Positions 1-64,000 of a stretch of 64,000 bases of DNA are shown one piece after another. The stretch is from the NCBI GenBank assembly GCA_964016885.1, contig OZ024743.1, forward strand, positions 304,110,001 through 304,174,000, read 5' to 3'. This DNA comes from Eledone cirrhosa (lineage: Eukaryota). The notes beneath the pieces are model-generated. The model was given only the letters and a program-made list of their open reading frames with translations, searched no databases and had not been told where the DNA came from. Each line of letters opens with the position of its first letter. Position 1 is the first letter of the stretch. The position numbers and the translations under genes are program-made.

Positions 1-159
1 CAAACGTGTCCAGCATACTATCTATCTCGCCATGACCACCAGACAGATAAAAACTGCCTGCCTTTCCCGGCTAAAGGAGGGGCAAGAGGGCGGGGCAATA
101 CTCACGATGGACTCAGCTGATAGCTGGATCCGTCCTACACGTGACAGCAGGTGTTCGAC

Positions 160-3100
160 CTAAACCCACAAGTCAGCAATGCTCGGACACTGGACGAGTG
201 TGTGCAGGACGGTTTCGTCGCCCTGCGCGCAGCACGGACATGCCCGGATGACGGCACCTCCATGCCTGTAGAGTTTATCCCGAACAGGCAAAGCTCCTCG
301 GTAGCACTGCCAGGCCAGGGATTTCTGGAAGTTGTTCATAGGCCCAGGCCCGAAAGTCCTTCCGAAGAGATTGGCTAGTTGATTTTCGTCGACGCCTAGA
401 GTTTCTCCAAGTACGTCGTCGCTCTTCCCCTCCACTAATCCCCTATAGAACGCCAAGGTGGAGTTTCCACCGATCACATTGCCCGATTGGTCGAGGGCTG
501 TGAGCGCCTGAAGACATTCCAGTCTCCAAGCGTTCCCTCTCGGTCTTTGCTTGATCCAGGACTGCAGCTCCGTCAAGGAGACGAGCTGGGGAAAGACGCG
601 TCTAGCAAACGGAGACCACAACTGATCTCCGTCGAGGAAGAGGTGATGTCGTAGCCTGAGCGCGTGTCTGCGCATCATCAGCCACGGCATTCCCAGCCCT
701 CCACGTAGCGGGTGTTGACAGCAGATGGACCGCCTGACGATCGGAGCACGTCCCTTCCACAAAAAGCGAAAGAACAAACGCTCCAGCGCAGTCAGGTGGG
801 GCTTAGGACAAGGTACGACGGTCAGGCGGTAATAGATGACGGACGCGATATACGGGTTAGCCACCTCCGCTCGACCTTTCAGTGATAGCTTCCTCTCGGC
901 CCATTTCTGTGTGAGAGAAGCAACCCTGCTCGTCACCTCGTCCCAGTTTTTGTCCGTCTGGAGATCCGGACAGAACCAGACCCCGAGCAATTAAACCGGT
1001 CCGACGTTGTTGGACGGCATGGACCTGCCTCTCCAGGTGCCGAGTTGCAGGCCCACTGACTTTTCCTGGTTGATCATTTCTCCTGTCACCGCTTCGTATT
1101 CTCTTAGTGTAGTGCCGATCGCCTCGATGTGTTTGGCGTTCGACACCACTACGGTGACGTCGTCCGCATATGCTGACACGGATCTTCCGCATCCTAGTTT
1201 GCGCGCGACCCCCCTCAACGTCTCCAGTTTGTGCAGTAATGGCTCGAGAGTCAATACGTACAAGAGGGACGAGAGGGGACATCCTTGGCGGACCGAGCGT
1301 ATGATGTTGAACCGTTCTGAAAGGTGACCGTTCACTCTCACCACAGAGCAGATGTCGCTGTTCATGGCAGCGATCCAGCCTCTGAAGACAGGCCCAAAGC
1401 GAGCCGCCCTCAGGACTGCCGTTAGGTAACGATGGTCGACCCTATCGAAAGCTTTCGACTGATCTAAATTGATCAATGATCTACCCGTGCCAGGTTCCCT
1501 AGCTACCCTCTCTACGATGTATCGCATGAGGTGGAGGTTGTCGTGGATGGATCTGTTGGGAATGGCCCATGTCTGCGCCTCTCCCACCAGAACACCAACG
1601 ACAAGCGCCAACCTCTTTGCTAGCACCTTGGCCAAAATCTTGAACTCTTTAATTAGCAGGGTTATGGGCCTAAAATTATCTATGTTATCACCATTGTTCG
1701 GATCCTTTCTCAGCAGCGCCACAGCTCCTCGGTTTACAGAGCTGGGAATTCTCGCGTTCTGTTGCCAGTTGCAGTAGACGTCCGCCAAGAGGCCTCCGAA
1801 AAAGTCTGGCATCTGTACGGAAAGTTCATAGGGCAGACCATCCAAACCAGGCGATTTACCCCTTGTGCAGCCAGTCATTGCCTCCCGTACTTCAGCGGCT
1901 GTTATAGGCTTTTCGCAACACTCCACCTCAGTGGGCCGAGAGCCGCGGCAGTACGTCGAGGTAGACACTAAAGTCCATCCCTCGATCCGGCCCGCCGCTG
2001 CCCCCGAACAACTGAGCGAAGTGTCGCTGAAAAGCTTCACACCTTTGCCCGGGATCGAGTAGCATGCGCCCGTCGTGATCCACCAAAAACCGGATCGTGG
2101 TTTTGTTGTCACGACGCGCCACCACCACTCAGAGCCATTGAACAGCTTTCGTCCCCTCGTGTCTGAGAGCACCCACCCTAGCTATTACAACGCAACCTTC
2201 GTGCTTTGCATTGAAGAATTGGTCAAGGGCGAATTTCGCCGCAAGTACGTCGGTCGCGATCCCTTTGCTAAGCGCCTCGTCTAATTTTCTAACTAATTCT
2301 CCCTCTGCTCTATTTTTCTCTGTTGCTAAAGTCTTACTAAACCTAATGGATTCTATTCTCATTGCACTTTCAGAACAAACCACCATGTGTTGTTGACGAT
2401 GGCCCCCGTCAACGCCCGCTTAACTAGTTCGCTAATCCGGTCTCTGTAGGCCTTGTGTGCTGGTAAGGACGCGTTTAGCTTCCAGTAGCCGGGTCCTCGT
2501 CTATGAAGCCTATCTAATTCAGGCACACAGATCACGAATTTGTGGTCCGTGTAGCTGACTATCTTGAATTGTGGTCAGCCTATGCTAGACCTATCTATTT
2601 CTCTACAAACTACTCTATCTAGATATGATCTGGATGACCCTATGCGATTTGTCTAAGTCCACATTGGCACATTCGGGCAATCCAATCGGTACCTGTCAGA
2701 CAGTTCAAAACGCCTGAGTAGGTTGGTGAGGCTCTTGCACCCTCCTCCCCTATCCGCTAATCCCACACAGTCCCAGCGTGCATCTACGATCCTGTTCCAG
2801 TCGCCCACTAACACGAAAGAGTGGGACGTTCCAAGTAAGGTCTCCAGACGCAGGAAGAAATCAGGCCGCCCTGATTCTGTCGGGGCATAGACGGCCACTA
2901 GCCTGAAACTTGCCCGGCTCCGCTGGTCATGTCTAAAAACCACCAACTTACCTTCTGGGTCCAGGAAGATGGCCCGTATGGCGAGATCCAACCTCTCAGA
3001 AAAAGCACAGCATCTCCTCCCCCGATCCCGGACGGCTGGCAGATGCGTACACATCGTAGCCGCCAAAGTTCGATGCGAAGGCTCGTGCTTCGGAGATTCT

Positions 3101-3219
3101 GGTCTCGCTGATGGCCACTACATCTATGTTTAGTGATTGAGGTCGTTGAGCAGGTGGCCCTGCTTCCATGACGATCCCAAGCCACGCGCCTTTTTGCTGC
3201 CTATTCTGATAAATGTCAT
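160..3219 (-). pseudogene. Tx1-A1 ORF2 (APE endonuclease + reverse transcriptase), disrupted
   Basis: ORF fragments 160-990, 991-2172, 2129-2386 and 2653-3066. Start CAACATG with ATG at 3219 (MTFIRIGS..RGL). Confidence 0.88.
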
Positions 3220-3253
3220 GTTGAAATGGAGAGGAAAAGATGGGAAAGACCAC

Positions 3254-4400
3254 TTACCTTACTTCTCGTAGAGGAAGGATGGTTTGACCATCCTTTTCAC
3301 TGCTGGTGGCCTCCTCCGGAAGGATGTCCTTATAAATCCTCCTGGAGAGTGTTTGTCGGCAGTCTCCGATGTCTTTGGGGAATGTTTTGTTTTAGTGTCG
3401 TGTACGTTTTCTGTGTGATGCGAGTGATTTGTATGTTTTGAGGTGGTGTGAACTTTTGGTTTGTTGTGTAGTCTTTTTCTGTGATGCTGGTGTTGTGTTG
3501 CATGTAGTTTAACAATTGGTTGTTGTTCAAATGTAATGCTGTGTAGTGTGTATCGTTTTGGTTGTTTTTGTTTGTTTGCGTTTGTTGTGGGTTTGTTTCC
3601 GTTACGCTTTTTGGTGACTTTTGTGGTGTTGGTGATGGTGGTGTTGGGGTTAATGATGGTGATGGTGTTGGTGTTTGTGGTGATGGGGTTGTTGATGCTG
3701 GTGTGGATGGTGGCATATCTGTCCTAACTTTTTGTTTGTTAATTTATTTGTTTCCCTCTCTATTTTGTTTTTGGAGGGGGAAGGAAGAGAATATTTTCTT
3801 TTTTGGTTTCATTTTTTTTTTTTTCCTAATACCGTTTCCCACTCCTCGTCGTCACAATCTGTCTCCAGTTTCGATAAGCCGGGGAGTGGAAACTCCTCCA
3901 CAGGCGTTGGTTTTGGTTGTGGCGTGGTGAATGGTGTAGGCGCTGGTGCTAGTTCTGGCGCGTTGGGTGGTGGTGGTGTTGGTTTTGCTAGTGTTGCTGT
4001 GGTTGTTGCTGCTACAGTTGCTGTTACAGTTGTTGCAGCCATTTCTGCTGCTGGTGGTGTTGATGGTTGAGTCACTGGGGTGGGTAAGAGAGGTGGCCTC
4101 AACCTTTTAGCATGAGGGCAGAAAACCCTTAGGTGGGTTCCTTCACCACAAACGACACACGTAGGTCTTCTGCCCTCGACGATTACCGTGAGGTGGCTGC
4201 CGTCAGTGAGGTCTATTACCTCTGGGATCTCCTCAATGCTTTTATGGTCCGCTTGGATCAGGAGCTCCATCCCAGATCCGGACCAGTTCTCCTGCTTTTC
4301 TTTCGCTATTTCGATTATCTTGGTATTGGCCTCGTTGCCGGCGAGGACGGCAGCCATTGTTAATTTTAGTTTCTGTTGTGGCATCAATGGTGTTCGGTGT
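3254..4400 (-). pseudogene. Tx1-A1 ORF1 (zinc knuckle, Pro/Thr-rich), frameshifted and internally deleted relative to copy A2
   Basis: ORF 3809-4387 has CX2CX4HX4C. C-terminus ...IYKDILPEEATSSEKDGQTILPLREVR*. Upstream boundary is approximate. Confidence 0.75.
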
Positions 4401-4935
4401 GGAAGAGTTCATTTTGGTTGAATTCATTTCGATATCATGAGTTAATTTATTTTTTTTATTTTTGTTCTGTTGTCGCTGTGGTGGTGGTGGTGGTGGTGGT
4501 GGTGGTGGTGGTGGTGGTGGGGATTGTCGCTGTGGTGGTGGGGTAGCGGCTTTAACACCTGCAGTCATTGGTAATGGCGGGAAATGAATGTCTGGTGAGA
4601 CAAATTTAAAATATTGCTACTGCTTATATTTTTAGTGTTGGCATACGTAGTAATATTTACAATGGTTGTGACGGTGTGAGGTGTTAGATTGTGAGGAAGG
4701 AGTGACACTGAGTCTTCCATGATTTTTCAAAGAAATTTGTTTTGTTTGATAATTAAAAAAAGTTTAAATTTTGGGCTCAAGGCCCCAATATTTTTGAGTG
4801 TTCTTTAAAGAAATCAATGTATGTGCACTTATATACAATTAACAATAAACTTTTCCATAAATGGCAATTTTAAACAACTGAAAATAACAAACGTTTGCGG
4901 ACCTCACGATGATACTATTTACTACGTAGGTCGCC

Positions 4936-4956
4936 AATAATAATAATAATGATAAT
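4936..4956. repeat. (AAT)n tract joining the Tx1-A1 5' end to the Tx1-B1 3' end
   Basis: aataataataataatgataat. Confidence 0.9.
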
Positions 4957-7900
4957 GATTTCATTTATTGGCCACAAGGGCCGACATATAGCGGACAATA
5001 CAAAAGACTGGGACTGTGGTTTTAAAAAAAAATCGAGTAAACAATATGAATAACAATAACAAAGTAACAATAACATGTTATGACCATCTAGTGTTCGCTC
5101 AGGTACACCGCTAGTCCTGACCGACCCGACGCTTCGAGAGCACCTTGGAAGGGCACCCTCGCCTCTTCAAATTTACATACCTACAGCAGCATGACCAGAG
5201 TAGGCCCACTCACACGGGCCATTCTCGCCACATTCACCCACCTTTCAGCAAATGTACTGGGGGGCAGCACTTCTCTCTCCGCCCTCACCTTCCTTTCCAA
5301 TTGAAACTTGAAAATGTTGATGAGGGATTGGCCGAAGAGAAAAGTGTCTGTCTTCAGTCCTTTCAACCTCGTCCACCATACAACCTCTTTCGCTACTGCC
5401 ACAAGACAGAGGAAAATTGCCTACCCTCCCTGGCCAAACTAAGGCGGCGGGTCGATCTTCACTATGGACTCGGCCGATAGCCGGATCCGTTCTACACGCG
5501 ACAACAGCTGTTCAACATGTCAGTAATGCACGGACACTGGCCGAATGCGTACAGAACGGTTTCGTCGCTCAGCGCGCATCTCGGGCAGGTCCGTCTAACA
5601 GCATGTCCGTGCCTGTAGAGTTTATATCGAACCGGCAGTGCCCCCCGGTAGTACTGCCAAGCGAGGGATTTTTGGAAATTATCCACCGTCCCCGGCTCAA
5701 AAGTCCTCCGGTACAGACTGGTTAGTTCGACTTCGTTGACTCCCAGAGCCTCTTCGAGTGCGTCGTATCACTTGCTCACCACTAATCCTCTATAGAACTC
5801 GATGGTGGAAGTTCCACTGACCGCATTTCCCGCCTGGTAGTGGGCAATGAGTGCCTGGCAACATTCCAGATGCCAATCACCCAGTCTTCGGCGTCCACAC
5901 CTGTTCACCGTTTAGGCAGAATATCTGGAGATGCCGCAGCCTCAGCGAGTGCCTGCGCACCATTAGCCACGGCATGATCCGCCCTCCACGTAGTGGGTGC
6001 TGGCATCAGATGGACCGCCTCACCAGCGGAACCTGGCCCCTCCACAAGAATTTGAAGAGGAGCCGCTCCAATATGGCGAGGCTGAACGGGGGCAAGGGAC
6101 GATAGTCAGACGTTAGTAGATGACGGACGCGATGTACGCGTTTGCCACCTCCGCCCGACCTTTTATTGATCGCTTCATCCCAGCCCATTTCTGGGTGACA
6201 CTGACTACCCTGCCCGTCACCTCATCCCAATTCTTATCCACCTGGAGGTATGGCCCGAACCAAACCCCTAGCAACTTTACCGGTCCGTCCAGCGCCTAAC
6301 GACGCTGTTGGACGGCATGGACTAGCCTCTCCAGGTGCCGAGTTGCAAGCCCACTGACTTTTCCGGGTTAAGTTTTGCTCCCGTCAAACTTTCATATTCC
6401 TCCAATAAATTGCCGACCACTTCGATTTCTGAGGTGTGCGACACCATCACGGTGATGTCGTCCGCATAAGCCGACACAGCCTTTCCGTGTCCCGGTTCGA
6501 GCGGGATGCTCTGCAACAGCTCCAGCTTCCGCAGTAAAGGCTCGAGAGGCAATACGTACAGAAGGGAGGTGAGAGGGCACCCTTGACGGACCGATCGGGA
6601 GACCTGAAACGGTTCCGAGAGGTGGCCATTAATTTTGACCATCGAGCAGGTGCCGCTGTGCATTGCAGCGATCCAGCTTCTGAAGACCTCCAGGTACCGA
6701 TGGTCGACCCTATCGAATGCTTTCGATTGATCTAAATTAATCAGAGCCCCACCGAAGCCAGGTTTACACCCAACCCTCTCTATGATGTATCGCATTAGGT
6801 GAAGTTTGTCGTGTATGGACCTGGTTCGGATTGCGCAAATGTGTGCACCCCTCCCCCCCCCCCCCCCCCCCCAACCAAATCCCCGAAGACTAGCGCCAAC
6901 CTCTTCGGTAACACCCTGGCCAAAATCTTAAACTCTGCGTTGAGCAGAGTTATGGGCCTGAAATTGTCTAGTGTGTCCCTCATGTTCTCGTCTTTCCTTA
7001 TCAGCGTCACTACGCACCGGCTCACAGAACTGGGAATACTCCCGTTTTGCTGCCAGTTGCAGTAGAGGGCTTCGAGGAGATTTGACAACAAGTCTGGCAT
7101 ATTTACGTAAAGCTCGTAGTGCAGACCATCCAAACCGGGTGACTTGCGCCTCATGCAGCCGACAAGGGCATCCTGAATCTCGGCTGAAGTAATTGGCCGT
7201 TTGCAGCGCGCAGGGTCAGCCGTCGAGAGTTGGGGTAAGCCATCGAGGTAGGGACTGAAGTCCGCCACCATCTCTGATCCGCTACTTCCCCCGAACAACC
7301 GAGCAAAATGTTGGCGAAAGGCCTCACACATCCTCTTGGGAATCGCTCAGCTCGTGCCCGTCTCAGTCCCTCAAATACCGAATCGTGGTTTTAATTCCAT
7401 GCTGCACTTCTACCACGTGGGCCCATCGAACAGCTTTGGTTCCCTCGTTTCTCAGAGCACGTGCCTTAGCTCTGACAATGCAGCCTTCGTGTTTCGCATT
7501 GAAGAAATAGTCTAATGCCATTCTCGCCGCTAGCATGTCAGTTGCAATGACACTACCAGTAGCCTCGTCTAACTTATCTACCAACTGCCCCTCCTTTCTA
7601 TTTTTCTCTAATACTACTTCTTTGCTAAACTCTATAGACATTACTCTATAGACATTACTCTAATCCTGTCTATATACGATCTAGATGGCCCTATGCGGTT
7701 AGCCCAGGTCCACACTGGTGCATTAGGGAAATCTATTCGGTACCTGTCAGACAGTTGGAACTGGCTGATCAGATTCTTGAGGCTTTTGCACCCCCCGCTT
7801 CTATCGGATACTCCCACACAGTCCCAGCGTGCGTCTAAGATGCCGTTCCAGTCCCTCGCTAACAGTAAAGGGGGAGACGTACCTAGAATGGCTTCCAGGC

Positions 7901-10191
7901 GTCTAAAGAAGTCCGGCCGTCCTGCTCCAGTAGGAGCATAGACGGCCACCAGTCTAAAGGCACCACCTTCATTATTGTTCACGTCCAGGACCACCAATTT
8001 CCCGTCCGGGACCCGGAAGATCGACCTTACCTCTAGATCCAGGCTTTTCCTAAACAGCACTGCCACCCCGCCTCCCATTCCAGGCCGGCTAACAGATGCA
8101 AAGATCTGATAGTCGTCTAAAATGGGGGCTAGTACGCGCGTGTCGGAAATCCTGGTCTCGCTTAATGCAATTACATCCATTTCTATAGACCTGAGGTCGT
8201 TGAGCAGGTAACCCTGCTTCCAGGACGATCCCAGGCCTCGAACATTTAAACATCCTACTCTTAAAACGGCCATGTTGGCAGGTTAAACAGAGAGAGAGGG
8301 AGGTTTAATTACCTGCCGGGCTCTTGTGAAAGTCGGGTTGTTCGACCTATATAATTAGTAGGTTTCTTTTGGGAACCCCTTTAAAAGTTTTGAAGTGGGT
8401 TTTACGTTCGGGGTTGCCATGTCCCGAGGAAAGCTGTCTCGGATTTCTTTGAATATGTCAAGCGACATTTAAACCAGAACCAAATCTTCCGGCACGCTAA
8501 ATGTGCTCGATTTAAAAATGTCCCCCTCTTTTTGTATATTTTCAGTTCGTGCTACGAAGGCCATCAGTTCCTTGTTGGCCCTCCTGACGAGCACGAAGTT
8601 TTGTATGTTTTGTTGGTGTGATTTTATTTGTTTGCGTGGCTGTGGTGGTGATGGTTTTGGTGGTGTTGTTTCGGTTATATCTGTGTTTGTTGTGAGTGCG
8701 GTGTCTATGGTTTCAGATGTTTGTGTGTATATTTGTTCTTGCGTCTGTTTCAGTTGTTTGCGTCTGGGGGATTCTGGTGATGGTGATGGTGGTGTTGATG
8801 TTGGTGTTATTGGAGAGATGTTTGCGTGGGTGGTGTCTGCGTTTTCTATTGTGTGTGATGTTGTGGTTTGTTGATTTTTTTTTTTTTTGTGTTTCCTTTT
8901 TTGCATTTTGGTGGATTTGGGATTTCCCTCATTTTCACTACTGGTAGATGTAGGGTGTGTCTGTAAGTTTTTCTCTATGTATGTTTAAGGTTTTATTGGT
9001 GTGTGTATTTGGGGGGGGGGGGAATTTGACAGGTTTCCTCGTTTCCCCCCTAGGTGTTCAATGTTGGTGGTGGTCTTTCTATTGGTGTTGTTGTTGGTGT
9101 TTTTGCCGGTGCTTGTGTTGGTTGTTGTTTTCACATCCCAGAAGCCACCACATGTCAAGTCCTGGTGGGATTCTGTGAATGCGGAGATGGGCCGTTCTTT
9201 TTCCCATGTGGGAGGGGTACATTATGTCCTTGCTGGTTTTGCAAGGAGTCATAGCGTGTTTCATAGCAAGGGCTTCTAACTTGAACAACACTGAAATGGT
9301 GCCGTACTGTCTGCCCCTCTCTATGTACTGGATGTCTTCTCTGCTGCACATCAGCACGACTTTTACATCTTCTATTGGGATTAAAGCTTCCCTTTTGGTT
9401 TGTGCTGAGATGCATCTATAAAGCACCGTTTTGCGCTCCACTGCCTCAATAGCTTCTACCGGGACAGTTATGTTGGCTCAAGTTTGCTCTTGCTTGATGA
9501 TCTTCCATGCCTGGGCCAACTTTTCATCTTTGTTTGAGAGGTTCATGTTGAAGCATGGCCTCTATTTTGCCGCTGCCGCAGCGAAAGTGTTATTCTTGTT
9601 TTCGTTGGGGGTTTTATTGTCGTTGTTCTTGTTGGTGTTGTTGTTAGCACTGTCGCTGTTATCATTGTTGTCTTTGTTGCCACCATTGTTCTCGGTGAAG
9701 TTGGTATTGTTGCTGTTGGTGTTGTCGCTATTTGTTTTCATATTATTGGTGTTGATATTGTTGTTGTATTTGTTATTTTTTTTTCATCTGTATTTTCGTT
9801 GTCGCTGTTACCGTCATTTTCTTCTAAATTAGTGTTCTTATTGGTATCATTGGTGTCTTTGTTTACATTGTTTGTGGTGGTGTTTGTGTTATCAATGTGT
9901 GTTAATTTCTCTGTAGCGCTCCTCTCAACTTCTACGTTGTTGTCGCACGACAGCCGACATATAGCTGGGGGCGTGGCTCAGCCATGTTTATTTTTTTCGT
10001 AAATTTTTTAACATGTAAAAAAAAAGTTCAAATATTTGGGCCAAAAGGGCCAAATATTATAATTTCCCCTTCACGGGGCAAAGTCTAAAGGCTTATATCC
10101 TTTACACAACAAGAAATATTTAACAACAAATAATTTTAACAGGCAAATAAAACGACTTACTGTGAGCGAGCAAAATACGTCCGCTTAGACC
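4957..10191 (-). mobile_element. Tx1-clade LINE, family B copy 1, both ends present, internal deletions and frameshifts
   Basis: EN ORF 7641-8273 (LNVRGL, LSETR, SYIDRI). RT fragments 6322-7331 (YADD). 3' end GGCCCTTGTGGCCAATAAATGAAATC+(ATT)n. 5' end GGTCTAAGCGGACGT. Confidence 0.93.
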
Positions 10192-10212
10192 AATAATAAT
10201 AATAATAATAAT
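10192..10212. repeat. (AAT)n tract between the Tx1-B1 5' end and an R4/Dong element
   Basis: Seven AAT units. Confidence 0.9.
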
Positions 10213-12400
10213 AGTATTGGATTAAAAATATAACATCCCTCCACCTGAAACTGACAACCATGTTAAATGACTGTTTGATGTCAGTTGGGCTACCAGAGTG
10301 GTTGACAAAAAGTACCAGAGTTCAGGTAATGAAATATCGAATCAATGGTAATGATGTTACCAACTATAGACCTAGCACATGTCTGTCAGTAATGTGGAAA
10401 CTGTTGACAAGCATTATGTCTCAGGAAATCTACCATCACCTCCACACAAACAACTTGTTAACGGACGAACAGAAAGGATGCCGAAAGAAGTCCCGCAGAG
10501 ACCAGTTACTTATTGATAAGATGGTAATGAGGAATTGCAAGAGGACACACAATGGTCTTGCCATGGGATGGATAGACTACAAAAAGGCATTTGACATGGT
10601 GCCTCATTCTTGGATCACCACAAGCATAGACATCTTCAAGGCGGCAGACAACATCAGACAGTTGTTGGGCAAAAGTATGAAGTCCTGGAAAACAGAGTTA
10701 ACATCAGCTGGAGAATCCTTGGGAGGCGTGAAGATCAAGAGAGGTATCTTCCGGGGAGATAGTCTGTCCCCTCTGTTGTTTGTCCTTGCCCTGATGACCC
10801 TGACCATTATACTGCGAAAAGTGAGAGCAGGATACAAGTGGGGAAAGGGAGAGCTTACCATCAACACCTCCTCTTCATGGACGATCTTAAGCTCTTCGGA
10901 AAGAGTGAGAAGAAGTTGGATGTGCTTGTTGACACTGTCCGTATTTTCAGCAATGATATATGTATGCAATTTGGTATTAGTAAGTGTGGAGTCCTTGTGA
11001 TGAAGAGGGCTAAATTGAGAAGAAGCAACGGAATCCAGGTACCAACAGGTGAGATGATAAAGGAAATTGACACTGAAGAAGGATACAACTATTTGGGTGT
11101 TCTGGTGGCTGATGACATCAAGAACAAAAAAATGAAGGAATTGATAAGAACTGAATACATTCGGCGAGTAAGGAGCGTATTAAAGTCACATCTGAACAGT
11201 AGGAATGCCATAAATGCAGTAAATTCCCTAGTTGTGTCTATTATTAGGTACAGTGCGGGAATTCTGAGATGGAATGTTGCTGAACAAAAAGAAATGGATA
11301 GGAAGACTAGGAAGCTATTGACTATCTACAACATTTACCACAAGAGGAGTGATGTCGATAGACTCTACTTAAGGAGATCTGAAGGTGGAAGACGTCTTAT
11401 CAACATAGAGGACTGTGTTCAGATGGAGAAAAACAGCCTATACAAATACGTGACTGATAGTAAGGAGCCAATGCTCAGAATTGTACTGAAGGAGAGGACA
11501 ATAGACGAGGGGATGTCCGAAGAGGAAATAACAACAAGGAGAAAGAGCAGCCTTCATGAAAATCCCTTCATAGTACCTTCTTTTAGAAAAGTGAATTTAG
11601 AGATCCACAGACATGGAACTGGTTGAAAAGAGGAGACCTTTAAAAGGCTACAGAAGGAATGCTAATGGCTGCGCAAGAGCAGGCCCTCATAACGAATTGG
11701 CTGAAACACCATATTTACAAGGAGGAGGCTAGCCCACTGTGTAGGATCTGTGGAGAGAGAGAGAGGAGACTGTGGCTCACATTGTATCCGAGTGTAAACA
11801 CCTTTCCCAGACTCACTATAAAGGCTGGAGACATGATGTGATGGGCAGGGTGATCCACTGGCACCTATGCAAAGTAAACAATTTACCACATTCTGAGAAG
11901 TGGTATGAGCATAAGCCAGAGTCGTTGATGGAAAACGATCAAGTGAAGGTGCTGTGGGATTTTAGGATACGGACGGACAAGAAACTGGAACACAATAGAC
12001 CTGACCTGGTTGTTTCGGACAAGGGAAAAAGATCGTGCCTGATTGTGTATGTAGCCTGCCCATTTGACAGGAGAGTGCAAGAGAAGGAGAGGGAGAAAAT
12101 TAACCGATACCAGGGCTTAAAGTGGGTGGTAAAAAGGATTTGGAACTGCCATGAGGTCAAAGTGGTCCCGATTGTCATAGGCGCACTAGGTACTATCTCA
12201 AAGAGTTTCCAAGGATGGTTAAAGAAAATTGGTCCTGCCCCGCTTTTTGGAACACTTCAAATGGCATGCTTGCTGGGAACAGCAAGAACCCTCCGATACG
12301 TCCTGAATATCTGAGGCTGCAGGTAGTGGCTTGATATTCATTTCAACAAACTTTCCAGTTAAATAACATCATTGACTGAGACTCAAATAACAATAATAAT

Positions 12401-12406
<6 letters not shown>
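10213..12406 (+). mobile_element. R4/Dong-like RLE non-LTR retrotransposon, 5'-truncated, frameshifted
   Basis: RT (WIDYKKAFD, GDSLSP, FMDD) followed by CCHC (CRICGE..HIVSEC), RHD and RPDLVV..VACP..EK..Y restriction-like endonuclease. Ends in an (AAT)n tail. Confidence 0.9.

Positions 12407-12433
<27 letters not shown>
12407..12433. repeat. (TA)n microsatellite
   Basis: Direct reading. Confidence 0.95.
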
Positions 12434-12436
<3 letters not shown>

Positions 12437-12683
12437 AAAATAATAAAATTGAAGACTAAAATCCAAAGAGGACTCGATAAGGAAAATATATATCAAATAT
12501 ATAAGAGCCGTAGAGCAAATATTTATTAAAATAACAGATTAAAGTTTAAGCAAAGAATCGCAGCTTTCACCCTTAACGGGATCTTCTGAAACTAACAAAG
12601 TCAATCTGTAAACGCAGAACTGGATATTTCTAAAAACGTTGCAACCGGAGGAAGACAGGAAGATGATACTTTGGTTCGTGGTA

Positions 12684-12944
12684 ACGTTCGCTGGCAAAGA
12701 ACGGGAAAAAACGAATAATACGTCATTAATAGGAGCGGTGAAAAACAATTACGCGCAAAGACAAAACCACGTTTATGGTATAAAAGAGGTCGTAGACTAA
12801 TGTTCTCTTAGGTGGTGCATAGAGACGTTCTCTGGCAATGAACGAAAAAACGAAGATAATAAGTCATATGTGGAGCGTGGAGAACAAAGCACGCAAAGAC
12901 AAAACCACGTAAATGGTATAGCAGAAGTCGTCGACTAAAATTCT
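12684..12944. repeat. Two diverged tandem copies of a ~140-bp unit
   Basis: acgttc.ctggcaa.gaacg...cgcaaagacaaaaccacgt..atggtata...gtcgt.gactaa occurs at ~12684-12807 and ~12825-12944. Confidence 0.75.
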
Positions 12945-14570
12945 AACTAGGAGACCAAATGAATCTCCGCTACAGAGTTAAGATCAAAGTAAATAAATAC
13001 AATACAGAAGTAATAGAAACAAATAAATACATACACGCTAACAGATACGTACATACACAAGCATACGCAAAACTTTACCATAGGTATACAGAACCACGTA
13101 CATATAAATATGTGTGTGTGTGTATGCTTGTGTACAAATAAATAAATAATTATATAAACGTATATAAGTAAATAAATACGTATATAACAAGCGAACACAC
13201 ATACCTACATATAAATACACGAATGTTCGGAGACGTAAGTCAACTAAAACAAGAAGTACACATATACACACACCCACCATAAGTACGAACCTGCATACTC
13301 ACGCAGACGCAAAACTCCCGTATACACATAGCCAAACCCCAAATACCAGAATATATAAAAATTATACGTCATACCAGTCAAATATACGTACGAGAAGGTA
13401 TACATACCTTCACTAAACATACGGGTAATATATACTTACCTATGCAAATAAGTAAAGGAATAAACAAAACATATACTTAGCTCCCACATCAAGGCGTAAA
13501 ATATCCACGTATAGATCGTGCTATCCGTTTGGGTATAACGTGGGGCTGTAATACAGGAAAGTTTTGAGACAATGACTCCAAAAGTGTTCATATTAATTGA
13601 ATGTTGGTTTCTTTTATACGATTCGTAGGTTTTCTCCTACATTTCATAGGATTGGAAAAAGGGGGCAGTACCCATGACCTTCTGGGGACGATTGATACAA
13701 GAGAGACATATTAAGTTACAGCTTTAACTGTTGTGAGCCCATTCCTTTTAGAAAGGGAGGGTGTTCCAGAAATCCAATGCAGGGCTTAGCCTTTCATGCG
13801 GTGCATGCAGTTTTGAAAATCTGCCGTGAGAAAATGTTAGAATATTGGGTCGGGATTCAGTGTGGACGACCGCGCGTATGGGAGTCAGAAGCTGCAATGT
13901 GATAGTGAGGGAGTTCATGATAATTAGCCAAGTGGTGTTTAACTGAATGAGGTCTGGGATATCATGTAAGCAACAGCAGCCTTTACCTATATATATTAGA
14001 ATTACGCCATTGAGAGTCTACCTTCGGCTTTGTATTGATTTAGTGAGTGTCGGTGGATGAAGTCTCTGAAATACTATCAATGTTATTGTATGTGTGTTCG
14101 TCTTGAGAGACATTCGGTGATTGTGAGCTATTGGGAATAATCAGCGCTGCTCGTGATGTAAAAGCGCGAGGATTTAGCATGAAATATAATAGTGTCATAT
14201 TTATCCCGGAGAGCAAAATAAAATATAACTGGATTGAGGAACGCGACATTTTAGAGAAATATATTAATGCTTGTTCAGTTGTCACTAATAGCAGTCGAAT
14301 GCGTATAAATGGTTTGTTTTATTAAATGCAATGATGAACAAAAGGCTCACCAAAGGTGTGAGTTTTAAGCAGAAAGACATTAATTCTTTCTAATGTTACT
14401 TTCTTCACAGCAGTCAAGATATATTGAAATTATATCATTTCATGCACCCACCCCTCCCTCTCTTTCTCTCTTTCTCTCTATCTCTCTCTCTTTCTCTCGC
14501 TCTCTCTCTCTCTCAGCCCTTTCTCTATGTCATACAGAGTCTATGTCGCTCATTCACTCGCCATACCATA

Positions 14571-15240
14571 TACGAGGTCTGTCCGCAATAAAGGGAATTG
14601 AGTTTACCATGTACGACAGGGTAATGCAGCACATCGCTCATGTCAAAACCCACGTTGCTGAGGATCATGGTTGCACGCACTGACATACTCGTTTCAATAT
14701 GATCGAGTAAGCCGGTCGTGAGTTATTGCAGTTTATGTACATACATGTTTATAACATCTGTTTCTTTTGCGATCCAGGGAAGTATCTAACAACGGTATGC
14801 CATCAAATATTGTGTGAAACTGAATAAATCTGCTACTGAAACATTTAATTGTTTAAACAAGCATATGGAGTGTTCCTCTATCGAGATATAAGAGTTTGAA
14901 GTAGAACAAATCTTTGAAAGAAGGCCAAGAATATGATGAAGACGAATTTCATTCTGGAAAGCTAATCTTTCAACAAATAATACATGGAAGACGGCGAAAT
15001 TCACCGATTATATTGTATTGAAGGCCGTGGAATGGTTTACAAAGCCGTTTTACTTCCAGGACAGGCTGTTAATCCAACCATGTACAAAATTGTTTTGGAA
15101 CGACTTCAAAATTAGATCCAAAATGATATTGAAGGGGCTTAGGTACTGGCACACGATACGCGCCAAATAGCACAAATTGAGAATTTCTGCCAAGGAAAAA
15201 TATTCTCACTCTTCCAAATCCTCCCTAAAGGCCATAATAA
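14571..15240 (+). mobile_element. Decayed mariner transposon remnant
   Basis: Begins TACGAGGTCTGT (mariner-type end). Sequence from ~15050 translates LLPGQAVNPTMYKIVLERL, typical of mariner transposase. Right end unclear. Confidence 0.55.
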
Positions 15241-15321
15241 ATTGAACCAACATGTGCGTGTTTTTTATTGGCAATATGAGCCTCACAAACTATAAATATC
15301 AATATATATATATATATATAT

Positions 15322-15600
15322 TGTTATTGATATATTTAGGAGGGCCATGCTGCCAATAAAAAGCACACGCACCGGTTGGTTTTCACTTCAATTTATTGTA
15401 AATTTCTGGTGGGTTGTTGGTTGGTTTGATAACCGGATGATTGGGTATATATTGTCAAAGCTCTTTTGTCACTTATTCTGTGTGATGAAACAACCATCTG
15501 GTTACCGAAGCAAGCAAGCAACCAACCGGAAATTTACAGGTGCGTGTGTTTTTATTGGTAGCATGACCCTCCCAAACTAGAACAATATCTGTATCAATAC
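15322..15600. repeat. Foldback element next to (TA)n, with diverged ~130-bp inverted arms; another copy of the terminus at ~15252-15302
   Basis: gagggccatgctgccaataaaaagcacacgcacc pairs with ggtgcgtgtgtttttattggtagcatgaccctc, and tgtaaatttctggt pairs with accggaaatttaca. Confidence 0.7.
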
Positions 15601-17434
15601 ACGTTTTCAGATAACAAATCTTGAAAAACAAATTCCAAAACGAAGTACATATATATATATATAGAGAGAGAGAGAGAAAGAGAAAAATGTACAACCCCGA
15701 CGGCAGAGCTCAAGCTGTTTCGCCGGCTATATATATATGCGTGTGTGTGTGTGTGGGTGGATTTACAGTAAAAAGAAAATAAGCTCTTGATATATTAACT
15801 TAGATGCAACTCGTGTTGGAGGGAATATTTTGTAGGATAACATGATATAGGTTGTGTGCGAAAGAATATTGTCACTTAAATATCTACAGATTTTTTTCTG
15901 ATTACTCAACTGGCGTCGATATCATTACAGCTATCTGCTGGGCTCATTTGAAGGTTCACTTCCATGTAACCAGATGTCCATGGCTCAGCAGGAGCTACTA
16001 TAAAGCACGCACGTGATAACTGCTATAACACTCGTAGGCAGCTAGGAAAAATGACTGCATGTCTAGTGAAATTTCCCTATCAGATATCAACAAATATGAA
16101 GTTGCTATTAGCAATATTCAATGAACAATGAAAAAAAACATCCCTGCTTAAATATTCTTTTACGTCGAAGTTATTTTGACAACACGAGTAAACAACAAAG
16201 AACCAAAGTACAGTGTTGTGTTATGTGAGTGTGATTGGGTTTGCATGAATGCGCAATAGTCTCAAAAGATACATGACACTAACTGCTCGATGACCGAAAG
16301 TGCCATTGATGAGTATCTGTTAAGAACTACATTGTTATAGTTGCTGGAAAAACGTAAGTTGCACTCACGGCTGGACCGTAGCGACAGCCTATTTAACTCG
16401 AAAAAAGTATGAAAATATAACATCGTATATAATTTTAATCTAACTCGTTCACATTATGTTTTACCGGTCTGATCTATTCATTTCTCTTTGCAAGAGAGAC
16501 AAACTATACTGTATTTCAGATTTTATATTTTGCAGTTCAATTGTATAATTAATTTAAATGTTTATCTGTATTTGCAATTACAAATTGTGAAAAGGATGCC
16601 CCAAAACCGTATTCCTTTCTCCTTGTTTTCTGTTTTTAATCCAATCGTATGGAGGGCGTTTTATATTATGAAATGTTTGCTGCTCGCTTTTACATTAATA
16701 CTTACCATTTCTACTTCTACATAACCTCTCTCTGTCTTTACCCCCCCCCTACACATTCACTCTAATATATAATTCACCACGCCTTCGCATTCTCAATGAG
16801 GTACTTACACCGTAGACTCCTGCACTAACATACCGTTTCTTGCCTCTTCCTTCTCTATTCCTCTTCAGCATATATCCTTCCAAATCCCATGTCTAGTCCA
16901 TGAGGTCTTACCACAATCCAGTTCATCATTTCCACTTTCTCCATCTAACTCTTCTTATTGACACCTTGTTGTTGACCCATTTCATATGATATGCATCTCC
17001 GTTTCCACAGGTTGTAACCATTGTAACTGCTTATGGGTTCAACATTTATTTGTTCCTACATTTTCTCTCATTTCCTATTTTCTTCTTTTATTCCTCATTG
17101 ATGAAAAATGTAACCGGAAAGATCAGATCCATCCACTTTCTATATAGTTATGACTCGAATATGGCCTGTCACAACAATACAACTGAATTCACGAGTCATC
17201 TCCGAATCAACTATATTCTCTAATCTTTATTTCTCTTTGCAGTATAAACTGTTATTGATTTACTAATTAGCCATGTGGTACTGAGATACAATATTTCTCA
17301 AGGGTCAGAACATTTTTGGTGGTGGGTTGTATATCAAAAAACAACACACATTTTTTTAAATCACGTACATATTGTTTATCTACCGTTGTTTTACTAATCA
17401 TGTGTGAGAGTTTATATGCTTTTCCCTTGCCATT

Positions 17435-17550
17435 CTGAGTTCAAATCCCGCCGAGGTTAACTTTGCCTTTCATCCTTACGGGGTCGATAAAATAAAGTAC
17501 CAGTAATACACTGGGTAATTGTTGGCCTTGTGCCTAACGTAGAAACAATT
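17435..17550 (+). mobile_element. tRNA-derived SINE (octopus OK-like), 3' part
   Basis: GAGTTCAAATCCCGCCGAGG (B-box-like), then CTTTGCCTTTCATCCTTACGGGGTCGATAAA and GGCCTTGTGCCTAACGTAGAAACAATT. Repeated ~10 times in the window; family name recalled, not searched. Confidence 0.8.
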
Positions 17551-17718
17551 ATGGAGTTGTGAATGAATGCTAATATACTTGAGTGCAAGTAGTATCATAT
17601 AGTATAGTACTGATTAGATATGTCCATAAGTTATTTTTATTCGTTATTAACGTACAAATAAAAGAAAAACAACAGAAATAATGATAAATGATTAAATATT
17701 TTTATTTACCGATAAATT

Positions 17719-19542
17719 TCAAAGTTGATAAATTTCAATTGTTGGCTTGGGTATCATTCTTGTGATAACAAGTTGCTTCTCAGAACGATTTATATCCAAA
17801 GCTACAGGCATTAGGATCTGTGATGAAGGAGTAAGGTAGTTAATGAAGTTACCGAATAGATCGAAACGTAAAATGTTTGAGCGTCCAAGTTCTGTGAGGT
17901 ACATGTATTCAGTATCAGAACAAACACCACCAGGTCCTTCAATTGGTTGTCCGTCAATGTGTTTGATGAGGAATTTTTTATTACCCGATCGATCGATACC
18001 GTACAGTAAACCAGCTCTGTAGCACGATAGAACGATATTATCATCAGGTGTTATTGTCATGTAACAAGGATCTGATTTAGAGACAGAGGCAATATCAAGA
18101 AAGAATTGTTGTAGAGGTTTGGCTCTATTATCAATAATGAAGACAACTTCGATAACAGGTTTTTCTAAGCATTTGCAAATTAACCTTCCATCATAGCCTT
18201 TGGCAATAGCACTGTACTTAATCTTGCATTGGATTCTTTGATATTTCCTTAGGAAATTCAACATGCACATGACATTTGCAACAAAATTTCGTGAAAATTT
18301 AATGATGCACAATTGTAGTTCGTTAGGTAGAGAAACAATTGCGAAGTTATGTGAGTGAATGCACAAACCATGCGGTTGACTTTTAAAATCAAATCTATTA
18401 ATTTGATTTCCTTTTGGACAGAACTGTAAGATTCCGTGTTTATTGTCAGACATTAGATATCCCCCTCCAGGAATGATACAAATTAAATTTAAAATTGATG
18501 TAAAAACACTTTCGTCATCGGAGGAAAATTCTGTAATTTTTTGTAAGTTTATAATATTTGGATATTTCATCTCTTTTCCTTGAGATTTTTTCATTTCTTT
18601 TGTGTGCTCTATTTTCTCAATAAATACGTCGTCGTCGTAACTAACATGACCGAATTGACATTTTTCTAAATCTTCCAGGGCTTGTGAAAATTGTGATGTA
18701 ATATTTAAACATAAGACTCTTCGCGTTAAACGGTAGTCAGAAGAATGAAATCCGCTTATACATTTCCTTAGAGGAAAATAAGACATAACAAATTTGGAAG
18801 CAGTTTTCTCTTTCAACACATCAGAAACTTTATCTATACAATTTTTTATGGATTCTATTTTTTCTTTGTAATTCTCTTCATAAATACGAAGTTTCTCCAA
18901 TTCAACATTCATCATACTTGTGGCGTCTTTATTTAGTAAATCTCCTTTAGATGTTATCATTCGAACGATATCTTTGACGTGTGTGTCTACTTTATTCGAT
19001 ATTTTCTCTTTATCACTCAGAATATTTTCTTTCTCTAAGTGTAATTCTTTAAGTTTCTTATTTTGTTTTCCTCGCAAATCCTTCAGAAATTTCAAGTGAT
19101 TCTCAGCTTCGATTCGTTTTGATATGGCAGCTTGACTTATTGATAAAACACCTTTACAGTTTTGGTGCTTCTCGCTGCGACATTCACTGCATATAACCTC
19201 TTCACAAAACGCGCAAAACAAGTTTATTTCATTGTTATCATGACACATACAATTCATAACAGTATCAAAAGAAACCATTTCTTGTATCTGAACGATCCGA
19301 AAGTCATTATGATAGGTTTTCGCCCATTCTTCTATTGATACACTACGATCTAGTGGGTAGGTTACAGCTTTGCAGATTGGACAATGGAAATAACCAAATT
19401 GTAAGCAAATTTGTTTATTATTATTGATATGATCCTGTAGGCAACCCACGCAAAAGCAATGGTGACAGGGAAGTCCTTTCGGTTTGTCAAACTGACTGAA
19501 GCATATGGAACATTCTAGATCCGTTAAACTCAAGGACGCCAT
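17719..19542 (-). CDS. Tripartite-motif (TRIM) E3 ubiquitin ligase: RING, B-box2, coiled coil, NHL-like beta-propeller (TRIM2/3/56/71-like), 607 aa, single coding exon
   Basis: C3HC4 RING CSIC..CHHCFCVGC..CPIC; B-box CMCH..LFCAFCEEVICSEC..H; helical middle region; propeller-like repeats (PHGLCI, PCYMTI, GPGGVCSD, PVALDI). Uninterrupted ORF. ATG lies 17 nt after a TTTTCAG acceptor. AATAAA at 17701-17706 and 17636-17641. Confidence 0.9.
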   Translation of the reverse strand: MASLSLTDLECSICFSQFDKPKGLPCHHCFCVGCLQDHINNNKQICLQFGYFHCPICKAVTYPLDRSVSIEEWAKTYHNDFRIVQIQEMVSFDTVMNCMCHDNNEINLFCAFCEEVICSECRSEKHQNCKGVLSISQAAISKRIEAENHLKFLKDLRGKQNKKLKELHLEKENILSDKEKISNKVDTHVKDIVRMITSKGDLLNKDATSMMNVELEKLRIYEENYKEKIESIKNCIDKVSDVLKEKTASKFVMSYFPLRKCISGFHSSDYRLTRRVLCLNITSQFSQALEDLEKCQFGHVSYDDDVFIEKIEHTKEMKKSQGKEMKYPNIINLQKITEFSSDDESVFTSILNLICIIPGGGYLMSDNKHGILQFCPKGNQINRFDFKSQPHGLCIHSHNFAIVSLPNELQLCIIKFSRNFVANVMCMLNFLRKYQRIQCKIKYSAIAKGYDGRLICKCLEKPVIEVVFIIDNRAKPLQQFFLDIASVSKSDPCYMTITPDDNIVLSCYRAGLLYGIDRSGNKKFLIKHIDGQPIEGPGGVCSDTEYMYLTELGRSNILRFDLFGNFINYLTPSSQILMPVALDINRSEKQLVITRMIPKPTIEIYQL

Positions 19543-19559
19543 TAGTTCGTAGGATGTAT

Positions 19560-19580
19560 CTGAAAACAGTATTAATAATA
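19560..19580 (-). promoter_or_regulatory. Splice acceptor of the TRIM coding exon (exon starts at 19559)
   Basis: Minus strand TATTAATACTGTTTTCAG|ATACATCCTACGAACTAATG. Confidence 0.7.
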
Positions 19581-19658
19581 CAGAATAAATAATAAATATA
19601 ATACATAGAATAATCATAATAATCAAATTGACAACAACAACAATAATAATAATAATAA

Positions 19659-19695
19659 TTGTTTCTACTTTAGCCACAAGGCCAGCAATTACCCA

Positions 19696-19697
<2 letters not shown>
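19659..19697 (-). mobile_element. SINE 3'-end fragment with (ATT)n tail
   Basis: Matches the 3' end of the SINE at 31321 (ttgtttctactttag.cacaaggccagcaatt). Confidence 0.75.

Positions 19698-19733
<36 letters not shown>
19698..19733. repeat. (AAT)12 tract
   Basis: Direct reading. Confidence 0.95.
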
Positions 19734-19735
<2 letters not shown>

Positions 19736-22700
19736 TTTCATTTATTGGCCACAAGGGTCGACATATAGCGGACAATACAAAAGACTAGGACAGTGGGGTT
19801 TACAGAAAAATCGAGTAAACAATATGAATAAACAAAGTAAAAATAACAAAGTAACAATAAAGAAACAATAAAATTACAACAAGAAAAAATTCCCCAATAG
19901 GGGGGATGACCACCTAGGGTTCGCTCAGGTAGCCCACCAGTCCTGAACGACCCGAAGGGCACAACTCTCCTCTTCAAATTTACCTACCTACAGCCGCATG
20001 ACCAGAGTAGGCCCACTTACACGGGCTATTCTTTCCACATTCGCCCACCTTTCAGCAAATGTACTGGGGGGGGGGCAACACTTCTCTCTGCACCCTCACC
20101 TTCCTTTCCAAGTGAAACTTGAAAATGTTGATGAGGAATTGGCCGAAGAGAAAAGTGTCTGTCTTCAGTCCTTTCAACCTCGTCCACCATACAACCTCTT
20201 TCGCTACTGCCACCAGACAGAGGAAAAGTGCCTGCCCTTCCTAACCAAAAAAAGGCGGCGGGTCGACCTTCTCTATGGACTCGGCCGATAGCCGGATCCG
20301 TTCTACACGCGACAACAGCTGTTCAACATAACTCCACAAATCAGTAATGCACGGACACTGGCCGAGTGTGTGCAGAACGGTTTCGTCGCTCTGTGCGCAT
20401 CTCGGGCAGGTCCATCTGACAGCACTTCCGTGACTGTAGAGTTTATCTCAAACCGGCAGTTCCCCCCGGTAGCACTGCCAAGCGAGGGATTTTTGGAAAT
20501 GATCTATTGTCCCCGGCTCGAAAGTCCTCTGGTACGGTCTAGTTAGTTCGACTTCATTGACTCCCAGAGCCTCTCCGAGGGCGTCGTCGCACTGTGCCAC
20601 CACTAATCCTCTATAGAACTCGACAGTGGAAGTTCCACTGACCGTATTGCCCGCCTGGTAGAGGTCAGTGAGTGCCTGGCAACATTCCAGATGCCAGTCA
20701 ACCAGTCTCGGTCTCTTCTTGACCCAGGACTGCAACTCAGTCAAAGAAACGATCTGCGGAAAGGCCCGTCTGACAAACGGCCACCACAACTGTTCACCGT
20801 TTAGGCAGAATATCTGGAGATGCCGCAGCGTCAGCGAGTGCCTGCGCATCATGAGCCACGGCATGCCCAGCCCTCCACGTAGAGGGTGCTGGAAGCAGAT
20901 GGATCGCCTCACCAGCGGAACCTGAGCCCTCGACAAGGATTTGAAGAGGAGCCGCTCCAAGATAGCGAGGCGCGAACGGGGGCAAGGGATGACAGTCAGA
21001 GGGTAGAAGATGACGGACGCGATGTACGCGTTCGTCACCTCCACCCGACCTATCAGTGATAGCTTCATCCCAGCCCATTTCTGGGCGAGAATGACTACCC
21101 TGCCCGTCACCTCGTCGCTATTCGTATCCACCTGGAGGTATGGCCCGAACCAAACCCCTAGCAATTTTACCGGTCCGTCCGTCCAGCGCCTAACGACGCT
21201 GTTGGAGGGCATGGGCTTGCCTCTCCAGGTGCCGAGTTGCAAGCCTACTGACTTTACCGGGTTACGTTTTGCTCCCGTCAACCTTTCATATTCCTCCAAT
21301 AAGTTGCCGACCACCTCGATTTCTGAGGTGTCCGACACCATCACGGTGATGTCGTCCGCATAAGCCGACTCAGCCTTTCCGCGTCCCGGTTCGAACGGGA
21401 TGCCCTGCAACAGCTCCAGCTTCCGCAGTAAAGGCTCGAGAGAGTCAATACGTACAGAAGGGAGGAGAGAGGGCACCCTTGACGGACCGATCGGTAGACA
21501 TGAAACGGTTCCGAAAGGTGGCCATTAATTTTGACCATCGAGCAGGTGCCGCTGTGCATTGCAGCGATCCAGCTTCTGAAGACGGGGCCGAAGCCAGCCG
21601 CCTTGAGGACAGCCTCCAGGTACCGATGGTCGACCCTATCGAATGCTTTCAATTGATCTAAATTGATAAGAGCCCCACCGAAGCCAGGTTTACACCCTAC
21701 CCTCTCTATGATGTATCGTATTAGATGGAGGTTGTCGTGTATGGACCTGGTACGGATTGCGCAAGTTTGCGCCTCCCCAACCAAATCACCGACGACAATC
21801 GCCAACCTCTTCGGTAGCACCCTGGCCAAAATCTTAAACTCTGTTTTGAGCAGAGTTATGGGCCTGAAATTGTCTGTGTCCCTCTTGTTCTCGGCTTTCC
21901 TTATCAGCGTCACTACGCCCCGGCTCAGAGAACTGGGAATACTCCCGTTTTGCTGCCAGTTGCAGTAGAGGGCTTCGAGGAGATTTGACAACAAGTCTGG
22001 CATATTTACGTAAAGCTCGTAGGGCAGACCATCCAAACCGGGTGAATTGCGCCTCATGCAGCCTACAAGGGCATTCTGAATCTCGGCTGAAGTAATTGGC
22101 CTTTCTCAGCGCCCAGCGCCAGCCGTCGAGAGCTGCGGCAAGCCATAGTGGTAGGGACTGAAGTCCGCCACCATCTCTGACCCGCCACTTCCTCCGAACA
22201 TCCGAGCAAAATGTTGGCGAAAGGCCTCACACATCCTCTTGGAATTGTTCATCTCGTGCCCGCCTCGGTCCGTTAAAAACCGAGTCGTGGTTTTATTACC
22301 ACGCTGCGCCTCTGCCACGTGGGCCCATCGAACAGCTTTGGTTCCCTCGTTTCTCAGAGCACGCGCCTTAGCTCTGAAAATTCACCTTTCGTGTTTCGCA
22401 TTGAAGAAATGGTCTAATGCCATTCTCGCCGCTAGCACACCAGTTGCAATGCCACTACCAATAGCCTCGTCTAATTTATTTACCAACTCCCCCTCCTTTC
22501 TATTTTTCTCTAATGCTACAGTTTTGCTAAACTCTATCAACATTAATCTAATCTCTCTTTTGAGAGCCCCCCACCCTCTATTGTTGACGACTCCTCCTGT
22601 CAACTTTTTCTTAATTAAATTATTGACATGGGCCCTGTAAGCCTTACGTGCCGGAAATGACATGTTTAGCTTCCAGTGTGGTCCTAACCTACGCGTCTTA

Positions 22701-25479
22701 TCTAGGTCGACCATACAGATCAGAAACTTGTGATCTCAATAGGCGACCGTTACAGAACGTGGACAGCTTACACTATTTCTGTCTATTTTCCTAATGCATA
22801 TCCTGTCTATATACGATCTAGATGACCCTATGCGGTTATCCCAGGTCCACACTGGCGCATTAGGGAAATCTAGTCGGTACCTGTCCGACAGCTGGAACTG
22901 GCTTCTCAGGTTCTTGAGGCTTTTGCACTCCCCGCTCCTGTCGTATACTCCCACATAGTCCCAGCGTGCGTCTAAGATGCCGTTCCAGTTCCCTGCTAAC
23001 AGTAAAAGGCGAGAAGTACCCAGAGAGGCTTCCAGGCGTCTAAAGTAGTCCGGCATCCCTGCCCCGGTAGGAGCATGGACTGCCACCAGTCTAAAGGCAC
23101 CACCTTCATTACTGTTCACGTCCAAGACCACCAACTTCCCCTGTCGGAAATCCTGGTCTCGCTGACTGCAATTACATTAATTTCTATAGACCTGAGGTCG
23201 TTGAGCAGGTGACCCTGCTTCCAGGACGATCCCAGGCCTCGAACATTTAAACATCCTACTCTTAATACGGCCATGTTGGCAGGTTAAACAGAGAGAGAGG
23301 AAGGTTTATTTACCTTCCGGACTCTTGTGAAGGTCGGGTTGTTCGACCTCCATAGTTAGTGGGGTTTCTTTTGGGAACACCTTTAAAAGTCTTGAAGAGG
23401 GTTTTACATTCGGGTTCCCCACGTCCCGAGGAAAGCTGTCTCGGATTTCTTTGAATATGTCAAGCGACATTCGCACCAGAACCAAATCTTCCGGCACGCT
23501 AAATGTGCTCGATTTAAAAGTTTCCCCCTCTTTTTGTATATTTTCACTTCGTGCCACGAGAGCCATCAGTTCCTTGTTGGCCCTCCTGACGAGTACGAAG
23601 TTTTGTATGTTTTGTAGGTGTGATTTTAAATGTTTGCGTGGCTGTGGTGGTGATGGTTTTGGTGGTGTTGTTTCGGTTGTATCTGTGTTTGTTGTGAGTG
23701 CGGTGTCTATGGTTTCAGATGTTTGTGTGTATATTTGTTCTTGCGTCTGTTTCAGTTGTTTGCGTTTGGGGGATTCTTGTGATGGCGATGGTGGTGTTGA
23801 TGTTGGTGTTATTGGAGAGATGTTTGCGTGGGTGGTGTCTGCGTTTTTAATTGTGGGTGCTTTTGAACTTTGTTGAGTTTTTTTTTTCTTTTTGTGTTTC
23901 CTTTTTTTGTATTTTGGGAGAATTGGGATTTCCCTCATTTTCACTACTGGTAGATGAGGGGTCTGGTGTCTGTAAGTGTGTCTGTATGTATGTTTAAGGT
24001 TTTATTGGTGTGTGTATTTTTGGGGTGAGGGGGAATTTGACAGCTTTCCTCGTTTCCCACCTGGGTGGTCAATGTTGGTGGTGGTCTTTCTATTGATGTT
24101 GTTGTTGATGGTTTTGCCGGTGCAGGTGTTGGTTGTGGTCCTCGCCCCGCGCGTCGGCTGCAGTGGAGCCTTTCGACCCTTTGCCTCTTTCCACAGTTGA
24201 GGGCAGAAGGCTCGCAAATGGGTTTTTCCCCACAAACAAAACACTGCGGCCTTTTGCCTTCGGTCATAATGTGAATGACAGACCCATTCTGAAGGCGGGT
24301 GTGGTCTGGGTATGTCTTCACATTCTTGGGCCTGATCTGGAGAAGGATCTCCAGGTCAACCCCGGACGAATGCTCTCTGGCCGTTCTGGTCACTTATATA
24401 GGGATTGTATCCGTCCCCTCCACAATTACACATCCCAGAAGCCACCACATGTCAAGTCCTGGTGGGATTCTGGGAATGCGCAGACGGGCCGTTCTTTTTC
24501 TCATGTGGGAGGGGTACATTATGACCTTGCTGGTTTTGCAAGGAGTCATGGCGTATTTCATAGCAAGAGCTTCTGACTTGAACAACACCGAAATGGTGCC
24601 GTACTGTCTGCCCCTCTCTATGTACTGGGTGTCTTCTCTGATGGGTGTCTTCTCAGCGCAACTTCGACATATTCTTGTGGGATTAAAGTTGCCCTTTTGG
24701 TTTGTGCTGAGATGCATCTATAATGCACCGTTTTGCGCTCCACTGCCTCAATAGCTTCTACCGGGACAGTTAAGTTGGCCCAAGTTTGCCCTTGCTTGAT
24801 GAGCTTCCATGCCTGGGCCAACTTTTCATCTTTGTTTGAGAGGTCCATGTTGAATCATGGCCTCTTCTTTGCTGCTGCCGCAACGAAAGTGTTCTTCTTA
24901 TTGTCGTTGTGAGTGTTGCTGTCGTTGTTCTTGTTGGTTTGTTGTTATCACTGTCGCTGTTATCATTGTTGTATTTGGTGCCGCCGTTGTTCTAAGTGCA
25001 GTTGGTATTGTTGCTGTTGGTGTTGTCGCTATTGGTTTTCATGCTAGTGGTGTTGATATTGTTATTGCATTTGTCATTATTTCTGTTATCTGTATTTTCG
25101 TTGTCGCTGCTACTGTCATTTTTTTCAAAATTAGAGTTCTCAGTGTTGTTATAATTGCTGTCTTTGTTCACATTGTTTGTGGTGGTGTTTGTTGTATCAA
25201 TTTCTGTTAAATTTGCCGTAGCGCTCCTCTCAACTTCTACGTCGTTGTCGCACGGGAGCCATGGCTCAGCCATGTTTTTTTTTCTTCGTAAATTTTTTAA
25301 CATGGAAAAAAAATTTCAAATAATTGGGCCAAAAGGCCCAAATATTATACTTTCCCCTTCGCGGGGCAAAGTCTAAGAGCTTATATCCCTTACACAACAA
25401 GAAATATTTAACAAAAAATAATGTAAACAGGCAAATAAAGCGACTTACAGAGAGCGAGCAAAATACGTCCGCTTAGACC
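19734..25479 (-). mobile_element. Tx1-clade LINE, family B copy 2, full-length ends, frameshifted
   Basis: Termini match B1. ORF1 fragments 23306-24848 include the knuckle CFVCGE/KTHLRAFCP. EN 22736-23274. RT 20448-22057 (YADD). Confidence 0.93.
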
Positions 25480-25500
25480 AATAATAATAATAATAATAAT
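25480..25500. repeat. (AAT)7 tract joining the B2 5' end to the A2 3' end
   Basis: Direct reading. Confidence 0.95.
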
Positions 25501-28500
25501 GTTTTCTTTATTAACCACAAGTGTTTACACAAAGTAAGGCATTACGGACAATAGAGAACAATACAGGACAATACAGGACGGTACAATTTGGCATTTCTGC
25601 GTGTAAAAAAAAAAGAAGAGAGGATGTAACAAAAAAGAAACAATGAAACATTCCCCAATAGGAGGGAGACTTCCGACGGACATTCGTGGAGAAAGCGCAT
25701 TAAAAAAGCTACGGTGACCCTGACCACCAAGCCAAGTGCCCTCTCCCAGTTTTCCACCTTCAATTTACAGGCACATACTCAGAGTAGGCCCATTCACACG
25801 GGCCATTCTTGCCTCTCTCACCCATATTTCAACAAAATGCTGGGAAGAGAGCACTTCCTTCTCTACCCTCATTTTCCTTTTCAAATGAAATTTTAAAATG
25901 TAAATCAGGACATCACCGAAGAGGGAAGTGCTCGTCTTCAGCCCTTTCAAACGCGTCCACCATACTCTCTCTTTCGCCATGGCCACCAGACAGATGAAAA
26001 TTGCCTGCCTTGCCCGGCTAAAGGAAGAGGCCGGGGCAATCCTCAAGATGGACTCAGCTGATAGCCGGATCCGTCCTACACGCGATAGCAGGTGTTCGAC
26101 ATAAACCCACATGTCAGCAATGCTTGGACACTGGACGAGTGCCTGCAGGACAGTTCGTCACCCTGCGCGCATCTCGGATATGCCCGGGTGACGGCACCTC
26201 CATGCCTGTAGAGTTTATCCCGAACTGGCAAAGCTCCTCGGTAGCACTGCCAGGCCAGGGATTTCTGGAAGTTGTCCATAGGCCCCGTCCCGAAAGTTCT
26301 TCTGAAGAGATTAGCTAGTTGATGTTCGTCGACGCCCAGTGTTTCCCCAAGTACTCGTCGCTCTTCCCTCCACTAATCCTCTATAGAACGCCAAGGTGGA
26401 GGTTCCAGCGATCACATTGCCCGACTAGTCGAGGGCTGTGAGCGCCTGAAGACATTCCAACTCCAAGCGCTCCCTCTCGGTCTTCGCTTGACTCAAGACT
26501 GCATCTCCCTCAAGGAGACGAGCTGGGGAAATACGCGTCTAGCAAACGGCGAGAACACATGATCACCTTCGAGGAAGAAGTGAAGATGTCGTAACCTGTG
26601 CACCTATCTGCGCGTTATCAGCCACGGCACGCCCAACCCTCCACGTAGCGGGTGTTGACAGCAGATGGACCGCCTGACCATCGGAGCACGTCCCTTCCAC
26701 AATAAGCGAAAGAGCAAACGCTCCAGGCAGTCAGGAGGGGCTTAGGACAAGGCACGACGGTCAGGCGGTAGTAGATGACGGACGCTATGTACGCATTCGC
26801 CACCTCCCCTCAACCTTTCAGGGGTAGATTCCTCTTTGTCCATATCTGGGTGAGAGAAGCCACCCTATTGTCACCTCGTCCCAGTGTTTGTCCGTCTAGA
26901 GATCCGGACCGAACCAGACCCCTAGCAATTTAACCGGTCCGTCGGTCCAGCGCCCGACGACGCTGTTGGACGGCACCGACCGGCCTCTTCAGGTGCCGAG
27001 CTGCAGGCCCACTTACGTTTCCTGGTTGATCATTGCTCCTGTCACCGCTTCGTATTCTCTTAGTGTAGTGCCGATTGCCTCGATGTGTTTGGCGTTCGAC
27101 ACCACTACGGTGACATCGTCCGCATATGCTGACACGGTTCTTCAGCATCCTACTTCGCGCGGTACCCCCCCCCCCCAAACGTCTCCAGTTTGTGCAGTAG
27201 TGGCTTGAGAGTCAATATGTACAGGAGGGACGACAGGAGACATCCTTGGCGGACCGAACACATGATGTTGAACGGTTCCGAAAGGTGAGCGTTCACTCTC
27301 ACCACAGACCAGATGTCGCTGTGCATGGCAGCGATACAGCCTCTGAAGACGGGCCCGAAGCCAGCCGCCCTCAGGACTGCCGCCAGATAATGATGGTTGA
27401 CAAGATCTGAATTGATCAAGGACCGTCCCATGCCAGGTTCCCTAGCTACCCTCTCCACAATGTATCGCATAAGGTGGGGGTTGGAATGACGCATGTCTGC
27501 GCCTCTCTCACCAAACTACCAACGCCAAGCGCCAACCAGTTTACGAGCACCTTGGCCAAAATCTTGAACTCTGTGTTTATCAGAGTCATGGTACTGAAAT
27601 TATCTGTTATCCCCCTTGTTCGGAAACTTTCTCAGCAGCGTCAGCGCTCCTCGGCTCACAGAGCTGAACATTCACCCGTTGTGTTGCCAGTTGCAATAGA
27701 CGTCCGCTAAGAGGCCTCCGAACAAGTCTGGCATCTGTACGTAAAGTTAATAGGGCAGACCATCCAAACCAGGCGATTTAACCCTTGAGCAACCAGTCAT
27801 GGCCTCCCGTACTTCAGTGGCTGTTATCGGATTTTTGCAACACTCCGCCTCAGTGGCCGAGAACCGCGGCAGTCCGTCGAGATAGGCACTAAAGTCCATC
27901 CGCTTGCCCCGAACAGCTGAGCGATGTGTCACTGAAAAGCTTCACACATTTGCCCGGGATCGAGTAGCATGCACCCGTCGTGATCCACCAAAAACCGGAT
28001 CATGGTTTTGTTGCCACGACGCGCCACCGCCACTCGGAGCCATTGAACAGCTTTCGTCCCCTCGTGTCTGAGAGTACGCACCCTAGCTCTTACAACGCAG
28101 CCTTCGTGCTTTGCATTGAAGAATTGGTCAAGGGCGAAATTCGCCGCCAGTACGTCGGTCGCGATGCCTTTTCTAAGCGCCTCGTCTAATTTTCTAACTA
28201 GTTCTCCCTCTGCTCCATTTTTTTCTATTGCTAAAGCCTTACTAAACCTAATGGACTCTATACTAATCGCTCCTTTCAGAGCAAACCACCATGTTGACGA
28301 TGGCTTCCGTCAACGCCCGCTTAACTAGTTCGCTAATCCGGTCTCTGTAGGCCTTGCGCGCTAGTAAGGACACGTTTAGCTTCCAGTAGCCGGGTCCGTG
28401 TCTATGAAGTTATCTAATTCAGGCACGCAGACCACGAATGTTATGGTCCGTGTAGCTGACTATCTTGAATTGTGGACAGCCTATGTTAGACCTGTCTATT

Positions 28501-31276
28501 TCCCTACAACATACCCTATGTAGATATGATCTGGATGACCCGATACGGTTTGTCCATGTCCACGTTGGCACATTCGGGAAATCCAGACGGTACCTGTCAG
28601 ACAGTTGAAACCGTCTGAGCAGTTTGCAAGGCTTTTACACCCTCCTCCCCTATCCGCTAATCCCACACAGTCCCAGCGTGCATCTAAGATCCCGTTCCAG
28701 TCGCCCACTAACACTAAAGAGCGGGACTTTCAAAGAAAATTCTCCAGACGCCAGAAGAAATCAGGCCGCCCCGCACCTGTAGGGGCATAGACGGCCACTA
28801 GCCTGAAAGCTTGCCCGCTGGTCACGTCTAGCACCACCATCTTAACTTCTGGATCCAGGAAGATGGCCCGTATGGCGAGATCCAAACCTCTCCGAAAAAG
28901 CAGAGCAACTCCTCACCGCGACTCAGGGCGGCTGCGTACACATTGGTAGCCGCCGAAGATCGGTGCGAAGGCTCGTGCTTCGGAGATTCTGGTCTCGCTG
29001 ATGGCCACCACATCTATGTTTAGTGATCTGAGGTCGTTGATCAGGTGGCCCTGCTTCCATGACGACCCCAGGCCACGCACATTTATGCTGCCTATGAGTT
29101 CATGTTGAAAAGGAGTGGAAAAAGATGGGAAAGACCACTTACCTCCCTTCTTGTAGAGGAAGCATGGTTTATCCATCCTTCGTACTGCTTGTGGTCTCCT
29201 CCGGAAGGATGTCCTTATAAATCCTCCTGGAGAGAGTTTGTCGGATGTCTCCGATGTTCTTGGTAAATTTTTGTGTTAGTGTCGTGTACGTTTTCTGTGT
29301 GATGCGAGTGATTTGTACGTGTGGAGGTGGAGTAAATGTTAAGGGTGTTGTGTGGTCTTTTTCTGTGATGCTGGTGTTGTGTTGGATGTATTGTAATAAT
29401 TGGATGTTGTTCAAATTTAATGCTGTGTAGTGTGTATCGTTTTGGTTGTTTTGTGTTGTTTGCGTTTGATGTGGGTTTGTTTCTGTTTCGCTTTTTGGAG
29501 ATTTTTGTTGTTGGTGATGGTGGTTGTGGGGGTAATGATGGTGATGGTTTTGGTGTTTGTGGTGATGGGGCTGGTGCCATAGCTGTCTTGATCTTTTTTT
29601 GTTTGCTTTTTTGTTTCCACCTGCATTTTGATGTTGGAGGGCGAAGGGAGGAGGTTTTTTTTCTTTTTGGGTGTTCTCTTCTTTTTTTTCTGTTTTCCTG
29701 ATAACATTTCCCACTCCTCCTCATCGTCACAATCTGTCTCCAGTTGGGATAGGTCGTGGAGTGGATAATCCTCCACAGGCGTTGGTTTTGGTTGTCGCGT
29801 GGTGGGTGGTGGAGGCGCTGGTATTAATTCTGACGCGGTGGGTGGTGGTGGTGTTGGTTTTTCTACTGTTGCTGGGTTGTTGTTGCTACAGTTTCTTCTG
29901 ATGTTGCTACTACAGTTGTTGCTGCCATATCTGCTGCTGCTGCTGGTTTTGATGGTAGAGTCATTGGGGTGGGTAAGAGAGGTGGCCTCAACTTTTTAGC
30001 CTGTGGGTAGAAGGCCTTTAGGTGGGTTCCTTCGCCACAAATGACACACCTAGGCCTTCTACTTCAATGATTACGGTGAGGTGGCCATCGTCCTTGAGGT
30101 CTATCACCTCTGGAATTTCCTCAATGTTTTTTTTGGTCCGCTTGGATGAGGATCGCCATCCCAGATCCGGACCAGTCACCTGATTTTCTTTTGTTACCTC
30201 AATTATTTTCTTGTGGACTCGATGCCGACGAGGACGGCAGCCATTAGCTAGGGAATTTTGATGGCCGGCGGAACGTGGGTCACCCTGATCTTCACGAGTC
30301 TCTGGCCACAATAGCTTGGGACGAATGTGAACTTGTCATTTGTTAATGGAATTATGGAGTGCTCTCTGGATACATGTGATGTTCCACAGAACACGTCCAC
30401 GGTTCCATTTTTCTGCCCACGTCTGATGTGGGATTTTTTCGCCCACACAAGTCCCAAAGCTTTTTGTATTTGGGACACAGATGCCCGTTCCACTCGGCGT
30501 AATTTTGTGTTTATCGTCCGATATGGCATGGTGCATAGGCGCCGATGGGCCATTTTATTATATAGGGGGTGGGGTGAGGCTGACCCTGTACACATCATTT
30601 TTTACCATTATTTTAGCTTCATTTAATTCATCGTGGCTTACCTAGATTGTTTCACTTTTCTTGGCTGCTTTTGCAAATGACACATTTTGTTTTGCGCTGG
30701 TGTTGATGATGTTGTTGTTATCCTCATTGTTGTTGTTGTTGTTGTTATTGTTATGTTTAGTTTCAGTTGTAGTGGTGGTGGTGGTGGTGGTGGCGTCACT
30801 GATGTTCGGCGTGCAAGAGTCGATTCTGGGTGAATCCATTTCGATGTCACGAAATAATAATTTTTTGTTTTTTGTTTCTGTTGTCGCTGTGTTTGCAACT
30901 ATTGGTAATGGCAGGAAATGAATGTCTGCATGTGACAAATTTAAATTGTTGCAACTGCTTCTATATTTAGAATTGGCAAGCGTAGTAATGTCTACAAAGT
31001 AGGTGGTGGGAGGTGGTCGTCAGTTAGGAAGGTTATCAGTATTGTATGGCTGACAGCCGTCCACGTTTTATCAAAGAAACTTTTTGTTTGATAATTAAAA
31101 ACATTAAATTTTGGGCTGAAGGCCACACTCTTTTTTAGTGTCCTTTTCAGAAAGCAATATATCGGAATTTACAAACACTTACGAACAAGGATTTTCCATA
31201 ACTAGCAAATTGAAACAACTGCAAACAATAAACATTTGCGGAGCTCACAATAATACGATTTCCTACGTAGGTCGCC
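25501..31276 (-). mobile_element. Tx1-clade LINE, family A copy 2, full-length ends, frameshifted
   Basis: Collinear with 1-4935 (e.g. SINVRGLGSSWKQGHL, ISETR, YADD). 3' end AACACTTGTGGTTAATAAAGAAAAC+(ATT)n. 5' end GGCGACCTACGTAG. Confidence 0.93.
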
Positions 31277-31279
31277 AAT

Positions 31280-31320
<41 letters not shown>
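31277..31320. repeat. (AAT)n tract, the tail of the adjacent SINE
   Basis: Direct reading. Confidence 0.9.
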
Positions 31321-31321
<1 letters not shown>

Positions 31322-31507
31322 TGTTTCTACTTTAGGCACAAGGCCAGCAATTATCCCAGTGCATTACTGGTACTTTATTTTATCGACCCCGTAAGGATGA
31401 AAGGCAAAGTCAACCTCGGCGGGATTTGAACTTAGATCGTAAAGGGACGTAACTATGCTGGAAAGCATGGCATCCGACCCTCTACCGATACTGCCAATCC
31501 GCCGCCC
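31321..31507 (-). mobile_element. tRNA-derived SINE (OK-like), near full length
   Basis: Minus strand GGCGGCGGATTGGCAG (A-box-like), GTTCAAATCCCGCCGAGG (B-box-like) and GGCCTTGTGCCTAAAGTAGAAACAA. Confidence 0.85.
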
Positions 31508-31529
31508 ATCATAATAATAATAATAATAA

Positions 31530-34500
31530 ACAGAACCAAACAGAACCAAAAGATAATGCACAAGATTAACATAATTCTCAAAAACATTATCATCCCAAAC
31601 AAACTAAACATTACTGATTTAAATCATCTCTATTATGCATCGGCTAAAGTCACCACTCACTTATGTGGAGTGAAAATGAAAAAAACAAAGTAATTCCCAC
31701 AATAAATCTACTTGGCAAGAGAACATCAATCGCCAAATAAACCTTCTCCGAATCTGACAAAGAAATTTTAACAAACTATAAAGTAGGTGGACATCTTAAA
31801 CAAACTAAACTTAGAAAATTGAAAAGAAAGTACAGTATAAAATCAACAAGTGAAATAGACATGATGATAGAAATAATCAAGCAAAAATGTCGGCCAAAGC
31901 TGCTCGTATAAGGCGCTTTGAAAAACGATCTAGATTCTATAAGGACAATAATATGTTCAAAAACAACCAAAGAAACTTCTACAGAAAAATTGGTAAGTCA
32001 ACAATAACTGCTAAATCAATACCACCCAATGAGGAAGTGCAAGAATTCTGGGAAAAGATCTGGGCCGAAGAAAAAGTTCATAATATACATGCCCCATGGA
32101 TAGACAGACAAATGAAAGATACAGCTCACCTTGAGGAACAAATATGGGAAAATATAACAGTTGAACAGTTGCGTTTGGCTCTTAGAAAAACCAGCAAATG
32201 GAAATCCCCAGGAAAAGACAAAATACAAATTTTTTGGATAAATGCCTTCACAGAGTCTCATGAGCTGTTAGCCCAAATTTACAATGAAATAGTTAAGGAA
32301 GCAGAAAAGATACCATCATGGCTAGTTAACGGCATTGCATTCCTGCTTCCGAAGAATGATGAGACAAACAATCCCAAAAATTACAGACCGATAACTTGCT
32401 TGACCACAATGTATAAAATTTTAACATCAGTCCTAACTGAATATACATATGACCACCTGATAACAAATGACCTATTTCCCATTGAGCAGAAAGGGTGTAA
32501 ACGAGGCTCATATGGCTGTAAGGATCAGCTTTTGGTTAACAAAATGATACTGGAAGATTGTCATAATAGACACAAATATCTATCAATTGCTTGGATAGAT
32601 TATAAAAAAGCATTCGATAGTTTGCCACACAGTTGGATTGAAAAATGTTTAGACATTTTCAAAATATCTCCCGTTGTCAGGAGGTTTTTGTCGTTCAGTA
32701 TGAAGACATGGAAAACGACACTCCTTTTGAATAGTGAAACAAAATCACTGGAAGCTGGAGAAGTTAATATTAATTGTGGAATTTTTCAGGTTGACTCGTT
32801 ATCAACGCTTTTATTCTGCATACACTTATACCATTAAGTAAAATGCTAAATGAAACAAAACATGGATATAAAGTCTATGACAAAACCATTAATCACTTGT
32901 TCTACATGGATGACCTGAAACTATTTGCAAAAAATGATGAACAATTGCAAGGGCTAATATCCACTGTGGAGCAGTTCAGTGATGACGTTAAAATGGAGTT
33001 TGGACTAGATAAATGCGCCAAAGCAACGTTCACCAGAGGAAAGCTGCTGAAAAGTTCAGACATTAATCTTGATCAAGGGAATGTGATAAGATAACTTGAA
33101 CAAGAGGAAACTTACAAATATCTAGGTGTTTGTGAAGGAGACGGAATCAAGCACTCGACAATGAGGGAAAGGATAATGAAGGAATGTTACCGCAGAGTAA
33201 GAGCAATCTTAAGAACGGAATTGAATGCAAGGAATAGGATCGATGCCATAAATTCTCTTGCCATACCAGTAGTAGCCTACAGTTACAATGTCATCAACTG
33301 GTCAAGCACAGAGATCCGTAGGCTCGATACAAAAATTCGAAAATTCTTAACCATGCACAGTATGCATCACCCTAAGGCAGATACAGATAGAATATATCTC
33401 CCTAGGAAAGAAGGAGGACGTGGGTTAATCCAGTTAGAAATTGCGTTGAAAACTGCAACAATTGGATTATCTACATATCTAAGGGAATCACATGATTGGA
33501 TGATCAAACTCGTTTTGAAACACGAAAGCATCAAAAGATCATACTCCATTACAAAAGATGCACAAAGATACAGTAATGGACTACACATTTCAGAAGTCTC
33601 ATTTACTGCTGAAATGGAAAACACAGAAAAAGCAAAACAGGTAAAAGTTACTGCAAATAAAGAACTGCTACAGAAACTGGCTAAGAAATGGCAAGAAAAG
33701 TCTCTGTATGGAAAATGCCCAGAACGAGCTAACAATCCTGATGTTGACAAAACTTTAACCCATCAGTGGTTGGCATCCTCTGGACTGAAATCGGAGACTG
33801 AAGGACTGATTATATCAGCACAAGATCAGTGTCTGCCAACAAAAAATTACCAAGCCAACATAATAAAAAATGGATCCAGCCCATTATGCCGTGTATGTAA
33901 AAAACAACCAGAGACCATTGACCATATACTTTCAACGTGCAGTCCTATAGCTCCAACCGAATACCTAAACCGGAACGACAGAGCTGCACAATACGTACAT
34001 TAGATAATGTGTAAGCATTTTGACCTGCCCCATCAAAATAATTGGTGGGAGCATCGTCAACCTCCCATACTTTAAAAATATCACATTTCAATATTGTGGA
34101 ACTTTAGCATCCAAACAGTCCGAAAGAAAGATGCAAATAGACCTGATATAATATTGAAGGACTTTAGAAAGAGGATATGCCTGCTAATTGATAAATAGAC
34201 AAGAATGTATCTATAAAAACATTTGAAAATATGAGACCTGGAGATAGAAATTGGAAAAATGTGGAAATTGAGAACTAAAACAATACCAGTGGTTGTAGGC
34301 CCTCTAGGAATGATACCTAAGGGGTCTAATGATTATATAAAAGTAATACAAAAGATAGTACTAATGGGAACTGCCATATACTAACGAAGTTTCTGTCAAT
34401 ATAAGTACATCACAAGTCTAAACACCTAAAGATGCATGTGCGTGTAAGTATAGTCTTTCTTGAACATGGCGGACTTTGTTGACTCTTGAGGTCACTGGTT

Positions 34501-34549
34501 GTGACTTGGTGATACCTTGTATGAACATAAAACAAGATAAATGCAACTG
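31530..34549 (+). mobile_element. R4/Dong-like RLE LINE (second family), 5'-truncated, flanked by (AAT)n
   Basis: ORFs 31887-32837, 32843-33094 (YMDD) and 33161-34003 (CRVC..HILSTC, RND). Decayed RPDII endonuclease at ~34140. AAT tracts at 31511-31529 and 34550-34562. Confidence 0.9.
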
Positions 34550-34561
34550 TAATAATAATAA

Positions 34562-34745
34562 TTGTTTCTACTCTTTGGCACAAGGTCAACACTTACCCCA
34601 GTGCATTATGGTACTTTATTTTATCGACCCCGTAAGGATGAAAGGCAAAGCTAACCTCGGCAGGATTTGAACTCAGAATGACAAGGGCCGTAACTCTATG
34701 CGTCAAAGCACAGCGTCCTACCCTCTACCGATACTGCCAATCCAC
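34562..34745 (-). mobile_element. SINE (OK-like)
   Basis: Homologous to 31321-31507. Confidence 0.85.
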
Positions 34746-34762
34746 TAAAATAATAATAATAA

Positions 34763-34809
34763 TTGTTTCTACTCTTGGCACAAGGACAGCAATTACCCTG
34801 TGCATTACT
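34763..34809 (-). mobile_element. SINE 3' fragment with (ATT)n tail
   Basis: ttgtttctactcttggcacaaggacagcaattaccctgtgcattactg. Confidence 0.75.
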
Positions 34810-35159
34810 GAATACATGACAACACAATCTTTTCTGTTTAATTTTTGGAGTAAATTTAGATAATATATAATGCCATTCCAATATCCTGACTGTAAAATTA
34901 ATTCATAGATTTTATACACCTTAATACATCTATTTATCTAATCCTACTCCTAGCTTTTTTTATTTATTCTTTCTTTTCTTTATTTACCTATCAACGTCTG
35001 TGAATTGTTAAGTGTGAATGTGAGGACAAAAAAAAAAACTATCGAAACTTTCAAAACCAAGAATGCATTCGCTAAGTATCTGGTTTATACTCGGTTGTCA
35101 AAGGAACATAAAGCAAAATCAAAGGGAAGAAGAAGAAGAAGAAGAAGCAGAAGAAGAAG

Positions 35160-36060
35160 AGTTAATGCTATGAATATGTGGGCAGTTGTAGTGGGTCGTT
35201 ATAATGTGTCCAATCTTAAGTGTACTGAAGAAGAAATACCAAAGTTGGATAGAATGACGAGAAAGTTGACATCTTAAGGAGCTTACACACTAAAGCAAAT
35301 ATAGAGAGATTGTATATGAAGGGAAAGAATTATGGTATATATCTCATCAGTGTAGTTTATTGTATATATGGATTGAAAGGAGAGTGGTTGCAGTATATTT
35401 GGTAAAGGGTGGCGATGATTTATTGCAATATGCAGCAGAAGATATGGTAATAAATGCAGATGCAACCGTTGGTAAGGAAAATTTGAACCAGAGAGTTAAA
35501 AAGATGAGTAAAGAAGATCTTCTGGAAATGAGAATGCGTGGTTAGTTTGAATGAAGTACACAAGATGTCTATGATAAAACAACCCCCTGGACACAGTTTA
35601 AGCAAGGTGATTTGACGTGTACCACTAAAAAGATTTATATTTACAGCACAAGGCTAAGCTCTTGCTACATGTTTGGTGAAATATGACACCCACAAAACTT
35701 TCGACACCTAGAAATGCAGTTTCTGTGAAAGGAAAGCGGAAAACGTAACTCATTTGGTAAGTGGATGTGTGAACCAGGTTCCAAAAGAATACATAATAAA
35801 ATTGGTATCTAACTTTCATGGGTTTATGTTGTAAAAACCAATACGAAGTAATAGAGAATTGGTAGGAGCATGAACAGCGTTGTAAAGTAATGCAGATGGT
35901 TGGGAAATTAACGATATTCTGGGATTATGATTTTCAGATTGATTGATTAATTAGTCATTGCCGACCAGACATTGTTTTATTGAACAAGAAAGACAAATTT
36001 GGTCAGATCATTGACGTAGTCAATAACATGAACATATTGCGGAAAGTACTATCTGTCTAT
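35160..36060 (+). mobile_element. Heavily decayed R4/Dong-like 3' remnant
   Basis: Residual motifs KLDRMTRKL, LWDY..Q and RPDIVL..IIDV. Confidence 0.6.
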
Positions 36061-36162
36061 GTTCCTTGACTTTTCAGAGGACTAAATACATCAGTACATT
36101 TCCACCTTCACTGCGTGACCATATAATATTAATGTTTTTTCTTTTGTATCGTTACTCTAGAA

Positions 36163-39119
36163 AAGGGGTCGGCAACCTTTTGGAGAGAGAGGGCCCAACA
36201 TCTATGTCATGGAGGAGGGCCATGTTATTGAATATGTAAATAAATTTTCTGGAGGTTTAAAGCAAAACAAGGAATTTAATATAATTTTATTTTAACAAGG
36301 CCCCTTATTTTACTGCAGGAATAACAAAAGTAAAGAAAAAAAAACTACAAACACATTCAACAAAAAAAAGCAAATTCCTTATTTTACTGCAGGAATAACA
36401 GAAAAACAACTACTATCACAATCAATAAAAAAAAAGCAAATTCCTTACTACAAAGAAATACAGTTAGAAAAGGTAAATTATTTAATGAGACACTTGTTTC
36501 TGCTTATTGTGTAATAAATTCTCCACATCAGGTGAAATATTAGTCGATGACAGGAGCAAAACATCATCCAGGTGGTCGTCACGCAACCTTGTTCTTAAAA
36601 GACTTTTAGTATATTTTATTTTGGAAAAAAGTTGTTCACAGGCATATGTACTTCCAAATAATGATATCATCAGTTTCGCATTAGTCAAGATATTTTTATA
36701 TTTTCCGCTTGGCAATATATATTTCTTGTAGAAGTCAGCAGTGGATTCGAACTGAAATTTCGATTTCAAAGATTCGTCGCACTGTAAGTCAATTAACTCC
36801 AACTGATATTCTTCCGCAACTTGCTCCACATCTGTTAAGGAGTACCAAATAACTTAAATAGAGTTCCATATTGCCGGAGGTTAGCCAAACGAGAGGATAA
36901 CTCGCTTCTCAAATCCTTAATAGAGCTCACAAATATGTCTGGTATTATATCTCTCTTGTGATTTTGGAGACTTGGTTTCCTTTTTGAAGTTGTGATTCCC
37001 AAAGTCGAAGTTTTCTCTCAAAAGCAGTAATTTGACCAAACATCTCAAATACAACCTTGTTCTTTCCTTGAAGGTCAAGATTCAAAGTGTTCATGTGGGT
37101 CGTGATGTCCACTAAAAAAGCTAACTTGACAACCCATTGTGGATCCTGAAAGTAAGAATTATCTTGGTCTTTGCTTTCTAAAAACATAGAAATCTCTTAT
37201 CTCAATGCATATACTCGTTCTATAATTTTTCCGCGGCTAAGCCATCGAACATTTGAAACATATGTAAGGTCGCCATACTCTGCTTCAATTTGTTTTAGAA
37301 ATTCTTGAAACTGGCGTATAAAATTCACTGTTTTCACGACCACTGCGATGATATCCTTAAGGTTCAGTGACTTTGCACATAATGCTTCTTGATGAATAAT
37401 GCAATGAAGTTTGATTAGTTTTTGATCAATACCGATATGGTTTTGAAGCAATGCAACAAATTCCTTTTTCTCTCCAACCATTGTTGGTGCTCCATCTGTG
37501 ATTACTCCAGAAAGCTTTGATAAATCCAGATTCATTTCGGTAATCCATTTTATTATGCTTTCCAAAACATCTGCTCCAGTTCTAGTGTCCTTCATAGGAA
37601 TCAATTGTACACATTCTTCCACAATATCAAATGTTGGTGTTACACCCCTCACAAACACTGCAAGTTGACAAGTATCCTTCATATGTGTGGTTTGATCGAT
37701 AGCAATGCAATAATACTCCAGATTATTTAAAATGCCCTCCAAGCCACTCCTGACATTTGCTGCCAGCTCTTCAATTCGCCTTGTTACTGTTCTTGCCGAT
37801 AAGCTGATCGCAGAAAATAATTCCCTTTTTTCTGGACAAACAACATCTGCTACCTTCAACAATAATTCTTTAAAGAAATCTCCATCAGTAAAAGGTTTCA
37901 TCCTTTCTGCAATTAGTTTTGACATCTCGTAGTTAGCACGAGTGTTTCGCTCACTTTCTTCAACGTTTCTAGTGAAAAAGGATGATTGCTTTGTTACATT
38001 ATTTCTCAGCCGTGCAACATCGTTTACTCGTGCTTTTCCAGTAAAACTGTTGTAATGACTATGACGAGTTTCATAGTGCCATTTAATATTTGAAACTTTC
38101 GTCACGGCAATGGTTTCTTGACAAATTAAGCAAACACATTTTCCGAAGTGTTCAATGAAAAAATAGCTAAGTGTCCAGCCATCGTTAAAAGTTCGGCTCT
38201 CCAAATCCACTTTTCTTTTCTTAGCTTCCATGGACTGGTTTTTGTTCAAACAAAAAGATTTATGGAAAGGAAAAAGAACAAAAAGTATAATAATCAGAAT
38301 GAAGAAATAAGAAACAATGAAAAAAATATAAATGTAAATACAGTAATGCGATAACATATGATAATTGTGAATAAATTATATAAAACCAGGTTTCTGACGA
38401 CGTTGTTAGATCAGGGTTGCCATTTGGTTTTTTTAAACCACTTTTGGCCTAATTCTAATAATAATAATTCACACAATTTATCACAAATAACTAAATAAAC
38501 ATTATTATCGAATAAAGTTACCTACTGTATAGTTGTTATACCACCAGGCAACAAACTCAAATGAAAATACTCTGGGGAGGAGGGAACGAAGTAATTTTTC
38601 CAAGGACAGCTTTACCTTGTGCCGGGGGCACAGGTAAGGTCAGGCAAACAAAGACGACAATAATTCACGAGTGATTTTATTGAATGACAATATGGATATA
38701 AAAGCGAGTCATGCGAACCGTAAGGTAGTATACCTTCCAGTCCCTGACGAAAATGCATACTTCCAGCCAACCTTTGTGTATGTTGACTGGAACAAAAACA
38801 CATACATAAAATCACAGGAAATAATAATACAGGTGACATAATGCTTGGCGGAAAGCCCAGAAAAATATGAATAAGAAGAAATAATAATAAATGGAAAATG
38901 TAATGATGTTACAAAGGTATCTGTAAATATATACGGTATGAGCAGCGATTTGTAATGGGCATCAGGTGGGCACAACCTTGAAGTGAACTACTGTATTCGT
39001 TACTAGTTAGATAATTATCTAATTAGTGGACACTAATTATAATCAGTGTAAGATGGCGGGCCTCACAAAAATCACTCGAGGGCCGGATGTGGCCCGCGGG
39101 CCGGGTGTTTCGACCACTG
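36163..39119 (-). mobile_element. hAT (Buster/Charlie, GTF2IRD2-like) DNA transposon, both ends present
   Basis: Imperfect TIRs (AAGGGGTCGGCAAC / TGTTTCGACCACTG). Perfect 8-bp TSD CTCTAGAA at 36155-36162 and 39120-39127. Subterminal GGCCCGCGGGCC. Confidence 0.92.
36482..38231 (-). pseudogene. hAT transposase (GTF2IRD2/SPIN-like) with a stop and frameshifts
   Basis: BED-like CLIC..HYETRH, AIDQT, TDGAP, HCIIHQEALC, VRWLSRG, LAFLVD and FGSTYACEQLFS. Confidence 0.9.
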
Positions 39120-39719
39120 CTCTAGAACTGTATTGCTAGGTGAAGCGTGTTAATTGGCCTCAGATGAATCCTTGATCCAAGACGTGTTGGTGATGCTAGA
39201 CGTTTGATCCCTGCACCGTTCCCCGTTCTCATAGTGCCTTAAAGGTCTGAATAATAATTGATTTTTTTTTGTATTTCTTTTCCGGCTAAAGTGGAATCTT
39301 GAGGGATCTCAATGTGAATTAGAGTCCATTTTTCGTGGTGCGTATGCTTACAATAATATCAGAGCGGTTGTTTTAGACTTTGTTTGGGCTCTTAATCTCG
39401 GAGTTGCAAAATAACTCTACTCCCTACCCTGATAGGTAGGATTCATGAGGAGCGTGTTAGAACCACTAACATTGCGTTTAGATGGTATGTAATTTGCTAT
39501 ACTCCCAATAGACTCTTTTTCTCTTTTTGGTATATGATCATGCGATGTTTTATATAATCATTTTGCTAATTGCTCACACCCACTACCAATGTGTGCCACA
39601 GATTCGTCTGTTTATGGCATACTCTGCAAAGTGTGGAATAATTCTGTCCATCGATGTTAGCTTTCACCCAATTGGTTCTGAGTGGTTGGTTTTGTGTGGC
39701 AGTAATGATAGCCTCAGGG

Positions 39720-40110
39720 TCCTTTTTATCCTAACCTGACCTAAGCCAAACCAAGACATAGGATCAGCAATGTCTTTAATGGTAGCAGGAAATTTGCCAT
39801 GAAGTGCCTTTTCTTTCCATGTCTGTTTCTCTCTAAAGTCTTTGTTGAATGATTTTGTACCTTGAATTTATTTTATATAGTCTTCCTTCGGAACTTCTCT
39901 GATTAATGGTTCTTCAGTTAATGTCAGTCCCACAAGCTGTTGCACTCTCTCTGTACATATTGCTCAGCAGAAATTCTCTTAAAGCATAGCCTTGTAATAT
40001 TTTTTCTTGGGTGTAAGCACCCATTACCAGTTAAGATCTTACATGTGCATCTATCAATTATTTCAATAGAGGGAAATAATAATCCAGCACCCACTCATTC
40101 CATCTTCCTT
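39720..40110 (-). mobile_element. Decayed R4/Dong-like fragment
   Basis: Minus-strand translation near 39790-39820 gives WKEKALHGKFP, compare WQEKSLYGKCP in the 33161 ORF. Confidence 0.5.
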
Positions 40111-40301
40111 CTCTCTAACTAACTAAAGTGTAACGAGCGAATGCACCCAAAGAATGCGGAGTTTTTTGGCGGGTGGATTTGTGTGTGTATTTCTGTGAGG
40201 ATGAGTATCTGAATGTTCAACAACGCAATACAATTTAAAAGAAAGACTTTCATTATATTAGCAGTGTGTTGTCATTATTGATTTTGTTATTGTTATTGAG
40301 A

Positions 40302-40501
40302 NNNNNNNNNNNNNNNNNNNNNNNNNNNNNNNNNNNNNNNNNNNNNNNNNNNNNNNNNNNNNNNNNNNNNNNNNNNNNNNNNNNNNNNNNNNNNNNNNNN
40401 NNNNNNNNNNNNNNNNNNNNNNNNNNNNNNNNNNNNNNNNNNNNNNNNNNNNNNNNNNNNNNNNNNNNNNNNNNNNNNNNNNNNNNNNNNNNNNNNNNNN
40501 N
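40302..40501. other. Assembly gap (200 N)
   Basis: Run of N. Confidence 1.
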
Positions 40502-40588
40502 GATTTGAACTTAGAATGTAAAGGGCTGTAACTCTACGCTGCAAAACATGTTGTCCGACGCTTTAAAGATACTGCCAATCCACCACCC
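40502..40588 (-). mobile_element. SINE 5' half, cut by the gap
   Basis: gatttgaacttagaatgtaaagggc...actgccaatccacc. Confidence 0.75.
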
Positions 40589-40779
40589 TACTAATATTAA
40601 CGATAGTAATAAAGATAAGACCTTCAACTGTGATAATGATAATATTTTTTTCTAGCGCCGCATAACCCGTCCCAATCTAGTAATGATTTCAGAAAACATT
40701 GGTTTTAGTGCAACCTGAAATTCAGTAATACTCTTTATGATTGGTTAAATGTCGAACGTCAATAGTTCAAATAACGATG

Positions 40780-42165
40780 TAAAAAAGGCTGGGACTTCAT
40801 GTGAAAGGCTCTCATCCGGCAAGTGTTCCCTAGCCAAGCAACAGGGATATGGCTGTCCTCCAACTATTGCTGTTGTCAGAGGAAGAACAAAGAACGAGGC
40901 AATAACTAGCTAGAGGAAAGAATTCGATTAAACTATAATGTAATGTTATCTGAAAAGTGGTCCCACATAGAATGGCTATAGAAAACGAATATATAAACTA
41001 TGGAACGATATTGTTCTATTTGAATTAAGAGAACAAACATTAGTGGATAAGGCTCGAGTATTAGGAACTAATGGGTTGATAAACGAGTTGGAATTAGAGC
41101 AACTTAGTAAAGAGATTAAGCTGGAAATGAAAATTGCGGTAGATCATGAGAAGTGAATCAGGCAAATGAGCCAGTAGAAAATGCTGTTGAAGTGGATGCA
41201 AGATTCAATGATGTAACTGAAGAAGGCAATGATCTAAATATTGAGATAAATAATCTCGGGAGTAAAGACATGTATATTAAAATAATGAACAATGAGAAGT
41301 TAGGGCAAGATTATGATGATATTCTGAATTTAATATTGAATAATATGAATAAATGTAGTGAAAAATCTATGAATCTCAGATATGTAAACAGGAAACCTAT
41401 TAAAAGAAGCTACAGCTGAGGTAAACAGGGTAATCGCATACCTTGAGGTGCATACCTTGAGGTGAGGATTCCTCATCAAGGAAACAACATTCGCAAAAGA
41501 GTAGCAAATGTGGTGGGAATATAGCTTGGTAACAAAGCGAAGGAAAACAGACGAGGAAGGAAGAAGAATCTAAAGATAAAAAGAGCAGACATAACCAGTA
41601 TAGACAAAACCGCATGTTCGACAGCAACCAGATGTTAGTTGAATAAGTAGAAGGGAAATTAGCAGGCCCGGATGGTGTGAAAGGATATTGGTATAATATT
41701 ATAATGTTGTTGATAGAAATCGATCACGTAAAGTTACACGGAGATATCAGGATGCAAACAGATAAAGAATTGGAACAGAATAGCTTTGATATGGGGAGTT
41801 TTGAGAAGGAAATAAATCTTGCTTGATTGAAGATGTAGCGTGCCATTTGACAGAAGAGTGCACGAAAAGATTCAGAAAATTAACCGGAACCAACATTTGG
41901 GGCTGCCATGAGATGAAGGTCATCCCCATCGTCATAGGAGCACTAGGTACTGTCTCATCGAGTTTCCAAGGCTGGCTACAGAACATTAGACCCCCCCCCC
42001 CCATACACACACCCTCTTCGTTTTAGAACATTTCAAATGAAATGACTTCTGGGAGAAGCAGGACCCTCCGACAGATAGTGTCATGTTATTCATTTGGGCA
42101 AATGATTCGATTAAATAACATATAATGACTGAGCTCTCAATTTCATAATAATAATAATGATAATA
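40780..42165 (+). mobile_element. Decayed, internally deleted R4/Dong-like element
   Basis: 41820-42140 aligns with the 3' end of 10213-12406 (IWGCHEMKVIPIVIGALGTVS..FQGWL) and is followed by an (AAT)n tail. 5' boundary approximate. Confidence 0.65.
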
Positions 42166-42166
42166 A

Positions 42167-42626
42167 TTGCTTCCACAATAGTCACTAGGTCAGCAATTTT
42201 GGTGGGAGGGGAAAGTCGATTAAAACGCCCCAATTCATTAAAGGTGTTTTATTTATGAATCCCGTAAGGTGAAGGGGTTAGAGCATTGGGCTTGCAATTG
42301 AAAGTTTGTGAGTTCATTTCTCGGACCGGGTGATGTGTTGCTTCCTTGAGCAAGACATTTTATTTCCCGTTGCTCCAGTTTACTCAGCTGTAGAAATGAG
42401 ATGATAGGACTGGGGTCCCTATCATTAACTTACCCAAGAGACGTCCAACGAGATATACCTTGGAGGAGGCCAGCTAAACCTGCAAAGATGGAAGCTGTCA
42501 CACACACACACACACCCCGTAAGGAAGAAAGGCAAATCTAACCTCGGCTTGATTTCAATTCAGAACGTAAAGGGCTATATCTCTATGCTGAAAAGCATGG
42601 TGTGCGACACTCTACCGATGCTGCCA
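42167..42626 (-). mobile_element. OK-like SINE split into ~42167-42270 and ~42516-42626 by an insertion containing a second SINE type (+, ~42277-42400)
   Basis: ccc(c)gtaagg occurs at both breakpoints. The insert has gtgagttc...CCTTGAGCAAGACA..TTGCTCCAGT..ACTCAGCTG, typical of mollusc tRNA SINEs. Confidence 0.6.
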
Positions 42627-42639
42627 ATAATAATAATAC

Positions 42640-44745
42640 TAAACTCTTCTCCGAATATGGACCTGGATATTCACTTGAACGGTGACCTTCGCAACTCGAG
42701 CCCTCCAGCTCCTCCACTCCAGCTACACCTAAAAGAAACCTGGAAAATAATGAAATGGACCGCGAAGAGTGTAAAGAAGTAATATACACATATTCCTATG
42801 CTTTAGGTAAGCTATCACAATTCCTAATGAACCTGCAGAAAATAGCCAGGAAAGGAGCATAGAAACAGAATCAAACTTTAGGTGAAGAACACAGAAAGTC
42901 CATGAAGGTGTTGAAAGAGAAAATACTGAATGTGCTTGCAGTTGTAAGACATACAAGTATAAATGATAAAAGAACTATTTCAAAAATCAAAATACAAACC
43001 AAAATAAGAAATAATGATTGGCCGCCATCTAACGAAGCAAAGAAAAATCATACAAGAATTACTACCTGATCTTACTGACTTAAATTTGAAAGAGTAATTG
43101 AAACAAGTTGTTTACCACCAGAAAAGCAACGAAAGTCTGACTTCAGAAGAACTCCAAAATGGAGGAGTAGAATCGAAAAGGATATTGACCTGATGACAGG
43201 GAATATATCTTTACTGAATGAGCTAATCTCTGGAAATGATGTAAGGTCCAGATAAGGAAGAAAGCTAAAGAAAGAATATGGACTTTCATCTAGAGATGTA
43301 ATAATATCAACAAAGGAGACACTGAAATAAAATGTCCAAGTAAAAGCCCAAAGTATACGTAGATTCGAGAAGCGAAAAAACTTCAACGGGCAAAATAAGT
43401 GGTTCACGTTCAATGCAAAATCATTTGATAGAGAAATGGGGAAGGAGAAATATATTTATTGAAGACCTTCCATCCATGGAAGAAGCTGAACATTTTTGGA
43501 GAAAGATTTGAAGTGATAAGAAGTTATATAATGCTAATGTGGATTGGATTAGTTACTTGGAAAAATCCTACACAAATTTACAAGAACAAGCGTGGAAAAA
43601 TATCTCAGTAGCAGAGTTAAGGATGGCACACATAAAGCTCATAATTGTAAATATCCTAAGGTGCCAAATTCATGGCTTTTCTCGCGCCCGTGCACACACG
43701 AAATATTAGTCACGGTGTTCAATGGAATTATGAAAGATCCCAAAAGAAAAAGAAACACCAAACTGGATAGCAAGCAGCATTACTTAACTTCTCCCAAACA
43801 ACAATGAAACTAAAGACCCAAAAAACTATCAGCCCATACCCTGCTTGTCCACCACTTATGAAATATTAACATCTATCCTCATGGTGAAAACATGCGTATA
43901 TGAAGGAAAACAATATTTTCCCCATTGAACAAAAATGGAGCCGACGAGCTTCATAAGGTTGTAAAGACCAACTCATAATTAATCATATGATCCTTGTCAT
44001 AATAAGCGCAGAAATCTAGGCTCTGCATGGATCGATTACAAAAACGCTTTTGGCAGAACCGCACACTTGGATTCTGAAATAACTGGACATTTTCAAAATA
44101 TCACCTGTAATTTCAAACTTCCTGAACCATAATAAGTCATTCCGGAACACAAATGTCCAATTATTTCATTCCAATGAAGTACTATGTTCTAAAAAAAACA
44201 ATCATTAACTGTGGTAATTCTTTGCAACTGAATTTAATAGAAAAGGTATGGTTACAAAATTGACATCAAGAAAATAAGCCACCTATTTTATATGGGTGAT
44301 TTAAAGCTATATCGGAAAGACAATAACGAGCTTCAAGGCCTTTTGCGGACTGTAAAAACATTTAGTGATGACATCAGGGTGGAGTTTGGACTTGATAAGT
44401 GTACCAAGGCCACTTTCAAAAAAGGTAAGCGTATCAACTCAGACTCAGTTGAATTAGTTGTTAAAACTGTCATAAAAGAACTTGAGCAGGAACAAACCTA
44501 TAAATACTAGGAACAAACCTATCAATACTAGAAGGCTCTGTCATTCAGCATGCAAGTATGAAAGAGCGGATAAGGAAGTAATGTTACAGGAGAGTACACG
44601 CAGTTCTGAGATCAGAACTAAATGCACATAACAAGAAATTGGCCATAAATTCCTTGGCAGTTCCAGTTGTCACTTACAGCTCCGGTATGTTGAACTGAAA
44701 TATAAGTGAAAAGATCGACTCCAAAATTAGTAAATTTATAATCTG
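42640..44745 (+). mobile_element. Decayed R4/Dong-like RT remnant
   Basis: IRRFEKR, PKNYQPI, WIDYKNAF and YMGDLKLY..VEFGLDKCTKATF, homologous to 31887-33300. Confidence 0.8.
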
Positions 44746-46103
44746 CATCTGATATTGTAACTGGATATATGGAATAATTTGATTTTCTGAGTATAAAACC
44801 AAGTACGGATGATATAAACAAAATGTTGAATACAAAACAATACAAGGTCTCCACTCGTAAAACGCCAGCGTGGTTGACGAAAACATCTGTGTCACTATCC
44901 TGTGAACATAACGTTAAGGTAGGAGATAAATACAGCGTTTGTTCCATTCATTGATTGTATAGTTTTATTGTTGGAGAAATACATCATTAAACGTTTTAAT
45001 TTTCCAAACCTCGAAAAATAATGTTTTAATCCAGGGAATGTCAGTGAGAATATCAAATGTTATGTTGCTAAATTTGATATTTATCTTGTATTTTATTATA
45101 AATTCTACAGACATGTACGTAATGGTTATAGGTTTCCCAAATATACCAATGAGCTCTTTCTATGGTTTTCAACGAGATTTTACTGTGCTTTTTAAAATTT
45201 ATCCGCAGTTTCTGTTTACTTATTTGCTGTATTTCACAGGGGCCTTCTTGATGTTTTCCCGTCTATTACTTCCTACCTTAGATTATTATAGTTTGAACCG
45301 TTATGCAGCTGACGGATACTTTCGTGTGAAAGTAATTTCAAGGTAGCATTTCGAAAGTTGATTTCAAGAGATTCAAATCTGGTTTTAAATTCTATGGCAT
45401 AGTGATTGTTAATCAGTTTAGTCCTGACATAATGGAGTTTGTGGTTTATTTTGAGATAATTGGAAAGCTGACTGATATAAAATTTAAAGGAAAAAAATTA
45501 AGTAATAATAGCGAATTCATGAAATTTTGTATTTAGTCTCGCAGTTTGTTACTTTTTTAATCCCCTTGCCTATTATACAAATGTCCTCTAGCAGAGTTTT
45601 CATCAATGCAGAAAAGTGAAAGTCTATAGTTTACGTTCTCAGATACTTGTATTTAAACCTGGTTCACCTCGTGAAAATGCTCCAGCCAACAATTTTCCTA
45701 TCTCTTTGTTGATCTATGAAATGTATATTTATGATTTTCATTACATCCTATTTGCACATTCATATCTCGCAACTTGAGAAAAACATTATTCTTTCATAAT
45801 GTTAGAGAGAGAAAATTGTTGTTGATAGAAATCTATGACTTCGTATTTGTCAAATACATTAGCTCGATAACAATACGGAGAAACATTTCTCGGCCAATTA
45901 GAAAAGCGACTGTCCGTATGTTGGCAAATATACCTACTCCATCAAGAGATATTTTCCAGGCATTATAACCATTTTGAAGCTTGATGTGTAACATGTTTCA
46001 CTACATGGAGTAGAGTGGTTTTCAATGGCTGCTCGATGCATTCGCCATCCACACACATAACATAGGAAAGAGAACGCATCGTCTAAGTTTGCCCCTACAA
46101 CAC

Positions 46104-46108
<5 letters not shown>

Positions 46109-46160
<52 letters not shown>
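46109..46160. repeat. (TA)n microsatellite
   Basis: Direct reading. Confidence 0.95.
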
Positions 46161-46164
<4 letters not shown>

Positions 46165-46193
46165 AAAGAATAGAGGTGTAACACACAAGTTAT

Positions 46194-46584
46194 TATATAT
46201 TGGTAAACGGAATAGAAAATGCTGACAAATTGTTCACAGTTGAAAAATGGTTTAATTAGGAATAAAAGAGTATTAGTGATTGTATGGGTTAGTATTCAGT
46301 TGTGGTTTTAAGTTTTTAAGTTTTTACCGGTTGCGCATTTCTAAATGCTTTTCAAAAATAATTTTGAGATAGTGTCCGTGCTGTTTGCTCTGATCTGGCA
46401 AACAGCACGGACACTCTATCTCAAAATTATTTTTGAAAAGCATTTAGAAATGCGCAACCGGTAAAAACTTAAAAACTTAAAACCACAACTGAATACTAAC
46501 CCATACAATCACTAATACTCTTTTATTCCTAATTAAACCATTTTTCAACTGTGAACAATTTGTCAGCATTTTCTATTCCGTTTA

Positions 46585-46594
<10 letters not shown>
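46194..46594. repeat. Near-perfect palindrome with ~190-bp arms and a 9-nt loop (46389-46397), between (TA)n tracts
   Basis: tggtaaacggaatagaaaatgctgacaa...ctgtttgc pairs with gcaaacag...ttgtcagcattttctattccgtttacca; one 2-nt indel seen. Confidence 0.95.
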
Positions 46595-46625
<31 letters not shown>

Positions 46626-46943
46626 TGGCTCTACAAGGCTGAGTACATTACATGTAATCTGAGATTTTCGAATATTAATAATAATATTCGACTGAATTGT
46701 TAGTATTAAAAAGCGATAATACTGTCATATTTAGTCTGACTTAGAGATTTCCAAATTGTAATCAATATACTACTTTAATATGACTCACGTTGTTCTAGTG
46801 ATATTGTTAATTAGAACAAGCCTGTCAATCTTCCGTGAAAATGTTATTAAACGTTCAACTAGAATATATTGTTTAAAACATATATATGACTTAACTGTCA
46901 TTCAATCTTCAATATATCGCCCTATGTAATCGAGCGTACATAA

Positions 46944-49900
46944 TCTATATATATAAATCTGAGGATGTGTGTGTTAAGGTTTGTAAACGATTTAAGTCCA
47001 CATTTTCCAACGGATTCTATTCAAAGTCGGGACACCTATTGCTTTTGGTCAGGAAAAGGTCATGAAGCAAAAACATTTCAAATCCATTAACAATAAGGGC
47101 AAAAATCGATCATGATAATTCCCCCTCTCTATAATTTAACTACTTTACTCTCTCTGTCGCTCTTCACTCCCTATATGACAACACTGCAGTGGAGCGTTCC
47201 GTATTGGCATACGGCTTAACTGGGGTATTTTCAATCGGCTTATTGCAAATAACAATCCGCAAAATAACACTTCATATAACAGATTAATGCTATAGACATA
47301 TGAATCGGAATGTAACCCGTGAACTTTTTCTGGGCAAAATTATTCGAACAGACATGACCTCATGCCAGTGTCCAGACTGAAATTGGCTAAACCCATGGCT
47401 TTAATCAAAAAGGGTCAGGTATTTGGGGCTGTAAAATGTGACATGTTCACCGTCGAATAGCAAAAACGAGGGCTGCCACATGCTCACATCTTGATTTGGT
47501 TAGCTGATAAAATCAATTCAAATGCCATAGACAGCTTCATTTCGGCTGAAATCCCTAACCCAGCAACTGACCAAGAATTACATGACATCGTCAAAGCTAA
47601 AATGGTCCGTGTGCGTCGGGTCCTAATGAGCATCGCACGTGTCTGAAAGGGGGGGGTCGTGCAGTTAGGGATACCCCAAAATTTGTTGACGAGACTCAGA
47701 CTGGTGGCGACGGGTACCCCCTGTACAGGCGGAGATGGCCCGAGAACTGTGGCTTCACCACAACAGTAAAGGGAGGTCAAGTCGACAATAGATGGGTGGT
47801 CCCTTACTGCCCGCTTCTATTGAAGATGTTCAACGCCCACATCAACGTTGAGTTTTGCAACTCCGTCAAATCTATAAGATACATATGCAAATATGTAAAT
47901 AAGGGCTCTGATGCCGCAATGTTCGCATTTCAAGCTGAAAATAGCAGGGACGAGGTCACAGAATAACTGGCGGGGCGGTACATCAGTAGCAATTAAGCTT
48001 TTTGGCGCCTATTTTGTTTACCCCTACCTCAACGGCACCCTGACATCGTACAGCTTGCGGTACACTTGGAAAATGGGCAAAGGGTTTACTTTACGGACCA
48101 AACCGCCGCCAATTTGGCAGCCGATCCGAAACAGACCACTCTGACGGGTTTCTTCAAACTTTGCCAGTTCGATACATTTGCGCAAACAATTGTGTACTCC
48201 CAGGTTCCATCCTACTTTATATGGTCGAAAAACACTTGGGTGCGAAGAAAGTCAGGTCAGGCTGTTGAAAGACATCCTGGTGTAAAATTTGACAGCTGTC
48301 TTGGAAGGGTTTACACTGTGCCCCCATTTCAGTATGAGTGCTTTCATCTCCGCCTTCTTCTGCATGAAGTTGTAGGCCCACAAAGTTTTCAGGACCTCAA
48401 AACTGTTGATAGAGAAATATGTGATACGTACCGGGAAGCCTGCTTTAAGCGTGGTGTTTTGGAAGATCATTCGCAATGGGATTCCACTTTAGCAGAGGGT
48501 CCTTTGTTGAAATCACCTAAAAGTCTACGGGAACTCTTTGCCATTTCGCTTCAAAATTGTGAATTGTGTGATCCCAAATCTTTATGGGTCAAGTACAGAG
48601 ACTTTCATGTCTGAGAACTTTCTGCGCCTGACTCATCTGCAGTATGCATGGAAGTTGGTTACAGCAACATTATCTACAACAGGGGACTCATTGATATCAA
48701 GGACGCCCTCCTTGACATGGGTAGGAGTGAATTGGCGACGTATGGCTTGCCGTCAACCGTCAGAGAGGAAGCTAATACGTTGGGACCGGATTTGTTGCGG
48801 GAAACAGCATATGACATCGAATCTGTTTCCCAATACTTAGGGGAAAATGAGCCCAAACTTCTGTCAGACCAAAGGTTGGCCAATTTAACTATCATTGATG
48901 CGGTTCAAAATCAGACTGGGGGTATTTACTTCCTCTATGCTCCTGGGGGTACAGGAAAAACCTTTGTAACGAAATTGATTCTCGCTAAGATTCGTCGGGA
49001 GAATAACATTGCGTTGGCCGTTGCATCGTCCGGGATCGCTGTCTATTTGCTGTCGAGAGGCAGGACAGCACATTCAACCTTTAAACTCCCCTTGGAATTA
49101 GTAAAATCTGAGACACCAACATGCAATATCAGCAAGAGCTCACACGAAGCTCTGGTTCTCAAATAATGTTGCCTCATTGTTTGGGATGAGTGCACAACGA
49201 CACACAAGAGTGCCCTTGAGGCATTGGACAGAACCCTGAAAGACATTAGGGATTCTACGGCTCCTATGGGTGGCGTAACCCTTCTGCTATCAGGGGATTT
49301 TCGGCAAACGCTGCCTGTCATCCCCAAAGGGACAAGAGCTGATGAAGTGCGTGCCTGCCTTAAGTCGTCCATGTTGTGGCTCCAGGTAAAGAGTTTGTAC
49401 CTGAGCACAAATATGCGTGCTCATTTGCATGGTGACAACATGTCTGCAGCATTTGCTCAGAACATTTTAGCACTTGGTGAGGGCAAGGTCCCTGCGGATA
49501 ACAAGGGCAGCATAGCATTCGACTCCCTGTGCAACATTGTGAGAATCCCTTCTGACCTTTGGGAAGCAGTTTTTCCTAATGTCTTAACTTTAAAAACCTC
49601 GATTGGCTCAGCGAAAGAGCCATCCTTGCTCCGAAAAATACCATGGTTAATGTTATTAACGAGCAGCTGATTGAGAAGATTCCCGGTAAATAGCACATCT
49701 TCAAATCTATCGACCGGACGTCAGACCCCGACGATATCGTTAATTATCCGGTTGAGTTATGAAATTCCCTTGAGCCCCCAGGGCTCCCACCTCACATTCT
49801 TAAGCTTAGGGCTGGCTGTCCCATTAAGATAATAAGGAACTTGCGTCCACCAAAGCAGTGCAACGGTCCTCGCATGGTCGTCAAGTCACTGACGCCCCAC

Positions 49901-50542
49901 TTGATTGAGGCCACCATTGTAACGGGGTGCAAGAAAGGGGAGAATGTTTTCATTCCAATGATGAACCTTTTCCCCTCGGCGTCAGATATCCCGTTCGATT
50001 TCCGGCGATCCCAATTCCCGGTGAGACCATGTTTTGCAATGTCCATTAACAAGTCACAAGAGCAAACATTGCCGGTGGCGGGCATCCATTTGGGGGAGCC
50101 ATGCTTCTCCCATAGCCAACGTTATGTTGCCTGTTCCCGCGTAGGGAGCAGGAATTGACATGTTGCTTACACTCCTCAAGGGATGACACGCATTAACGTC
50201 TACAAAGAGGTGCTATAGATGTTGGTGCAGGTGTTTGAGGTGTTGGAGCTAGGCCGTCTTGAAAACTATTTCCTGGTAGGGTCACCCATGGCGGACAGAT
50301 CTGACACCTAGCGGCATCAGGGCCACCACCTTGCAACTTTGGTCTGCTAAATTCGCTATTGGAGGATTATTATCCCATCATTGATTGTCCAAAATGCTAA
50401 TTGGTTCGTAACTTTTAATAACCGGTTCAACTGCTTTATGCACTTAATTGATAAGCTTATTCGCTTTCAAGCCACGTTTACCTGTATGTAACTTTTTCAT
50501 AGAAAATGAACAAACCCGAGTAACGCCGGGCTAAACTGCTAG
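46944..50542 (+). mobile_element. Helitron, non-autonomous (5' part of Rep deleted, frameshifted)
   Basis: A|TCTATATATATAA 5' end. 3' hairpin CCCGAGTAACGCCGGG then CTAG|T. HUH motif VE*QKRGLPHAHILIW and YICKYVNKG. Pif1 helicase motifs APGGTGKT, GDFRQTLP, FAMSINKSQ and YVACSRV. Confidence 0.93.
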
Positions 50543-51009
50543 TATACAATAGTTCTGATATACATGTATACTCTACTCATACATAAATATCGATGCCTCT
50601 GTTGTATGCGTACAGTTTAAACTACTCACAGAAAGATGATATCTAAGTTTATTATATAGAAACAATGTATTTGTTATTGCAATAATTTAATCTGAATTAC
50701 GATGTTTTAGATCTAAAACTAATGAACAGACACAGACATACACTTACACACTTACTCACATATATATTATATATATATATAAATGTTTGTATGTGCCTGT
50801 GTTCATACCGATGGTGAGACTAATTAATGTCTTCAGCATGTAAATAATAGGGACTACCTCAAATGATTTGACTGTTGTTTGCCCTGTTGAGGATTCTGCC
50901 CCCAACCTAACATCAATAACTTCTTCGTGACATGTTTTGTATGGATATATCGGCACTTTTTATAAATGAATGAAAGGACTATAATTATAATTATAATTAT
51001 GACTGTTAT

Positions 51010-51195
51010 CGCTGCTGGATTGGCAGTATAGCTACACAGTCGGACATTACATTCTGATTTTAAATCCCGCTTAGAATAACTTTGCCTTTCCACATTACGA
51101 AATCGTTAAAATAAAGTACAATGCACTAGGCTCGTGTTCATCTACATTCCCCTCGCCCTGAATTGCGACCCCTGACCTAAATGCAGAACCTATTG
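51010..51195 (+). mobile_element. Decayed SINE (OK-like)
   Basis: ggattggcagt...tttaaatcccgc...actttgcctttc...aaaataaagtac. Confidence 0.6.
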
Positions 51196-51959
51196 CTGTT
51201 ATTATTTGTTTGTTGTTGTTTTTGTTTTTGTTGTTAATATAATTAAAATGAAGATTATATATTTAAGCACAAGATATTTTCTTTTCTAGGCAATGGCAAA
51301 TTTCGATTCTGCACATGAATTTATGATAAAATATATGTCCACAATTAGCACACAAAATAGGGTCACATTCATAGGGTCACATTCATGGAAAGGAACTTAC
51401 CTAAATGTTTGACAATAATATCCTTAAAGGTAAATCGATCACTTGTCCGGTAAATGCACCAGTATATCTTCACTTAGGCAACTACTGTCCAATAAGCTTC
51501 GAATCGGGTGATTGTAAAATGTCAATAAACTGTGATTATAGTATGTCACTTATTGAGATAGATATGCAAGTGTTACATCATTTCATATAATAAGCTATAT
51601 TTTGCCCTGTCATGCATATAACAAGCAAAATTTTATATCTAATATCTGAAAGCAATAATCATTTTACGTTTGTTTAATTTTTCTCCTTATCAGGACTGTC
51701 TCGTGATCTAGCATATATGTAAAACATAATATTTTTAGAAAAGGTCCAAAGTTTAATGGCAAGTTTAGATAATGTTTTGTTCTACTTTAACTATATGGGT
51801 GTCTCTTAAATAAAATAACTGGTATATGTTTCAGTTCTTTTCATTCAATAACATAACCACACTTGATTAGTTTGGAGATTCCTAAGGAAATTAAATAAAA
51901 ATGAAGGTGAACAGTGCAAGCACAAGCACAGGATCACACATATACAAACAGATATAAGC

Positions 51960-52007
<48 letters not shown>

Positions 52008-52012
<5 letters not shown>

Positions 52013-53018
52013 GCTGACGGTATTTCAGGATACATGTCATTTTTAGTCATTATTTTATTTGACTAATTGTTATTGAATTTGCATTTCAGAAAATAACAAT
52101 GAAAATAACTATGCTTACTAATGAAATGAAAAGGCATGCTGTGATTATCGCTTTGAAGGCTAAGCATGGTGATTTAAACATTTCTCGTTTTCTGAAAGCT
52201 GCAAGATCTTTTGTCCACAAGATTTGATGTGAGTTAGAGGAAAAAGTTGGAAGCGTATTATCTGTACCAAAACGTAAAATAAAAATGTCAAACGCTCTGA
52301 TTCTATCAGGCCACCTGAATTTATTCAGGAAGTTAAGCAAACCATTGATGACAATCCAGGAAAATAAATGAGGTCAATTGCAAAGAATGTTGGTGTGTCA
52401 GAATAAACAATCAGAAATGTTGTACATGAAGACATCAGATATAAATTTTACGTGATGAGGAGAGGTCAATTCATGTCAGAAAAAACAAAAGAAAAGCGTT
52501 TAATCTGATCCAAAAGACTTTTAAACAAACTTATAAATCCATCAGAAGATGGAGTGATTTGGTTTTTCTCAGATGAGAAAAACTTTGACCAGGACCAAAA
52601 AACTAACAGACGAAATAACAGGTGGCTATGTGCAGACCCTTCTCAGCTTCCAAGAGTAATGCACACAAAATTACCTGCAAGTGTCATGGTTTTGGGTGTC
52701 GTTAGCAATGAAGGACATGTGATGCCTCCTCACTGTTTTCCACAAGGCCTTAGGGTGAATGCTGCTGCCTATATTGAGGTTCTGCGTGAAGTTGTTAAGC
52801 CTTGGATCAACAGTGTATGTAATGGAAGGCCTTATGTCTTTCAACAAGATTCAACACCATCACACAAGGCTCAAATGACACAAGATTGGATGGCTGATAA
52901 TTTGCATGATCATATCACCCCCAACATTTGGCCTCCTAATTCTCAAGATCTCAATCCACTGGACTACTATGTACTGTTGAGAAAAATGTCAGTCAACACC
53001 CTCGTCGTTCAAAAATAA
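52008..53018 (+). mobile_element. Tc1/mariner superfamily DD37D (maT-type) transposon, defective, 3'-truncated, inserted at (TA)n
   Basis: FSDEK, FQQD and WPPNSQDLNPLD, with 37 residues between D2 and D3. Upstream HTH region contains stops. Confidence 0.85.
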
Positions 53019-53106
53019 ACGCAAATTTCGCAAAATTAAGAGAACAAACATACAAAAATATATACGTCTATATATACGTCTATATATATAGACGTATATA
53101 TTTGAC

Positions 53107-53287
53107 AATTGCAAACTTGACTGTCACCACATATTATGAACCTGCAGATTGCGAAAGCATGAAAGTACTTGTTCAATTAACACTTAACATTTAATATTCT
53201 ACCATACTATTTCATTCTAATACCATTATAACTTTTAAAGGATTGTAAATAAAACGAGTAAAGCAGACAAAGTTGGAATTCCTTTTA

Positions 53288-53292
<5 letters not shown>
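53107..53292 (+). mobile_element. Short (TA)n-associated repeat with a hammerhead-like core; second copy at 63243-63475
   Basis: Highly similar to 63289-63472. Confidence 0.8.
53137..53175 (+). ncRNA. Minimal type I hammerhead-ribozyme-like motif (one core substitution)
   Basis: TGAAC-CTGCAGA-T-TGC GAAA GCA-T-GAA-AGTACT-T-GTTCA: stem I, CUGANGA-like box, stem II with GNRA loop, GAAA and palindromic stem III. Confidence 0.6.
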
Positions 53293-53331
<39 letters not shown>

Positions 53332-54012
53332 TACATATACATAAATATATATATGTATATGTATATAGTGGATGTAATAGGGGGAAATACTGGTGTTGGT
53401 GCCAAATCAAGCAAATTTCGTTTACATATGAAAAATATGTATTGGGTATCGACCTGTTACGAGCGTTTCGCAGAGGATTGGCACAAATTGATACATAGGA
53501 AGTATGGCCCTGATTCTAGTATCAATATACTCCTCAGATCACCAGAAACGGTATCGTAATTTTATATCTGTATGTGCTAATGAGATCTATGGATCTACTA
53601 GATAAAGCTATTTACCACACCCTAATTTCAGGAAAACAATGACAGATATTGTACATATGATAGCCGATGTTTCATACAGTGATAAAATATGGGATTTCGG
53701 TCAACCATATATATGTATATACCTTATCTATATAACTGAAGACACACATACAAAAACAAACACATATACATGCACACAGACAGAAATACGCAGAAGCAAA
53801 GAAACAGCATTCATATAAAATAAAACCATGGCCACAACTCACTATGGAATATGACTAGGTCTTATATAGCATACTTTCTTCGAGCAGTCACAGAAACAAC
53901 CGTCACTTAATATGATCATCCATGTCAAACGAAAAATCAATGATAAATTAGACGTATTTGAGACTTGAATTAAGAAATCATAGAACCGAAATAAATACCC
54001 AACACTCTAAAA

Positions 54013-54199
54013 CAGCATTTCTCAACATTTCTCATCATTTTCCCCTCGTGGAACCCTTAATTAGTTTTCGTGGCTCATGGAGCCCATGCATGAAGATTAT
54101 TATACACTATTATTAATATCTATCTCTTTTAGATTACTTTTCCCTGTTTCTCACGAAATCCAGAGCGACCTCTTACGAAACACCGGTTGAGAAACGCTG
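54013..54199. mobile_element. hAT-type MITE
   Basis: TIRs CAGCATTTCTCAAC / GTTGAGAAACGCTG. Degenerate 8-bp TSD CTCTAAAA / CTTTAATA. Confidence 0.75.
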
Positions 54200-54699
54200 C
54201 TTTAATAACTCTGCCAAATCGACCACACACGGGACAATTTAATGCTGAATATTGTGCAGTAATGCAGCCCAACAACTAGGAAAACAATATCTCGGTAGAA
54301 AGGTTGGATATTAGCTAAAAAAAATAGACTTATAATTTGGTTGCCAGCATTGCTAAGATCAGATTGTATTCATTCACACAAGAATGAATGAAAGGAATCT
54401 TCTGAAACGAATGAATTCCACACACTGTATAGACGGTGTGCTGTTTCATTCGATGTTTACGAGAATGAAGTCAGCTTTGATGTTTCTACTATCTGAATAA
54501 GAACTCCAATAATTTCAATATCTTTCTCCTTACATCTCTACTCTTCACTAACCTTGCCAGAGTTAAGGCAAAAATTGAGAAAACAACATGCCAACAAAAT
54601 CAATTTTTTTTCCTCATAACAAAAACCACTAATTCTTGTTGCGTCGTACAGGGGATGAATATTTAACTAGAAATAATCATAATAAAAATGACGATACTA

Positions 54700-54900
54700 T
54701 CACCACCACCACCACCCTCGCCGCCACCGCCGCCGCCGCCGCCATACAACTACTACTACTATTACTACTACTACTGCTACTACTACTGCCACTACTACTG
54801 CCGCTACTACTACTACTACTACTACTACTACTGCTACTGCCGCTACTACTACTACTACTACTACTACTACTGCCGCTACTACTACGGTGACGGCGACGAC
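54700..54900. repeat. Compound trinucleotide microsatellite (CAC)n-(CGC)n-(TAC/TGC)n
   Basis: Direct reading. Confidence 0.95.
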
Positions 54901-54943
54901 AAAGCGCTCGTATTATAATATAGATTATTGTTAATAATATAAT

Positions 54944-57900
54944 GATTTCATTTATTGGCCACAAGGGCCGACATATAGGGGACAATACAAAAGACTGAGA
55001 CAGTGGGGTTTTACAGAAAAATCGAGTAAACAATATGAATAGCAATAACAAAGTAACAATAAGAAAGTAACAATAAAGTAACAAGAAAATTATAAGAAAA
55101 AAATTCCCCAATAAGGGGGATGACCACCTAGTGTTCGCTCAGTACTCCACCAGTCCTGAACGATCCGACGCTTCGAGAGCACCCTGAAAGGACACCCCTC
55201 TCCTCTTCAAATTTACCTACCTACAGCCGCATAACCAGAGTAGGCCCACTCACACGGGCCATTCTCGCCACCTTCACCCACCTTTCAGCAAACGTATGGG
55301 GGGCAGCCTTTCTCTCTCCACCCTCAGCTTGCTTTCCTTTCCAAGTGAAACTTGAAAAAGTTGATGTGGGATTGGCCGAAGAGAAAAGTGTCTGTCTTCA
55401 GTCTTTTCAACCTCGTTCACCATACAACCTCTTTAGCTACTGCCACTAGACAGAGGAAAATTGCCTGCCCTTCCTGGCCAAAAGAAGGCGGTGGGTCGAT
55501 CTTCACTATGGACTCGGCCGAGAGCCGGATCCGTTCTACACGCGACAAGAGCTGTTCAACATAACTCCACAAGTCAGTAATGCACGGACACTGGACGAGT
55601 GCGTGCAGAACGGCTTCGTCGTTCTACGCGCATCTCGGGCTGGTCCGTCTGACAGCACTTCCGTGCCTGTAGAGTTTAATTCGAACCGGCAGTGCCCCCT
55701 GGTAGCAATGCCAAGCGAGGGATTTTTGGGAAATTATCCATCGACCCCGGCTCGAAAGTCCTCCGGATCAGACTGGTTAGTTCGATTTCGTTGACTCCCA
55801 GAGCCTCTCCGAATGCGTCGTCGCATTTACCCACCACTAATCCCTATAGAACTCGAGGGTAGAAGTTCCACTAACCGCATTGCCCTCCTGGTAGAGGGCA
55901 GTGACTTCCTGGCAACATTCCAGATGCCAGTCACCCAGTCTCGGTCTCTTCTTGACCCAGCACTGCAACTCAGTCAAAGAAACGAGCTGCAGAAATGCCC
56001 GTCTGATAAGCGGCGGCCACACCTGTTCACCGTTTAGGCAGAATATCTGGAGATGCCGCAGCCTCAGCGCGTGCCTGCGCATCATTAGACACGGCATGCC
56101 CACCCTCACGTAGAGTGTGCTGGCAGCAGATGGACCGCCTCACCAGCGAAACCTGACCCCTCCACAAGAATTTGAAGAGGAGCCGCTCCAAGATGGCGAG
56201 GTGCGAACGGGGGCAAGGGACGACAGTCAGACGGTAGTAGACGACGGACGCGATGTACGCGTTCGCCACCTCCGCCCGACATTTCAGTGATAGTTTCATC
56301 CCAGCCCATTTCTGGTTGAGACTGACTACCTGCCCATACCTCGGCCCAATTCTTATCCACCTGGAGGTCGGGCCCGAACTAAACCCCTAGCAACTTTACC
56401 GATCCGTCCGTCCAGCGCCTAACGACGCTGTTGGACGGCATGGACTTGCCTCTCCAGGTGCCGAGCTGCAAGCCCACTGACTTTTCCGGGTTAAGTCTTG
56501 CTCCCATCAACCTTTCATATCCCTCCAATATTTCTGAAGTGTCCAACACCATCACGGTGATGTCGTCCGCATAAGCCGACACAGCCTTTCCACGTCCCGG
56601 TTCGAACGGGATGCCCTGCAACAGCTCCATCTTCCGCAGTAAAGGCTCGAGAGTCAATACGTACAGAAGGGAGGTGAGAGGGCAACCTTGACGGACCGAT
56701 CGGGAGACCTGAAACGGTTCTGAAGACGGGGCCGAAGCCAGCCGCCTTGAGGACAGCCTCCAGATACCGATGGTCGACCCTATCGAATGCTTTCGATTCA
56801 TCTAAATTGATCAGAGCCCCACCGAAGCCAGGTTTACACCCAACCCTCTCTATGATGTATCGCATTAGGTGGAGGTTGTCGTGTATGGACCTGGTTGGGA
56901 TTGCGCAAGTTTGCGCCTCGCCAACCAAATCCCCGACGACAAGCGCCAACCTCTTCGCTAACACCCTTACCAAACTCTGTATTGAGCAGAGTTATGGGCG
57001 TGAAATTGTCTAATGTGCCCCTCTTGTTCTCGTCTCTCCTTATCAGCGTCACTACGGCCCGGCTCACAGAACTGCGAATACTCCCGTTTTGCTGCCAGTT
57101 GCAGTAGAGGGCTTCGAGGAGATTGGAGAACAAGTCTGGTATATTTACGTAAAGCTCATAGGGCAGACCATCCAAACCGAGTGACTTGCGCCTCATGCAG
57201 CCGACAAGGGCATCCTGAATCTCGGCTGAAGTAATTGACCTTTCGCAGCGCCCCGCGTCCGCCGTCGAGATTTGCGGTAAGCCATCGAAGTAGGGACTGA
57301 AGTTCGACACCATATCTAACCCGCAACTTTCCTCGAACAACCGAGCAAAATGTTGGCGAAAGGCCTCACACTAACAATGCAACCTTCGTGTTTCGCATTG
57401 AAGAAATCGTCTCATGCCATTCTCTCCGCCAACACGTCAGTTTCAATGCCACTACCAATAGCCTCGTCTAACTTATCTACCAACTCCCCCTCCTTTCTAT
57501 TTTTCTCTAACGCTACTTCTTGCTAAACTCTATCGACATTACTCTAATCTCTCTTTTGAGTGCCCCCCCCCCTCACCATCTATTGTTGACGATTCCCCTG
57601 TCAACTTTTTCTAAGCTAAATTGTTGACCTGGTCCCTGTAAGCCTTACGTGCCGGAAATGACATGTTTAGCTTCCAGTAACCAGGTCCTAACCTACGCGT
57701 CTTATCTACGTCGACCATACAGATCACAAACTTGTGATCTGAATAGGCGACCGTTTCAAAACATGGACAGCTTACACTATTTCTGTCTACTTTCCTAATG
57801 AATATCCTGTCTATATACGATCTAGATGACCCTATGCGGTTAGTTCAGGTCCACACTGGCGCATTAGGGAAATCTAGTCGTTACCTGTCCGACAGTTGGA

Positions 57901-60555
57901 ACTGGCTGATCAGGTTCTTGAGGCTTTTACATCTCCCGCTCCTACCGGATACTCCCACACAGTCCCAACGTGCGTCTAAGATGCCGTTCCAGTCCTCCGC
58001 TAACAGTAATGGGCGAGACGTACCCAGAGAGGCTTCCAGGCGTCTAAAGAAGTCCGGCCGTCCTGCCCCAGTAGGAGCATAGACGGCCACCAGTCTAAAG
58101 GCACCACCTTCGTTATTGTTCACGCCAGGACCACCAACTTCCCGTCCGGGTGCCGGAAGAGCAATCTTACCTCGAGATCCAGGCCTATCCTAAGCAGTAA
58201 TGCCACCCCGCCTCCCATTCCCGGCCGGCTAACAGGTGCAAGGATCTGATAGTCGTCGAAAATGGGGGCTAGTGTGCGTGTGTCGGAAATCCTGGTCTCG
58301 CTGACGGCAATTACATCCATTTCTAGAGACCTGAGGTCGTTGAGCAGGTGACCCTGCTTCCAGGACGATCCCAGGCCTCGAACATTTAAACATCCTACTC
58401 TTAATACGGACATGTTAGAATGTTACAGAGAGAGAGAGGAAAGATTTACTTACCTTCCGAGATCTTGTGAAGGTCGGGTGGGACGACCTCCATAGTTGGT
58501 GGGGTTTCTTTTGGGAACCCCTTTAAAAGTCTTGAAGTGGGTTTTACGTTCGGGGTTCCCACGCCCCGAGGAAAGCTGTCTCGTATTTCTTTGTATAAAT
58601 CGAGCGACATTCGAACCAGAATCAAATCTTCCGGCACGCGAAATGTGCTCGATTTAAAAATGTCCCCTTCTTTTTGTATGTTTCGTTGGTGTGATTTTAT
58701 TTGTTTACGTGGCTGTGGTGGTGATGGTTTTGGTGGTATTGTTTCGGTTGTGTCTGTGTTTGTTGTGAGTGCGGTGTCTGTGGTTTCAGATGTTTGTGTG
58801 TATATTTGTTCTTGCGTCTGTTTAGGTTGTTTGCGCTTGCGGGATACTGGTGATGCTGATGGTGGTGTTGATGTTGGTGTTATTGGAGAGATATTTGCGT
58901 AGGTGGTGTCTGCGTTTTTTTATTGTGGGTGATTTTGTGCTTTGTTGAATTTTTTTTTTCTTTTTGTGTTTCCTTTTTTTATATTTTGGGGGATTTGGGT
59001 TTTCCCTCATCTTCACTACTGGTAGATGAGGGGTCTGGTGTCTGTATGTATGTTTATGGTTTTATTGGTGTGTGTATTTTTGTTGGGGAGGGGGAATTTG
59101 ACAGGTTTCCTCGTTTCCCCCCTGGGTGGTCAATGTTGGTGGTGGTTTTTCTATTGGTGTTGTTGTTGGTGGTTTTTGCCGGTACTGGTGTTGGTCGTGG
59201 TCCTCGCCCCGGCGTCGGCAGCAATGGAGCCTTTCGACCGCTTGCCTCTTTCCACAGTTGAGGGCAGAAGGCTCGCAAATGGGTTTTTCCCCACAAACAA
59301 AACAATGCGGCATTTTGACATCAGTCATAATGTAAATGACCATCTCATTCTGAAGGTGGATGTGGTCAGAGATTGTCTTCAAATTCTCCGGCCTGCTCTG
59401 GAGAAGGATCTCCAGGTCAACTCCGGACCAATCCTCTCTGGCCGTTCTGGTCACTTCTATAGGGACGGTATCCGTCCCCTCCACAATCACACATCCTAGA
59501 AGCCACCACATGTCATGTCCTGGTAAGATTCTGGGAAAGCGGAGATAGGCCGTTCTTTTTCCCATGTGGGAGGGGTACATTATTACTTTGCTGATTTTGC
59601 AAGGAGTCATAGCGTGTTTCATAGCGAGGGCTTCTGGCTTGAACAACACCGAAATGGTGCCGCACTGTCTGCCCCTCGCTATGTCTTCGGTGTCTTCTCT
59701 GATGCACCTCAGCGCGACCTCGACATCTGCTTGTGGGATTAAAGCTGCCCTTTTGGTTTGTGCTGAGATGCATCTATAATGCACCGTTCTGCGCTCCACT
59801 GCCTAAATAGCTTCTACCGGGACAGTTAAGTTGGCCCAGGTTTGTTCTTACTTGATGAGCTTCCATGCCTGGGCCAACTTTTCATATTTGTTTGAAAGGT
59901 CCATGTTGAAGCATGGCCTCTTTTTTGCTGCTGCCGCAACGAAAATGTTCTTCTTATTGTCGTTGGGAGTGTTGCTGTCGTTGTTCTTGTTGGTTTGTTG
60001 TTATTACTGTCGCTGTTATCATTGTTGTATTTGGTGCCGCCGTTGTTCTCGGTGCAGTTGATATTGTTGCTGTTGGTGTTGTCGATATTGGTTTTCATGC
60101 TAGTGGTGTTGATACTGTTGTTGCATTTGTCATTATTTCTGTTATCTGTATTTTCGTTGTCGCTGTTACTGTCATTTTTTTTCAAAATAAGAGTTCTCAG
60201 TGTTGTTATCATTGCTGTCTTTGTTCACATTGTTTGTGGTGGTGTTTGTTGTATCAATTTCTGTTAAATTTGCCGTAGCGCTCCTCTCAACTTCTACGTC
60301 GTTGTCGTACGACAGCAGAGATATCGCTGGGGCGTTGCTCAGCCATGTTTTTTTTTCTTTTTTCGATAATTCTTTTTTAAATGTAAAAGAATTCAAATAT
60401 TTGGGTCTTAGGGCCCAAATATTATTCTTTCCCCTTCACAGGGCAGAGTCCAAGGGCTTGTATGTCTTACGCAACAACAAAAAATGCAATAAATAAGTTT
60501 TGACAGGTAAATAAATAAACTTACGGGAGCGAGCAAAAAGACGTCCGTTCAGACT
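54944..60555 (-). mobile_element. Tx1-clade LINE, family B copy 3, full-length ends, frameshifted
   Basis: Same 3' end as B1 and B2. EN start MSVLRVGCLNVRGL at 58413. YADD present. The 5' end AGTCTGAACGGACGT adjoins the degenerate AT tail of the SINE at 60583. Confidence 0.93.
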
Positions 60556-60582
60556 AAATAATTATTTTTAATAATATAATAA

Positions 60583-60757
60583 GTGTTTCTACTTTTGGCA
60601 CAGAGCAACCAGTTATTCCAGTTAATTATTGGTACTTTATTCTATCGATCCTATAAGGATAAAAGGAAAAGTTATGCTCGGTGGTATTTGAACTCAGACC
60701 GTAAAGGGCCGTAACTCTATGCTACAAATCATGGCGTCCGACCCTCCACCGATACTG
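60583..60757 (-). mobile_element. SINE (OK-like)
   Basis: Homologous to 31321-31507. Confidence 0.8.
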
Positions 60758-61027
60758 TATAATAATGATGGTATTGATGATGGTCTTGGTGATGCTATTT
60801 TGGGTTGTAGTGGTAGTGGGGTCGGGTTTCAATTATTACTGATGTTGTCATATAAGTTGGATGATGATGACGTAAGGAGAATATTGATGGTGGTGACATT
60901 GTTGATGAGTTTGTCCCATATTATAGACATTCTTTTAAAATCCAATAAGTGCAACCATTTGTTTCTACTCATTCTGCTTAGAAAACATTTCATGTAGCCA
61001 ATACAAGCAGATTTCGAAAGAAATAAT

Positions 61028-61211
61028 TGTTTCTACATTTGGCACGAGGCTTGTAATTATTTCCAGTGCATTACTGGTACTTTATCTTATCTAAAGCGTA
61101 AGAATGAAAGGCAGAGTTAACCTCAGCGGGATTTGAACTCAAAATATAAAGGGACGTAACTTTATGCTGGAAAACAGGGTCCCTGACCCTCTACCAATGC
61201 TGCCAATCCAC
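61028..61211 (-). mobile_element. SINE (OK-like)
   Basis: Homologous to 31321-31507. Confidence 0.8.
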
Positions 61212-61214
61212 TAC

Positions 61215-62848
61215 GGTTTTCAAAAGTATTATCGCTCACCCATACCAACGTTTTGGATATTACCCTAAATTTGGTGAACCAACTGTACTATACATTCCAC
61301 AAAAACCTACATTACACAAATAGATATTCCACCCACCCGAGCGCAATCAATAAACATTTGGTAAAAACATCTTCCGTTTTCATGTCTGTCTGCCAAAGAG
61401 CAAATTGTCCATGAGCATGCACCTCATTCTAACTTGGCCCTCTAGAAAGGCGGATTTAAAGAAGGACTTACCTACCACCAATGCCCCGACCGAAGAAGTA
61501 GCAGGTGGTGCCCCTGCACATGTATCATTACCTGGTTTAATTCTCTTCACAACGCTGAGGTCACCACACCAATCAGGAAAGTCTTCTTCAAACTTCTCAA
61601 CAAACCCTTCCCACCCCACCATTGCTACCAAAACATCTTCAACACTGACAGGTAAACCTTTTTAAAGCACCTCACCCAACTTCATACAGATTACTGCTTC
61701 CTACAACACTGTCAAATAGAATTCTATAAGATCACACTTATGCTTCAACGAGGATAAAACCAGGCCATGTAATTGCAGGGAGTAAAACACTTGTCCTGTA
61801 AACACGAAATGCCGGCAACGGCATCTGGCACCGTGACAACTGAACACGCCGACAAAATATATATCTGATTAAACATCTACAAATTTAGGACAACTTTCTA
61901 CCAGTATCAACACAGAATAGACACCCCAGCGCGAAGAAATCTTACAACAGTATTCAGCTACATATTGTGACAATAAGACTACCTACGACCTGACATAGAG
62001 TATCTTGTTCGAGGCTAAATCTTATATAGTTGGCCGCCGTCCATGCTATTTATGCCCGGAAGAAGCCATCAAGATTCGGTTCCGCAAAGAACATCTACTA
62101 AATAAATAGAGCGAATTTGTGACTTCATGCAAGAACCGTACTTACAAAACATACCTCATCATCAGTCCTTCACACTATACATATATATATATATATATAT
62201 ATATGGGGTAACAAATTATAGATATAGGTAATTCAACCCCATTAAGACAAGACAATCAGCAAAATTTTGACACACATTTGTCAAACCTCCCTTCACCATC
62301 CACCCTTAGCCCTTGGGTCTCACACTAGTATCTCCCAATTAATCTCTAATTTATTGCTTTTTCTTTTATCTGTCACTACCTCAGACTTTCCACACGTATC
62401 TATGTATGTTTCGAATATGACTTTTCATGTTAGCAATAAACCCACCACAGAATCCTTATACGGACAGTTACTCACCACCACCATTATCATATTCTGTACT
62501 CATACACTCTCACTTATCATTATTTCTTTACATGTCTATTATTTTTCCATTTTCTTACGTTGTTACTCTATCTTTTTCTTATCTTTTACTTTTTACATTT
62601 GTAACTTCTTTACCTATTTATCATATATATTTTATTATTGATGTTATTGTTTTGATTATAAGCTATTTCTCTATATATATCTTGGCTTGTATGAATTATT
62701 TTTGTATTCTCAGGATTTGATCAGAGATAAATAAGTTAATGGAGATCGAGTGACGCAACTTCGAGCGATTACCTGATCAATGAAACAATTGTTAATACCT
62801 GAAATAAAGCACCTTGTTGTACAGTCAGCCTTGTTACTCTTCATTCTT

Positions 62849-62852
<4 letters not shown>
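61215..62852 (+). mobile_element. Decayed Penelope-like element (GIY-YIG end plus pLTR-like tail)
   Basis: CNCR..CP near 61770. Sequence from 62044 reads CYLCPEEAIKI..LLNK*SEFVTSCK, matching the PLE C-terminal CxLC..E..LLNKRSE..C motif. Ends at (TA)n. Confidence 0.6.
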
Positions 62853-62880
<28 letters not shown>

Positions 62881-62886
<6 letters not shown>

Positions 62887-63045
62887 CAAGGTTCAGCAAA
62901 TAAGAAAGAGTTTTAAAATAATTTTTTAAAAATGCACTGTACCAGCTATGGTTGCCTTTACGGTAAAGTTAACCATAGAAGGTACAGTGAATTTTTAAAA
63001 ATTTATTTTAAAACTGTTTCTTATTTGCTAAACCTTAATTATATA
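62881..63045. repeat. Foldback/MITE-like palindrome, ~80-bp imperfect arms, in (TA)n
   Basis: aaggttcagcaaataagaaa..ttttaaaata..cactgtacc pairs with ggtacagtg..tattttaaaa..tttcttatttgctaaacctt. Confidence 0.85.
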
Positions 63046-63152
63046 TGTTCTGGCTCGTTAATTTATTAACCTGCCATAGAACCACATTGGCATATGGTTG
63101 GATAATACATGTGTCCCTATATGTATTTTGTTGTGTAGGGATATATACTTTA

Positions 63153-63210
<58 letters not shown>

Positions 63211-63242
63211 ACACGGGTGTGTATGATTGTATATAGAGGATT

Positions 63243-63475
63243 ATATTAATAAAAGGAATTCCAACTTTGTCTGATTTCAGCTGTTAAAAATTGCAAACTT
63301 GACTGACACCACAAAATACGAACCTGAAGATTGCGAAAGCATTAAGGTACTTGTTCAATTAACACTTAACATTTAACATTCTACCATACTATTTCATTCT
63401 AATACCATTATAATTTTAAAGGATTGTAAATAAAACGATTAAATCAGACAAAGTTGGAATTCCTTTTATTAATAT
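63243..63475 (+). mobile_element. Second copy of the hammerhead-bearing short repeat, with a 35-bp inverted copy of its 3' end at the 5' side
   Basis: 63243-63277 is the reverse complement of 63441-63475. Core GAAC-CTGAAGA-T-TGCGAAAGCA-T-TAAG-GTAC-TT-GTTC at 63320-63356. Confidence 0.8.
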
Positions 63476-64000
63476 ATATATATATATACGAGGTAACAAA
63501 TAATAGTTAAATGCAGTCACTTAGGTATAGTCCAGTTATGGTATTCCAGGTAGTGGATGATATCAAGGCTTGGCTTCGTTTGACTAAAAAGGCGTGTTCA
63601 TAGTGATGCTCCGGGTATGCTGTAATTCCTATGTTGTAAACACTTGGAGTAATAATAAATCAGGAAAGAAGGTTGACATGGTTTGCTATACAAAAAAGGT
63701 TTTTAATCTCATAGCTGACAATTGTTTCTCTGGGCTGGTAGGTCTAGAGATCGCTATTCGCTTATTTTCACGTTACTCGATCGCCAATACAAAATTATAA
63801 CCAGTCAGTTCTTCGGAGCATGCGAAAATGAACAGAATACACAGGCAAGAAAAGAATATACAGGCTACTATATGAAGTAGTAATGGCATTCAGTTAGAAC
63901 AATAACAACAATTACAACAATGCTATTAATAAATTATTTGAGGAGACACTGACATTACTTAGGTGGGGGGTATAGTGTATCTAAGATTTCGGCGTGTAAA

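Follow-up and report, generated by a model that had tools for sequence, protein, structure and literature searches.

Partnerships in which a LINE and a SINE share a 3' tail are known as a kind, and shared stem-loops have been described for L2, CR1 and plant L1 pairs. For the L2-clade elements (UnaL2/UnaSINE, ZfL2-1 and ZfL2-2), binding and retrotransposition were shown by experiment (PMC4176376). In the L1 group, plant and algal pairs, namely maize ZmSINE2/3 and sorghum SINEs with LINE1-1_ZM and Chlamydomonas SINEX-3 with L1-1_CR, were proposed as the stringent type (Ohshima 2012, PMC3472496; Ohshima 2013, PMC3747384), and poly(A)-reading L1 was furthermore proposed to have arisen from stringent ancestors (PMC3472496). 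In crocodilians, a Tx1 LINE (Tx1-Mar) was proposed as the partner of SINEU from a shared target and concurrent age (Kojima 2015, PMC4494074). Some Tx1 elements also prefer microsatellites: Kibi is found on (TC)n, Koshi on (TTC)n, and crocodilian Tx1 on (TTCC)n/(TTTC)n (PMC4494074). In the O. vulgaris assembly, 11.6% of the sequence consists of SINEs, and most recently active families are unclassified (PMC13282606).

We have not found the pairing considered here, between Tx1-like LINEs and a SINE of Eledone cirrhosa, described in the literature. In our reading, to which we give a probability of about 0.6, the ORF2p of an ATT-targeting Tx1 likely serves in trans to copy the SINE and probably grips a predicted 3' hairpin, as judged by comparison of sequences. 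Taken separately, mobilization of the SINE by this ORF2p appears very likely, and recognition of the hairpin by the protein is the better-favored but less certain part. The window, i.e., the whole stretch of 64,000 nucleotides that was analyzed, contains the following elements.

1..4935, minus strand: Tx1-A LINE copy 1, with RVT_1 and zf-RVT, running past the window edge
4957..10191, minus strand: Tx1-B LINE copy 1, with an APE domain, broken ORFs and internal deletions; hairpin GGCC-CTTGT-GGCC at 4970-4982; flanked on both sides by ATT tracts
10215..12390, plus strand: second Dong/R4-like LINE, oriented oppositely within the ATT tract that lies upstream of Tx1-B copy 1; approximate limits
17423..17547, plus strand: 5'-truncated SINE; hairpin TGGC-CTTGT-GCCT, then ATTATG only
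19660..19697, minus strand: 5'-truncated SINE, stem TGGC/GGCT, immediately following the ATT tract of Tx1-B copy 2
19734..25479, minus strand: near-full-length Tx1-B LINE copy 2, with the hairpin GACC-CTTGT-GGCC at 19747-19759
25501..31276, minus strand: near-full-length Tx1-A LINE copy 2, with the hairpin AACA-CTTGT-GGTT at 25513-25525
31322..31507, minus strand: full-length SINE of the short subtype (~186 nt), with A-box-like and B-box-like motifs, body and hairpin (TGGC-CTTGT-GCCT at 31334-31346, then AAAGTAGAAACA)
31560..34548, plus strand: Dong/R4-like LINE, on the opposite strand in the same ATT tract; limits approximate
34563..34745, minus strand: full-length SINE with one stem mismatch (TGAC/GCCA); 5' limit approximate
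34764..34810, minus strand: 5'-truncated SINE, tail part only, stem TGTC/GCCA
54944..60555, minus strand: Tx1-B LINE copy 3; hairpin GGCC-CTTGT-GGCC at 54957-54969
60584..60757, minus strand: older SINE immediately upstream of Tx1-B copy 3, its hairpin degraded
61028..61209, minus strand: older SINE with the loop variant CTCGT

The LINEs at 31560..34548 and 10215..12390 are presumed from their motifs to be of a Dong/R4-like clade; the former ends in (AAT)n without the hairpin. The start of Tx1-A copy 1 directly adjoins the ATT tract that comes after Tx1-B copy 1. All of the Tx1-A, Tx1-B and SINE ends listed in a preliminary description of this DNA were located to within 1 base. Its mismatch in the stem of Tx1-A at 25501 is present in the window copy but does not represent the family, in which the majority (30 of 42 ends) has a perfect AACC/GGTT stem. 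Stems are also broken in two SINE copies of the window (34563 and 34764).

The Tx1 ORF2 carries Exo_endo_phos (APE), RVT_1 and C-terminal zf-RVT domains and belongs to the L1 group; for a relative (P0004), the matches to human L1 ORF2p and to R2 have E values of 1e-72 and 6e-29, and the named relatives include "Transposon TX1 uncharacterized 149 kDa protein" (36%). All hairpin-bearing RT sequences formed one clade with a support of 100 in a quick tree built without reference L1, Keno, Kibi and Koshi. A preference for a target sequence, which is a feature of the Tx1 clade, was also found (ATTAT, and TATC in a sister lineage). The SINE is ~186 nt long, non-coding and high in copy number, with target duplications and with putative A and B boxes, which we assigned by eye against the consensus. 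Its head looks tRNA-type, and neither ARAGORN nor Rfam gave a tRNA match for it. Membership in the MetaSINEs was rejected: the body is by eye unlike the bivalve Meta sequences, and two body words had 0 matches in that supplement. Comparison of ages showed overlap between the SINE (median of 5.6% from the consensus) and both Tx1-A(AAAGC) (5.8%) and Tx1-C (4.7%).

In one Tx1-like LINE clade, the 3' end consists of a 3-4 bp stem with the loop CUUGU (CCUGU in some), followed by AAUAAA-GAAA; AAUAAA directly adjoins the hairpin, and the loop varies among families only between these two forms. The 3' end of the SINE shows this loop as well, with GAAA at an equal distance and a stem whose changes are compensated, and both SINE subtypes keep loop, stem pairing and spacing while AAUAAA is lost. 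Common to SINE and Tx1 are a 7-nt core, the stem and the GAAA spacing, which is much shorter than in classic stringent pairs. Genome-wide, exact ends of the Tx1 type numbered 34,517 (versus 15 controls) and those of the SINE 123,857, and the copy number of the latter is extrapolated to roughly 390,000 tails. When the motif (3 paired bases, a C-C[CT]TGT-G core and GAAA 7-8 nt later) was searched in 1.16 Mb of evenly spaced genome stretches, 93 matches were obtained, 87 with the SINE stem and 6 at Tx1 ends, with none outside these elements and none in the reversed sequence of the same sample. The sharing of loop, spacing and GAAA, as pointed out in the preliminary description, thus exceeds chance (93/93 matches in these elements). 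With a matrix trained only on SINE tails, furthermore, the best non-SINE matches were ends of Tx1 family C (17.8-22.2 bits), and Tx1 ORF2 lies upstream in 9 of 10 such ends; identity over the 3' end is 16-18 of 25 nt (64-72%, counted by eye on the alignment). A Tx1 family having the exact stem of the SINE together with AATAAA was also sought, and the 6 matches in the genome were all mutated SINEs. Two metagenome scans for relatives outside this genome, among which is a sister clade of 50% identity, gave no locus. None of the sequencing runs listed as holding such sequences was of RNA, and reads from two other organisms cover the Tx1 ORF2 end and are uninformative at the hairpin.

In a family-level alignment of 11 ends, the three inner base pairs are paired in 33/33 cells, and the changes in the stem are double-sided (G-C to A-U in Tx1-A, C-G to G-C in the SINE). 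The covariation score of this 11-row alignment was 0.355, which was reached by 0 of 500 shuffles and compares with at most 0.091 in slid controls. The stem thus covaries between families, with compensatory changes that trace to some two independent events, the rows being related to one another. Seven of the 11 rows have a broken outer pair, and in 35 of 89 SINE copies this pair reads T-T. In folding models the predicted hairpin is weak: the isolated SINE hairpin is predicted at only -3.0 kcal/mol, and of five contexts of 51-57 nt, four had a predicted minimum-energy fold that lacks the hairpin, as did a 145-nt SINE piece, with z-scores of -1.08 to +0.53 in those contexts.

As for the (AUU)n tail, which had been regarded as part of the elements, it appears to be mostly target DNA, with ATT starting the target-site duplication; a few AUU bases at the 3' end of the element RNA may be templated. 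ATTAT follows 74 of 95 SINE ends, given a background of 0.23% of positions, and likewise 39/42 (A), 47/49 (B) and 9/11 (C) of the Tx1 ends. Non-simple duplications, 9-20 bp long with a mode of 18, were detected for 41 of 94 SINE copies, as compared with 2-5 in shuffles; in 36 of the 41, a T or C precedes them. For Tx1, the search gave a modest excess (10/105 versus 1, 4 and 5 in shuffles), three of the ten being unconvincing; in seven truncated copies, duplications of ~13-22 bp begin at ATT, and three of them are 18 bp. The SINE duplications and the few readable Tx1 ones begin at ATTAT, and the comparison of insertion sites suggested earlier therefore bears out a common ATTAT and a similar duplication length. 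Targeting by Tx1 and the SINE is nonetheless not identical, because at least 3 ATT units follow 43/52 Tx1 ends versus 4/28 SINE ends; the readable SINE copies with 3 ATT units have 3 units on both sides (4/4).

The same hairpin is carried by a Tx1 sister lineage that targets TATC, with 8,147 exact ends. Its age medians of 2.7-5.0%, which replace a pooled value of 13.9% that mixed subfamilies, are similar to those of the ATT families. The SINE is almost never inserted at TATC: use of this site was rejected upon 73 matches, 59 of which read ATTAT then CTATC, which does not exceed the roughly 130 estimated from base composition. The hairpin alone hence does not choose the partner, because the TATC Tx1 carry it and yet the SINE avoids their target. 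Nor does the loop sequence track the choice of target, CUUGU being present in many TATC families as well.

Tx1 is thus the likely partner, because of the shared 3' motif, stem covariation, ATTAT target, duplication length, ages and the lack of a better LINE match in the samples; of the preliminary description, (AUU)n as an element tail is not supported, and the hairpin cannot be the sole determinant of SINE mobilization. In the mechanism that we infer, ORF2p would bind the 3' hairpin, and the Tx1 APE endonuclease would nick the antisense strand at 5'-ATAAT/R-3' and prime reverse transcription there. A second nick ~18 nt away would then produce a duplication beginning with ATTAT; since each insertion would duplicate its own target, LINEs and SINEs would accumulate in ATT tracts in head-to-tail order, which is the arrangement seen in the window. 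The hairpin is probably necessary and not sufficient. What keeps the SINE off the TATC sister lineage with the same hairpin would be a second key, which might be lineage-specific recognition or base pairing between the nicked DNA and a short AUU stretch at the 3' end.

Alternatively, the ATT-targeting Tx1 might mobilize the SINE without recognizing the hairpin, which would be a relic of tail capture or a 3'-processing signal by AAUAAA, while specificity would come from the endonuclease target and pairing of the last AUU bases. The marginal folding of the hairpin, the TATC sisters that have it and do not move the SINE to TATC, and the canonical AAUAAA directly adjoining it in the LINEs all fit this explanation. 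Nevertheless, both SINE subtypes kept the loop and pairing of the hairpin as well as the GAAA spacing and lost AAUAAA, for which a relic or a Pol II processing signal would not account, and the stem changes are double-sided; we thus consider this explanation unlikely, albeit to be taken seriously. Chance or convergence of short AT-rich ends, for which the shortness of the motif and its 3-4 bp stem might speak, is largely refuted by the zero counts outside these elements and in reversed sequence across 1.16 Mb, and the extreme-3' position, spacing, target and duplication length agree as well; such an origin is very improbable.

It is also rather improbable that the true partner is another, rarer or extinct LINE (L2, CR1, I/Nimb, RTE or Dong/R4), the likeness to Tx1 being due to older tail exchange or shared ancestry. 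A match to Tx1 of only 64-72% over 25 nt would allow for this, and coleoid genomes are reported to contain L2, CR1 and other elements (PMC8967140). In an even sample of 152 tails, however, 145 have the SINE body upstream and the other seven look like truncated or degraded SINEs, although with a sample of this size an unseen family might still account for as much as ~2% of tails, or roughly 7,700 ends, and one match (L094) is ambiguous. In 190 loci that came from searches and were mostly enriched for ATT arrays, 230 matches were obtained, and Tx1 was the sole LINE among them. RTE and Dong/R4-like LINEs have ends of another sequence and strand: RTE terminates in (TGA)n without the motif and has its own SINE, which matches it almost exactly over ~35 nt, in contrast to the short match between the present SINE and Tx1, and the Dong/R4-like LINEs lie in ATT tracts but have an (AAT)n end on the other strand without the motif. 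No CCTTGTG was found downstream of CR1-like, I-like and second RTE matches within 2.2 kb (or the remaining locus). A better-matching LINE of another clade, which had been named as what would overturn the pairing, was hence not seen in these samples, whose directly defined non-Tx1 LINE 3' ends were those of RTE and Dong/R4-like elements.

If the Tx1/SINE partnership is true, a driver would be named for one of the most abundant repeats of this genome, and stringent 3'-end recognition in the L1 group would come to include an animal Tx1 lineage besides plants and algae. Such an animal case would also bear on the proposed stringent ancestry of poly(A)-reading L1. More tentatively, this Tx1 lineage might be a stringent retrotransposon reading a 3-bp stem, the CUUGU loop and GAAA plus a second key tied to the target; a SINE of ~400,000 copies would have captured its handle of ~25 nt, which would rank among the smallest LINE recognition signals, and would have remained tied to the ATT lineage after the sister lineage switched to TATC. 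Because the ATT and TATC sisters share the hairpin but not the passenger, they would amount to a swap experiment made by nature, in which RNA recognition is separated from target choice, and swaps can be used to test directly what RNA handle, 3' pairing and endonuclease each contribute.

With SINEU/Tx1-Mar, our case shares a Tx1-clade LINE as the proposed driver and the agreement in target and age; SINEU, in contrast, has a poly(A) tail and an snRNA head, and in the parts of that paper drawn upon no LINE has the SINEU-1 3' end, whereas here the hairpin is shared and the head looks tRNA-type (PMC4494074). Kibi, Koshi and the crocodilian Tx1 are likewise sister families with different repeat targets; the targets here are ATT and TATC, however, and the same parts report no shared-tail SINE for those families (PMC4494074). 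The maize, sorghum and Chlamydomonas pairs are, like ours, of the L1 group and have a conserved 3' hairpin with compensatory changes, but they are neither animal nor Tx1, share ~50-80 nt and, in plants, have a stabler hairpin (-10.8 to -17.7 kcal/mol) (PMC3472496, PMC3747384). Compared with the L2-clade pairs, finally, the present elements belong to another clade, have a stem of 3-4 bp, a terminal repeat that appears to be largely target DNA and a site-preferring insertion, and are paired by comparison of sequences, where the L2-clade pairs were demonstrated by experiment; as in those pairs, nonetheless, LINE and SINE have in common a predicted 3' stem-loop in which the loop is specific and the stem can be exchanged (PMC4176376).

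The SINE, an abundant element of ~186 nt in which A-box-like and B-box-like motifs can be made out by eye, has a real 3′ end in common with the Tx1 LINEs: in 1.16 Mb, the joint motif was found 93 times, at 87 SINE ends, 6 Tx1 ends and no other place, and not once when the same 1.16 Mb was reversed. All 3′ ends named in the preliminary description are indeed present in the window, at most one base from where it had placed them. Besides three Tx1-B and two Tx1-A copies, the window contains seven or more SINE copies whose tail can be recognised, and most of these elements form head-to-tail stacks on the minus strand, with ATT tracts between. The features of the window are as follows.

31507-31322 (SINE), Tx1-A, Tx1-B, 19697-19660 (truncated SINE), minus strand: example of a stack
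~4786, 10051, 25339, 31126 and 60416, minus strand: GC-rich hairpin-like motifs in Tx1 5′ UTRs, ~140-150 nt from the start
10215-12390 and 31560-34548, plus strand: two LINEs, presumably Dong/R4-like (clade named by motif), which share the ATT tracts of Tx1 and the SINE and run in the opposite direction
17719-19737, minus strand: RING-finger frame, 672 codons stop to stop without interruption, RING finger N-terminal, TRIM-like by eye
37197-38375, minus strand: reading frame, hAT-like by eye, that encodes a spin-doc zinc finger
47997-49670, plus strand: PIF1 helicase fragments (Helitron-like)
52509-53018, plus strand: DDE_3 transposase piece

The RING-finger frame, possibly an intronless host gene or a retrocopy, lies immediately downstream of the 15-kb pile-up of SINE, Tx1 and Dong elements. 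Also in the window, a run of 200 N (40302-40501) cuts a SINE copy, the 5′ part of which is at ~40502-40613 on the minus strand, and a long-subtype SINE (42158-42637, minus strand) is interrupted by further repeats, among them apparently another kind of SINE in reverse orientation.

In the Tx1 ORF2 pieces, domains for APE endonuclease, RT and zf-RVT were identified, and an ORF1-like frame (3809-4408) has a CCHC knuckle by eye. A homolog search returned 592 proteins, the named ones including “Transposon TX1 uncharacterized 149 kDa protein” at 36%; a relative at 50% identity is far nearer to human L1 ORF2p than to R2. In genome searches, the 3′ end reads AACC-CTTGT-GGTT in 30 of 42 Tx1-A copies, GGCC-CTTGT-GGCC or GGCT in 44 of 49 Tx1-B copies and AGCC-CTTGT-GGCC in 9 of 11 Tx1-C copies; all three families then continue with AATAAA(T)GAAA and, two bases further on, ATTAT. 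The stem mismatch previously ascribed to Tx1-A is thus present in the window copy but is not a trait of the family; given the family-level end, it is a change in one copy. Further Tx1 families end with GCC-CTTGT-GGC or GCC-CCTGT-GGC, then AATAAAGAAA and TATC repeats. In a quickly built RT tree (52 rows, no reference L1), all hairpin-bearing copies formed a single clade (support 100), and the TATC group (support 98) was nested beside Tx1-B; ATT is therefore probably the older target. Exact matches in the 3.0-Gb genome numbered 34,517 for the general Tx1 end pattern versus 15 for its reverse, and 2,740, 10,739 and 8,147 for the B, A/C and TATC types, respectively. Furthermore, the hairpin-like motifs of the Tx1 5′ UTR resemble the 3′ hairpin; their loops read CTTGA, CTTCA, CTTTT and so on, with CUUGU in none of the five 5′ ends in the window.

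Both the short and the longer SINE subtype end with TGGC-CTTGT-GCC(A/T), seven bases and GAAA. One such tail pattern had 123,857 exact matches in the genome, and 116 stretches of 10 kb, evenly placed along the genome, contained 152 tails according to a tail matrix, extrapolating to roughly 390,000. Neither ARAGORN nor Rfam gave a match for a parent tRNA. Seven tandem 77-bp units at L008 (1690-2224) are built from the SINE 3′ part, hairpin included. Twin priming or fold-back is suggested by SINE tails that lie inverted and back to back at L052, and by an inverted flank next to a truncated SINE copy at L155 (near 2890, plus strand).

The preliminary description had read (ATT)n as the tail of the elements; ATT is instead largely target DNA, and most SINE duplications begin at ATTAT. 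Among 95 SINE ends sampled without ATT as a search criterion, 74 were followed by ATTAT (background, 0.23% of positions). A non-simple target duplication was found in 41 of 94 analysable copies (2-5 when shuffled), with a length of 9-20 bp and a mode of 18 (11/41); 25 of the 41 begin exactly with ATTAT, and the preceding base is T or C in 36. A duplication could be read in four copies that have three ATT units, and each of these has three on both sides. For ATT-type Tx1, such duplications lay within 1.5 kb at 10 of 105 ends (shuffles 1, 4 and 5); three are unconvincing, and seven, in truncated copies, are apparently true, about 13-22 bp long (three of 18) and all starting from ATT. The duplications would imply a nick at 5′-ATAAT/R-3′, which parallels the TTTT/R rule of the L1 endonuclease. 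Extreme 5′ truncation, leaving little beyond the hairpin and spacer, was seen in Tx1-B (L027, L118 and L127) and in the SINE (L102, L093 and L035), some with duplications. The SINE and ATT-type Tx1 differ, however, in the number of ATT units after the end, with at least three in 43 of 52 Tx1 and 4 of 28 SINE ends (background, 162/4,537). The Tx1 RNA may carry AUU repeats, since cleavage after AAUAAA would lie within the ATT tract; alternatively, Tx1 may prefer longer ATT tracts.

Could another LINE supply the SINE tail? RT surveys detected pieces of Tx1, RTE, Dong/R4-like, CR1-like and I-like elements, some of these labels being presumptive, from motifs. In the even sample, the SINE body was upstream of 145 of the 152 tails, and the other seven read as degraded or truncated SINEs (L094 being ambiguous). 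At 190 search-derived loci, the body was present at 212 of 230 tails, the remaining 18 being 8 apparent truncated or rearranged SINEs, 9 Tx1-C ends and 1 TATC end. No LINE other than Tx1 thus carried a SINE-like tail among those sampled, where a family below ~2% of tails could escape. RTE ends with GGAAAAGCGGACGTAAAA(TGA)n, and over about 35 nt plus (TGA)n this end is almost identical to that of a second abundant SINE (L107, L147, L287 and L008), which makes the latter a classic RTE-tailed SINE. The Dong/R4-like families end with (AAT)n on the other strand; two of them occupy the Tx1/SINE ATT tracts (window; L038, L050, L063, L066, L078 and L240), so that a single microsatellite is targeted by endonucleases of two unrelated types.

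The proposal that Tx1 mobilises the SINE also held up on age: the short SINE (median 5.6%, 29 of 36 copies scored) overlaps with Tx1-A subfamilies (1.0, 1.0 and 5.8%), Tx1-B (1.3 and 4.0%) and Tx1-C (4.7%), the Tx1 values coming from 5-14 copies each, picked by exact end pattern and hence biased young. The TATC families, which possess the hairpin, are about as old (2.7-5.0%), yet no more than 73 SINE tails have TATCTATC after them, in 59 cases via ordinary ATTAT. These results point to the ATT sub-lineage as the partner and indicate that the hairpin alone is not decisive. We put the probability that ATT-type Tx1 mobilises the SINE at roughly 85%. Judged by sequence, the Tx1-C end is nearest to that of the SINE; the partner may be Tx1-A, -B or -C.

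Recognition through the hairpin is favoured by a smaller margin of confidence. In 11 representative ends picked by us (8 Tx1 and 3 SINE), the inner three stem pairs are paired throughout and the outermost is broken in seven. Tx1-A has A-U instead of G-C and the SINE G-C instead of C-G, and the covariation score was 0.355, higher than in any of 500 shuffles or of the slid controls. Because the rows are related, this score amounts to about two independent double changes and should not be read as a probability. For the SINE, loss of a single pair from a B-like stem would explain the change equally well. Predicted folding is weak: isolated hairpins gave -6.6 (Tx1-B) and -3.0 kcal/mol (SINE), and the hairpin was missing from the minimum-energy structure of a 145-nt SINE piece and of four out of five segments 51-57 nt long, where the z-scores were unremarkable. 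If formed, the hairpin probably needs protein.

A cephalopod SINE paired with Tx1 was not found in the literature searched; Repbase Reports, Dfam or subscription papers could already record the pairing. The accessible part of Ohshima 2013 (PMC3747384) mentions octopus, squid and mollusc nowhere and names no Tx1 partner. In the portion available, Bonar 2026 (PMC13282606) lists L1-Tx1, RTE, CR1 and Dong-R4 among recently active families of O. vulgaris and 893 unclassified SINE families there, without partner analysis. According to the available text of Kojima 2015 (PMC4494074), Tx1-Mar was inferred from common targets and ages to mobilise SINEU, which has poly(A), the 3′ end of SINEU-1 being common to no LINE. 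For the L1 group, the accessible sections of Ohshima 2012 (PMC3472496) describe hairpin-bearing pairs in maize and sorghum and a pair with a shared end in Chlamydomonas, and those of Hayashi 2014 (PMC4176376) show that L2 recognition is specific for the loop and tolerant of the stem. The proposed pairing of the SINE with Tx1 would belong to an already known type of SINE-LINE partnership.
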